Origin: Stegostoma tigrinum
Taxonomy: Eukaryota
Length of the DNA: 64,000 nucleotides
Direction: 5' to 3'
NCBI RefSeq assembly: GCF_030684315.1
Contig: NC_081386.1
Coordinates: 12,905,914 to 12,969,913, forward strand
A program made the translations under genes and the position numbers. Every line of letters begins with the position of its first letter. Position 1 is the first letter of the stretch. Under the pieces are notes generated by a model. The model did not search any database and was not told the origin of the DNA. It was given only the letters and a program-made list of their open reading frames with translations. Of the stretch, positions 1-64,000 are shown piece by piece.

Positions 1-1752
1 TTAGCATTAACCTGGCTCTCTGGATTACCAGTTCGGTGACATTTGCTCACAGCAAAGATGTTATTGCAGAGGAGTCTATGTAGGCCCTTTATCTGCCTGA
101 TTTCTGTATTAGAGTGATTACTGCAAGGTGATAATTTTGCACTTTTGACACTCCAGTGGGCAGTGCACTCCTGGTTTGTGATCAGCATGCATTTCTTACT
201 AAGTATACCTGGCTTTGTAGGCTGCATATCCAGAGAAAGTGGGCCAGATTTCTAGGTCAATTATTTCAGGAGAGAGCACTACAGAGGAAAAAGAAAACAA
301 TGGAAGATTGCTGAATTTTCTGCTCTCTCCAGTGACTGCACTGGCAAATATGACAATTCAGCACTATTTGTTAAATGTGCATTCTCCCAAACTGTTCTTC
401 CCTGAAACAGCAAAGTATTTGTTACAATAGCATATTGTAAATATTAATATAGCAACGTGGTGAGAGTTCTTGTACGCACTCATTGTGTACCCAGGTTCCC
501 ACATTCTCTTGCCAAATTCAAATGGCATGTTGGACTCAGTTAAATTAAAGTTTGCTGAGATACAGAACTAGCACAGCAAGACACATGCCTTTGGGATTGT
601 GCCCAAAAATACATGCTTAAGATCTTTCTCAGCAAGTTCCATTCCACATGCAGCACTGGACACAGCATGTGTTGGACAACAAAGTTTAATAAGAGGCCAT
701 AATTATGGTAAGACATTTTTTTCTCGTTGTCCTTTGCAAGGGCTGTGGACTGTGAGCATCTGAAGCAGTAAAGCTCTGAGCTGTCTCTTGACTGCTGTCG
801 AAAAGTAAGTGCTTCAGTTTGGAATTTTCCCTTCAATGCAACCCAGTTTTCTGCTGCAATGCACTCAAACTCATTATTCCTCCATTAGCTTTGACCCCTT
901 TGATTAGACTCTTGTTGGCTTTCAAAAGCCTTTTCCCAATATTTCAGAGCAAACTAACACGTGATCTCCATTGGCAACAGCCTGAGAGTAGGAGCTGGAT
1001 TATTGCTCCTGAGGCAGATCACTTGAGTCATGAAATTTCCTGACCAAGCTTGATGAAAGTGCTCATAAATGTGCAATCCCCACTCCATGGCTGGGATCAG
1101 GATAACTCTGAAAGCAGAGTGTAAACAGCAACTGGGGCTGGTGAGCACCAAAGTGGGCTTATGGAACATCAGTCTCATTTCCCTGGGAGTCTCAGTGATT
1201 TTACAGAGTTATTAGATGCTTTAATCCTCACCCCTTACACCCCCCTCATCCCACCTACTCCTCATAGCAGAGCCTCCATTTCCCAAAGCCATACCACTCC
1301 CCATTCCTCTTTGTACCTCTGTGCCAGTTCCATAGTTACTCACACACTTTCCTGAGGCGCACTTTAGGTGCCATCTACCCTTCCAACACCATGCAGTACC
1401 CTCCTCCTCAGAAAAAGGTGCACACACATCTCTGTCAATATTCTAGCATTCATATTCTGGTAAAGATGATTATTTTGCATCAGAGGCATTAGAAGGTTGT
1501 GGGGACATTGAAAACACATCATACCACATTTTCATAATCTTTAGAAAGGGAGCAGTGAAAAATCAATGTAAAAGCAAACAAGCATTATTTCATGTAAATG
1601 ATAATTATTCTGCATATAGCAAATATTTAGTTTAACTATGCTTCAATGCTTTTTTTTGCCATTTGTTCATGAAATGTTGATATTGCTGCTGGGCCAGCAT
1701 TTATTTCCCAAATCGCCTTGGAGAAGTTCATAGTGAGCTGCCTTCCTGAACT

Positions 1753-3742
1753 AAGATAAGAAAATGTGAGGCTGGATGCACACAGCAGGCCAAGCAGCAT
1801 CTCAGGAGCACAAAAGCTGACGTTTCGGGCCTAGACCCTTCATCAGAGAGGGGGATGGGGAGAGGGAACTGGAATAAATAGGGAGAGAGGGGGAGGCGGA
1901 CCGAAGATGGAGAGTAAAGAAGATAGGTGGAGAGAGTATAGGTGGGGAGGTAGGGAGGGGATAGGTCAGTCCAGGGAAGACGGACAGGTCAAGGAGGTGG
2001 GATGAGGTTAGTAGGTAGCTGGGGGTGCGGCTTGGGGTGGGAGGAAGGGATGGGTGAGAGGAAGAACCGGTTAGGGAGGCAGAGACAGGTTGGACTGGTT
2101 TTGGGATGCAGTGGGTGGGGGGAAGAGCTGGGCTGGTTGTGTGGTGCAGTGGGGGGAGGGAACGAACTGGGCTGGTTTAGGGATGCAGTAGGGGAAGGGG
2201 AGATTTTGAAACTGGTGAAGTCCACATTGATACCATTGGGCTGCAGGGTTCCCAGGCGGAATATGAGTTGCTGTTCCTGCAACCTTCGGGTGGCATCATT
2301 GTGGCAGTGCAGGAGGCCCATGATGGACATGTCATCTAGAGAATGGGAGGGGGAGTGGAAATGCTTCGCGACTGGGAGGTGCAGTTGTTTTTTGCGAACT
2401 GAGCAGAGGTGTTCTGCAAAGCGGTCTCCAAGCCTCCGCTTGGTTTCCCCAATGTAGAGGAAGCCACACCGGGTACAGTGGATGCAGTATACCACATTGG
2501 CAGATGTGCAGGTGAGCCTCTGCTTAATGTGGAATGTCATCTTGGGGCCTGGGATAGGGGTGAGGGAGGAGGTGTGGGGGCAAGTGTAGCATTTCCTGCG
2601 GTTGCAGGGGAAGGTGCCGGGTGTGGTGGGGTTGGAGGGCAGTGTGGAGCGAACAAGGGAGTCACAGAGAGAGTGGTCTCTCCGGAAAGCAGACAGGGGT
2701 GGGGATGGAAAAATGTCTTGGGTGGTGGGGTCGGATTGTAAATGGCGGAAGTGTCAGAGGATGATGCGTTGTATGCGGAGGTTGGTAGGGTGGTGTGTGA
2801 GAACGAGGGGGATCCTCTTTGGGCGGCTGTGGCGGGGGCGGGGTGTGAGGGATGTGTTGCGGGAAATACGGGAGACGCGGTCAAGGGCGTTCTCGATCAC
2901 TGTGGGGGGAAAGTTGCAGTCTTTGAAGAACTTGGACATCTGGGATGTGCGGGAGTGGAATGTCTTATCATGGGAGCAGATGCGGCGGAGGCGGAGGAAT
3001 TGGGAATAGGGGATGGAATTTTTGCAGGAGGGTGGGTGGGAGGAGGTGTATTCTAGGTAGCTGTGGGAGTCGGTGGGCTTGAAATGGACATCAGTTACAA
3101 GCTGGTTGCCTGAGATGGAGACTGAGAGGTCCAGGAAGGTGAGGGATGTGCTGGAGATGGCCCTGGTGAACTGAAGGTGGGGTGGAAGGTGTTGGTGAAG
3201 TGGATGAGGCGGCGCCGATACAGTCATCAATGTACCGGAGGAAGAGGTGGGGTTTGGGGCCTGTGTAGGTGTGGAAGTGGGACTGTTCCACGTAACCTAC
3301 AAAGAGGCAGGCATAGCTGGGGCCCATGCAGGTGCCCAAGGCCACTCCCTTAGTCTGTAGGAAGTGGGAGGAGTCAAAAGAGAAGTTGTTGAGGGTGAGG
3401 ACGAGTTCAGCTAGGCGGATGAGGGTGTCGGTGGAGGGGGACTGGTCGGGCCTGCGGGACAGGAAGAAGCGGAGGGCTGTGAGGCCATCTGCATGCAGAA
3501 TGCAGGTGTATAGGGACTGGACGTCCAATGTGAAGATGAGGTGTTGGGGGCCAGGGAATTGGAAGTCCTGGAGGAGGTGGAGGGCGTGGGTGGTGTCACG
3601 GACGTAGGTGGGGAGTTCCTGGACCAAAGGGGAGAACATGGAGTCCAGATAGGTGGAGATGAGTTCGGTGGGGCAGGAGCAGGCTGAGACGATGGGTCGA
3701 CCAGGGCAGGCAGGTTTGTGGATTTTGGGAAGGAGATAGAAA
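1753..3742 (-). mobile_element. 5'-truncated Penelope-like retroelement (RT + GIY-YIG endonuclease + terminal pseudo-LTR)
   Basis: RT motifs FYLLPKIHK..GRPIVS, LDVQSLYT, QTKGVALGT and LRYIDD (ORF 3091..3864). Thumb region HFKPTDSHSYLEYTSSHP (2754..3230). GIY-YIG NVVYCIHC..YIGETKRRLGDRFAEH (1989..2540). Exact 12-bp TSD ccttcctgaact at 1741-1752 and 3743-3754. Inactivated by a deletion/frameshift near 3205 and an in-frame stop at 2754. Confidence 0.95.
1819..1846 (-). ncRNA. Minimal hammerhead ribozyme core in the Penelope pseudo-LTR
   Basis: Minus strand reads CTGATGA-a-gggtct/aggccc-GAAAC-GTC. This has the conserved core, a pairable stem II and a palindromic ACGT stem III, as described for PLE minimal hammerheads. 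Confidence 0.75.
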
Positions 3743-5339
3743 CCTTCCTGAACTGCTGTGGACCTTTTAGGCAGAAGCAGACCCATAGTGCTGTGAGGAA
3801 GAGATTTCTGAAATTTTGTTTCAGTAAGACTGAAGGAATAATGATTTGGTTTCAAAGTAATCAAGTTTCAAGTCTAGTTTGTGGTCCATGTAAAGTTGAA
3901 GGATGTTGTCAGTCAGGAGATGAAGTACCCGTTGTAGCTACCCATCCTCTGACCTACTCTTGTAGCCACTATAAAGCTGATTGAATTCAGTTCTGGGCAA
4001 TGGGGATTGAGTGATGATTGATAGTCAAGGGCAATGGTCAGATTGTCTGTTATGGAGACTGTCATTGCTTAGCATTTGTATAGTGCGAATGTTATTTGCC
4101 ACTTTTCAGCCTAAGCTTGGATTTTATCCAGGTCTTGCTGTAGTTGGACAGAGATTGCTTCAGTATGTGAGGAGTCACAATTGGTGCTGAACATTGTGCA
4201 ACCATCAGTGAAGATGTTCACGCCTTCTCTGGAGGGAAAAAATGTTGAAGATGGTTGGACTTAGGACATTACCCTGAGAAATTCCTGCAGTGATATCTGG
4301 AGTCAGGATGATTGAGCTCCAACCATCTTCATTCATGCCAACCAGCTCTCCCTGATTTCCATTCTCTCCAGATTTTATGGGACTCCTTGATGCCACACTC
4401 AGTCAAATGCAGCCTTGATATGAAGGGCAGTCACTGTCACCTCACCTCGGGAGTCCAGCTTTTTTGCCTATATTCGGACCAAGGCTATGATGAGGTCAGG
4501 AGTTGAGGTTCCTGGCCTGAACCCAAACTGGGCATCAGTTAGTCAGTTATTCCTTTGCAAGCACTGCTTGATAGCACTGTCAACAACCTTTCTGTCACTT
4601 TGCTGATGATCGAGAGTAGACTGATAGGTTGGTGATTGGATTGGATTTTTCTTGCTTTTTGTTCACAGGACAAACCTGGGCAACTCTCCTCATTAAAAGA
4701 AAGCATTTTCAGCGCTTTCTGTTTTTACTTCAAGTTTCCTCATTTTCGGGTAGATGCCAGTGCCAAAGTTATACTGGAGCAGTTTGACCAGGAGTGTGGC
4801 TAGGTCAGGAGCAAACACCTTCAATATAATTGGCAGACTGTGGTCAGGACCCATAGCCTTTACAGTGTCCTGTGTCTTCAGTCATTTCCTGATGTCATAC
4901 AGTGAATCAAATTTGTTAAAAAGTGACATCTGTGATGCTGGGGACCTCAAAAGGCAGCAAGATGCATATTATTAAAAGCCAGTATAGATTTTTTAAAAAA
5001 GCATATTGTGGGATTTTTGAACTTATGACAAAATTATTAATGATTGGTAAGCAAAACATTGAGAACATCGATACACTGAAAAGCTGAAAATGTTAGGTAT
5101 ATCGTAGATAATTCCGCAAGCTGCATTCAAAAACACTGTTTTAAGAATATCACAAAACTCAGTAAATTTGTCATTCTCTGTCTGTCATACTCTACCCTAA
5201 CATCACCACAATTAAGGATTCTGAAATTGTAATGGGTGAAAACACACCTAAATTGATTCATGAGAAATTCCTTCCTCTACATCAATAGTAAATGATAATC
5301 ACTTAAACAGATTAACATTAACTTCTTCTTACTATGATC

Positions 5340-6735
5340 TGAAGTCTCCATCTGCTTCAAGAGGACCACCGTCATCCAGGTGCCAAAGAAAAATCATGTA
5401 GCGTGCCTCACGCTGTCGAGTGACCGCCACCCGTTGGCTCTGACCTCCATTATTTTGAAGTGCCTCAAGGAGTTAGTCATGGCTCACATCAACTCCAGCC
5501 TACCAAAAGGCCTTGATCCTTTGCAGTTTGCTTACAGACATAAAAGGTCCATGGCAGATGCCAACTCCCTGGCCCTACACTCATCCCTGGAACATTTGGA
5601 TAGCAAGGATACCTACTCAGGCTCTTACTTATTTGATTACAGGTCTGCCTTCCACTCCAGAATTCCAAGCAAACTCATCTCCAAACTCCAAGACCTAGGT
5701 CTCAGCTCCCCAATTCACCCCCAGCATCTGAAATGGATCCTCCACCTCCAGACCCATATACTACAATCAGTAAGGATAGGCGACAAAACCTCCTCCATCA
5801 CAAGCCTCAACTCCAGTGCCCCACAAGGCTGCGTATTCAGTCGCCTGCTGTACTCCTTATACACTTATGACCGTGTGGCCAAATTTCACCCCAACTCCAT
5901 TTGCACATTTGCTGTTGTCACCACCGTTGGAGGTCAGATCTCAAACATGACGAGACAGAATACAGGACAGAGTTTGAGTGCTTAGTGGCATGGAGTAAAG
6001 ACAACAATCTCTCCATTAATGTCAGTAAAATGAAGGACCTGGTCAGTGACTTCAGGACCAGGGTGTAGGGCATGGCCCAGTCTGCATCAGTGGTGCTGAG
6101 GTGGAGGTGGCCGAGAACATCAAGTTTCTGGGAATGGTGATCACCAACAATCTGTCCTTTTCCACCCATCAAGAAATCACAACAATGTCTCTATCTCCTC
6201 AGGAGGCGATAAATTCGGCATTGCCACAAAGATTCTTACCAACTTTTATAGAAGCAGCATAGAAAGAATCCTATCTGGATGCATCACAACTTGGTTTGGC
6301 AACTGCTTTTTACAAAGACTGTAAAAAAAATAGAGTCGTGAACATTGCCCAGTCCATCATCTATACCAGCCTTCCATCCACAGACTTTATCTATAGTTCC
6401 CACTGGCTGGGGAAAGCAGCCAACATAATTAAAGGACCTCTCCCACCCTGTTTATACTCTTTTCCACCCTCTTCCATCAGACAGAAGATATAAAAGTTTG
6501 AATACATGTATCAACCGATTCAAGAACAGATTTGTTTCCACTATTATTAGACTTTTGAACGGACATCTCAAATGTTAATGTTGATCTCTTTGCACCTTCT
6601 CTGTGGCTGCAGCACTGTATTCTGCTGTCTGTTCTGCTCCTCTGATGCACTTTGTATGGCACGATCTGCCTGTATTGCAAGCAAAACAACACTTTTCAAT
6701 GTATCTCGGTACACATGATAACAATGAATCAAACT
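5340..6735 (+). mobile_element. Rex1/Babar-type non-LTR retrotransposon, 5'-truncated and degenerate
   Basis: ORF 5380..5985 has LTSIILKC..LDPLQFAYR..LEHLD..FDYRSAF..SSAPQGCV..LLYSLYTYD. Frameshifted C-terminal remnants and a 3' UTR follow. Confidence 0.85.
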
Positions 6736-6860
6736 CATTTAAGTTTGATTGTTTCTCCTCATCTAAGTGTTCATGCTTTGATGTCCACAACATCATTTCA
6801 GCATCAGTGTTTAATAATATTTTAAACCAACTCCAAAACTAAAACTCTGGGCATAAAGTA

Positions 6861-7177
6861 GGGTGGCATGATGTCTCAAAGCACCAGGGGCCCGGGTTCG
6901 ATTGCGCCCTCAGGCGACTGTGTGTGTGGAGTTTGCACATTTTCCCCGTGCCTGCGGGGGATTTCACCGGGTGCGCCGGTTTCCTCCCACAGTCCAAAAA
7001 TGAGCAGGTTAGATGGGTTGGCCATGCTAAATTACCCTGTAGCGTCCATTAGACATGGGAAATGTAGGTTTACAGGGAAAGGAGTATGGGAATAGATCTG
7101 GGTGGGATGGTCTTTGGAGGGTCGGCATGGGCTTGTTGGGCTGAATAGCCTGTTTCCACAATGTGAATTCCATTCTA
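6861..7177 (+). mobile_element. HE1-like V-SINE (tRNA-derived shark SINE)
   Basis: B-box-like gggttcgattgc, V-domain ggagtttgcacattttccccgtg...ggtttcctcccacagtccaaa, and a CR1-type tail (gggctgaatagcctgtttcc). Confidence 0.85.
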
Positions 7178-8832
7178 TGGCAAGTAAATTTATGCATTTT
7201 TCCAAAACATACTCCCACATTGGAATATCTATAAATACTACCTATGTATGAAAGAAAGAGTCTAAATTCCTCTAACACCTTATATTTGCTTTTCAATCTG
7301 ACTTAGTTGAATGGTAACATTCCTGCATGAGAGAAATCACAAGATATGACAAAAATCTTGGTTTGATAAAAGGAAAGTAGAGGCTAAAGAAAAGAATTAT
7401 TTTCTTTTTGAATAAATCCAACTCCAACTTTTTGTGCTAAATATTTAGGAATTTGTAAAGTGTGTCACTTTCCTAAATGTATGAACTATGCACACTATTG
7501 AAGGTCCTTATGAAAAATCATGCTGCGTCATCTAACACATGTAATCTGGATCAACAGCCCAGCTGACATTATGCAAAACCATTTTAAGAATGGGAGGCAA
7601 GCTATTGGTCTTTGTTCCAGACCCAACATAGATGCTCTAACACAATAAACTGCTTTGTGCAGGCTTGTTCAGACCTATGAATTGAGGACTCTGCTGTAAC
7701 TAAGCCTCTGTCTGCAAAATGGATTGAGCAGCAGTTAAGCACAACAGCAAGAAAGCTTCCCTTTCAGTCCAACCACATATAACATTTCTATTGGAATTAC
7801 TTGCTAAAATTATCTGTATGTATAACAACAGGTGAAAACTACACTAAGTATTAAGTCCTGGCAGCTAGCAACTACCTGTAATCTAATATGGTCTTGTGTT
7901 CCAAAGAGGAACCATTTGCTCTGTCTATATATCACCAAACTAAATGCTCCTGTTTAAATTTGAACTGCAGAATTTGCACTGAAACTCTGCACTTATAAAT
8001 GACTATGTAACCTGTGCCAACTGCTTTTCTTTTCAGAACAGGCCCAGGCAATAAAGTTTTGTGCATTTATTTTTAAAATCAAGACTCAGTCACTAGTGGC
8101 CCTTTCTCCTGTAGGGTCAGTGATCATTGTACCTGCAGCAAACTACATGACAGAGAAGTTGGTGTGAATTGAATGCCTGTTTGTGCTGTCATCACCTTCC
8201 AATTAGCTGCAGTTGATTGCAGTATTTGATGAAAGAACATTTCGGCAGGTGAAGTGAAGTGTCTGAAAGGTGCTCCAGCCAGGCAGACCTGTCTAATGCA
8301 ATGGTCTTACCCCACCTGTCAAACGGACAAATCAGATTACTCGGAAGACTGACGATGGACTAGTTTTAAACCTAACAATAATTTCACAACTGAGACAGTA
8401 GTGTGACATCTGACCACAATTTGCCACTACCTGACATCCTGGATACAATAATTATTCCTAGCGACCAAAGAACTTAGTGTCGCAACATTAAGAGAATAAT
8501 CAAGAAGCTGTTATTTTCTGTTCCAGACTGCAGTTTAAACAAAATTCTTTTCAAATCATTACAGTGACTGTGTAAGGTCCCACATCACCCCTCAGTATAA
8601 GGTTTACCGAGATAATCTCTATTGAAGGCTTAATTGAACTGGAGTAATTTAAGAACAGTTCCTTTATTACACAATTGAGCATGGCATCATGGTATCAGCA
8701 TATCTGAACACATGAGGAGGGGCTTTTGCTATTGATTCAGTTCAGTTTCTCTCTCTCTGAAGAAATACACTTGACTGGTATGCAAATGCAGGATGATGAA
8801 TGGGAAAATAGCCAGACCTTTTTGTACCTTAC

Positions 8833-8896
8833 CAACCATCCACTGTCAGGATTTCTTGGACCATTTATCAAGTAGCTTTGCAAGATTTCACTCAGA
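8833..8896 (-). other. Duplicated exon-like unit, copy C (LSEILQSYLINGPRNPDSGWL)
   Basis: tttctaacttaatcag|64 nt|gtaagg. Homologous to 9932-9995 and 11755-11829. Confidence 0.5.
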
Positions 8897-9931
8897 CTGA
8901 TTAAGTTAGAAACATTGTATGGCAGATTTCAAAAACGCCCCTGGCACACATAAAATAATCTTCCACTATTTTATATTTACATTAACCACATGGTACTATA
9001 TTGGCAGAAACAATGGAGTATCTTATTAATATATATTTTATACACATCTATACACACATTTGAATATCAAAAGTTCAAAAGTCATGATGTCACAAAGTGT
9101 AATTTAATATTATATCATATAATATAATCTCAGAATTTAACATACTTTTTGGTAAGGGTTGAGACTGTGTCATTGTCTTGCATCGACCAGCAAAGTATAA
9201 AGATATCCCTTTTTTCAAAGCAATTTGAAAAAATTCTCTTGACGCTCAGATCACTGAAATCTCCAATTTATTACTGCCCCCACAAAAGCCAAAACAGCAA
9301 GAGAAAAGGCAGAATTTGAATACTGTGAGAAATGCAGTCATTATTATAAAGCGCATGTCGCTGTCCTGTACCACATTGCGAATTGTGAACAATATGAGCT
9401 AACTGTTTTTTTCTCAGTGATGAGTCTAAAGGCTAGGATGCAAAATACTCAAAGTGATTACATATAAAAAAAATTTTGAACACTGCGTATGAGCATAATC
9501 ACACATTAAAGCTTTGAGATTACCATTCTCAGAGTCCACCAGGAAAATGACAGACAGCAACAAAATGGGTGCCATTTCAAGGCTGTAATATCATCTCACA
9601 GTTCAGATGACAGTTACAGAATGCATAAGCTTTTTAACTCAGTTCATAATGTCACCTGACCCTCAATGAGATCACTGCATTATAAGAATGCACGGATATT
9701 AAATATTGTCTGTAGGATATATAAGTTAAATCAACTGGAGTCTAAATATTTCCCCAGTAGTTAGATATTTTTACAGCAATTATATGGTTTATCATTGTCG
9801 TGTCCAATATTTTGTATACTGATAATAGTACTTTAGATACATTTTCAAAATTATTTAACGTTTTCACAATTCCCCAAGCTTAATGTCCTCACTGGACAAT
9901 GGAAAAATAATCAAACCTTTTTGTACCTTAC

Positions 9932-9995
9932 CAACCATCCACTGTCAGGATTTCTTGGACCATTTATCAAGTAGCATTGCAAGGCTTCAGTCAGA
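9932..9995 (-). other. Duplicated exon-like unit, copy B (LTEALQCYLINGPRNPDSGWL)
   Basis: gacctgccag|64 nt|gtaagg. Differs from copy C at only a handful of positions, including the downstream donor intron. Confidence 0.5.
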
Positions 9996-9999
9996 CTGG

Positions 10000-11420
10000 C
10001 AGGTCATGGGCTCGGAGTTTGGTCAGAACTCTGTTTGGTGATCACATCTGGCGGTGATGGCTGTCCCTTAAGTTAAGGTTGGTACCTATTCAGGGGTTTC
10101 TTTATGTGACTGAACACAGAGCCTTGAACAGGGGGGGAGGGACAGTGCCAGCCACAAGTGAGTGGGATCCAGATTGCAGGATTTGCTAACTTTCCTTTTC
10201 GTCTCTGCCACCACTCTGCCTCTTCATTCAGGATTTAGAGCTCGAAGTGTGAGGCAACTTGTTTGGCAAGTTGTCACCATTTTGAGAAATTGCTAGCAAG
10301 CTCCTCCCTGTCATTAATGTTCGTGCCACTGTGCTTCAAGCAGAGTTTCAGAGTTTCTTTGAAGTGTTTTCTTTGTCCTCCTCTGAAATACTGAGTGTTG
10401 ACAAAACGGGGCCTGGTAAGGAAGATATTTTTGAATCATTAAGACACAGTGTTCTGTCCATTGAAGAGTTAATTTTGCTGGTGTTTCTCTTAAATGCTTA
10501 TGGAGCCAGGCTTCAAGAAGGACACCAGGATTTATTAGTAGTGATAATGGGAACTGCAGATGCTGGAGAATCCAAGATAACAAAGTGTGGAGCTGGATGA
10601 ACACAGCAGGCCAAGCAGCATCTCAGGAGCACAAAAGCTGACGTTTCAGGCCTAGACCCTTCATCTGATGAAGCCTGAAACGTCAGCTTTTGTGCTCCTG
10701 AGATGCTGCTTGGCCTGCTGTGTTCATCCAGCTCCACAGGATTTATTAATAGTCCATCCATTGAATCCAAAGAATACAGCAGAGGCAGCTTCTGCATGTT
10801 GCTCATACAAAGGGTGGGTCCCACTGCAGTCCTCGAGTGTGATAACAACAACTGCTCCGTTCTTTCAGACCTTTCTTGATTGACAGATGACTTTGTTGTC
10901 TAACCCTTGCTACTGTAGTTTATAGAGACCTGAGTTGGTACAGCTGTTCCAGCAATATACCTCCTCATCAATGGTGGGTTTCGAGAGTGTGGTTTGTCAT
11001 GGTTTGGGAATTGTTCAACATAATTCTCTTCTTCAACATAAATGGTGGGTAGAATATGTCGCATGCAGCTAAACTGGGTCCACACCTCACCCTGTGGTAG
11101 CCTTGTCATCATCTTCACAGTATAGGGATCTATAGGGCAACTATAGTCTAATGTGGCAGCAGAAACACCTCTAACTGGTTTAACGGGAAGACGTTCCTGC
11201 ACTGAATGAGTAGCATGTGAGCAACATGTTTCACTGATGTGATAGACATTGTTACAGAGACTATGAAGAAGAATCAGATGTGATCTGTTATTCCTGCAAG
11301 GTCCAAGCTGTTCTCCCATCAAGTCCATATTACAGCCCCAAAGTGGGCAGAACTTCCAGCATTCCTTTATCCTTTCAGACCTTTTCAAAAGTATATACAT
11401 CTCTTGTCAAGCTTTAGTTC
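10000..11420 (-). mobile_element. Ancient RTE-clade LINE remnant, split by a Penelope fold-back element
   Basis: Minus-strand translation near 10300-10385 gives RGGQRKHFKETLKLCLKHSGTNINDREELAS, like an RTE C-terminus. ORF 10900..11400 contains ENYVEQFP. Boundaries are approximate. Confidence 0.6.
10543..10736. mobile_element. Fold-back Penelope pseudo-LTR element
   Basis: Perfect 66-bp inverted arms at 10586-10651 and 10673-10738. 17-bp TSD caggatttatta(g/a)tagt at 10526-10542 and 10737-10753. Confidence 0.9.
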
Positions 11421-11754
11421 ATACCCCGTTATTAATATTGTATATTTACGCATATAATTACATTTGCCACTACACTATTTACCAGCCCCAGCCCCCACCA
11501 AGTCTCTGACTTTAAACACTCAGACAGTCTGGAGATGTTGTTATTCTCCTGAAATGTGTTCTTTTCACTTTTGGAAGATTGCAGGTTTGCTGCATTGAGA
11601 AGAATTGTCATTGATTTTCTTCCCAATAGTCAGACGGGAAATTGGGCTAGAAAATGGGAGCACGATAGTAGGTGTTTGTTTTTGGTTGGCATGGACATGA
11701 TGGGCCAAAGGGCCTTTTACAGTGTTGTAGGTCTCTATGACTCTACTTGTAGCT

Positions 11755-11829
11755 TCATTTTGCTGTGACATCCCCTTCTGGCTTTCTTGGACCATTTGTC
11801 AAGTAATGTTGCAAGGTTTCAGCAGTAGA
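11755..11829 (-). CDS. Putative terminal coding exon of the unidentified gene (STAETLQHYLTNGPRKPEGDVTAK*)
   Basis: Acceptor ttgttgtagacag, phase 0 compatible with exon 12909-13078, TGA stop. Confidence 0.55.
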   Translation of the reverse strand, partial: STAETLQHYLTNGPRKPEGDVTAK

Positions 11830-12908
11830 CTGTCTACAACAAGATTTCTTTTTGGGGTTCCTTCCATTGTGCGAACAATACACAATTGCTGCAGGTGTGC
11901 AACTCCTTAGATGTCTGTACCTTTCTTGCTCAGATTTCTTGACCACACTTGTTTCCCCCGTTCTAAATGTGCCAGCAGTGATAGTTTCATGGAGGTAAAT
12001 TACCATCTGTATGGCTTTCTCTCGATAAATCTTTTGATTATAATAAACTTGAGAAAGAATCATCCACAATTTCAACAACAATTCAGTATCTTATGTATCT
12101 GTCTTCAAATGGCAATTGCTGTGCTTTTCCAGATCATTAAATAAATTACCTCCAGGCTCCCCAGGCTGCTGAACTCTTATATCAAATATTCCTCTTTTAG
12201 TCTGAAGTTGAAGTCAGTCAAAAGTTTTTAGTATATTAATGTATTTGTCACTTCTTTTATCCCTTGGCAGGCTGTAACAACAGTTATGTTGCATATAAAG
12301 TGTACTAACTTGTTATGCTTCAATTTAGCACGTAGTTTGGAAGCTAAACCATATATTTAAGGTTAGTTTTCTTCAAAATGTCCAATTCTGTGTTGTGCTT
12401 GATCCATGTTTGAAATTTAATGTTCTTGGAAACATTATTTTGAACGCTTTGTCTTCCTAATACGATTATTTGTTTTCCTATCTCAGTACAATTTTATTCC
12501 AAAGTAATAGCACAACTGTTCCTTTATGGTTCCAGGAGATCACATATTTTAACATTGTATTGATTGACCCAGTCCTAGTGATGCTGATGCTTGAACTGGA
12601 CTCAAGTGTCAAGTACAGAGGAATTTATTTGATCCCGGTATCCTGGAACTGAGTTGGATGCGTGACTGCGAGATGCCCTTCGGAATTCCTTTCTTTGGGT
12701 TGAGCTGAGACATTGATCCTTCTCACCTGGACTTCTGGGCCTTGTGGAGTCTAAGTGGTACAGTGAATGCTCATCAGCCATGGAACATGTTAAAAACCTG
12801 TCCAGCAGGTACAATCCCCCCACTCAAATCTTTTTCCCAAACAATGACATAATCCAGGAGGAGCCAATGCTTTGATTTAGATGCCTCCATTTGATTTTGA
12901 ATTCATAC

Positions 12909-13078
12909 TTCTGGCTGAAGATCATGTGTGTTATAATGAGACCATGCTATCAGTAAGAAGTCACCATTTGCATTTGGTTTTTCCCCATCAGCTTTTCTCG
13001 ATGGTTTCCACTCGTGCACAATGTTCCCTCTAGGATGCGTGGATTGGAACATCACAGTTGTGCATTGACCTTGAAAGT
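12909..13078 (-). CDS. Coding exon (DFQGQCTTVMFQSTHPRGNIVHEWKPSRKADGEKPNANGDFLLIAWSHYNTHDLQPE)
   Basis: Strong acceptor ttctcattttttttctatgcag, donor GAA|gtatga, 170 nt open in phase 1->0. Confidence 0.75.
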
Positions 13079-13445
13079 CTGCATAGAAAAAAAATGAGAA
13101 GGAATGCTGTTTGTGGTCAACCTTAGACTGCCCACAATTTTCTACCAAGGAATTCCTAGATACACACACGTTTACAGAGACGAAGGAAGGAGGTTGGTTT
13201 TGGCAGTGATGGTCTTCCCTGTCAAATGTGTGCAAATATCAGCATCAGCTTTATCACCAATGTCTTTCTTCTGTGCCATAGTCATTGTATGAAAGAAACA
13301 ATTACATGTATGTTATATCTTTCACAATGTCAAGGTGTTATAAAATATTTGACAAGCAGCAAATACTTTTGAGGCATGGGTCGCATGTTTATCATAGGTT
13401 TTGATGACACCTGGTTATATGATATGAAGACTAATCCAACTTCAT

Positions 13446-13630
13446 GAGAGAGGAACTGCTGATGCTGGACACTGAGATCACAAGGTGTGGAGCTGGATGA
13501 ACACAGCCGGGCAGGCAGCATCAGAGGAGCAGGAAAGCTGATGTTTCAGATCGGTACCTCCAGACACGAAACATCTGCTTCTCTGATGCTGCCTGGCCTG
13601 CTGTGTTCATCCAGATCCACACCTTGTTAT
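13446..13630. mobile_element. Fold-back Penelope pseudo-LTR remnant
   Basis: Inverted arms (aggtgtggagctggatgaacacagc...gctgtgttcatccagatccacacctt) with an approximate TSD ctaatcca. Confidence 0.75.
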
Positions 13631-13659
13631 CTAATCCATCTTTATCATATGTTCATAAA

Positions 13660-14200
13660 TTTGAACAGAACTAGACAGGTTGGATGCTGGGAGGATGTTC
13701 CTGATGGTGGGTGCACCCAGAACCAAGTGTCACAGTCTGAGGATTCGGGGTAGACCATTCAGGACAGAGATGAGGAGACATTTCTTCACCCAAAGGATGG
13801 TGAGCCTGTGGAATTTATTACCTCAGGAAGTAGTTAATGCCAAAACATTGAATATTTTCAACAGGCAGCTAGATACAGCCCTCGGGAAAAATGGAATGAA
13901 AGGTTATGGGGAGAAAGCAGGATTAAGCTATTGAGAGAGAGATTCCTCCCCTTCTCTCCCTATTTATTCCAGTTCCCTCTCCCCATCCCCCTCTCTGATG
14001 AAGGGTCTAGGCCAGAAACGTCAGCTTTTGTGCTCCTGAGATGCTGCTTGCCCTGCTGTGTTCATCCAGTTCCACACTTTGTTATCTTAAGCTATTGAGT
14101 TGAATGATTAGCCATGATTGTGATGAATAGTGGAAAAGGCTCAAAGGGCCAAATGGCCTCCTCCTGATCCTGTGTTCCATGTGTCTACGTTTCTATGTCC
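13660..14200 (+). mobile_element. CR1 LINE 3' end, interrupted by a Penelope fragment
   Basis: ORF 13680..13934 has RPFRTEMRRHFFTQRMVSLWNLLP. The CR1 tail resumes after 14099. Confidence 0.85.
13936..14086 (+). mobile_element. Penelope pseudo-LTR fragment with hammerhead core (13995-14022)
   Basis: CTGATGAagggtctaggccaGAAACGTC. Exact 13-bp TSD ttaagctattgag at 13923-13935 and 14087-14099. Confidence 0.9.
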
Positions 14201-14229
14201 ATGCACTGACATGAGTCTTCCAAACTAGA

Positions 14230-15540
14230 GTGTTCTAGCTCTGCCCAAGTTGTGCTATTTCTACCCAGTAACATGCAGCTCCATGACATCAATGCAAAGT
14301 TGCTCCAAGGTCCTGAAGCCCTTACAAAACACCCCTCCCCAAGCTTTTCTCCTCTGTCATTAACATTGAATAACTTGTATACACATTTGAAAATGATTAC
14401 AGAGGTTATTTCTTTTTACATTTACTTTGTAGTTTGTCTTTATCTCTCACACCTTTCCCAAGTCTTTGACTTAATTTATCTATTGTTGATTGTGGATAAG
14501 AAAGGAGTATTACAAGGTACAGAAACATTTGAGGTAAGGCTGGTGATTTTGTTGGCTTTCTATTGTTAGATAGAGATTTAATTAATCAGACTGAAGAAGC
14601 TTGTATTGATGTAACTCTGGGAGTTTAGGAGAATGTAACTGTACTGTCCTGCTCCATTAATAGTGTCAGATGCCATTGCTAAGTTCTGGAGGGACTGTTG
14701 CTCGTGCAAAGAACCTTTTTCCCTTGCTGTGTGTTTTTCTTCAAAGTTCGGTTCTGTACATTACGGTACAAAATGGACTGGGAATGATTCGATTTACTGC
14801 TCAGTATGTTCTTTGGACTGTAGGACATCTTCAAGCAGTGACCTCTTATGTAGAAATAAGTACATTGTTGGTAGATGACTGGACAATTTTGTTTTCACTG
14901 ATGTGGGATTTTAGAAACACAATGCAAGCTCAGTATTGCTAAGAATTTTGGGTTGATCTTGTCACATGCATATTGTTCAGATAAGAAGTCTACCTCCTTG
15001 GTTCGGGTGATTTATTGATCTATAGGTAGTCTATATACACTGTAAAATGTTTCACATTAAGTGGCACCTCAAGACTCTGCATCTTTTGTTATTTGGACTG
15101 CTTATTCTAGATTGAGATCTTCATTCGATTGAAGAAGTTCAGTAAATGATGTATTGTTGTTGAGTAAGTAGTTCTGAATTCATTATCAGAACTCCTAACT
15201 ATATTCTGCAACCTCATAGTTTTCTGGGTGGTAAGAAAACTTTCTCGACCCTTCCTTTAAAGGATCAAATTTGCTTTGGGTATTCAGTAATATTGTCATG
15301 AGTACTAAATTTGAATTCTTCTCCTAGCTAATAGTGGGTTTTAACGGCTCACACTGCATTTTTTTAAAATAAACACTGTTCCCCCATTACTGTCTGTAAA
15401 ATATTTGACTTAATTGCATCAGTGTTCTGGCATTCTTTTTTCCAGGAGATGTTATCTTTGCAGAGAGGTTTCCTTCATACCAAGCACTCAATTTTGAGGT
15501 TTCTGCAGCTATTAGCAAATTTCAAAGCTGTACTGATGTT
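14230..15540 (-). mobile_element. Possible very old LTR-retrotransposon (Gypsy-like) internal remnant
   Basis: Only faint coding-like fragments (e.g. GEEFKFST near 15300-15325), with no intact motif. Confidence 0.25.
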
Positions 15541-15594
15541 TTTATTTAAATAAAAGATATGTTTTTGTAATCCTCACTCCTCCAGATGACCTCA

Positions 15595-15700
15595 TCCCTG
15601 AAGGAGTGGCACTGGACCCAAAACATTAATTCAGATTTCTCTCCACAGCTGCTGCCAGATCTGCTGAACTTTTCCAGCAATTTCTGTTTTTGATCTCAGC
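15595..15700 (+). repeat. Penelope-type short element, family 2 (ctctccacagatgctgccagacctgctgag) fragment
   Basis: Homologous to 25810-26030, with a degenerate core. Confidence 0.6.
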
Positions 15701-17097
15701 CCTGTCTTGGTCTTTGATGCTGCCTCAATTTTCAAGGCAGAATGTCCCAAAGCTGCATAAACTTCTATTGGATGGTTTGATGACCCATTGAGATTGGATT
15801 TGAGACAAGCTGTTTGAGAAGACAAAGTCAAGAACTTTCTTCAGGCTTAGACTTCAAAGGAATACAGTGTATTTACACCAGTGCCAAATACTGTGATTCA
15901 CTTGTAGCTCTAAACATAATGTTAACTCAAAAGCATACCCAAATGCTTTGTTTTAAGTGTTTTGAACACTCTCCTATTAGTCGTTAGACTTTGGGTTGAT
16001 GAGTGCACGTGTGCAGTATAAATCCAGCCATGATCCTAGATATTTAAGCAATTAATTGGTAATGGCACAAAGTATGGGAAGTGGGGACAGTCGTAATGGT
16101 ATTAGTTTTTTTTAATTATTCACAGGATGAGAGTATTGCTGGCTAGACAAACATTTATTGCGATTTATTTATATCCTAATTTCTCAAAGGGCAGTAAAGA
16201 GTCAACCATATTGCTGTGGGTCTGGAGTCCCATGTAGGGCAAACCTGTTTCCTTCCTGAAAAGGCATTAGTGAGTAACCTTGGGAGTATGTTTCAGAAAT
16301 TAATAATAGACACAAGTTAGGATAACGTGAAGGGGAATTTGCTCGGTACTTTATCTATGTATTTTCTGGCCTGAAGGTCTTGGTGCTGACAATGGCTAAC
16401 AAGAATTGAAATACTACTTAGCTTGTTCCAATTATGTCCCCAAAATTAGTGAGTACAAGCTTCATTGGAAGTTAATAAACAGTGCATTTTTGGCGACAGT
16501 ATGTATTATGTATTCTCAGAAATGTATATTCCTTTTAAATAGATCTAATCCCTCAACTGGATGGCTGCTTTCTACTTTGACAATATTAGTATTATATTTG
16601 TTGTATCTCACCTACTGCCACACAAATTTCATGAACTACAAACAGTGGACGAGCCAACCATGCCCACATTCTGTGAAAGAATACTAAAAAAAATTGTACA
16701 GTACAACACTAACAATTTCCACGCCATTTTGAGCAGGTAACATAAGACACCTACCCTCCCAAGTCAGTAAAACCTCTTAAGCAGTACCTCAAATGTCTTT
16801 TCAAAGAAAACTCTCATGTTCTGTTTCAATTGAGTCACTATATATCTTATTTAGCTCAAAGGAATGTAGAAATAGTTCAAAATTCAAACAATTTATGTAC
16901 ATGATTAAAATTCTTACAACTTTTAGTATACATGTCACATGGTTCAGAGCAAATATCTAGTCTCTCTTTAAAATTTTCTCTCTGAGAATCAATGGTCATT
17001 CATTTGACTCTTTAATCCATCCAGAGGTGAAAGCAATCAAACGGTACACCAGGGTCTATGATCAGACAGGATTAATCAAACACAACATCTAGCTCAC

Positions 17098-17184
17098 CCA
17101 TATACTTTCTTGTAGCTGTTCTGCAGAGTGTGGAATCGTGAAGAGGTATCATTAGCAATGGTGGCGTTGCATAATCCACATCTC
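17098..17184 (-). CDS. Coding exon (GDVDYATPPLLMIPLHDSTLCRTATRKYM)
   Basis: attatctctcag|87 nt|gtgagc. Phase 1->1 joins 12909-13078 in frame. Confidence 0.75.
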
Positions 17185-17695
17185 CTGAGAGATAATCATC
17201 CATTTTTATTTCCCTCTCAGGGAACAGCAGCACCATATTGCTTCAGAATGAAAGCAGAATGTGTATCCCCTATGAATCGTGCATTGAGATGCAATATATT
17301 CTTCCATGGATCACATACCATTTTCAAATTCATAAAATAACAACCTTTCCTTTTTAGGTACACCATTCAATTGATGATGATCTCATGAAAGGTTACACAT
17401 ATATAATTAAAATGTTCTAAGAGAATGCTTAATGTTAGTTAGCACAACACATGATATTCAGTGCAGAGAAAACGTTAGTGTTGACTGTCCCTCTTGTCTA
17501 TTTCAATCACTTGACACATGTCAATCACAACTTCTCTGACATTTATCCCTACTCATCTACATTTGCTCCATTATGCCCAGGCAGCTGAACTACTTGGAGC
17601 AGGCCTGCTGATCAGAGGAATGCCTGCCATGAGTCATACGCCCACCATGAATACTATGCTGTTGGATCATATTCTTCAGCCACTTATACTATAAA

Positions 17696-17835
17696 GGGTG
17701 GGTCAATTAGCTCAGTTGGCTTGACAGCTGGTTTGTGATGTGAACAGTGCAGGTTCAATTCTTACAGCAGCTGAAGTTACTATGGACGTCTTGCCTTCTC
17801 AACGTCGTCCCTGCCTGATGCTCGGCAGCACCTCT
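17696..17835 (+). mobile_element. tRNA-derived SINE, partial
   Basis: A-box tagctcagttgg and B-box ggttcaattc. Homologous to 60357-60575. Confidence 0.6.
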
Positions 17836-17854
17836 GGGGTTATGGAAACTTTAC

Positions 17855-17934
17855 CTATATGATATTGCATGGTAGTAATCATGACCACTGAATGCATAGT
17901 TTGGGTCAAAGTTCCACCCACTGTTCCAGTGTTG
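17855..17934 (-). CDS. Coding exon (NTGTVGGTLTQTMHSVVMITTMQYHI; alternative frame QHWNSGWNFDPNYAFSGHDYYHAISY)
   Basis: ttattttgaag|80 nt|gtaaag. Two frames are open. Confidence 0.65.
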
Positions 17935-18224
17935 CTTCAAAATAATTGTAACTCAAGTCTGTCTTGAAGAAAAACATTCTCCTTCCGAATTGCTTAAAAC
18001 CTTAAGTGACCTTTATTAGCTTAAATTCTGGTATACCCTCTTTTTTCTACTTAGTTCTCATTCAATTTTTAGGAAATCTTTAGAGAAGAACCAAGTATAC
18101 ACAAATAGTCTATTAGCTTTTCTTGCCAATGTTAAATCTTGTCTTGCTCCATGTACTTTGTTTATATCAAATATTCACTAAATTTAAAAAAAACTAGCAG
18201 AGTGCCAGAGAAAGTCAACAGGTC

Positions 18225-18700
18225 ATGGAGTCATAGAGGTCTACAGCATGGAAACAGGTGCTTCAGCCCAGTTTGCCCTTGTTGTGGCAGACCATTCCAG
18301 ACACCCACTACCATTTATGTGAAAAGTTTGCCCCTCTGGACCCTTTTGTATCTTTCCCCCTCACCTTAACCCTATGCCATCTAGTTTTAGACTCCCCTAC
18401 CATGGGGAAAAGCTGTTGGCTCTCTACCGTACCTAAGCCTCTTGTGATTTTATAGACCTCTATAAGGTCACCCCTCAGTCTCCTACGCTCCAGGAAATAA
18501 AGTCCCAGCCGATCCTACCTTTCCTTATAACTCAAACTTTCCTGTCCAGGTAGCATCCTAGTAAATCTTTTCTGCTTTCTTAAGTTTAATAATATCCTTT
18601 CTATAGTACTGCATGCAATACTCCAAATGTGACCTCACCAACATCTCATACAGCTGTAATAATACGTCACAACTCTAATACTCGATGCTCTCACTGATGA
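18225..18700 (-). mobile_element. CR1 LINE 3' fragment
   Basis: Reverse complement of CR1 RT C-terminus sequence (gattttatagacctctataaggtcacccctcag, tactccaaatgtgacctcacc). Confidence 0.8.
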
Positions 18701-18985
18701 TCCAGCAGCAATTTTGCAGAAAAGTTAAGTAATTATTTCAAATCTGTTATGAGTCTTTTTCAGGTGCCATGCTGAGTTTGTTCCGCACTTTCTGTTTTTA
18801 TTTTAGGGTCCAACATCCACAGTATTTTATCTCCACTAAATACAAATATGGCGTCTTGCACTTCAGATCAGCAATGGTCTTAAATAGCAAAAGAAATCAG
18901 ACGAATATACATGCATTCTAAATTGAATTTGTCTGCTCCATGATCAAGAGATTGACTGAACAATTGATTATAGTCACCAGCAAAC

Positions 18986-19069
18986 CTTGTAAGAAAATGA
19001 ATCATGTTTCCAATCTAACAGATTGAAAACAGGTCTGTTCTTCACAAGACACAACTGTGGGTCTTCTTT
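18986..19069 (-). CDS. Candidate alternative exon (KEDPQLCLVKNRPVFNLLDWKHDSFSYK)
   Basis: Good acceptor tttttttatttgcacgcttcccag. Weak donors AAG|gtttgc, or TG|gtgact 8 nt further. Open only in phase 0. Confidence 0.35.
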
Positions 19070-21074
19070 CTGGGAAGCGTGCAAATAAAAAAACTTGCTT
19101 AAAGAATATTGTGGTTTCTCAATTAATGAAGTAACCATAAATAACATGTTACAGCCAAGGTGATATTACATCAGGGAATTTTCACTGGAGGCATGGAGAG
19201 AGCTGCTTTTATCCACTAGCAAGGATTTTCATAGTTGTGGGCTTATTCCTCTGCTTTGGCCATGAACTGTGCCTAGTAATTTATCCAGCCTGGGTATTTT
19301 TTTCATATTACAGACTACTAAATTCCATTATAATTTTAAATGATTCAATTTACATACCATAAACATCTTATGATATACCAATTATACATTAAACATGATG
19401 TCAGTAATCTACTGTACATTAAGTTTTACAACAAAGGAAAAAATGACCATCAAATCACTCAAATAAGGATTGGTTATTTACAACAAAGGTGATCGCTTCT
19501 CAGACACCACAGAGCGGTGGGTTGAAGTGGTCAATATATCAAAAACACTGAACAGTGATGTCATGGATGTCTTTAAGTGATTTTGCAGGTTTACGGATGT
19601 AACAGACAGCACTCGTTTAAAAAGAAACTATTCTATTAAACAAAATGAAAACTCCAGTGGCAACAGCATAAGAGCTGAAGGATTTATTTTGTCAAAACAC
19701 CATAAGAGTAATTTGTCAGTGGTTAGTTTTTGGGGGGCTGAATCTGCCATCATGTCTCTAAACCAACATTAATTACACGTTCACCTTTCACCTTATGTTG
19801 AGTGCTCTGATCGGCCCAGGTCATGTATAAATTGTCTCTCTAGCCTCTGCTGAAAATTCCATAACATTCAGTACTCGACAGTGATGTGTGAAAATTGACA
19901 TGAAGATTTTAAAATTGGGACCATGGGAGCTCAAGCATAAAATAACTTCAATCTAGTGCTCTCTCTCTAAGGAATTACGCAAAGACCCAACCAACAACAA
20001 AAGTATAGGAGAAGGTATGAGTTATTAGTGAGAAAAACACTTCTCCTGCACAAACAGAAAGGATGATCAATGGACTTAGTCAGTGAGATATTCAAGCAGA
20101 AAATTGCAGCTGTTTTTTCCTTTTTGTCAATGTGGTGATGCACTGCCAAAATCTATCTCGCCCAAAAAGAGAAGCTATAAAACAGTATTGAAAAAGGTGT
20201 AACAGCAAACTTACATTTTTGTAATTTTAAAAAGTCCCTTTTAATGTAAAATTTTACCAAATATAGAAAAATAAATGTTTATGTTTGTTTCTGATTGTAA
20301 AGATAGACACTGATTGTCGATTCCTTGAATGTGATTATTTTAATGACAGCATTTATAAAGCTCTAATTGCTTAACTTATAAAAGACATTTATCTCATCTT
20401 TCCACTGGAAGTGCTGAAAATTCATTGCAGGGTCTTACATATCTTGGTAGTTCAACTATCAACTTCTTGTTAGGGATAAAAAGATACACGAATACAGATT
20501 GTTAAGTAAATCCAAATACAACCAAGAAAATCCGTAGCCAGGCTGCTGTCTGAATTAGAATCAAATCCAAAGTCACCTTCTTCACATCAAAATTGACATT
20601 TTCATCTGCTCATGTATTAAGACCATAGTAACGTTTTAATAGATGATTATTAACAAAGGCTCTTTTCGAGTACCAGAATGAAGCATTGACTGTGCGGCTC
20701 TTCCTTACATGTGCTAATCAAATTATCTTTTGGTTAGAACTATTCACTATCAAAGTACAGGGGTGAACAATGAAATTAGTATTTTCTGTTCATCCCTGCT
20801 CTATAGAAATTCTCTGTGCCCCCTCTCCATTCTAAACAGACCTTTGGGGAAATGAATTCTCTGCTTATAAAAATGAGGAGCGCTCTTTTAGATTCAATAT
20901 CCGCGTTGGGCATTTTCAGATCCAGTATATCTTGTGCCAGATGCTAGGCAAAGTTGTTGAATCTTCAAAATGTGATTTAATCATAGTCTCAGTTGAGTTC
21001 CCCGATATATGTCATATGCATTCCACACCCTAGCTATTAGAACAAGATCTCTTAAGGAATTATTGGTGGCTTAC

Positions 21075-21110
21075 TCTGGGGATTTGCACCCACCGGGTAC
21101 AAAATCCATG
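21075..21110 (-). CDS. 36-nt exon (NMDFVPGGCKSP in the preferred frame)
   Basis: cttttctttcaagtgttttcag|36 nt|gtaagc. All three frames are open. Confidence 0.7.
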
Positions 21111-23689
21111 CTGAAAACACTTGAAAGAAAAGTTTAGCTTGACAGATAGAACTACAGTCTCCATCCAATTTTGAATTTGGGACTCCTTGTACATTGACAA
21201 TTTGTACATTTTCATGAAACTTCTTATGAATGAATTGCATTTTTCTGAATGCAATACTCCTAATTTTAAATTAATGACGATCAGATAGAAATGGTCCAAA
21301 AATTTGGGATATGTCTTTCTCCCTTACCCCACCTCCACCTCTTAAAAGTGATGACGCATGTTCAGATAAGATTCCACAGCTCAGTGATTCTGTGCTACTT
21401 TGGCAATTTTATTGGCGATCTGCTATTCAACCAAAGGATCCATCACAACCATTCTGATTTGGGAGTATCCAGGGGTCAACAGATAGCTATAATAATGCAA
21501 GCCTGTTAATTCACATTTTCTCCAGCTGAGCGTGACCAATCTGTCCCTAAAAAGTAACCAACTGGAAATCTTGAGAGTGTGTTATGTTTCATAAACACCA
21601 AGACAATCTTTAGAACAAAACCTCTTGGAAAGATTTGCTATGGAATTCAAGTGAACAACTGGTGTTAAACAGAGGTATAAATCTTAGCTGCTCACTTAGA
21701 TCAATAACATGAATCATAGTAAGGGAAGTAGAGAAATATGAAAGAATAAAACTAATTTTTACTTCAAATATCGCATTGTCTTCTTTTCTTCAGTTTCTGT
21801 AATAGCCAAAAGACATGAATCATGGGAGGCTTGGCATAATTTACCTTTGTCTCAGAACATAATACATCAAGATAGTGCACAATGGTCACCACATCATGGA
21901 CCTCCAGTAGTTATGTGATTTTCAAAAAAATCTCACATTTCTGTTCCAATTATATAGACTTGTTCTGATTTTCTTAGTATCTGTCTGCTAAGATGACAGA
22001 TGACATGTTAGGCAAGGTATTTATCACAGGTTTTGCACAACAATATATTGGCATAATTACAATACTGTGATTCTGTAAATAATTTGGAAACAATACAGCA
22101 CAGTACAAAAGAACAATTACAGCAAAAGTGAAAAGCAATTCATTCTTGTTTGCATTTTATTCGATTTAGATTCATTGTGCAGCATTAACATATTTTGCTT
22201 CTCGTTTTCATTATTCATATGCTTTTGCACCTAGAAATACACACTGCAACCAACTTCACGTTGGCAAGCCAGCCACCTGATGTTTTTTTGGAATGAAGGA
22301 CAGACACTTGTGGAATTGAAGGGGTACAATACCGAGTTTCATAATCACACAATTAAATAGACAGGAGCTTCCCAGCTTTTCCAAGAGCTTCCAAGGAACC
22401 CCAAAAGGATTTGTGCATCTTGTTCCTGGACTGGTGAAACTCTCTTGCCCACTGGTAGGTTGGTACTCACAGCAATGAAATGCAGCTCCTTAGCAGGCAT
22501 TATTTGCAATTGGTGGCCAGACAGAGAGACTATCCTTTGATCTTTCCACCATAGATTTTAATCAGTCAAGAAAGCAGCAGGATTCCCATCTAATTAAACA
22601 ATCCCCTCCTCTTCCACAACCAAACTGAAAGATTCTACCCAAAGGTTGAGTGCTTTATAACAGACAAAGTAAACCTCAATAATCAGAGGGGTAACTGTCC
22701 TGCCTGAAGGCACGGCCAATATTTCTTTGCTGCTACTTAGCACTGATGTATTTGTATTTAAAATAAAAATATGTTTTTATGCATTCAGCATGGGCTGCAG
22801 TTTTTGACAGTCACCAGTTCAATCTTCTGCCAATTGACATCAATCTCACAGCATTGATGACCTCTTAGGTAACTGAAGTCCAAGTGTTCATCTAGCAAAC
22901 TAAATCCATCAGGCGTAGCTAGCTTTTCCATACACACGTAGCCAGCAAACAATGTATTTTTCTCTGCACTTTTGTCAGGAACTATATTTGTTTCACACAA
23001 TTCATGAAGCTTCACCTAATTAAGAGGGCCCCATAAACTTCATCAGTCGCTTTGAAGATCAAGCCTAAACACTAGATACGGTAAATCTTGATGTACAAGT
23101 TTATGCAGTACATAAGATGACCCCATTTTGCTCCCTCCAAAAATCCAGTGTTTGAATATGCTCTGTGTATAAACCAAGCCCCTTTTCAGTCAGTTCATGC
23201 CAAGTTCACATAAGTCGTAAACCTCAAGACTGCACCTCACAAATAATAACTACAAGTGTCCACTAACTGGATGCAAGAGGTCAGGTAGGCAAGATGTGCT
23301 GCATTGCAACAGATGATAAGAGTTTAAGACATGCCCACTGTTTGCGTCAGACGTCAAGAACATTTCAAAATTGTGGCTATCCACACCACACACTAGGGAT
23401 TCACTATTATGCTTAGTGTATAAGTCCACCCCTGTTTTTGGAGTGAATTTTCAAGGGTCAGCCCACGTACTGACCTTTGTGGTAGTTCATGGGATGCACA
23501 CACATCAGAGGCTCTCAGCTGAAAAATGCAGCCAGTGAGGAAAGACACAGATGCGAATATTACAGGAAGCCCACAAATGCTACAGAGGCCAGACAATTGT
23601 CTGTGTCAATTGTCTCAGTGTCAGTTTGTGACTCATTCTGAGCAATGCCTTGGAGATTTTCCAACATTGAAGGTGCTATATGAATCCAA

Positions 23690-24415
23690 AGATAGTAGGA
23701 ACTGCAGATGCTGGAGAATCTGAGATAACAAGGTGTAAAGCTGGATGAACACAGCAGGCCAAGCAGCATCAGAGGAGTAAAGGTGAGTGTAGGTGGGGAG
23801 TTAGGCAGGAGATAGGTTAGTCCAAGGGGGACGGGGCGGGATGAGGTTCGTAGGTCGGAGATGGGGGTGGGGCTTGAGGTGTGAGGAGGGGATAGTTGGA
23901 AGGAAGGACAGGTTAGGGAGGTGGGGACAAGCTGGGCTGGTTTTGGGATGCGGTGGGGGCCGGGGAGATTTTGAAGCTTGTGAAGTCCACATCGATACCA
24001 TTGGGCTGCAGGGTTCCCAAGCGGAATATGAGTTGCTGTTCCTGCAACCTTCAGTTAGCATCGTTGTGGCACTGCAGGAGGCCCAGGATGGACATGTCAT
24101 CTAAAGAATGGGAGGGGGAGTTGAAATGGTTCACGAATGGGAGGTGCAGTTGTTTAGTGCGAACCGAGCGTAGGTGTTCTGCAAAGTGGTCACCTTTACT
24201 GGCTCCATCCCCACCTCTTTGACCTGCCTGTCTCCTCTCCCCTTATCTTCTCCTCTATCCATCTTCTATTCACCTCCCCCTCTCTCCCTATTTATTTCAG
24301 AACCCCCTTCCCCTCCCCCATTTCTGAAGAAGGGTCCAGGCCTGAAACGTCAGCTTTCCTGCTGCTCTGATGCTGCTTGGCCTGCTGTGTTCATCCAGCT
24401 CCACACCGTTATATG
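23690..24415. mobile_element. Penelope insertion: minus-strand GIY-YIG 3' fragment followed by an inverted pseudo-LTR
   Basis: 23800-24190 matches 1990-2420. Plus-strand hammerhead variant CTGAAGA...GAAACGTC at 24324-24351. TSD tgaatccaa at 23681-23689 and 24416-24424. Confidence 0.9.
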
Positions 24416-24750
24416 TGAATCCAAGTTGTTTTTATTCAAATACATGTTGGCAATGATTTGCTGTGGACACACAAATTGAAACACACTGCTGAAAATTGCA
24501 AGTGCATAATGTTTAATGAACAGCAAATTTAAGGTCCTATTCACCTGACCTTCTCCCTCATGAATTTCACTCACTGCTTGGAGAACAGGATCATTTTTTA
24601 CAAAAACAAATTGAAAGTTAAAAAAAATCGCTTCTCCCCATGATCACACCTGTAAGCTAAACCTGTTAGAATGCATTTTTTCCTTTCTTCCCTCAAAATG
24701 GTTAAGATAAAACCAACTGTATTCCCCTGAGGTTATTATTAGTCATTTAC

Positions 24751-24775
24751 TTTTGATCATATACCACAGGAATAC
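24751..24775 (-). CDS. 25-nt micro-exon (IPVVYDQ)
   Basis: tcttttgtcccccgaatttcaacag|25 nt|gtaaat, phase 1->2. Confidence 0.55.
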
Positions 24776-25740
24776 CTGTTGAAATTCGGGGGACAAAAGA
24801 TGCTACTTATTCTTGTTAATATTGCATGACAAGCACATATCCCTCAAAAAGAAATCAGGAGGTGAGGTTTCATCAGAAAAACAGGCAGTAAATGATGGAA
24901 CACAACCATAACTGTTTATAAAAGAGATCCAGTTTGTTTTTACAGCTGCCTTATAGATGTTTCCATAAGCTGCGACATTACACTTCACTGAAGGATCATT
25001 AACTCTTAGTCAAATACATATCTGTTCAAATTTCACTTATATATTACTCAACATTTTTTGTCAATATTTTATACCTTCTCTAGCCTCCTTAACACTGCAA
25101 TGTTCCGTGTAGAGCGGCCTGAGTTTAGGATTCCCAAGAGTAAAGTGATGCATGCAGTGTTTTGGTCAGATACGGGCTCTTTAATTCCCTAATGTCTGTC
25201 TGCCCTAAAAAAAATTTGCTTAAAAAACTGCAACTGGAAAGTTCATAACAGTAATGTTTTCTTGACCCTTGAAAGGTCGTGGCTTTGGGTGCAGAGCTGA
25301 GTTTTACTTCATAGGAGCAGAGATTGGAGAATAGAGTCTAAGTGTCAGCAGAGACCAATTCACATCAGTCCTAGGAACATTGGCTAAAAAGGTAGCTCCA
25401 CAAACTCGGTGTCTGACTCGATTCCTGGATCTCCGTTCCACGCTCAAGAACGATCCAGACTCTATGCCAGGAGCAAAGTCTTCTCGTTTTCAATTGATAT
25501 TTTGCGTTCCGCTTTGTCGAAGCATTTCACTCTCCCTCCTATTGTCTCTGTGTCGTTTTGTGACTCATTATCCTCCTTTGAAATGCCTTGGAAATTGTTC
25601 AATGTGTGATATGAATGGCAGTTTGTTTTAGTAAACTTCATGTTGGAAATGATACGCAATGGATGCTTTGATTTATTTAAACATACTGCTTGATATACAC
25701 TGCTGAAATTGCAGATCCATAATTAGACGGTAAATATTAC

Positions 25741-25783
25741 ACCTCATTTGCTCGATCGGGTCTCCAATGAATGTTACTCCATG
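25741..25783 (-). CDS. Candidate 43-nt exon (HGVTFIGDPIEQMR)
   Basis: tctgttcttgctctgcgag|43 nt|gtaata. Supplies the 0->1 phase bridge, but the GAG acceptor is atypical. Confidence 0.4.
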
Positions 25784-25809
25784 CTCGCAGAGCAAGAACA
25801 GATTTTGTA

Positions 25810-26030
25810 CAGAAACAGGAATTGCTAGAGAAACTCAGCAGGTCTGGCAGCATCTGCGGTGATAAAACTGAGTTAAAGTTCCACTCCAGTGACCTTGTCA
25901 GAACGTTCTGAAGAAGGCTCACTGGACCCGAAACATTGACTCTACATTCTCTCCACAGATGCTGCCGGACCTGCTGAGCTTTTTCAGCATCTTTTTTTGT
26001 TTCAGAGAGCTAGCATCCACAGTTCATTGT
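25810..26030. mobile_element. Fold-back short element, family 2, with hammerhead-like core
   Basis: Inverted arms aaactcagcaggtctggcagcatctg / cagatgctgccggacctgctgagcttt. Central ctgaagaaggctcactggacccgaaac. Confidence 0.75.
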
Positions 26031-26400
26031 TTCTTGGTGTTCATGAGTTGTTGACGTACAAACCCAGCAGCAGGATTTGCACTTCACCTCCCTTTCTAGG
26101 GAAATCACCGAAATATTCACGTAAGAAAACAGCGAAAGAAGGAAATCTCCTTTGCTCGTAGGATAAGGGAGATCTTTCCTCTCGCAGTGCAGAGCCTTTG
26201 AGCTCTGTCAGTGCACTTTTCTGAAAGGGCAAGCAAGCTGAAGCGTATCTAAAAACTAATGCTGTCAACAACAAATATTCAGTCAAGTTCATATCCACAT
26301 GTCTATTTCTTTTGGTAGATGTGCACCAAACTTGAAGGGCATGTTGGTGGATATGAACTTTTGTACTAGTTCTTGACACAAAAAGCATAAACCTATGTAC

Positions 26401-26500
26401 CTCTGCAAACCGTGGTTTGGCAAAGGTATAGAAGAAGCGAGTGCAAACAACTGGTCTCACAGAGGCTTGAGGGAAATCCTGAGTGCCGATGTCACTGTAC
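26401..26500 (-). CDS. Coding exon (RYSDIGTQDFPQASVRPVVCTRFFYTFAKPRFAE)
   Basis: tgtgcgttcttgcag|100 nt|gtacat. Only phase 2->0 is open. Confidence 0.7.
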
Positions 26501-27985
26501 CTGCAAGAACGCACAGTACTTTAATTTCTCTTTAAATGCAATGCCTACATTTTCATAACCAGTATAAAGTCATCAGTCAAAGAATGGTAATTAATAGGAC
26601 AAGTAGATAAGCAGAAAGTGAATCCGCCCACGATGAAATTTCTTTTTAATGCTCAGTAAGATATTACTTTCTTGTTTGCCTGTGGCTTGTATTTTGGTGC
26701 TGTGTTTAGCAAATTTAGAGTGCATTACGGATAATGCAGTAATTGGTAAATCTGCACCGAAGCACCCTGCAGCTTCTTCTGAAGGCATCATCTGTCTCCG
26801 TTCTAACCCTCATAGCTCTTGCAACTGGTTAGATCCAATTAAAACCCTGCAGACTATTTGTCAAGGAAAAAACTGGAACCCAATATTTGTTTTAAAATAA
26901 TTGGCATGCAAATAGCTGCAAATGAGAAACAATGCAACGGAGACAACATAGGCTCCATTGAGCTGTCATAAGAACAGCCTATCACTATTACTAATCTACA
27001 GTTTCCATATTCCTTTTAAAAGGGAAATGCCTGCATTATCTAAGCTGTTTAATGTCACACTACATTCTTTGATTTAACACTAGTTATACAGCCCAGCAAA
27101 AGAGCAGTTTGAAGCTATTTCATGCTCTAGTAGATAACTGTTGTTTATTAACCATGTCGGCAAAACACAATGTCACTGTAACACAGGATTTTTATCTTAA
27201 TCTGTAATCTTTGATGTGTCAACACATCTATCTAGAACATTTAAATAAATGGCCAACTGGCACATTCATATTGGAGGCGAATCTTTAATATTAATCTTCA
27301 ATTGAAATTACAGGTGAACATTTGAAATCTGAACAATACCACTACTTAAAGCATCAATTAAAATTCGCATTCATGCAACTGCAAAGTTCACCTTTGAATG
27401 TTTACTATCAGTGATTACTTAATGCGTCAGTTGGCCACAGTATTTGATTAGGCAACAACGTAGGAAGTCGGGTGTAAACAAATTTCCAGAAAAGATGAAC
27501 ATTAGCTGTTTAATGTGGTGCAAGGGAAAACGTAACTTTTTTTAAAAATTATTTTATCTGTTTTTTCTTGTTTCTTACCAAAACATGAAAAAAGAGCTTC
27601 TTAGGTTTAGTCCCACAGTAGCATTTGTGAGCGAGGGCTTGAACATCTCAAGGGCATTGCGCCTGAAATTACACACACTACGGAACCATTTATCATTGGC
27701 TGACATGTGTCATGTTCCAGACTGGAGCAGGGAGAGGTTACAAGTGAAGACTGCTCCTTTGTTGATCAGCATCTAACATAACATAAGCGCTTATTTAAGA
27801 AAATAATAATAGAAGGAAAACTCAGCCATTCAGTAGCATATCATATATATTTGTATTTTTCTGCAAATGTCCATTTTCTAAAAGTGTAAATTTGGAATTA
27901 TTGACTTGTTTTGAGAAGAACAATTATTCAGCTATCCTCAAACTCAAGGTGAAAAATAACTTGTTTGTAAATCCTTTTTACTTAC

Positions 27986-28023
27986 CTAAGATAATGTTTC
28001 CTTTGCGAGAAGCAATGAGTATA
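27986..28023 (-). CDS. 38-nt exon (YTHCFSQRKHYL)
   Basis: gtgctgtag|38 nt|gtaagt with a consensus donor. Phase 0->2 matches the next exon. Confidence 0.6.
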
Positions 28024-28885
28024 CTACAGCACTGTAATAACATTGACCTGATAGACTAAGCTCCTGTAATTTCTCAAAGCACGAGGTTTATTAGCCAAAG
28101 TGCATTTGGTATGTGATTGGACAGGTTAATACTGGCAAATTCCATTCAGCCTCTTTGAAGGTTGTAGCTCCAAAACATGTTTGAAATATTAAATAACTAA
28201 TTCTACGCTTTTCCTCAACTTACATTGTTTTGTAAACAAATCATATCCAAGGTCTTGTTCTGTAAGAATCTGCCAAAAGATCTTATTTTTCTCTCCATAA
28301 TTATGTCGAATGTTTTGACTTATTTTTAACCACAATTTGCACAGTTTTGACACTGAAGCTGCTGCACTGAAGGCAGGAGGTTTTGCTGAAGTTTGCGCTC
28401 TTATTCCAGTTCAAAGACCTTGAAGCCAGTAAGTTTATGAGTGCAGATTTTTTTGATTGAATGCATTAAGCAGATGGCTTTTTCACATGTCCCTCAGACA
28501 TTTTTTGCAGGCTGGCAGGTCTCATCCTAAACCCCTGTACTGTAAACAACATTTAGCATGTTTAGAGCTTTGGTTTAGAAGCTGTTACAAAGTTTGAATA
28601 TCTGTAGCTAGTATTCCTGAAACAAGTCACATTGCATGATGTCACTGTGTATCATATATTAATGAGTAAAATTGTGGATACTGTGGAATAATTTCATTAG
28701 CCATTCAGCTGTTGGGTTTCAGAGTCCAGGAAGATCTCAGATCAAATTAAAGCCTGCCTGCACCATGCAGTCGTATATATTTCTTTGAAAGTCAACTCCG
28801 GCTCCCCCCACCTCACACACACATAAAACACAACCTCCATCTGATGCTGACCGGTGTGCCCATTCCCCCCACCCCCCCAAGCACC

Positions 28886-28905
28886 CACATGCACATGCGC
28901 GCGTG

Positions 28906-28942
<37 letters not shown>
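28886..28942. repeat. (CG)n/(CA)n compound microsatellite
   Basis: About 55 bp of alternating purine-pyrimidine sequence. Confidence 0.95.
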
Positions 28943-29129
28943 GGCCTCCTGCTCAACGTTGACCAGTGCTCACATTGGGCATGTTCTTGTGACTGAATAG
29001 GGGTGTTGTGTGAATTGGAGTATTCATCTGGTCCAATCCACTTGAATGCTGCCCTACGCTCAGTCACTAGATGATGGAATTGAATTAGTAGAAGAATTGA
29101 ATCACACTCTGATGTCTCCATGTCTCCAT

Positions 29130-29325
29130 TGTTAGGTGGCTTGGCCATGCTATATTGCCCATAGTGTTTAGGGATGTGCAGGCTAAATGGGTGGCCTTGG
29201 GAATGCAGGGTTACAGGCATAGGATAGAGGAGTGCGTCTCGGTGGGATGCTCTTCAGAGGGTCAATGTGAACTCGATGGGCTGAATGGCCTGTTTCCGCA
29301 CTGTAGGGTTCCTATGATTCTGTGT
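29130..29325 (+). mobile_element. HE1-like SINE, 3' part
   Basis: Homologous to 7005-7177. Confidence 0.75.
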
Positions 29326-29391
29326 CCTTTAGCTGAAATCCCTTTCCATGGAGAATTCCCCAGACAGCTTCAGAAGAGACCAGGAACTCAC

Positions 29392-29444
29392 CTTCCTTAG
29401 TTCTGATCCCAAGCCGAAAGCTTCAAGGAACTTTCTTCTGTAAA
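29392..29444 (-). CDS. Exon (VYRRKFLEAFGLGSELRK); acceptor position uncertain
   Basis: Consensus donor AAG|gtgagt. Acceptor ttttcctag gives phase 1->0, and other AGs lie nearby. Confidence 0.6.
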
Positions 29445-29889
29445 CTAGGAAAACTTTCTGAGGCCTTTTTACCTTTGAATGAATAAACTGTGATTTGACA
29501 ATAATATTGCAAATAATGCATTGTATTTTTAATCAAATAGTTACCCAGCTTTGAAAGAATTCAACCTTCATTAAAAACATTGGAGCCATGGTCTTGGCAT
29601 GTGAAGACATTGTCTCCTATCAATTAAAAACCATCAATGCTCTAATTTAGTCTGTGTTGACAATCACAAGGTCGTATTCTGTTAAGAGTCATAATCAATA
29701 TATAATAAAGCTGTCAAAGCAGGAATAATAGAGTATGAATGGAAATTTTGCCAGCAAGTTTCTAGCGAGTAACTGATGTAATGAGTAAACAGTAGAGATC
29801 TCTATATGTCTGAACTGGTCTTAATCATGTCACCTTACTGTAGGCTCCCTCTTACTGTCATTGTGCTTCTCAACACTTTGGTCACCTTT

Positions 29890-30440
29890 AAGGACATTGG
29901 TTAGGCCACTATTACAATACTGTGTTCAATTTCGGTCTCCCTGCTATTGGAAAGATGTTGTGAAACTTGAAAAGGATTCAGAAAAGATTTGCAAGGATGT
30001 TGCCAGGGTGGGAGGGTTTAAGATTGAGATTTAGGGAATGGCTGGGGCTATTTTCCCTGGAGCATCAGAGGCTGAGGTGTAACCTTATAGAAGTTTATAA
30101 AATCATGAAAAGTATGGTTAGGATGATTTTCCAAAGTCTTGTCCCAAGGGTAGGGGAGTTTAAAACTGGAGGGCTTAGGTTTAAGATGAAGGGGGAAAGA
30201 TTTTAAAGGGACCTATGGGGCAACTTTTTCACACAGAGGGTGGCATGTGAATGGAATGAGCTGCCAGAGGTGGTGGTGGAGGCTGGTACAATTACAACAT
30301 TTAAAAGGCATCTGGATAGGTATATGAATAGGAATGATTTAAAGGAATAAGGGCTAAATGCTGGCAAATTAATTTAGGATATCTGGTTGGGAGGGACGTG
30401 TTGAAACAATGGGTCTATTTTGCTGTTGTACATCTGCATG
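29890..30440 (+). mobile_element. CR1 LINE 3' fragment
   Basis: ORF 29967..30206 has RIQKRFARMLPG...LGLFSLE..RLRCNLIEVYKIM. Confidence 0.9.
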
Positions 30441-31236
30441 ACTTCAAGTGACTTAACAGAAATAAAAGAAAGACAAAACGTTCAAATAAAATAAGCGGAA
30501 GAAAAATACAAGGACTGAAAATATAACATCCTATGGCTGGTTTCCACTATTAGTGCAGGTTCTGATCGCTCAAATTTGAGATTGAACTTTGAAACATTTA
30601 TGCTCGAAATCAAGAAGAGAATATTTACAACAGTGTCTGGGCCATTTGATTTTGCAGTAAATGCAAAGAAACAACCGAGAATTGAAGAAATATGTATCAG
30701 AGGAAATGAAAAGGCAGTTGATAGAAGAGAGCCACAAGTAAAATCAATATTTTCTGTTACTACTGGGACAAGTAGCTTTGGAAGTCGAGACCATTAGACT
30801 TTAGTGAACAATATTCCTGGGCCAGTAACTTGGTGACATGGAGGAGAGAATGAAAAGTCCAGGTCTACAGGGGAGGGAAGTAATATAAGTGAATTACTCA
30901 TGGGAAATAGGGTTAGCTGTATTTACTTTTTTACAGGTAGTCTATATAATAACATTATTTAAGTGTCAGGTTTGTCAATGAGAGTTGACCTCAAAATGTT
31001 CTGACATAAGGCACATTCTCTTAGAACAGAGGCAAGTGAAGATACTTTACTGTTTAAGTTAATGGAATAATCAAATTGAGATCTTAGAGAAGTAATTAGC
31101 TTCCTAACCTGTATAGCTAAATGAAATAAATTGTCAAACAAAAATACTTTAATTGTAAGTTGCTGTCAGTCATTTACTGCATATGTTATACAGTGTGGAT
31201 CATACAGCAGTAAAAGACTGAATCTTATTCACATAC

Positions 31237-31258
31237 CTTTAGTTTTACTTGCTTCCAT
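31237..31258 (-). CDS. 22-nt micro-exon (MEASKTK)
   Basis: tctctatttttaaag|ATGGAAGCAAGTAAAACTAAAG|gtatgt. Confidence 0.6.
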
Positions 31259-31282
31259 CTTTAAAAATAGAGATGCATTTTG

Positions 31283-31296
31283 GTTGTTATGGAAAC
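31283..31296. promoter_or_regulatory. RFX X-box-like motif
   Basis: GTTGTTATGGAAAC, reverse complement GTTTCCATAACAAC. Confidence 0.3.
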
Positions 31297-32983
31297 CTGA
31301 GTTTGACTGCTTACTTTTTTTTATTCCCATGGCTGACTAAATGATTAGCTTTAATATCAGTTCCATGTATTTGTAATTTCTATGGCCAATTGTACATGCA
31401 TGACCTTTAACCAAGGGATGGATTCAGATATAAATTAGTCCCCCACATGTTTTTATACGACAATATAGGTTTGACCTTAACTGCACCTAGTTATCGCAAT
31501 ATTTAGTGCAAAGTGATGCATCTACTGTCATTACTGCACCAACATCGATTGTTAGAGCAAAATATAGCCTATTCACTTGAAGGGATGTCGGATAAGAGCA
31601 AATACTGCTCTAGAATAGTTCAGTCCCCTTTAGGATTTTTGATTTGTTTCCACAACACTGAAAGGCTGTCTCGCCTAAAAACAAATGGATTATTTTTACA
31701 GCCGCAGTTTAGTTAATAACCTGAGGTGACTGTATTTTTCGCTCCATTAATTACCCTTCGATAACTCAGTCACACAATAATCATATCTAGCTATGCAGCT
31801 GGCCCTCATGCCACATCATGGGACTTTCCCAGCCATGGTTTATGGCTCTGAGAGGTCACTGTAGGCTACTTGCTCATGGTTCTCCTTCGCCTTGTGCCCT
31901 TCTCCAAAATTACAGTGATCGGTGTCCTATCAAACTCATGCCGTCCTCGGCCTGGATACTGCAGTAGGCAATGGATTTACAGAACTTCCCAGTATCATTT
32001 ATTGAATGCCTCACCATTCAATACCCTTCTCTGTTTTAATCTGTCTGATTCTCACTCTAATCCTTCAGTATGTTGTGTTCTACTTTATTTTCTGCAACTT
32101 GACCTCTATTTTCCACTCTCCTGGCTCTTGCTGCCTTTTCATAGCTGTTCTTTCTTGAGATGCATTTTGTCTCTCTCATAGGCATGCAAACATCATTGGC
32201 CAACTTACCGATCCCATTATGAATGATTGCTGCATACATACCTGTCAATGGGAAGTATCAATATTTGTGCTGTTCATATCCTCGTTTGAATCTTCCATTT
32301 TTAAAATGTCCTCAAATGTTTTGTGCCTGTACTTGTCCAGCTTTCATGTATTATATGCAATGATGGCATTCACAATGATGAATCCTGTGCATTGTCTGAA
32401 TCTGGTCTTAATGAAATAAATAGGAATATGTGCTTTAGTTCTGAACATGTCTATCCGTGCCAAACTTTCTCTTTAGGTCATGAACTTGCACAATTGGTTT
32501 TTAACACCCATCTGTGTTACAGCCCTGTCATGCTCAACCCCTATCTCCTATCACCTTTGCAGGTCAAGAGGTCTTCCACAATGGTATATTAACCCCAGGA
32601 CATAGGCCTAGAGCTCTGTGTTACCACTTCAGTGACATTCTCACTCCCCGCCTGCCTCCCCTCTATCCAGTCCCCGAACATAAGCCAATATGACTTGGCA
32701 AATGTACTATTTCTCTCATTCTTTATTCGTCATTTCCTTTAACTCATTTCTTGCAAAAATTCTCATCAATGAAGCTGTTTTGCATTATTGAAGTTCTTAA
32801 GAGGGTTTTACACAGTAATGTAATTTTAGCATTTTACAATGTAAGATTATAGAGACTTTTCAGCCCTGTTGTTTATAACCTTCAAAAATAATTATCTCAA
32901 GGAAAATATTATTTATTTGGACAATAGAATCTTTCAGAGATCAGAAGAGCCCTTTCTCCAGGGATGTGACCAAGCAATGACTC

Positions 32984-33188
32984 TGAAATAACTGCACAGA
33001 GCCTGGTATCTCTTCACTAAGTCACCAACTATTTACACGTTCACAGTACACTGGCTGCAGTCAGCAGCTCAGAGTCAGTTGCCTGCACTCTGTTTATATT
33101 GGTCAGCCAGGGCTTTCCTGATTGGCGCAGGTTGACAACACCAATCAACATCACAACCAATGAGGCCGACCTGGTTCCAATCACTACA
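32984..33188 (-). mobile_element. Solo LTR (Gypsy-type)
   Basis: TG...CA termini, 5-bp TSD GACTC (32979-32983 and 33189-33193), homologous to 56902-57141. Confidence 0.7.
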
Positions 33189-33809
33189 GACTCCCTCTGT
33201 CATGTTCACACTGTGTCTTCCTTCTGGCGTCTCTTACTATAGTGCTGTACAATTTTGACAGTGAGTCTTCAACAGATCCGATGTCCTCCACACATACTTT
33301 GTTCACAATCAGTGCCTAGAATTCCATTTTGCTCACTGAAGTATCAAGTCTAAGATTATTGTGCGATTCTACTAGAGTCTTTCTTTTCAGGTTGAGGTTT
33401 AATTTTATACAGCACAGAGCTATACAAAGCTGGGAGCAACCCTGGAACCGTTTAGTATTGATGACTAGGTTAAAGATTCTGTAATAACAACATTGGCAAG
33501 ACAAAATGAGTTTCATATGGAGCACAACTGGCCTTTCAGTGTAATGGTGGTAGGTGATGATCTCGTGTAGTATACTGAGTCTATATGAGATAAAAAGCAA
33601 AGCTTAAAAACTCCAGGACAGCCTGCAAAGTGTAGGTGAAGAGCATTTCATGAACTCACTAGAAAAGCCAAAACACCAAAGGACAATGAAGAATAGAATT
33701 GTGAACGAGATAAAACCAGTATGTCACAGGAGTATTTAGAAATGTTAGGGGAGACAGGCAACTTTTACAACCACTGACAAGATGGTACATGGATTTAGAT
33801 CTAATTATT

Positions 33810-34215
33810 CATTCACAGGATGTGCCCATTCCTGACTGGGCCAGCATTTATTATCCCTAATTACCCTTGAGCAGACTGTGGTGAGCTGCCTTATTATTCC
33901 TTTGCAGTCAATTTGGTGCCACTCAAACAGGCTACTTTGGCTGGATAGTGTCTAACTTCTTCAATGTTGTTGGAGCTGCTGTCATCTAGGAAAAGCACAC
34001 TGCTGACTCTTCTCTTGTAAATAGTGTAAAGGCTTTGAGAAGTCAGGAGATGAGTTAGTCAGCACAGATGCCTAGGCTCTGACCAGCTCTTGTAGCCAGT
34101 GTAGTTGTTTGCCAGGTCCAGGCTCTGGTCAGTGGATACTGCCAGTGGGGGATTTAGTGGCGGTAATGCCATTGAACATCAAGTGGTAATGGGTTAGATA
34201 CTTTCTCATTGGAAT
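33810..34215 (-). mobile_element. CR1/L2-type LINE 3' remnant
   Basis: Shares the gggccagcatttatt...ccttgag...gagctgcc tail with 1660-1752. Confidence 0.55.
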
Positions 34216-34289
34216 TGCATGTATGTGTCTTTATCAGAGCCAAAATTGAATTGCAAGCAATCAGAAATAATCAAACAGCAAGTGCATTT

Positions 34290-34510
34290 ATTTCCAAAAA
34301 CAGGGACAGAAATTGCTGGAAAAACTCAGTCAGTCTGGCAGCATCTCTGGAGTCAGAGTTAACGTTTCAGATCTAATTGCACTGAACTGCTCCTGTTATG
34401 TTAACTCTGCTTTCTCTCCACAGACGTTGCCATAACTACTGAGCTTTTTCCAGCAATGTCTGGTTTCATTTCTGATTTCCAGCATCCTCAGTTCTTGGCT
34501 TATTTTTCAC
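34290..34510. mobile_element. Fold-back short element, family 2
   Basis: Inverted arms homologous to 25810-26030. Confidence 0.7.
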
Positions 34511-34953
34511 TTTTCTTTTCAAGCCTTGTTCGTTTCAATGGAAAAGTTTTTGTTTTATGTTGAAATTTCTGGCAAGTGGTTGTGTGGAAGGTCACATGCG
34601 GAAGGTTAATGATGATCAGATTGGCACAAGTCATAAAATTGTAAAAGACAGAAGATTTTCTGCCAAATGCGTCTGTACTACTTTTTGAAGGTTCACTTCC
34701 ATTATATTGGGCTATACCATGAAATTGAACAGATGCAATTTAGGCTGTGTGATTTTATTCATGAAAAAGACATCACACTAGGATTGTGAAAGTGGAGAGG
34801 ATGATCTAAAGTCTCCTTCACTGCAGTAACTATTTCTGTTATATGGGACTGCTTCACTGGGTCTGTAACCGTTCTGTAAGTGTGCATTTACACTGTAAGT
34901 TTATACGCTTCACAACAATACGTTTAGCGTCTGGTTCTCATCTGACTACAAAG

Positions 34954-35055
34954 TCTGAAATCACATGACATCAGGTTGTACCTGTTGGACTATAACCTAG
35001 TGTCATGCGATTTCTGACCTTGTCCACACTAGTCCAACCCTGGGATCTTCACATC
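34954..35055. mobile_element. Hairpin short element, family 3 (ctgttggactataacctggtg), probably Penelope-derived
   Basis: Exact 12-bp TSD ctgactacaaag and an internal inverted repeat. A second fragment lies at ~41185-41255. Confidence 0.7.
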
Positions 35056-35459
35056 CTGACTACAAAGGGAAGAAGTACAAAAGCCCCTGGAGGGACTTTG
35101 ACACCAAATAGAGTGTAATTCTAGTGCTGTGTTACATTGGAGTTCATAATTATTCAGAAGATGGCTTTGACTTCATTAGCACCTTTTAAACTTAGTCAAA
35201 ACTGCTCTGGGATTGTGAATATTCCAGCTAATGATTAAAATTTGATGCCTGTGAGCAGAATCTTGCAGGAATGTTCAGTTCCCTTCCCTGGTTGGGAGGA
35301 ATGAAATCAGAGTCGGTGAGTCTAAACAAGGTATTGCTGATTGGAACCCTTACTGCATTTATCAGTGTTAAATTTTAAATAGAGAATCTGTGCTGAAGCA
35401 AATTGTAAAGGCAAAAAAAAGCTTGTGTTTGCACAGTTCTGAAGTAGGTCCGTAACAAA

Positions 35460-35780
35460 GAAAGGTGAAATACTACACATGTTGGAGACACAAAATAAAA
35501 ACAAAAAATACTGGAGAATCTCAGCAGTTCCAGCAGCATCTGCGAAGGGAGAAGCAGAGTTAATTCTTCTAGAAATTGCTGGAAAAGCCCAGCAGGTCTG
35601 GTGGCATCTGTAAAGAGAAATCAGAGTTAACATTTCAGGTTGTCTGAGGAAGGGTCAGTTGACCTGAAATGTTAGCTCTGATTTATTTCCACAGACGCTG
35701 CCAGACCTGCTGAGCTTTTCCAGCAATTTCTGGTTTTGTTTCTGATTTAAGCGTCTGCAGTTCTCTTTGTTTTATTTCGT
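35460..35780. mobile_element. Tandem/nested fold-back elements, family 2
   Basis: A left arm at 35460-35565 plus a full palindrome at 35572-35775. Confidence 0.7.
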
Positions 35781-37029
35781 ATTTTGAAAGCTCATTTATA
35801 TTGAACCAAAATATGCCTATATAACATGTGGCAAAACAATTTCAATTAATCTTAACATTATGACAATGGGTTTTAAAGGACATGATGGCATGTTTAATGC
35901 AGTTGTAATTACAGTCTCCCCAATAACATTGGACCTGATGATCATGGGCGACTGTCTATATTGAGTGATTGTGGGTAATCATTTGTGATTTCCACTTGCA
36001 AAGACATTGCTCAACTTCAGCAGGTATTTTGGGCAATTCAGAATGCAATTCTGGTGTTTAATGATTTATCCAAGGAGAGGACTACAGTGCTATACAATGC
36101 CCTGGTTCGCATCTGGGTTTAATTTTATTTCTGGCTGAGGCTTGAGAGAAGTGCACAATGCCAATTATCAGCTGTAGACTTGAGTGGTTAGACATCTTTG
36201 ATAGGAACTAAATTGGATGCGTGTGTGTCATTGTGCTGTCTTAGTCTTACAGCCAGCAACTTAAGAACTACATCCTCTAAGGTCTTGGCTGGATGAGGCA
36301 GGAAATCTAGACCAGATTTGAGTTCAGTAAGTAAATGTCTCAAAGATTCAACAGCTTTTAGTTGATGACTGGAATACCACCTACATCTTTTAGTAAGTGA
36401 ATCCCATTAATATTATGTGGCCTCCCAGAAACAGTGGGCACTGTGCTACTATATCATTAGAATATTGAAAGGAAGAACTTGCATTGATAACAAATCTTTA
36501 GGATGAACAAACTGAGTTGAGGACGTTGAATCACTCTTAAATCTGGTCACTGCTGACTTTTATGTTGATCCAGAAGCTAAATTGTATCCAAAAGTCTCAC
36601 CAATAATAACCAATATACCAGTTTTCAGAAACATTGGAGGATGGATGAATGACACAGGTCTTTTACCAAGAGTATCAGGTGACTTTGCACACCCATCGCA
36701 GCAAGCAGACATCCTAGCATTAAAACCACACCAGTACTGATTGGAACATTAACCTCGATAATAAACACATGTCTTGGAGTGGAGTCTGAACCAACAGTGT
36801 TTTGGTCTCCAAAGGAAGAGTGTGGGCGCTGAACCAAACAGCGAGTGCTGTAATGAAAACAAAAAGTGCTGGAAGCCATGGGGGTCAGGCAACAGCCATG
36901 GAGAGAAAGCAAGCTGAGATTTTGAGTCTCGATGACTCTTCTTCAGAGTTGATGTAATTCCACTAAAAATGAGGGTCCAACACATTGGAATCGCACGTGT
37001 TTATATAATTTCAGGAACACGGACTCGTT

Positions 37030-37550
37030 ATGATGCAGAATGAGGCCATTCAGCCCGTCATGCTTGCACTGGCTCCTCAAACAAGTATCATCCCTTACTC
37101 CCTATCTTCTGCCTTTTCCAAATGCCCTTTCCCACTATTCCTATCCAAACAATCATCCAATGCCTTCTTCATTGCTTCTGTTGAACCTACCCCCTAACAA
37201 CGTTTCCAGGAAGTGCATTCCACACCCCAGCTACTCACTTGGGTGAGTGAGTTCTTTCTCATGTCGCTGTTGCTTTTTTTGCACATCACTTTAAATCCAT
37301 GCCCTCTTATTCTTGTTTGTCTTATGATTGGGAGTATCTTCTCCCTGCATACTCTTTGCAGCCCGCTCATGAGTTGGAAGCCTCAGTTAGATCTGCTCTC
37401 AGCCTTCTTCCCTCCAGGGAGAACAGTCCCGACATCTTCAATCTGTAACTGAAGCTTCTCGTTTCTGGTACCATTCCTGCGAATGGCTTCTGCACGCTGT
37501 CTGATACGTTCACACCTTTCCTGTGATGTGGCACCCGTATTTACCCCAAA
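37030..37550 (-). mobile_element. Degenerate CR1 3' fragment
   Basis: aggccattcagccc tail and reverse-strand RT C-terminal remnants. Confidence 0.6.
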
Positions 37551-37772
37551 TAGAGCTATCTGCGGCAAAGTAGAGCAGAAAGATGAGATGATTCAAACTT
37601 GTGACCTTGGTCTCACCTCCCAAATTGGCGCGTACTATAATGTGAGACAGTAATTTTCACTGGTGTGCGGTGAATTGGAGCGGGTCTCCATTTAAGCTAA
37701 CTCTGAAAAGCCCTGACTGATAGGAAGGAAATAATTGTTGCCAAGTTCAAGCAATGCCGCCTCGTCAGTTAC

Positions 37773-37874
37773 TTGCCACCACTTTCCTGATCTATAAAGC
37801 CCTGTAGCTCTCTTCTTGTGGATTGAGGAGTCAACTATTCTGACTGAGGCAATTTCCCGGCAGAACTTTGGCAG
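37773..37874 (-). CDS. Coding exon (LPKFCREIASVRIVDSSIHKKRATGLYRSGKWWQ)
   Basis: Pyrimidine tract...catattgcag|102 nt|gtaact. Only phase 0 is open. Confidence 0.75.
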
Positions 37875-37969
37875 CTGCAATATGTGCCAGAGCCGAAATA
37901 AACCACAGGAAAGTACAGATAAAATACAAGATGTTGGGAACTGTAGGGTGTAACTGGCTGTTTACTCAC

Positions 37970-38003
37970 TGAATTGTTCCCGTCCTCCTCTACTCCTTTG
38001 GTG
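37970..38003 (-). CDS. 34-nt exon (HTKGVEEDGNNS)
   Basis: tttctttgtttttctcccttggcaaag|34 nt|gtgagt, followed by a 95-nt intron. Confidence 0.7.
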
Positions 38004-38945
38004 CTTTGCCAAGGGAGAAAAACAAAGAAATAAATATGGGAAATTCAGATAAATAAATACACAAGTAATCAGACAGATTGTAAAAACACCACCAGAGGAT
38101 ATGAGACTTGAAATGCTGTTTGTTGAATCTAACTGAAGATTAATTCTTAATATATTTTTAAGACAGCTCAAGCTACTTTCCTTGAACTCAAATTTAAATA
38201 GTCTGGTCTGATTTGCAAAACATTTCCATTGCACCTTCTTTATTGTTGTAATGTTGTACAAGTTCTTCATTTTTTGATAGGTCAAAGAGGGTAAAGTAGT
38301 CAGTAAATGAGAAGATTGAGTCTTTGACAGATGCTAAATGTAACACGTGGCCGGTGGAAGCAGTTAAAACAACTCAAAACGTGTGACTTTACTGCCCTCT
38401 GCTGTTTGCCCATTGCAAGAGCATAATTAGCTGAAGATTTAATGATTTTCAATCATACAGAACATTTCTTAAAAATAACATTTAAAAATCTACAGTTTGA
38501 CAAGTTGAACGCAGCTAACTTTGCCAAGAGTTAATAAGATGGACTTGTGGACAATAATTTGTAAAAGATTGAAATTTAAAATGACTTCAGTCAAGATAAA
38601 TTCTCCTTTATAAAATTAAATCAACTGATCAGATTCCTTTAAAAATAAATCCATGATTCCTTGCAACTCTTACATAACAGGAAGTGTTATCACGAAAAGT
38701 GAAATTTGTTTCAGTCAGGATGTCTTTTGAATAAGTTACCAGATATTTATCAAAACAACCACTGAGATGTTGAGATATTTTCTAATCAACCTGCTCAGAG
38801 ATGTTATTATATACCTCTAGAGTAGGTGAGAGTTGAATGCAAACCTCCAGGCTCAGAGGTAGGGACATTACTGTTGTGTCACAAGTGCCCCTCACCGAGG
38901 TGTTAATTGTATCAATTAAAGTGTCTACAGGTGTTGGGCACTCAC

Positions 38946-38971
38946 TGGATAAACACTTGTTGGTAAAAGTG
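38946..38971 (-). CDS. 26-nt micro-exon (HFYQQVFI)
   Basis: tttctaattctaaacccag|26 nt|gtgagt, phase 0->2. Confidence 0.6.
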
Positions 38972-39051
38972 CTGGGTTTAGAATTAGAAACTGTACATTT
39001 GTGATTTCTTGCCTTCTGAATGAATCGAACAGTGAGTAAAGGTTGACTTAC

Positions 39052-39069
39052 AGACGCCTCCTTCATCAT
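39052..39069 (-). CDS. 18-nt micro-exon (MMKEAS), or 22 nt if the upstream AG at 39073 is used
   Basis: ttctaatag|gcag|ATGATGAAGGAGGCGTCT|gtaagt. Confidence 0.6.
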
Positions 39070-39239
39070 CTGCCTATTAGAATTTTAATAATCGGGTGTC
39101 ATTGTAAATTAATTTTTATTGACATTTAACAAAACCTTCTCACAAGAATGGGCATTCACAAATGATTAAAGCAGAAGACTATACGATTTATTTACAGCAA
39201 TCAAAATGGACCTACTGGGAGAAATAAACCACCTTTTTA

Positions 39240-39420
39240 ATACAAAAGCAGAAACACAAAATATAATAATAGAATGTTTCAAATCTGTTCTGATGAAGAC
39301 CCGTATCGAACACGAAACATAAACTCTGTTTCTGTCTCCACTGATGCTGACAGACCTGTTGAGTTTCTCCATCACTTTGTGCTTTTGTATCAGATTTCCA
39401 CCATGGTAGTGTTTCATTTT
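39240..39420. repeat. Family-2 short element, degenerate
   Basis: ctgatgaagacccgtatcgaacacgaaac core followed by the family-2 arm. Confidence 0.5.
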
Positions 39421-39739
39421 CATTTACCACCTTGCTAATCTTTTATCCATGTCGCAGGAAAATATACAAGAGAATTGGTTTTGCAATAATTAGAGGGCAG
39501 CTGGTGGGGTGAGGATGGTGTTGACTTTGGGAAAGAGGAGGCAAGAACAGAATAAAGAATAGGAGAGGAAGAAAAAACACAAACAAGGCACCTGGATAGT
39601 GCAGTAACAAAAGCAAGTCAGGCCACATTTGAACAATTAAATTGAGTGGGCCATTTTTGGAGCAGATAGCAAAGCGGAAACTTTGCCATGCATTTTGACA
39701 GTTTATCGAATTCAATGAAGACAGATCAAAAATACTATC

Positions 39740-40060
39740 AGAGATAATGGGAACTGCAGATGCTGGAGATTCCAAGATAATAAAATGTGAGGCTGGATGA
39801 ACACAGCAGGCCAAGCAGCATCTCAGGAGCACAAAAGCTGACGTTTCGGGCCTAGACCCTTCATCAGAGGGGGGGATGGGGGGAGGGAACTGGAATAAAT
39901 AGGGAGAGAGGGGGAGGCGGACCGAAGATGGAGAGTAAAGAAGATAGGTGGAGAGGGTGTAGGTGGGGAGGTAGGGAGGGGATAGGTCAGTCCAGGGAAG
40001 ACGGACAGGTCAAGGAGGTGGGATGAGGTTAGTAGGTAGCTGGGGGTGCGGCTTGGGGTG
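39740..40060 (-). mobile_element. Young Penelope 3' end / pseudo-LTR with intact hammerhead core (39840-39867)
   Basis: Nearly identical to 1755-2040. Confidence 0.9.
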
Positions 40061-40498
40061 CTGCTTTACCCAAAGGTTGTGTAACCAACTTAAATTTTAT
40101 TCCTCCTGTTTTGCATTTGGCAAACTCACGTCAGTCTTGCCTCATTTGACACCATTGCTTACCTCCAGACAATCTTTTTTCTTTCTCTCTCTGCGTCTTC
40201 AAAATCTCAGCTCATTTCTTTCCCCCATCAAAAATAGCAAACTGCCCTAGTGCAGATTAGCGTTGCCCAATCAAGTCCCAAATGCCAATCCCATGTTCAG
40301 CATGCAGAATTACATGCTAATGATCCACGGGACTTATTTGAATATTCCCCACACAATTTGCTCCACTGGCAGCAGTCCAAAATGGCAGGTATTCTGTAGA
40401 AAAGCAGCATAAAGCACATTTTCATGAGGCAAAAAAGTTGACCTCCTGATTCAGAGGTTCTTGGAAACAAAGAACCTCAGAACCAATGGTAAAATGAC

Positions 40499-40569
40499 CT
40501 GAAGCAACTTGCACCAGTGATCAATGCAACCACCTGGACCCAGGAGAAGCAGCATGAATGTGGGATCCT
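40499..40569 (-). CDS. Candidate exon (KDPTFMLLLLGPGGCIDHWCKLLQ)
   Basis: Good pyrimidine tract ending ...tgtcaaag, weak donor CAG|gtcatt. Provides the 1->0 phase bridge. Confidence 0.35.
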
Positions 40570-41035
40570 CTTTGACAATGACGAAAGGCATGCAAAAAAA
40601 GACTTTTATGTTGATAAATGCAATGTAGAATTGGGCACTTGTTATGTCGTTTTGCCTTCCCAGAATTAAAGACTGTTACTTTCCCCTTCAGGAGCCTGAA
40701 AATAGATTGCTGCTGATATATACACCTAAAGAGTTAATGTATTAAATATTCTTTCTACGCTGTTTCATGGGAGGCATTAGCCATTTCAAATAATAAAGTT
40801 AGCATCAATATCAAAATAACTGACATGACTACTATAGGTTGTATAAAATGTATTAAGTATTTATCTACTCATTACAAACAGTAATTTCTAGGTTTAGCAG
40901 ATTGTTGGGAATCTACATGCTGGAGGTGGATCAACATTCAACAAAGTGTCTCATTTCTTGGGTAAACAACATCTAATTCTCTTTTGTTGCAATAACAAGG
41001 TCCAATAAACCTGTTCTGAATCCAGGGAGAATTAC

Positions 41036-41092
41036 TTAAATGGTCAGGATTTCCACTCCAGAAGTCTGCTTTCACCGTGGCCAGGAAGGAGA
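41036..41092 (-). CDS. 57-nt exon (FSFLATVKADFWSGNPDHL)
   Basis: ttttcttgtgcatttcactgttactag|57 nt|gtaatt. Only phase 1 is open. Confidence 0.55.
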
Positions 41093-41445
41093 CTAGTAAC
41101 AGTGAAATGCACAAGAAAATGTTAACATTTTACAAAAACTTCCCTTGATCCACAGAAATTCAACCAGATCCACAATCACGGGAGTGAGGCTCTGAAAGCT
41201 TGCATTTACAAATAAAGCTGTTGGACTATAACCTGGTGTTATGTGATTTCTGACAATCATAGCAATCACTTCTGAGCCAGGATGCATTGTCTGATAGAGC
41301 AGCTATCAGTTATTTCAGTTCTCTCAGAAATAGACTTCAGCATATATGATGAAGGACTGCTCCACTCTAATAGAGAGGACGAAATGACCAGTGGAGCTTC
41401 AACGGGGGCTGCAGGTATTGATCTACTAGGGTTGCAGTCTAATAC

Positions 41446-41503
41446 GATATGTTGTGAGGGAGTTCCCTTGAGCAGCTGGAAGTGGTGTTTCTGTTTTATC
41501 AGA
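41446..41503 (-). other. Diverged duplicate of exon 42458-42533 (SDKTETPLPAAQGNSLTTY); alternative exon or pseudo-exon
   Basis: Strong acceptor ttttcctactctttgtacag, weak donor C|gtatta. The upstream intron is homologous to that of the 42.5-kb exon. Confidence 0.35.
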
Positions 41504-41619
41504 CTGTACAAAGAGTAGGAAAACATTAACCAGTAAATCCAAACAAGCCATCAGCCTACCTTAATGTACGTGGCACAATTGTTTTGGTTGGATCAAGCCT
41601 TAATTCTTAATTGTCAGAA

Positions 41620-41895
41620 TTATAGGACTGAGGCTGAGATGAGGAGGAATTTCTTGTCTCTCAGTGTGCTGAGAGTTTTTGGAACTCCTTGACTCAGAAA
41701 GCTATAGTGGCAGTGTCCGTTTGTATATTTGAGGCTGAGATAGATAGATTCTTGATCAGTCGGGGAATCAAGTGTTAAGGGGAAAGGGCAGGAAAGTGGA
41801 TGTGAGAAGTGTAGTATCAGCCATGATCCTATTGAATGGTGAAGCAGGCTCAAAGAGCCGAATGGCCTGCACCCGTTCCTATTTCATATGGTCTT
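41620..41895 (+). mobile_element. CR1 LINE 3' end
   Basis: gagatgaggaggaatttc...gatcctattgaatggt...gccgaatggcctg tail. Confidence 0.8.
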
Positions 41896-42457
41896 AACTT
41901 CATAGTACAAGCAGTAATAGCAGTGAGGTAAACTAAACTGGAATTAGCAACTTGCAAAAGCCAAACCAAAATTGCCACTAATCGGATGCAGGATTCAGTG
42001 AAGGCTGCATACTGTGTTCTGTACTGTACCAGATAAGAAATCCAGCCAAACAGCAGAATCATCAGCACATTATGGGGCTCTTAGATACACAGGGAACTCT
42101 GTTTACAGAAAATTAAGGAACATGTGTTCTGGCTCACCATGAGTCTGAATCAATCGTTCCTCAGCATTTCAATTCAGAGGCAATGAGGTATGTGTGATTC
42201 TTGCTCAGTTAGTAAAAGAAATTGCTTTAAGTATTTTCCTGGTATGAAACATGCAGCATGTCCAGAAATAGATCAGCAATCACAATCTTTTCAAACTTCA
42301 GGCTACAATTTAACAATACATAGAAGGTGCACAGGACTGCATCGAAAATGTTGCCCAGAGCCCTGACGTTGACTTTCTTGTGCTGCTGAGTTCACTCTAG
42401 ATTCTGTCAGTCCAGCCTGTTTCTCATCAAAGATGAAGGTGCTTCTGGTAAGCTCAC

Positions 42458-42533
42458 ATTTTCTCCCCTCCCTAGTTCCTGGTCTATATCCGTCCATGGG
42501 CAGAATTATTTTAAGTGTTGCTTCTGTGTGTAC
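42458..42533 (-). CDS. Coding exon (VHTEATLKIILPMDGYRPGTREGRK)
   Basis: tactgtctctgttcctccccag|76 nt|gtgagc, phase 0->1. Confidence 0.65.
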
Positions 42534-43771
42534 CTGGGGAGGAACAGAGACAGTAAGTCCATTATGAACCCATTAACTTTTCTTAATGTACGTGGGGAAA
42601 TTTCAATTGGTTGGATCAACTTCATCGCAACAAAAAAATGTCAATATTGAGCAGAATTAGCAACTTGCAAAGGCAGCCTGTTTTAATACATAAGGAAAAG
42701 GATTTTACAAGAGTGTAGTATCCTGCATAAAACTTGATTTTAACCCTGAGTTTAAAAGAAATCTTAAGGAAAGGAGCACAATTACAGCTGCTTATGTAAC
42801 TGTCAGTTCTTGAAAAAATGTGCCATTAAGTTATGAAAGATTGAAGACACGCACTGCAGCAATATCTGGAATGTAAAAATTCTTTTTAAGGTACGAAGTT
42901 TGATCGAAAACAAGGCACCATTTTGGTTAATCCCAAACAAGGAAAAAAGCCCTACAATTAAAAAAAAACATAGTTCTTAAAAAGGGGCAATAGTTTTGTA
43001 CTTAATATTCAGGTTTAGAACTAGAGATTTTTAAACAAATTCTAACTACAATTATGAGGTATCAAAATGTTGTTGTTTTGCTCTGTCTTTTAATTGCCCT
43101 ATACCTATTCAGGATCCGCACGAAATACACACAGTTCTGCAGTCCCTTGACTGAAAGCATTCAATGCCCCCTCTCTGGAATGTATACTACACTCCCACAG
43201 TAAGTCGGAATGTTGCACAGTGTGCAGAATACAAGTTTTTTCTGGCATCTGAAATACGTCTTTGACATGCCAAAGGTCTTCTCTATTAGGCTGCCTGTAG
43301 CCCGATACACCTCATTATATCCTGGGATTTATAGATGTGGGAATGGCGTGATGTGCCAGTAATTTCAGAGTGCAGTCCCTGTCAGCCACTAGTATCCTAG
43401 GAAAACAAACTGGTGATTTTCCCATCGTATCGCAAAACCACCCCATGCTTGATTAATGAAAACTTCTCCTGTTACTGAAATAAAATTCAGTGAAGGGGCA
43501 GATCTTCCTTATAGCAACTATGCCCAGATCTCAGGGAAAGGCAGCAGTGTTATTGAAATTGTATTTCCTTTTGCTGTCCCTGGGTTACCGAAGGGCAGAT
43601 AGAATGATCTGCTCAGTTGACAGAAACACCTGATTAATAAATTTAGAATTGACAGTCTAGGCGATGAGCCCTTACCATCAGAAAGTGAACAAGGTGAACT
43701 AATAGCATCAAATTGGAGTATTGCTTCCAAATTCACTGCCACTGTCAAGGTTAAACTCACAGTTGACTCAC

Positions 43772-43783
43772 CTTTATATCCAA
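43772..43783 (-). CDS. 12-nt micro-exon (LDIK)
   Basis: ctatttgtttaattgcag|TTGGATATAAAG|gtgagt, with consensus sites. Confidence 0.6.
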
Positions 43784-44694
43784 CTGCAATTAAACAAATA
43801 GATCTTCAAAGGTCTGCTTATTAAACTGAACCGCCTACATGTCTGGAGTTTTACTTCAAAAATTTTTTTAAAAATTCTGTGTTTTATTTTTGCCTCCCTT
43901 TAATACATTTTGCTTTAAATTTGCGGCAAATGGAATTCAAGATGCTTGCTATATAATTAATCTGTTTGATAAAAAGGGCACATATCTTTTGTGCCACACA
44001 CAGATGCCTCTCCATGAAATTATCCTGAAGTAGAACCATACTTAGGGGTAAGCCTTCAGCTTCAGAATGGAAACCACAGCACTGAGAAGTTTGTAGTGTA
44101 AAATGACCTAATATATCACACAGCATCACTTCAAATTACGTTTAGAAGTTTGAGCATGCTATGACTGTAGCTTGTGTAAACACTTCTACAAGCCTGGTAA
44201 TATACCTGTTGCAACTGACTTCCTATCATTTTCAAATTGTTTTTGAAAAGTCAATAACTGGAAAGACTAATTCTGTTTCATGCTCCACAGATGCTGTTTG
44301 AATTCCTGGGAGTTTCCGATAGTTTGTGTTTTTGTTTAACATGTCACTGGGAACTGTTTAGTGAGGTATAGCCTCACTGCCTGCTCAAAGTCAATGTTTA
44401 CTTCAACAGTTAAAATAATTCAATAATTTGAATTAAACAACTAGAATAAAGCAAGAACTCAGCAGATTTTTAAACAACTTTATGTCATCAGGAATATGTT
44501 AGCTGTGTTTACTGGAGCAGGGCAATTTTTTTATGGAAGCGGACTGCAAGTTAGACTTGTTTATGCTTAGGTTTTAAATGTATTTGCTTGTGAAGTATGG
44601 AGTAAACAGTTAACTATACTTTTATTCTAAGAATAGCCACACAGCAGGTGCAAAAGGAAGAATGTCAGAGAGATGCCAATTTGCATGAAAATGA

Positions 44695-45420
44695 AACAAA
44701 GAAACAGAACAAAGAAACCTACAGCACAGGAACAGGCCCTTCGGCCCTCCAAGCCTGCGCCGATCAAGATCCTCTGTCTAACCTGTCATCTATTTTCTAA
44801 CGGTCTGTGTCCATCTGCTCCCTGCCCATCCATGTACCTGTCCAAATATATCTTAAAAGACGCTAACGTGTCTGCGTCTACCACCTCCACTGGCAACACA
44901 TTCCAGGCACCCACCACCCTCTGTGTAAAGAACTTTCCACGCATATCTCCCTTAAACTTTGCTCCTCTCACTTCGAACTCATGACCCCCTAGTAATTGAG
45001 TCCTCCACTCTGGGAAAAAGCTTCTTGCTATCCACCCTGTCTATACCCCTCATGATTTTGTAGACCTCAATCAGGTCCCCCCTCAATCTCCATCTTTCTA
45101 ATGAAAATAATCCTAATCTATTCAACCTCTCTTCATAGCTAGCACCCTCCATACCAGGCAATATCCTGGTGAACCTCGTCTGCACCCTCTCCAAAGCATC
45201 CACATCCTTTTGGTGTGTGGCGACCAGAACTGTACACAGTACTCCAAATGTGGCCGAACCAAAGTCCTATACAACTGCAACATGACCTGCCAACTCTTGT
45301 ACTCAATATCCCCCCCAATGAAGGAAAGCATGCCGTATGCCTTCTTGACCACCCTATTGACCTGCATTGTCACCTTCAGGGAACAATGGACCTGAGCACC
45401 CAGATCTCCCTGTTCATCAA
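44695..45420 (-). mobile_element. Young CR1 LINE 3' fragment
   Basis: ORFs contain LYRTLVRPHLEYCVQFWSP, LERVQTRFTRILPG and FFTQRVVGAWNVLP. Confidence 0.95.
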
Positions 45421-45473
45421 TTTTCAGTTCGAAGTCTGAATCTTTTAGCATCCAGTGGTATATTGTCTCTTAC

Positions 45474-45505
45474 CACTCCATAAATATTGTCATGTTTCAT
45501 AAAAT
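45474..45505 (-). CDS. 32-nt exon (FMKHDNIYGV)
   Basis: actttaacag|32 nt|gtaaga, phase 1->0. Confidence 0.5.
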
Positions 45506-45899
45506 CTGTTAAAGTTCATTTACAAGGGATCCCTCCTTACCTTTCTGTATGAAAGCAGACATAAGCAAACTCATAGAACCGGAAGCAAGTGGCACTGAAC
45601 ATTTAAAGTCAAGCCCAGTGTTACAGGAAGATTACAAGGTCAACCTAGCAATCCTATTTGGGGAAATATCTAAAGAGAAGCTCGGTGTTGTCAGTAAACA
45701 CTAAGCAACAGACCCACCTAGGCACTGAGCTGCAGAAGAGGAATACTCCTGCAAAAGCTGAAACTTGTCACAGTTGGCCATGCTTATGATTATGGTAAGT
45801 AATAGGGATAAATCCATTGGCCGCAGTGAAGAAAGCATTATCCTTGAACAATGCTGAAAGGGTTGGCGAAGGAACAAGGATTCAAAAAAATCCTTGGCA

Positions 45900-46580
45900 T
45901 TGCAGATAGATAACGTATTAAAACAAAAGCCTATGGCATGCTTGTCTTCATTGGAAAGGGCATTGAGAATAAGGATAGGCAAGTAATGCTGCAGCTTTAG
46001 AGAACTTTAGGTAGCCCATACTTGGAATATTGTATACAGTTCTGGTCACTACACTATCAGAAGGATGTTGATGCTTTGGAGAGGGTATAGAAAAGGCTTG
46101 CCAGGACGTTGCCTGCCAGAGGGTAGTTTTAGCTATGAAGAAAAGTTGGCGAGACTGGGTTTGCTTTCACTTGAATGCTGGAGGTTGAGGGGCGACCTGA
46201 TAAAAGTTTATAAGGCTATGTCCACACATGGATAGAGTGGAAAGCATGAGGCTTTTTCCGAGGATGGAGGCATCAATCATTAGGGGGCACAGGTTCAAGG
46301 TACAAGGGAGGGGTAAGTTTAAAAGAGGTGTGCGAGGCAAGCTTTTCACACTAAGGGTGGTGAATGTCTGGAACACGTTGCCAGAGGAGATGGTGGAAGC
46401 AGACGCAATAGCGGCATCCAAGAAGCACCTGGACCAATACATGAACAGGAAGAGAGTACAGGGATGTGGATCCTGAAACTGAAGACAGTTTTAATACAGG
46501 AGGGCAAAATGTAGCAGCACTGCTGTGGAGTGGCAAAGGGCCTGTTCTAGTGCAGTGTTGCAGTTTTTTCTTTATTCTTG
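45900..46580 (+). mobile_element. CR1 LINE 3' fragment
   Basis: ORF 46228..46476 has LFTLRVVNVWNTLPEEMVEA. Confidence 0.85.
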
Positions 46581-46844
46581 TTCTTTGGTCATAGACAGGT
46601 TAACAGCAGTTAGTTGTTAACATTCAGCATGTGGTGAATTTAATACACAATTAAAGTTCAAATAGAGCAGAATGATCAACGTCACTGAGAGGCAAAAAGC
46701 AACAGGCATTTTTAGCTAACAGCAGAGCAGCATAAATTGACCAGTGACCTGGGGCTATTTGCAATTTACAGGGCTCTCTCACTCCTTGCCAGTTGGTAGT
46801 TGATTTACATATCAGAAACACATCAGAAAACTATAAAATTGTAA

Positions 46845-48605
46845 CATGAATAGCTAGGGTAAGTGCAGGAAGTATACTCCTGATGACTGGTGAGTCCAGA
46901 AACAGTGGTCATAGTCTAAAGATATTGGGTAGACCATTCTGGATTGAGATAAGGAGAAATTTCCTCACCCCAAGAGTGTTGGGCTTGTAGAATTCCCTTA
47001 CAGGAACTGTTTGGGGCCAAAATATTAAATGTTTTCAAGAAGGAGATAGGGAGGGCTTGAAGAAAGAGAACAGAGGTAATCCAGGAAATTACAGACCGAT
47101 CGGTCTTACTTGAGTGGTTGGCAAATTATTGGAGAGGATTCTGAGAGATAGTATTTATGATTGTTTGGAAAAGCACAGTTTGCTTAGAAATAGTCAGCAT
47201 GGCTTTGTGAGGGGCAGGTCATGCCTCACAAGCCTTAATGAATTCTTTGAGCATGTGACAAAACACATCAATGAAGGTAGAGCAGTGTTTGTGGTGCATA
47301 TGGATTTAGCAAGACATTTGATAACGTTCCCCATGGTAGGCTCATTCAGAGAGTAAGGAGGCATGGGATTTAGGGAAATTTGGCTGTCTGGATACAAAAC
47401 TGGCTGTCCAATAGAAGACAGAGGGTGGTAGTAGATGGAAAGTATTCAGCCTGCAGCTCGGTGACCGGTGGTGTTCCATAGGGATCTGCTCTGGGACCTC
47501 CGTTTTTTTGTGATCTTTATACATGACTTGGATGAGGAAGTGTAAGGGTGGGTTAGTAAGTTTGCTGATGGCATTAATGTTGATGGAGTTGTGGACAGCA
47601 TAGGGGGCTGTTGTAGGTTTGCAACAGGACATTGTCAGGATGCAGAGCTGGACAAAGAAGTGGCAGATGGAATTCATCCTGGGAAAGTGTGAAGTGATTC
47701 ATTTTGGAAGGTTGAATTTGAATGCAGAATACGGGGTTAATGGTAGGATTCTCAGCAGTGTGGAGGAACAGATGGATCTTGGGGTCCACGTCCATAGATC
47801 CTTCAAAGTTGCTACCCAAGTTGATAGGGTTGTAAAGAAGGCGTATGGTGTGTAGGGATTTTATTGGCAGGGAAATTGGGTTTAAGAGCCGTGAGGTTAT
47901 GCTGCCGCTCTATAAAACTCTAGTTAGACCATTGTGTTCAGCCCTGGTCACCTCATTACAGGAAAGATGTGGAGGCTTTGGAGAGAGTGCAGCGCAGAGT
48001 TACCAGGATGTTGCCTAGACTGGAGGGCAGGTCTTATGAGGAAAGGTTGCAGGAGCTAGGGCTTTTCTCATTGGAGCGAAGAAGGATGAGGGGTGACTTG
48101 ATAGAGGTGTACAAGTTGATGAGAGGCATAGATAGAGTGGATAGTCAGAGACTTTTTCCCGGGGTGGAAATGACCAGTATGAGGGGGCATAATTTTAATG
48201 TGAATGGAGGAAGGTGTAGGGGAGATGTCAGAGGTAGGTTCTTCACACAGAAAGTGGTGGGCGTGAGGAATGCGTTGCCTGCAGTGGTAGTGGAGTCAGA
48301 TATTTTAGAGACTTTTAAGCGACTCTTGGATTGGCACATGGAGAATAGTAAAATGTAGGATTTGCGGGGTAGTTTGATCTTAGTAAGTTAATATATTGTC
48401 ACAACATCATGGGCCGAAGGGCCTGTACTTGCTGCACTGTTGTATGCCCTATGTTCAATGTTCTATCTAGTTCTTGGAGCAAAAGGATCAAAGGATCTGG
48501 GGTGAAAATGGGAACATGGTTGGATGATCAGCCATGATCATCTTGAATGGCTTAGCAGGATTGAAGGGCTGAATGGCCTGCTTCTGCTCCAATTTTCTAT
48601 GGTTC
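46845..48605 (+). mobile_element. CR1 3' end (46845-47050 + 48466-48605) split by a nested ~1.4-kb CR1 RT fragment (47055-48465)
   Basis: Inner element has GKLLERIL..SQHGFVRGRSCLTSL, WQMEF..KCEVIHFG and LERVQRRVTRMLP. The outer tail resumes after it. Confidence 0.85.
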
Positions 48606-50579
48606 TGAATAATAGTCTGAATCTTTCAGACACCACTATTATTTTAACAAAATCTGGCCTTTCAATAATTGCTCCAGTTGTCAATACCTTTAATTTTGAT
48701 TTCCAAATGACCTGTTGAATAAAACATAATGACAGAAATTTGATACATTTTTCTCAATATTCTACAGAAGTTGTTTTGCAGAAATTCTCTCCTTTCTGAA
48801 AACAAATGCCTCAGGAAAGGATTTAATGAAATATCATGTTGAAATTAAGCTCAAAGTTCAACACTGTAATGAAAGGATAATAAAAATAGGCAGTTATGTG
48901 CTTAAGTTTTGTTATGTCAGATTATTGTGATAAAATAATTCGAAGTTTCAAGACCTATGAAATCAATTTTGTCTTAACTTTTATGAAGAATTATCAACAC
49001 TATCTGATTAACATCAATCACTGTGCTAGAGGCTGTACTAAGAAAAATACCACGAGAATATGTTGTCATCGGTACAGGGTACACATCTAACATCAGATGC
49101 AGTAGCAGTGGACAAAGGAAAGAGACAGAAGGAGAGCGAGATGTAAAGGAAAACAGCGCAGGCCTGTTAAATTAGAATAGGTTATGACAGGTTTCCTTAG
49201 AGAAGAGAAAGTTTAGAGGCAATTTGATAGAGGTATTCAAAATCATGAGGAGTAGATGAGGGGAACTGTTCCCATTAGTGGAAGGATTGAGAACCGGGGC
49301 CACAGATTTGAGGTAATTGGCAAAAGAAGCAAAGGCGACATCCTACAGCATGAAGAAGTTGGCAATGATATACAATTACAGTTGTAACTCAAATTATTGC
49401 ATTGGTTTACGGTGGAAATGACTGCACCAGCTGCCCCTCTGGATCATAGGATCAGTGATATGTTTAGTGCAGGTAGGCACTGCAGTGTTGCTAATATCTT
49501 TACTAAGTGGCTTGAAAGAGCCAACAGCAAAATATAGTTACAGCAGCTGTGACTTTCACAGCCATAAGCAAGGCATTGCGAGCCACTGAGGACAACCCCA
49601 TTTGACACAACTCAATAATGGATCTCCCTCAAACTCCTCAAAAATGGCTCCACCGCTGGGTTAAGAACAAGATTTCCTCGAGATACAGACTCTGGAAATC
49701 GCTTCTTATGCAAAAAGAATGACCAAATAATCAAATCTAATTAAAAAGGCAAAATACCATGGATGCTGGAGATATGGCATGTTACAAAGTTCCAGAGAAA
49801 CTCAGCATAGGTAGAGAGAAAAACAGAGTTAATATTTGAAGTCTGACTGGATTCTTTTTCGGAACTAGTATTGAACTCAAAAATTAACTGTTTCACTCTC
49901 CACAGATGTCTCCAGCAGTCCCACATCTAATCATATCCACTTGCCCGCTTGAAATGCCTGGCCAAATGGCAGCTTGATTAAGAATGGCGTGGAGTTTAGT
50001 CATTAGGCAACATGGAGAATGGACCTGTTAGGTGCTAAGAAAATGCGACTCGGCCAATGTGAATTGGATTCAGCAACCCGAATACCCCGGAATAGAGAAT
50101 TATTTTTAAGCAGGCTCACATAATCATTTCCGGCAGAAGTATCAAAGTTGTTAACCAGCGTCCAAAATTTCAAAAAAACTCAGTCCAATTTTGCAATATT
50201 TGCCACTTTTTGTATGTATTTGCAATACCTTCCTCTAAAAGCATTAAAGTTCCGAAGCTAGATGTGAATTCTTGCTTTAAACGAAATGTCAGTCTTCTAT
50301 TTATTGTATGTGTTAAACAGAGGTTTATAATTTTATAGAATGCCTTATTTTTCCTGGTCGGAATTCTTGATTTGCAGCCAACTATATGCATTTTGGAGAG
50401 AGAGGGTGTCCATTTGTTGAGTGAAACTGTTTTTCAGTTATGATGATGCCCAATGTGGAGGTCAGCCTCCTTGCTAGGAAAGCAATGGGCATAGTTCAAT
50501 GCAGGATCCACAATGGCATCCCTGGTGGCTGCCAAAACTGTCAGTAAACTGTTTCAATTATTATCAGGGATCCTAACAC

Positions 50580-50915
50580 AAGGGAAGGCAATGGTCTAGT
50601 GGTATTATTGCTTAATTATTAACACAGAAGCTCAGTTACTGTTCGAATGACCTGCATTCAAATCTTATCACAGCTGGTGGTATTCTTTGAATTCAAAGAA
50701 AATCTGTAATCGAGAGCCTAATGACCATGAATCAATTGCAAGGGGAAAGACCTGTCTGGTTCACAAATGTCCTAGTAGGAGGAATCTGCTTGTCTAACCT
50801 ATCTGTGACTCTAGACCCATAGCTGTGTGGTTGCTCCTAATTGCCATCTTGGGCAATTAGGGACAGATACTAAATGCTGGGCTGGCCAGCAACATTTAAA
50901 TGCATTTGTGAATAC
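50580..50915 (+). mobile_element. tRNA-headed SINE with LINE-type tail
   Basis: tggtctagtgg A-box-like, ttcaaatc B-box-like, tail gggcaattaggga...aaatgctgg. Confidence 0.65.
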
Positions 50916-51159
50916 TTTTAAATATTTTTGTCCCTAAGCTGGAAATGGGTTTGCTATGAATGCGTGCCCACATTCTAAGTTAAAATGTCTTTGTAATCTA
51001 CTTCAGATTATCTCATTGTAAAACTGTAATACCTACAACATCTTTGATGACCCATATCAGAATTGCCCACTACTGTCTTGACAGACCCAGTGGGGACAAA
51101 AAATAAATATCATCATTCAAAGCTATTTTACCTAATTCCATGAAGCCCACTTCCATGTC

Positions 51160-51470
51160 ATAGTATCATAGAGGTGTACAACACAGAAACAGACCCTTAT
51201 TCAACTCAGCCATGCTGACCAGATATGCTAAATTAATCTAGTCGCATTTGCCAACATTTGGCGCATATCCCTCCAATCCTTTCCTATTCATATACGCATT
51301 CAGATTCCTTTTAAATGTTGTAATTGCACCTACCTGGACCACTTCCTCAGGCAGTTCATTCCATCCACACATCACCCTCTGCACGAAAATGTTATCCTTT
51401 AGGTCCTTTTTAAATCTTACCCCTCTCCCCCTAAACCTATGCCCACTAGTTTTGGACTCTTTTACCCTGC
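51160..51470 (-). mobile_element. CR1 LINE 3' end
   Basis: Reverse complement of the family at 30150-30440. Confidence 0.8.
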
Positions 51471-52183
51471 AGTATAAGTTACTTGTGTTACCAACATAGA
51501 TTGGGATCTTAGTGAATCAAAAGTTTGTAACTGCAAACTCGTCCAGCAGTGACAAATTGTTTGCATTCTAATTGCTTTATCGTAACCCCCTTGTATAAAA
51601 CACATAACACTAAATGAACTTACTCTTCAAATGCAGCAACTATTCTGTACATAAGCAATAATACTCCACAAATGGTTCTTGAGATCAATAACTAATTCAT
51701 CTGTTTTCAGCTAAGGGAGGCATGTTAGTCTGGACATAAGGAAATCTCCGGACTTTAATTCAACCAGATGATCCTACATGTAGCCATGTCTAAAATTTGG
51801 ATGTGTGAATGTAAATTGATTAAATATCTGTCCAGCTCCTCTGACCATCAAATTGAAGCACAAGCCTGAATTAACTGCTCAAATCCCTAGATGTGAAGTT
51901 TGAAATCCAAGTTGTGACTGTAACCTTAGAAATCACACTGACATTGTTCCTTCCTGCGCACATCGCCTAAGCAGATGACCGCAAAGAAAAATGACAGCAA
52001 AGAAAAATAATCAAATTTAACCCATCAAAAAAAAACTTGAATGAAAATTCTAACACTTGATTTCAAAGCTTTAACACTGTCTTTGTTTTATATGGAGAGT
52101 GTTCTGTGTGAGGTTGTCGTTCAAATGGCCAACCTTCTGGGGAGAAGAAAGAAAATTCTTCAAAAACACTCTGCTGCTTTCTT

Positions 52184-52373
52184 AGAGATACTGCTGATGC
52201 TGGAGTCAGAGTTAACACAGTGTGAATCTGAAGGAACACAGCGGGTCAGACAACATCAGAGGAGCAGGAAAGCTGATGTTTCAGGCCTGGGCCCTTCTTC
52301 AGAAATGTCAGCTTTCCTGCTCCTCTGATGCTGCCTGGCCTTCTGTGTTCCTTCGGCTCCACACTGTGTTATA
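52184..52373. mobile_element. Fold-back Penelope pseudo-LTR element
   Basis: Inverted arms and an exact 14-bp TSD tctgctgctttctt (52170-52183 and 52374-52387). Confidence 0.85.
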
Positions 52374-53189
52374 TCTGCTGCTTTCTTCAAGCACAATGAC
52401 CCTAATATTAATGACTGGAAGCAGCCTGCCCAATGAGTTGCATCAATCTTAAACACCTTAATGATGAGGGACAGCAGCGACAGAGAAGAAAGTACAAAAG
52501 GAAATCCTCCAACCCAGATTCCATGTCTTTGTGGGTCACCTGCATCCAATAGTCAAAGATCTGCAGCTCAAGAATCATCTGGTTTGACGCATGACAGAAA
52601 CTTAGCTCTGTGAGCAGACATCACTTTCAAATCAAGGTACTGCCAATGGTGTTAATGACCATTTTCCCATTCAGTTCCAATTCCAAACTTTTGTTTTTTT
52701 TTAACATCTTCTTAACCCAATTGAGTGGAATGCATTCCTGTTGTCTGTATATAACACACACTTTCTCATTCCCTTTAAAAGCATTGGCATCGGGATTGTT
52801 TACAGAGACTGTGGCAGACAACGAGATGCGTGAGAGTCTTTAAAATATCTTAGCAAGTCTCTGGGACTTACAAAGGTCAGAGTTGAGAGCCATTACTCAA
52901 AGAATTCTTTGTTAAGGTGAGACAAGATTTCATGGAATACCTCAGCACTCTTCAAGTATAATCCATTGTCACAGGTTTTGCTGCTTTTCATATTTTGTGT
53001 GATTTGTTTAGAAACCTCCAAGTTCAAAAAAGAGCAGTAAAACATCCAGGTACTTGAACCTGTCAAGAACCCTTCACAAGTGCTTTGGTATGTTCGAACT
53101 CTCTCATTCCTCTCAAGCTGTCACTCAAAAAGGATTGGCCCGCCAATCATTCTCAGCTGTTCTCAATTTGAAGTGCTATTATTTTTTTC

Positions 53190-53203
53190 GTTGCCATGGA
53201 AAC
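53190..53203. promoter_or_regulatory. Canonical RFX X-box
   Basis: GTTGCCATGGAAAC (reverse complement GTTTCCATGGCAAC), 54 nt into the intron after exon 53257-53312. Confidence 0.5.
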
Positions 53204-53256
53204 TAATCCTCGGTTTTCGCAATGCCAGCACAAGAAGTCATAAACCATGGTATTAC

Positions 53257-53312
53257 TCTGAACCACACGGGAAGTTTCAGGCAGTTGATTATTGCTTGAC
53301 AAAATTGGAAAC
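53257..53312 (-). CDS. 56-nt exon (FPILSSNNQLPETSRVVQ, or FQFCQAIINCLKLPVWFR in the other open frame)
   Basis: ctttgtgttctag|56 nt|gtaata. Confidence 0.5.
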
Positions 53313-53909
53313 CTAGAACACAAAGTCCGCCAAATCCAACTCGCGTGCATTGAAATGGCTGACAGAAAATATGCCCTATTTCATAATCCAATCCTCTGTA
53401 CACTTTAGTTTTATCACAGTGTAAGAGCCAGGGCAGGTAATCAAAAACAGAAAATTCTGGAAATACTTAGCAGGCCAGGCAGCACCTGGGAAACAGAACT
53501 AACACTGAAGGCCAATGACCTGATAATGTTGGCTATGTATGATTAAGGATGGAAGCTTCCAACTCCCAAACAACGTGGGCTATGGTACAAAATTTGGACA
53601 AATCACGGAAGAAGTCAGGTGAGGTTCTTCTCTTATTGAGGAAATTGTGTGCTCCAAGCAAGTCCTGGACAATGAAATCAGATTCGTGCTCATGAGTAGC
53701 GAGAGGCCTATTAGCATGGATTATTGCTCATTATCAGCCTCATTATCACCAGATCTCACTCCATTACTATGAAGGTTCTCATTCTACCATTAACCAGATA
53801 AAAACTAGACACCAAGAATTTGCAATGTGCAAATCTAAGCAACGATCGGGTGACTCCAGCTCACCACTTGTTATTCTGCAGCTCCATCTTAGAAACCCAG
53901 CATCAACAT

Positions 53910-54430
53910 AGTGTCATAGAGAGTTTTTACAGCACAGAAAGAGACCCTTTGGCCCATTATGCCCATGCTGGTCATCAAACACCCATCTATTCAAATCCCA
54001 TTTTCCAGCACTCGAGCCATAACCTTATATTTCAAGTGCTCCTTGAAATACTTCTTAAATGTCTTCAAGATTCCTACCTCCGACAATTTTTAGGCAGTGA
54101 GTTCCAGATGCCCACAACCCTCTGTATGGTATGACTTTTCTTTAGATCTCGTCTAAACCTCTTGCTCCTTACCTTAAAACTGTGCTCCGTGGTTAATGAC
54201 CCTTCTGCTAAGGGAAAATGCTTCTCCCTGTCTGCCCTACCTATGTTCCTCAGAGCATGGTACCCCTCAATAAGGTTCCCCCTCAGCCTTTTCTGCTCTA
54301 AGGAAAACACTCCCAGCCTATCTAATCTCTCTTCCTGGCTAAATCACTATTCCAAGCAACATCTTGGTGAATCTCTTTTGCAGTCACACTTATACAGTCA
54401 CTTCCTTCTGATAGTGTGTGGACCAGATCT
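53910..54430 (-). mobile_element. CR1 LINE 3' fragment
   Basis: ORF 54074..54310 has FSLEQKRLRGNLIE...QRVVGIWNSLP. Confidence 0.85.
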
Positions 54431-55158
54431 GTGCATAATCCTCCTGGGAATCAGGACTGCACACAATCCTCAGGGCATTTGCAATCTCAGAGCATGATCC
54501 ATGGGCAGCAATTGCGTGCATCCCATGTCCAGGGACATTGGCACACAACATGCACCAGGCTACATCTTAGATGCACTTCGACTACACTTCTGCACTTCAG
54601 TGTTACACCTTAGAGCATCAGAGTGCACTGGAACGTTTTATTGTAATACTGCTGCAAAAATACTGTGCATGCAGGGGCAAACTCAGCTCACGCATTGGAC
54701 CAGGCTGCATCTCAGGGCAACCTTACTTACTTTATTAGTGCACACTCACTTTGTGCCTAGATGCACTTTTGCACCTTTGGATACATAGGAATCCCTGCCT
54801 TGCCTTTCCCAGTGCCATTTACCTCATTTCTTGACTTTAAAGGCCTCCCAGGTTGCTTTACTGTTTGGTTCAGGCAAGTTGGTATGGTTGCCAGCAATGT
54901 TCAACCAAGGAGGTGTGAATATATTGCAGCATGAGACTACTGTGTCAAACTCACACCCTACAAAATGCCACTGCAGCCTATATAGTGAATGTGCTGCATA
55001 TGCATTAAGCAATGGCCCAGCCTTAAAATTGAAAGAGAGCAGTCCTCTCTCAATTCAACTGGAGATGATAGGGAGCTAGGAGGGAAACTACCATTAGTCA
55101 GAGTGTTCTGGTACTGTCAGTCAAGGATGGTGGCACAACTAGTTTTGTGGTAACTTAC

Positions 55159-55175
55159 ACTTGATTCCGAGTGAT
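55159..55175 (-). CDS. 17-nt micro-exon
   Basis: ctaaattcttcctttttag|ATCACTCGGAATCAAGT|gtaagt. Confidence 0.6.
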
Positions 55176-55901
55176 CTAAAAAGGAAGAATTTAGATTACT
55201 TTATGCTTTATGCATCTGTTTCAGCCAGATCTATTGGAGAACTAAATACACTGATTTGTCTATTGACTTAACCTCTTGGTACCTTTTAATGTTGCTCATA
55301 AGTTGAGTCATAACAGTGATGACTTTGGTGTATAATGGGGAGAATTGTACTTAGATTGCCCGTAAGATGGTGGTTCTCTACAATGCTGTATATTTAAATG
55401 TTTCCTCACACTTGCCTGCTTAGATTTCTTCCATTTGCTTTTGGGTCAATATCATTTCCTCCCATAGATACTTTGAATCAACCTGTTCTGAAATGATGCA
55501 AAGCACCTCTGGAGCAGGTAGAGCATTACCACCACATCACTAGAGCGTTTTGAAACTATTGTTACTCAACTTGTTTGCAGGGACAATGGCACAGGTTCAG
55601 AAAGATGGGGCTTGAACGTGGACCTTTTAGTCCAGAGCTAGAGACAATATGACTTCACCACAAAGTCTCCAAAGTAGAGTTTCACCATCTGCCATGGTGG
55701 GATTCAAACCCATGTCTCCAAACACTAGGGATCCTGGATTACTAATCTTGTGACTTAACCATTATATAAAAACCTCTCCTAATTTCATGCCATAAATTTT
55801 GAAAAATAAATGGCATGTGTTAATAAAGATAGATTTGTGATAATACTGATGCATTCACAAAATCACCGATGATCTTTTTAGATGATAACAAAGCTTCTAG
55901 A

Positions 55902-55995
55902 GCTCCTGAGATGCTGCTTGGCCTGCTGTGTTCATCCAGCCTCACATTTTATTATCTTGGAATTCTCCAGCATCTGCAGTTCCCATTATCTCTCT
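55902..55995 (+). mobile_element. Penelope pseudo-LTR terminal fragment
   Basis: Reverse complement of 39740-39832, with an 8-bp TSD cttctaga. Confidence 0.85.
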
Positions 55996-56901
55996 CTTCT
56001 AGAAATAATCTATCTGCTTTCTTTATCAATACAGCTGCATGTTAAAATTTCCATTTTATACTATGAGGTACATTTTCACTTTCAATCCCATTGACAGCAA
56101 AGGAGACAATGGTGTGCGGGGTCAACAGAGGTTTCACAATGAATTCACTTTTTCACCCAGCTAATAGCACTTACAAATGACTTCTGGGTCCTTATTCAAT
56201 TAGAAAAGATGGGTGTGAATTTCTGTAAACTTGTCACAACTCCAACATTTAAAGGAGAATCAGAGTTAAAAAATAATCGAAGTGCCAGAACAGAGCCACA
56301 AACTTGAGGGACGGACTATCAATGTGTGAAAACAGCAACATGCCCCTCAGCCTGGTTCCTGGGTACCACATTGCAGTTATTTAGATTTGCATGGAATGTT
56401 CTGTTCCCGACACACAGGAGGGAGAAGCCAGTCTTGGAGAGAAAGCGGACATGACTGAAAGTGGCCAAGGTAATGAAGAGCAAGAATATCATTTCTAACT
56501 TCTGGATACAGAAGCTTAATGACCTGATCAGAGCAAGAAAGTTGAATGAAACTCCCCATTCAAGCCACAGAAACACTCTGGGTTCTTAATAAGTGTCATA
56601 TTTGACCGAAATGTTAATTATCTTTCTCTCTCAAAGTTGCTGCCTGATGTACTGAGTTTCTCTTGCACTTTGTGCTTTTATTATTTAATAAACGCTCACC
56701 CTGCATTTTCCTCAAACGAACAAATCTTGTCTGTGTCTCCCTCTGTCTATACAGGGGTACTCCCCTCACAGCATCATCTTACCAGCCACCATTGACATCC
56801 TCATGTCACACCTATATCCCAAAGAGACTCTCCACAAATATTGCCCTTATATCCCCTTGCTCACATTCAGAGGTATCCTCTTTCCTCCTTGTAGAAGATG
56901 A

Positions 56902-57141
56902 TGTAGTGATTGGAATGAGGTTGACAAGATGGATCTCATTGCATATGAGTTCCCTGATTGGGGCTGTAAGCCTGGATTGATAAGGGAGTCCAAGCTGACA
57001 GATATAAACAGGAGCCTCAGGGATTCTCCTAACACTAAGAACTGGCTCTGAGCTAGCTAGTCAAAGTCCATATCGTGTGTGTGCATAAGTAAATAAAGGG
57101 TGACTTGGTGATGGGATACCAGCCTCAGTGGAATTATTTCA
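56902..57141 (+). mobile_element. LTR (same family as 32984-33188)
   Basis: tgtagtgattggaa...aattatttca termini with TATA-like gatataaa and aataaa. No clear TSD. Confidence 0.65.
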
Positions 57142-57594
57142 AGAGCACAAACCACAAGAAAATGATCAAGAAGCGGAGATTGTCCTACAATAATTTTCAT
57201 TTTGACAATGCATGGGAGACACTGGAGATAAGCCAAGCCGTGGCATAATTGACCATTAACAATTGAGGCATCAGGTTCTCCCACATTTGCACCTTGATGC
57301 AGAGTTGATGGACCATTCTTTGAAGTCAAGCACCATCCTCCAAGGAGATGGCAAATTAAACCTGTTCCTCAGCACAGGCTCAAATTAGAAGCTTGCAAAT
57401 GTTCCCCATATTGCTGTGAAGGATGGCAGATCAAAGGCAAAAAGCCCTGAGGTAGCAATAAAGTTCAACAAAGTATTGAAAACGCCTCCAAAGGAATTGT
57501 AGTTTATTCACAGACCAAGTCTTCTGAGTTAAAAAAAAACTTTTACTTGGGTAGGGTAACAGCTGATGTATGTTAGTATTTGAGTCTTCCTTAC

Positions 57595-57633
57595 CTGCCA
57601 ATTGCTGAACTTTGTCAACTCTCTTTGCTTTAT
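57595..57633 (-). CDS. Candidate 39-nt exon (IKQRELTKFSNWQ or DKAKRVDKVQQLA)
   Basis: Strong donor CAG|gtaagg, weak acceptor ctcattag. Confidence 0.3.
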
Positions 57634-59773
57634 CTAATGAGTTCCAGGGGGTTTGGGAAATTCATGCACTCAGATCGAATGACGGAATCCCGGATTAAAA
57701 TGGTTAATGAACATTTAACGATCATAAATCTCATTCCAGTCTGATCCATGCGAGTTTCCACATGCTAACAAGTGCATTTGAGTCAAACATGTCAGTCTGT
57801 GAGAAATGACTAAAAATCTGTCGCCTGGTCATATTCTTGAAATGTTAACTCTGTTTATCTCCAAACAAATACTGTGGAACATGCAGATTATTTTCAGCTT
57901 TTTTTTATTTCGGGTTTTCAATATTTTTGTTTTTTTGACAATACAAATGTTTGACTCATGTTCTATTTTCACAAATGTTAATTCCAGATCAATGGAAGTT
58001 AAATCCAATTTACGTGAAGTTTCCTTCCTAAGAGTTAATTTAACAATAGCACTGTGTTGTTTAAGGTCCTGTTGTTAACATACTTAGTCATTTATTTATT
58101 TACATTTGGACTAAGTTGACCCTGCACCTTAAGCTAGGAATAGACATTTCCAAAGGATAACAGTCAATAAAAGAGATTGATGTGCATGGAGGATCCAGGT
58201 AGATTTTCTTTCACATCAAAGATTGACAATCAATATACCATTAAATACCAATAATATGACCCTTCCTACACAAACATCAGCAAATTAGTATAAATACACC
58301 TTCACTGCAAACAATAATAAGCAGTAAGTTCTACTTTACTAACTCTGCAGGTTCTGTACTACATAGCCTTGACAATGATGCATCTGTTTATGGAGAGCTA
58401 TTTGGTTTAGGCACTTTTTCCACCAATAATGCAAACCAGATTTTCTTTCTGATTCTGAATATAGCCAGCTCCAAAAACTCAAAGCATCTAATGTTTTGTT
58501 TTGTATTGAATCAGGAAAATAAGAACACATTCTAACTTTTATGCCAAAGTGTATTTCCAAAGAAAAATGTCAAAATACAACAGCTGACTGTCGCTTTGAA
58601 CTGCAGCCTTCTACTCAAACAGTTCTCAATATTTATGGTTCTAATCAGATGGCAACTCTTGGACAGCTCACTAAGTAATGAAATTCAGTTATAAAGGTTT
58701 TGGATTGTAGCACAATCCAACATGCTGAACAAAGTCATTTTACAACTTGGGCATCTGATTTTAATTTCCTTATACATTGTAGAATGCCTGTGATGTAAGC
58801 TCCTTTGATAGTTCCTGAAGATAGAAACTGGGAGACACCAATAGTAATATTTACCTTCTCACGTTCTTAGAGGTTAGCTCATGTCTCCAAAGAAGATGAA
58901 ATGCCGAGCAGGCAGGCTGAATCTACCTGCAAACGTCTACACAACTATGATGTAAATTCTGTAAACCATTAAAAAAAAGGATCCATCAATTAGGATGATG
59001 TATCTCCATGACATTGTCTTTGCTTGCTGCTGGAAGCCTTCACATGGTGCCAAAGGGGAACTACATGCCACAGAGATCATTAGCTTTGTACGGGCAGCTT
59101 TCTTCAAGGTTAATGGTGACATCATCTTTGGGCTGATTGCAAAACTATTGTTTAATTTATAACTTCATTCAGATCAGGTATCTGTTCATTTGCGACTAAT
59201 TCTCAAACATTTACACTTTTGTCTCTTGTACAACTTTTAGTTAAAAACACAGAATATGTGTATCCTATGAATTAATCATAATGGATTTTTAGCATCAAAA
59301 GGAATAATTTATTCATCTGTACACACAGTTATAAACGACCATAAAATCCATCTTTTTGTTTCCCATTTTTCATTATTTCATAACATAAATGATTTAAACT
59401 GTATTTAGACTGTACAAACACAATTGTTTTAATTTTGCATAATTACACTGCTTGATTAACATACATGTACAATAATCACATTGCATTTGTGTTTGAATGT
59501 ATGGTTAAATATTGTTGATACTTTAATAAATTATATAGTTTTTTTTTCCAATGAAAAGAAACATTGTTAAACTGAATTCAGTGCAATTCATTTTGAAATT
59601 TTATATTGTATTCACTTTAAAAAGGAAAACCATAAAACAAAAGAACATTTTCTAAATTCAGAAATTAATTATTATGGGATGCATCATGATGTAAACTGAA
59701 TGAGAGTTAATGTGACTATCACATTGAAAACTAATGAATAGAAGGTAAACAAAATAAAGGCTCAATTGTTTAC

Positions 59774-59809
59774 CTTTGTAGAAACTTGATGTTACTCCAT
59801 TCTCTTGTA
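59774..59809 (-). CDS. 36-nt exon (QENGVTSSFYK or TREWSNIKFLQ)
   Basis: cccctcttttctctatag|36 nt|gtaaac. Confidence 0.6.
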
Positions 59810-60356
59810 CTATAGAGAAAAGAGGGGTTGGGGGATTAATTATATCAAGGGTAATAAAATACTCCCCTGACCAACTGGCTATCCCCAGTCTTCTACTCTC
59901 TCCATACCAATCTGATCTAAATATGCTTCAGCAACCAACAAAGCATTTCCAAAAACTGATTCGAACCAGCTACACCCTGATCAACCATCCGTGTCAAACA
60001 CCTCCTGACTACTCCCTCAGCCACCAGAGTACAGCTTCCAAGCTGAGCAATCTGACTACAAAGCCTCCAATCCAACACGATTCAACTACCCCCTCACCTA
60101 ACCCGACTTAATTGACCCTGAGCACTAGACAAATTGACATACTTCAACAATCCCCAAGACCAAATTGCTCTCCCATGCAACCTAATCCAGCCAGTCCACT
60201 ATCCCATTCAAAGAGTCCCAATTATCTCCCAAAGTGCTCTCTCAAAAATACTTGTTTGGTCTCCTGAAAGTTACTGCTTCCCAATCCACTGACCACCCAC
60301 CTCAACTACTTGATCACCACTCCCCCCAACTCTTTTAGCATATAACAGATCTGCTA

Positions 60357-60575
60357 GGAGATTGGTTAGCTCAGCTAGTTTGATGGCATGCAGACTGATG
60401 CCAACAGTGTAAATTCAGTTCCCCTACTGGCTGAGGGCACCATGAAGGATGTTCCTTTTCAACTGCTCCCTTCACTTGAGTCATGGTGGCCCTTAAGTTA
60501 AATCACCACTGGTTATCTATCTTTCTCTGATGAGAGAGCAGCACTATAGTCTGGTATGACTTTGGCGACTTAACT
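60357..60575 (+). mobile_element. tRNA-derived SINE
   Basis: ttagctcag head. Homologous to 17696-17835. Confidence 0.6.
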
Positions 60576-62359
60576 TGTATCACATGTATCCACATCACCA
60601 ATCCTATCTTCTACGCATCCAACCATCTAATCACTAAGCCAATTACCCCAGAAAACTTTTGCCATTCTATCCTCCTCACCTACACATTCACTTAGTTGTT
60701 TAGCAATCCAGATGTCCATATAGCTTCTCAACTCCCTGACCTAACTCCTCACTGATTCATCCACTGAGACTCATTCACTAATACTCAGTCTGGATACTTT
60801 AACTGACTTTATGGCAATTAGTGAAGCAAAATCAGGGAGTGCCCTGCCTTCCCCCCATCCCAAGGGATTTTACACTCCACATCTCTGGAAAATCTGCCAT
60901 AGAAGGAAATGCAGAGCAACATCAGGCTGCAGGAACTTTTAAGGAAAGTAGCAATCTGACAATAATTTCACTGGTTGAACAGTCTGCCCATTAATGTTTT
61001 CCTCATGGATATCAATCACACAAAGTTTAACCATGTCTCTGAACACAACGCACATCTCTGCTTATTATATAAGCATTGATCTGAAAGATAGATCATTCAA
61101 GTCTGTTGTAGATACTTTCTAAGCAACCTGTTCAGAGGTGTTATTACACACCACTGAAGCAGGTGGGATTTTAACCCAGACCTTCTAGCTCAGAGGTATG
61201 GACATTACCACTGTATCGCAAAAACCCCTTGAAGGTTGGTTCAGCTCTTTAGTTGCCAAAGATAAGGAGTTGTATTCATTTCAGATTCAATATGCACTGG
61301 TGTTCATTAAATATGTTCTATTCCATATGAACAAAGCAGCTTTCAATGATTGCAGACCAAGTATTAACTGAGAATATTTTCATTGGTCATGCCAACCTGC
61401 ATTTTCATATGTTATTTGTCAGTGCATTTTTTTTTCATTTTTCAGGGTATTCTCGAAGAACATACATGAAATTTGCTGCTGAAAATATCCCAAACAACTG
61501 AAGGACCGAACCTGCAATTGGATGTTTCAATTAACCAGACTCTCTCACATCGAGGTTAAATAGGTTATGACTACATTCCCAATAACAGCTAGGTGTTATT
61601 GATGGGGAAGCCTAACACGCCAATGCAGCAAAAGGCAAGACTGAAGTTTTTGAAACTACCTTTAGTCATATATTTTGGCTGGATTATCCATCTCAGCCCC
61701 CTTCTGAGGTCCCCCCAAATTGCAGATGCCATTCTTCAGCTAATTCAAAGTGTTCTGTGTAATATCAAAAAGTGGCTGAAGGCTCTAAAGATAGAAAGGC
61801 TCTGGGCTCCAACAACAACTTGGCAGTACTGATGCTTTGGGTTCCAAAATTGGCAGTATTCCTATTCAAACTATCCCAGTACAACTAGAACATTGGAACC
61901 TGCTGGATAATGTAGAAAATAATGTGGAGATACGTCCTGATCACAAAAAGCAGCACAATCCAATGTGGAGATATCAAGCACTGATCGACTGCAATAGTTT
62001 AAGAAGGTTGCTCATTGCTACCGTTTTCACAGCAATTAAAGATGGGCAACAAATGCTAGTCTTATAAATGTTGCTCATTGTCTGCAAAAACATCAGAAAA
62101 ACTTTGATGAGAAAAAAATGCAGAATTTTAATTAATTAATTATTTAAAGTCCAACCTCTGGAGCAACAGATGACTTATATCCAAATATTAATGTTTCTCC
62201 CCACTTTATGGATTTTGTAGAATGTAAGTGAGGAAGTGGCATTATGGTAATACTGCTATACAAGTAATCCGGAACGCCAAACTAATGTTCCGGGCACATA
62301 AGTTCACACCTAGAATACTGTAAACTATTTCAGTTTGATCATTTAAGATAAGATAAGTT

Positions 62360-62805
62360 GTCACTCGAGGCTGACCAGAGAAGGTTCACTAGGTTGATCC
62401 TGGATAGAAAGGGATTGTCTTAAGAGGGGAAGTTGAGTAGGTTGAGCCTGCCTTCATTGGAGCTTAGAAAGATAAGAAAAGATCTTTTGAAACAAACAAG
62501 ATTCTGGACAGATTCACATGGAGGATGCCGAGAGATTGTTTCCCCTTATGGGTGCCACAATCTCAGAACCAGTTAGGACAGAAATGAGGAGGAAACTTAG
62601 GAATTCTTTACCATGGAGGCTGGGTCATAAAGAATATTCAAGGCTGTGATAGACATATTCTTAATCAGTAAGAGCATCAAGGTCTTTTGGGGAAATGTCA
62701 AGTAAATGAATTGAGAATTATCAGATCAGTCATGAATCTCATTGAATGGCAGAGCAGATTCAGGGGGCTGATTGGGCTACTTCTGATCGCATATCTTTTG
62801 GTCTT
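62360..62805 (+). mobile_element. CR1 3' fragment nested in a SINE-like element
   Basis: cagagaaggttcactaggttgatcc...ctcattgaatggcagagcag tail. Confidence 0.7.
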
Positions 62806-62948
62806 CTGGATTTGAATCCCATCATGGAAGTTGGCAAAAATTTAATTCAATAAGATCTGGAAGTAAACGCTAATGGTGACAATGTAAAAATTGTCATAAA
62901 AACCTGTCCATTTCACTAAAGACATTCAGAGAAGGAAGTCTGCAGTCC

Positions 62949-63047
62949 ATTTTCTGAAGAAGGGTCTAGGCCTGAAATGTCAGCCTTCCTGCTCCTCTGA
63001 TGCTGCTTGGCCTGCTGTGTTCATCCAGATCTATACCTTGTTATCTC
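62949..63047 (+). mobile_element. Penelope pseudo-LTR fragment with hammerhead-like core
   Basis: CTGAAGAagggtctaggcctGAAATGTC, with an exact 12-bp TSD agtctgcagtcc. Confidence 0.85.
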
Positions 63048-63139
63048 AGTCTGCAGTCCTTACCTGGCTTGGCCTATGCATGATTTTTATGGCTGCTTTG
63101 AAGTAATTTACATACCTACTTAGTTGTATCAAACTGCTA

Positions 63140-64000
63140 AAAAACCTAAGAAAGGAATAAACCCCAGCTTCGACCAAGACATTAGAAATGACAAATGTGA
63201 GACCAGCATGTTGACCCTGAAAAAGGCCCCTGATTCACATCTTGAGGCTTGTGCCAAAATTGGCAGAGCACAAGTCTAAAATAATCACACTCATAGAATC
63301 ATACATCCAATGATGCAAACACCACCAACATCACCTCTGTTAACGCCCAGTTTCACTGGCAGGACAGACATGGCAAGGGTGCTGGTATACCATCAGGAAG
63401 AGTTTGCTCTCTGAGTCTTCACCATTAACTTCAGAACTCATGAAGATTTGCAGCATCAAGTCAAACATGGACAAGGAAACCCCTTGCTAATTATTACCTG
63501 CAGCCCCACTTCATCTGATGAATAAGTATTCTTCCATGTTGAAAACTACTTAGAGGATGTACTGACAGTTTCAACAGTACTGAATGTGTTCAGTACTCAG
63601 TAGGGAACTTCACAGCATCCAGCACAAACAGCAGCCTTGTAGCTGCATTGCTGACTGAGCTAGCCGAGTCCTAACAGACATTGCTGCCAGCTGGACATGC
63701 AGCAGAGTGTGGGAACCAACAGGAGGAAGAATCTTGCTTTACCTCTTCCTTAGCAACCCACCTATCACAGATATGTCTGCCCATGACAGTATTTGTTGGA
63801 GTGACCACAAAACAGTCCTTGTGGACAGTGTTCTGTTTTCACATTGACAATACTATCTACCACATTGTGTGGAAGTAAATGGGACAGTCTTCAAACCAAA
63901 TTTGTATTTCAAAAGAAGCCATCTGTGTGGCTTGTCAGGCAATCAGTAGCAGAACTTTGTCCAACCCCAAACCAGAAATTGCCTAAGAAACTCAACTGAT
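63140..64000 (+). mobile_element. Degenerate LINE AP-endonuclease region
   Basis: Frame-broken remnants resembling WQDR..KG.G, VKHGQGN.LLI and VGNF motifs. Confidence 0.45.

What the first reader, a model, noticed from the sequence alone, without database searches (positions are those of the whole stretch)
11755..59809. Hidden micro-exon-rich protein-coding gene on the minus strand, not recognisable as a named gene
Seen: about 20 GT-AG exons, many only 12-45 nt (12, 18, 22, 25, 26, 32, 34, 36, 38 nt), join in compatible phases without stops from 45505 to 11755. The chain reads FMKHDNIYGV-LDIK-VHTEATLKIILPMDGYRPGTREGRK-FSFLATVKADFWSGNPDHL-KDPTFMLLLLGPGGCIDHWCKLLQ-MMKEAS-HFYQQVFI-HTKGVEEDGNNS-LPKFCREIASVRIVDSSIHKKRATGLYRSGKWWQ-MEASKTK-VYRRKFLEAFGLGSELRK-YTHCFSQRKHYL-RYSDIGTQDFPQASVRPVVCTRFFYTFAKPRFAE-HGVTFIGDPIEQMR-CIPVVYDQ-NMDFVPGGCKSP-DNTGTVGGTLTQTMHSVVMITTMQYHI-GDVDYATPPLLMIPLHDSTLCRTATRKYM-DFQGQC...HDLQPE-STAETLQHYLTNGPRKPEGDVTAK*. 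Further upstream exons lie at 53.3, 55.2 (17 nt) and 59.8 kb, with uncertain frame. The ORF track shows only scattered pieces. Inference: a globular-looking protein, possibly from an uncharacterised family. Many micro-exons are not multiples of 3, so they would be constitutive. Two bridging exons (25741, 40499) have weak sites, so overfitting is possible.
Basis: partly seen in the sequence, partly recalled or inferred. Interest (0 to 1): 0.7.

Follow-up and report, generated by a model that had tools for sequence, protein, structure and literature searches.

The report
Unproven shark gene in enhancer desert
About twenty short stretches with splice signals in a shark's gene-poor region can be joined on paper into a stop-free protein that matched nothing in the searches run; they more likely than not mark a real, unannotated spliced transcript, but similar chains arise by chance, the last third of the proposed protein is likely wrong, and no RNA evidence could be tested.

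Summary
The described pieces exist: 23 AG/GT-bounded segments join into 418 stop-free codons. That alone proves little: control blocks give stop-free chains of 18-40 pseudo-exons, and this span ranks 6th of 40. For a real gene: all three local tandem duplicates in the span contain a proposed exon (72 of 20,000 random placements), and the 13-exon core looks more coding-like than splice-matched controls (5 of 1,000). Against: two core exons found no relative, although 9 of 10 control proteins of this genome are in the collection; branch points are ordinary. The 3' end is likely wrong: 25783-25741 is a donor-less duplicate of 24573-24545, which would shift the frame; 13078-12909 runs into a decayed repeat; the 'last exon' has two more copies. 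The span lies in the desert between NR2F2 and an arrestin-domain gene and holds three non-coding elements with paralogues in the sister desert. RNA was not testable. Odds: coding gene 0.40, chance chain 0.35, non-coding or decayed transcript 0.25.

The parts
59774..59809 (-). candidate exon, 36 nt, strong sites
55159..55175 (-). candidate micro-exon, 17 nt, strong sites
53313..53358 (-). candidate exon, 46 nt, very weak donor; doubtful
45474..45505 (-). core candidate exon, 32 nt, one open frame
43772..43783 (-). core candidate micro-exon, 12 nt, strong sites
42458..42533 (-). core candidate exon, 76 nt, one open frame; its acceptor region is duplicated at 41465-41604
41465..41604 (-). old local duplicate of the 42533 acceptor region, no good donor; likely dead copy
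41036..41092 (-). core candidate exon, 57 nt, one open frame, modest sites
40499..40569 (-). core candidate exon, 71 nt, modest sites
39052..39069 (-). core candidate micro-exon, 18 nt; 80-nt intron to the next
38946..38971 (-). core candidate micro-exon, 26 nt
37970..38003 (-). core candidate exon, 34 nt; 95-nt intron to the next
37773..37874 (-). core candidate exon, 102 nt, one open frame; single copy; no relative found
31237..31258 (-). core candidate micro-exon, 22 nt, strong sites
29392..29444 (-). core candidate exon, 53 nt, strong donor
27986..28023 (-). core candidate exon, 38 nt, strong donor
27646..27735 (+). non-coding element with one paralogue in the sister desert on contig C3; likely enhancer
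26775..26932 (+). non-coding element with one paralogue on C3, carries an octamer motif; likely enhancer
26401..26500 (-). core candidate exon, 100 nt, one open frame; single copy; no credible relative
24751..24775 (-). candidate micro-exon, 25 nt; frame differs between the two readings
24545..24573 (-).
21075..21110 (-). candidate exon, 36 nt, open in all frames
19911..19975 (+). third, shorter non-coding element colinear with the C3 desert (checked in 1.28 Mb of fetched DNA only)
17855..17934 (-). candidate exon, 80 nt, open in both readings
17098..17184 (-). candidate exon, 87 nt, open in both readings
16612..16670 (-). strong-scoring pseudo-exon whose acceptor comes from an interspersed repeat; not counted
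12491..12982 (-). decayed interspersed repeat (LINE-type by a recalled motif; Pfam gave no name)
9931..9994 (-). second copy, 64 nt, good donor, poor acceptor
8833..8896 (-). third copy, 64 nt, good donor; one open frame, which fits the alternative reading

Best explanation
Shown: the sites, the open frame, three local duplications that each contain a proposed exon, and three paralogous non-coding elements in the would-be introns. Inferred: the gene grew by tandem exon duplication, leaving one usable and one or two dead copies per unit (42533 over 41503, 24573 over 25783, 8896 over 9994 and 11829). Because 15 of 23 lengths break the frame, most exons would have to be included together. With 24573 used, the frame of the next three exons shifts and the chain runs open to 8833; both ends of the gene are unknown. 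Guess, without direct evidence: a fast-evolving soluble protein (no 19-residue hydrophobic stretch above 1.4) made in few tissues, such as gonad, which would explain its absence from annotation.
For: All 6 local same-strand duplicate hits in the 6-62 kb block (3 families, found without reference to exons) overlap proposed exons: 72 of 20,000 random placements. Core codon and amino-acid score above random open stretches (6 of 1,000) and above splice-matched pseudo-exons (5 of 1,000; GC 45 of 1,000). AG-free zone of the core slightly long (98 of 2,000). Splice-only chain score in the upper tail (ranks 1 and 3 of 30; 6 of 40). Two minimal introns of 80 and 95 nt. A Cys-Thr-Arg codon pattern occurs at 8 non-repeat sites in 464 kb, 3 of them in chain exons, one only in the alternative frame (noticed after the fact).
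Against: No relative for exon 37874 among proteins of 71-2000 aa or for exon 26500 in the 50% library (the single hit is a tandem-repeat artefact), although 9 of 10 control proteins of this genome are in the collection, with other sharks' orthologues. Null blocks give 18-40-piece chains; with a codon term the span is ordinary (9 and 17 of 29 blocks at or above it). Branch-point score, GC step and the 19-exon AG-free zone are not above matched controls. The 9994 and 8896 copies differ at 4 bases, all changing residues. No promoter, start or credible last exon found. The codon test does not separate the two 3' frames.
Confidence: 0.4

Rival explanations
1. The chain is largely an overfitted string of cryptic splice-site pairs in a true gene desert; the functional sequence in the span is the set of paralogous non-coding elements that likely act as long-range enhancers.
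For: Every control block yields such chains; strong short-exon density is within the range of other blocks; no database relative despite a positive control; three pieces are repeat-linked or donor-less; the human interval is a 1.62-Mb desert (PMC7530604, supplement rows); the sister desert has the same non-coding elements but no match to either joined chain above shuffles (best 30.1 bits against 28.8).
Against: Does not explain why all three local duplications contain proposed exons, nor the coding-like composition.
Confidence: 0.35
2. Many exons are real, but the transcript is a spliced long non-coding RNA or a decaying pseudogene; the open frame comes from choosing a compatible subset of real and cryptic exons.
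For: Explains the exon duplications, the mild splice excess and the absence from protein collections together; the duplicate copies show no sign of protein constraint. The unit points away from the arrestin-domain gene's 5' end, 196 kb off, as a divergent transcript would (inference).
Against: The core has a coding-like score, and six core exons are open in one frame only, yet fit their neighbours.
Confidence: 0.25

Closest known systems
Bystander genes in genomic regulatory blocks, e.g. FAM172A beside NR2F1 (PMC7530604; passages and supplement rows read)
   Same: A long multi-exon unit inside the desert of an NR2F gene, with duplicated non-coding elements in its would-be introns.
   Different: That paper lists FAM172A as the only NR2F bystander, downstream of the receptor; this span is on the upstream side, and ancient bystanders have wide homology, which was not found here.
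Paralogous conserved non-coding sequences from the vertebrate genome duplications (PMC3595034; passages read)
   Same: Short single-copy elements shared between two paralogous deserts, colinear and on the same strand.
   Different: Whether these three are in published lists was not checked; enhancer activity is untested.
Vertebrate micro-exons of 30 nt or less (PMC7821500; search listing and start of abstract only)
   Same: Six pieces of 12-26 nt that aligners and gene finders can miss.
   Different: Described there as conserved cassette exons; here 4 of the 6 are frame-breaking and conservation could not be tested.
Tandemly duplicated, mutually exclusive exons (recalled class)
   Same: Two or three similar exon copies within about 1-3 kb.
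   Different: Most extra copies here lack a good donor or acceptor, and substitutions are not synonymous-biased.

Membership tests
Protein-coding multi-exon gene | Canonical splice sites and a continuous open frame | tested here: met
   23 pieces, 418 codons; alternative chain of 22 pieces also open
Protein-coding multi-exon gene | Chain exceeds chance assembly | tested here: inconclusive
   ranks 1 of 16, 1 and 3 of 30, 6 of 40
Protein-coding multi-exon gene | Coding-like codon and residue use | tested here: inconclusive
Protein-coding multi-exon gene | Homologue or annotated product | tested here: not met
   two core exons searched; control 9 of 10 present
Protein-coding multi-exon gene | Spliced RNA joining the exons | not testable with these tools
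   no RNA holder listed; query about 96% intron; the four runs are DNA-like contigs
Protein-coding multi-exon gene | Purifying selection across species | not testable with these tools
   no other shark genome held
Protein-coding multi-exon gene | Start, promoter, last exon and poly(A) signal | tested here: inconclusive
   the only CpG-rich patch upstream before the arrestin-domain gene that was examined is a young repeat; candidate last exon ordinary
Ancient bystander gene of the NR2F block | Duplicated non-coding elements inside the unit | tested here: met
Ancient bystander gene of the NR2F block | Exon remnants or a paralogue in the sister desert | tested here: not met
   400 kb of C3, no match above shuffles
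Ancient bystander gene of the NR2F block | Homologues outside vertebrates | tested here: not met
   short queries, limited reach
Paralogous conserved non-coding elements | Single paralogous match at the corresponding place | tested here: met
   two elements genome-wide; third within fetched DNA
Paralogous conserved non-coding elements | Conserved in other vertebrates; enhancer activity | not testable with these tools
   no vertebrate genomes held
snoRNA or miRNA host gene | Small RNA family in the introns | tested here: not met
   5 weak matches, none at Rfam's gathering score

The most novel reading that the evidence does not exclude
A protein-coding gene of 20 or more tiny exons with no known relatives, missed by the annotation of this and other sharks, survives inside the NR2F2 regulatory desert with ancient duplicated enhancers in its introns and is still growing by tandem exon duplication.
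Probability: 0.3. Interest if true: 0.65.

Novelty: new member of a known kind. Interest (0 to 1): 0.35.

Why it matters
If the gene is real, a desert that is gene-free in humans holds an orphan protein gene in sharks, either a lost bystander or a lineage-born gene, and micro-exon-rich genes are being missed in shark annotations. If it is not, the case shows that stop-free chains of 20-40 GT-AG pieces arise in any 50 kb of shark DNA, a useful null for such claims. The three paralogous non-coding elements are testable enhancer candidates either way.

Tried and rejected
RNA: no RNA holder listed; the 6-kb query was about 96% intron, below the tool's threshold for RNA holders, so it says nothing on expression. 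The four runs laid behave as DNA contigs; they match the assembly at 24383-25838 and 25960-28881. P0001 rejected as a single-member tandem-repeat frame. Of three word-based protein searches only one used a core exon; one search used the repeat-linked 170-nt piece and an intronic stretch, so both are uninformative. The joined protein was not searched, folded or scanned outside my scripts, which leaves remote homology open. The Atlas was unavailable. Pfam on 10 + 12 window pieces: apart from repeat ORFs, only one sub-threshold match (E 0.19). PDB on 3 exons: none. Own-genome paralogue searches for 3 pieces: only the locus itself. A 155-codon frame 16 kb beyond the window as last exon: rank 51 of 84 in coding score, 9 frames as long in 464 kb, no Pfam match and only chance-level PDB matches, pLDDT 32, no metagenome relative; rejected. 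16670-16612 as support for the alternative frame: dropped, repeat-derived. An 80-codon frame at 25465-25704 as a longer exon: substitutions against its duplicate look neutral by inspection. Internal protein repeats: all-against-all of 249 candidate peptides gave nothing above chance. CpG-rich patch at 142.8-143.4 kb: young repeat. Literature searches (listings, three papers read in passages) showed no description of a gene in this shark interval; supplements were searched only for PMC7530604.
Full report
Setting. The window is contig C43, 12,905,914-12,969,913, of a 3.2-Gb genome. Nine of 10 single-exon receptor frames from this genome are identical to RefSeq proteins labelled Stegostoma tigrinum, clustered with orthologues of other sharks and a ray. 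A COUP-TF gene lies 1.44 Mb to the left; it matches the COUP-TF2 structure slightly better than the C3 copy does (325.8 against 324.2 bits), and I call them NR2F2 and NR2F1 partly from recalled signature residues. An Arrestin_N gene lies 192 kb beyond the right end ('ARRDC4' is a recalled name; the Nr2f2-Arrdc4 and Nr2f1-Arrdc3 pairings are in PMC8608329, passages). I recognised no other gene by eye among strong exon candidates in 464 kb. In humans this interval is 1.62 Mb without a protein gene (PMC7530604, supplement rows).

Observation. All pieces were located from the window file. With corrected ends, 23 pieces give 1256 nt and 418 codons with only the final stop. The stated lengths are right, and the three upstream pieces do join in frame. 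The scorer uses approximate weights from general knowledge, not a trained model.

Chance. A best-chain search under the same rules built 29-46 pieces in all 16 blocks of 52 kb; the focal block scored highest, its left neighbour almost the same. In 30 blocks of 40 kb the two minus-strand blocks over the locus ranked 1 and 3 on splice score, but adding a codon term removed the excess. With the block matched to the finding and 39 controls from both deserts, it ranked 6th. Strong short candidates were within the range of other blocks. So the open chain is not itself evidence.

Signs of real exons. A search for local same-strand duplicates, blind to exons, gave 6 hits in the 6-62 kb block, against 0-5 in eight other blocks. 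Random placement of 23 exons hits all three in 72 of 20,000 trials. The core's codon and residue score exceeds random open stretches (6 of 1,000; model trained on 30 receptor frames, with 30 kelch pieces as control) and splice-matched pseudo-exons (5 of 1,000). Of five further splice features, only the core's AG-free zone was marginal (98 of 2,000); branch points were ordinary. The duplicates show no protein constraint: the 9994 and 8896 copies differ at 4 bases, all changing residues.

The 3' third. 25535-25828 is an old duplicate of 24424-24617 plus 23610-23679, the second copy split by a repeat insertion. Using the sister shifts the frame of 21110, 17934 and 17184, all of which stay open, and reaches 8896-8833 in its only open frame (22 pieces, no stop). 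The codon test cannot choose between the frames. The 'last exon' lies between two remnants of another repeat without aligning to it. No credible last exon or promoter was found.

Homology. Exon 37874 found no relative among proteins of 71-2000 aa, exon 26500 none credible among 1.84 billion representatives, and both are single-copy. As this species' annotated proteins are in the collection, an annotated product with exon 37874 in this frame should have been found; the control shows coverage, not the sensitivity of a 40-residue query. So this is not a well-studied gene in disguise as far as these two exons show, and apparently not an annotated one. Remote homology of the joined protein remains untested.

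Non-coding elements. Comparing with 400 kb of the sister desert on C3 showed no match to either joined chain above shuffles, but three colinear same-strand DNA matches at 19911-19975, 26775-26932 and 27646-27735, 69-77% identical, about 230 kb (C43) and 260 kb (C3) from the arrestin-domain genes. For the latter two, C3 is the only other place found in the genome. They overlap no proposed exon; one carries an octamer, another TGACA and ATTTATCA motifs (binding by POU, MEIS and PBX-HOX factors is recalled). They are likely enhancers duplicated with the NR2F loci, the kind described in PMC3595034 (passages).

Verdict. A spliced unit is more likely than not (0.65), split between a coding gene with a corrected 3' end (0.40) and a non-coding or decayed transcript (0.25); an overfitted chain gets 0.35. 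These odds are judgement, not computation. Any function is a guess. Interest 0.35: RNA or a second shark genome would settle the question quickly, and nothing here yet shows an unusual mechanism.

Noticed in passing
window 19911-19975, 26775-26932, 27646-27735 (+); C3 about 91.995-91.997 Mb (L170, L171): Three non-coding elements colinear with the sister NR2F desert; likely duplicated enhancers.
   Followed up: partly
window 8799-8899 and 9898-9998: 100-nt local duplicate at 92% identity with abrupt ends, starting at an acceptor and running 35 nt past a donor; a recent copy or gene conversion.
   Followed up: partly
L021, about 2.1 kb left of the window start (C43 near 12,903,800), minus strand: A 26-nt candidate exon with very strong splice sites (score 13.2); may continue the unit.
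   Followed up: no
   Followed up: partly
L022:3534-3998 (-): Single-copy 155-codon open frame with an acceptor and a downstream AATAAA; coding score ordinary.
   Followed up: yes
window 1744-3867: Retroelement with reverse transcriptase and GIY-YIG matches below Pfam's cut-offs, Penelope-like; many local copies.
   Followed up: no
C43 11.47 Mb and 13.16 Mb; C3 90.48 Mb and 92.26-92.35 Mb: Both NR2F genes face their arrestin-domain neighbours head to head; C3 shows several adjacent Arrestin_N loci.
   Followed up: no
window coordinates 113762-113853 and 115334-115425 (L005-L006): Exact 92-nt local duplicate 1.6 kb apart in non-repeat DNA.
   Followed up: no
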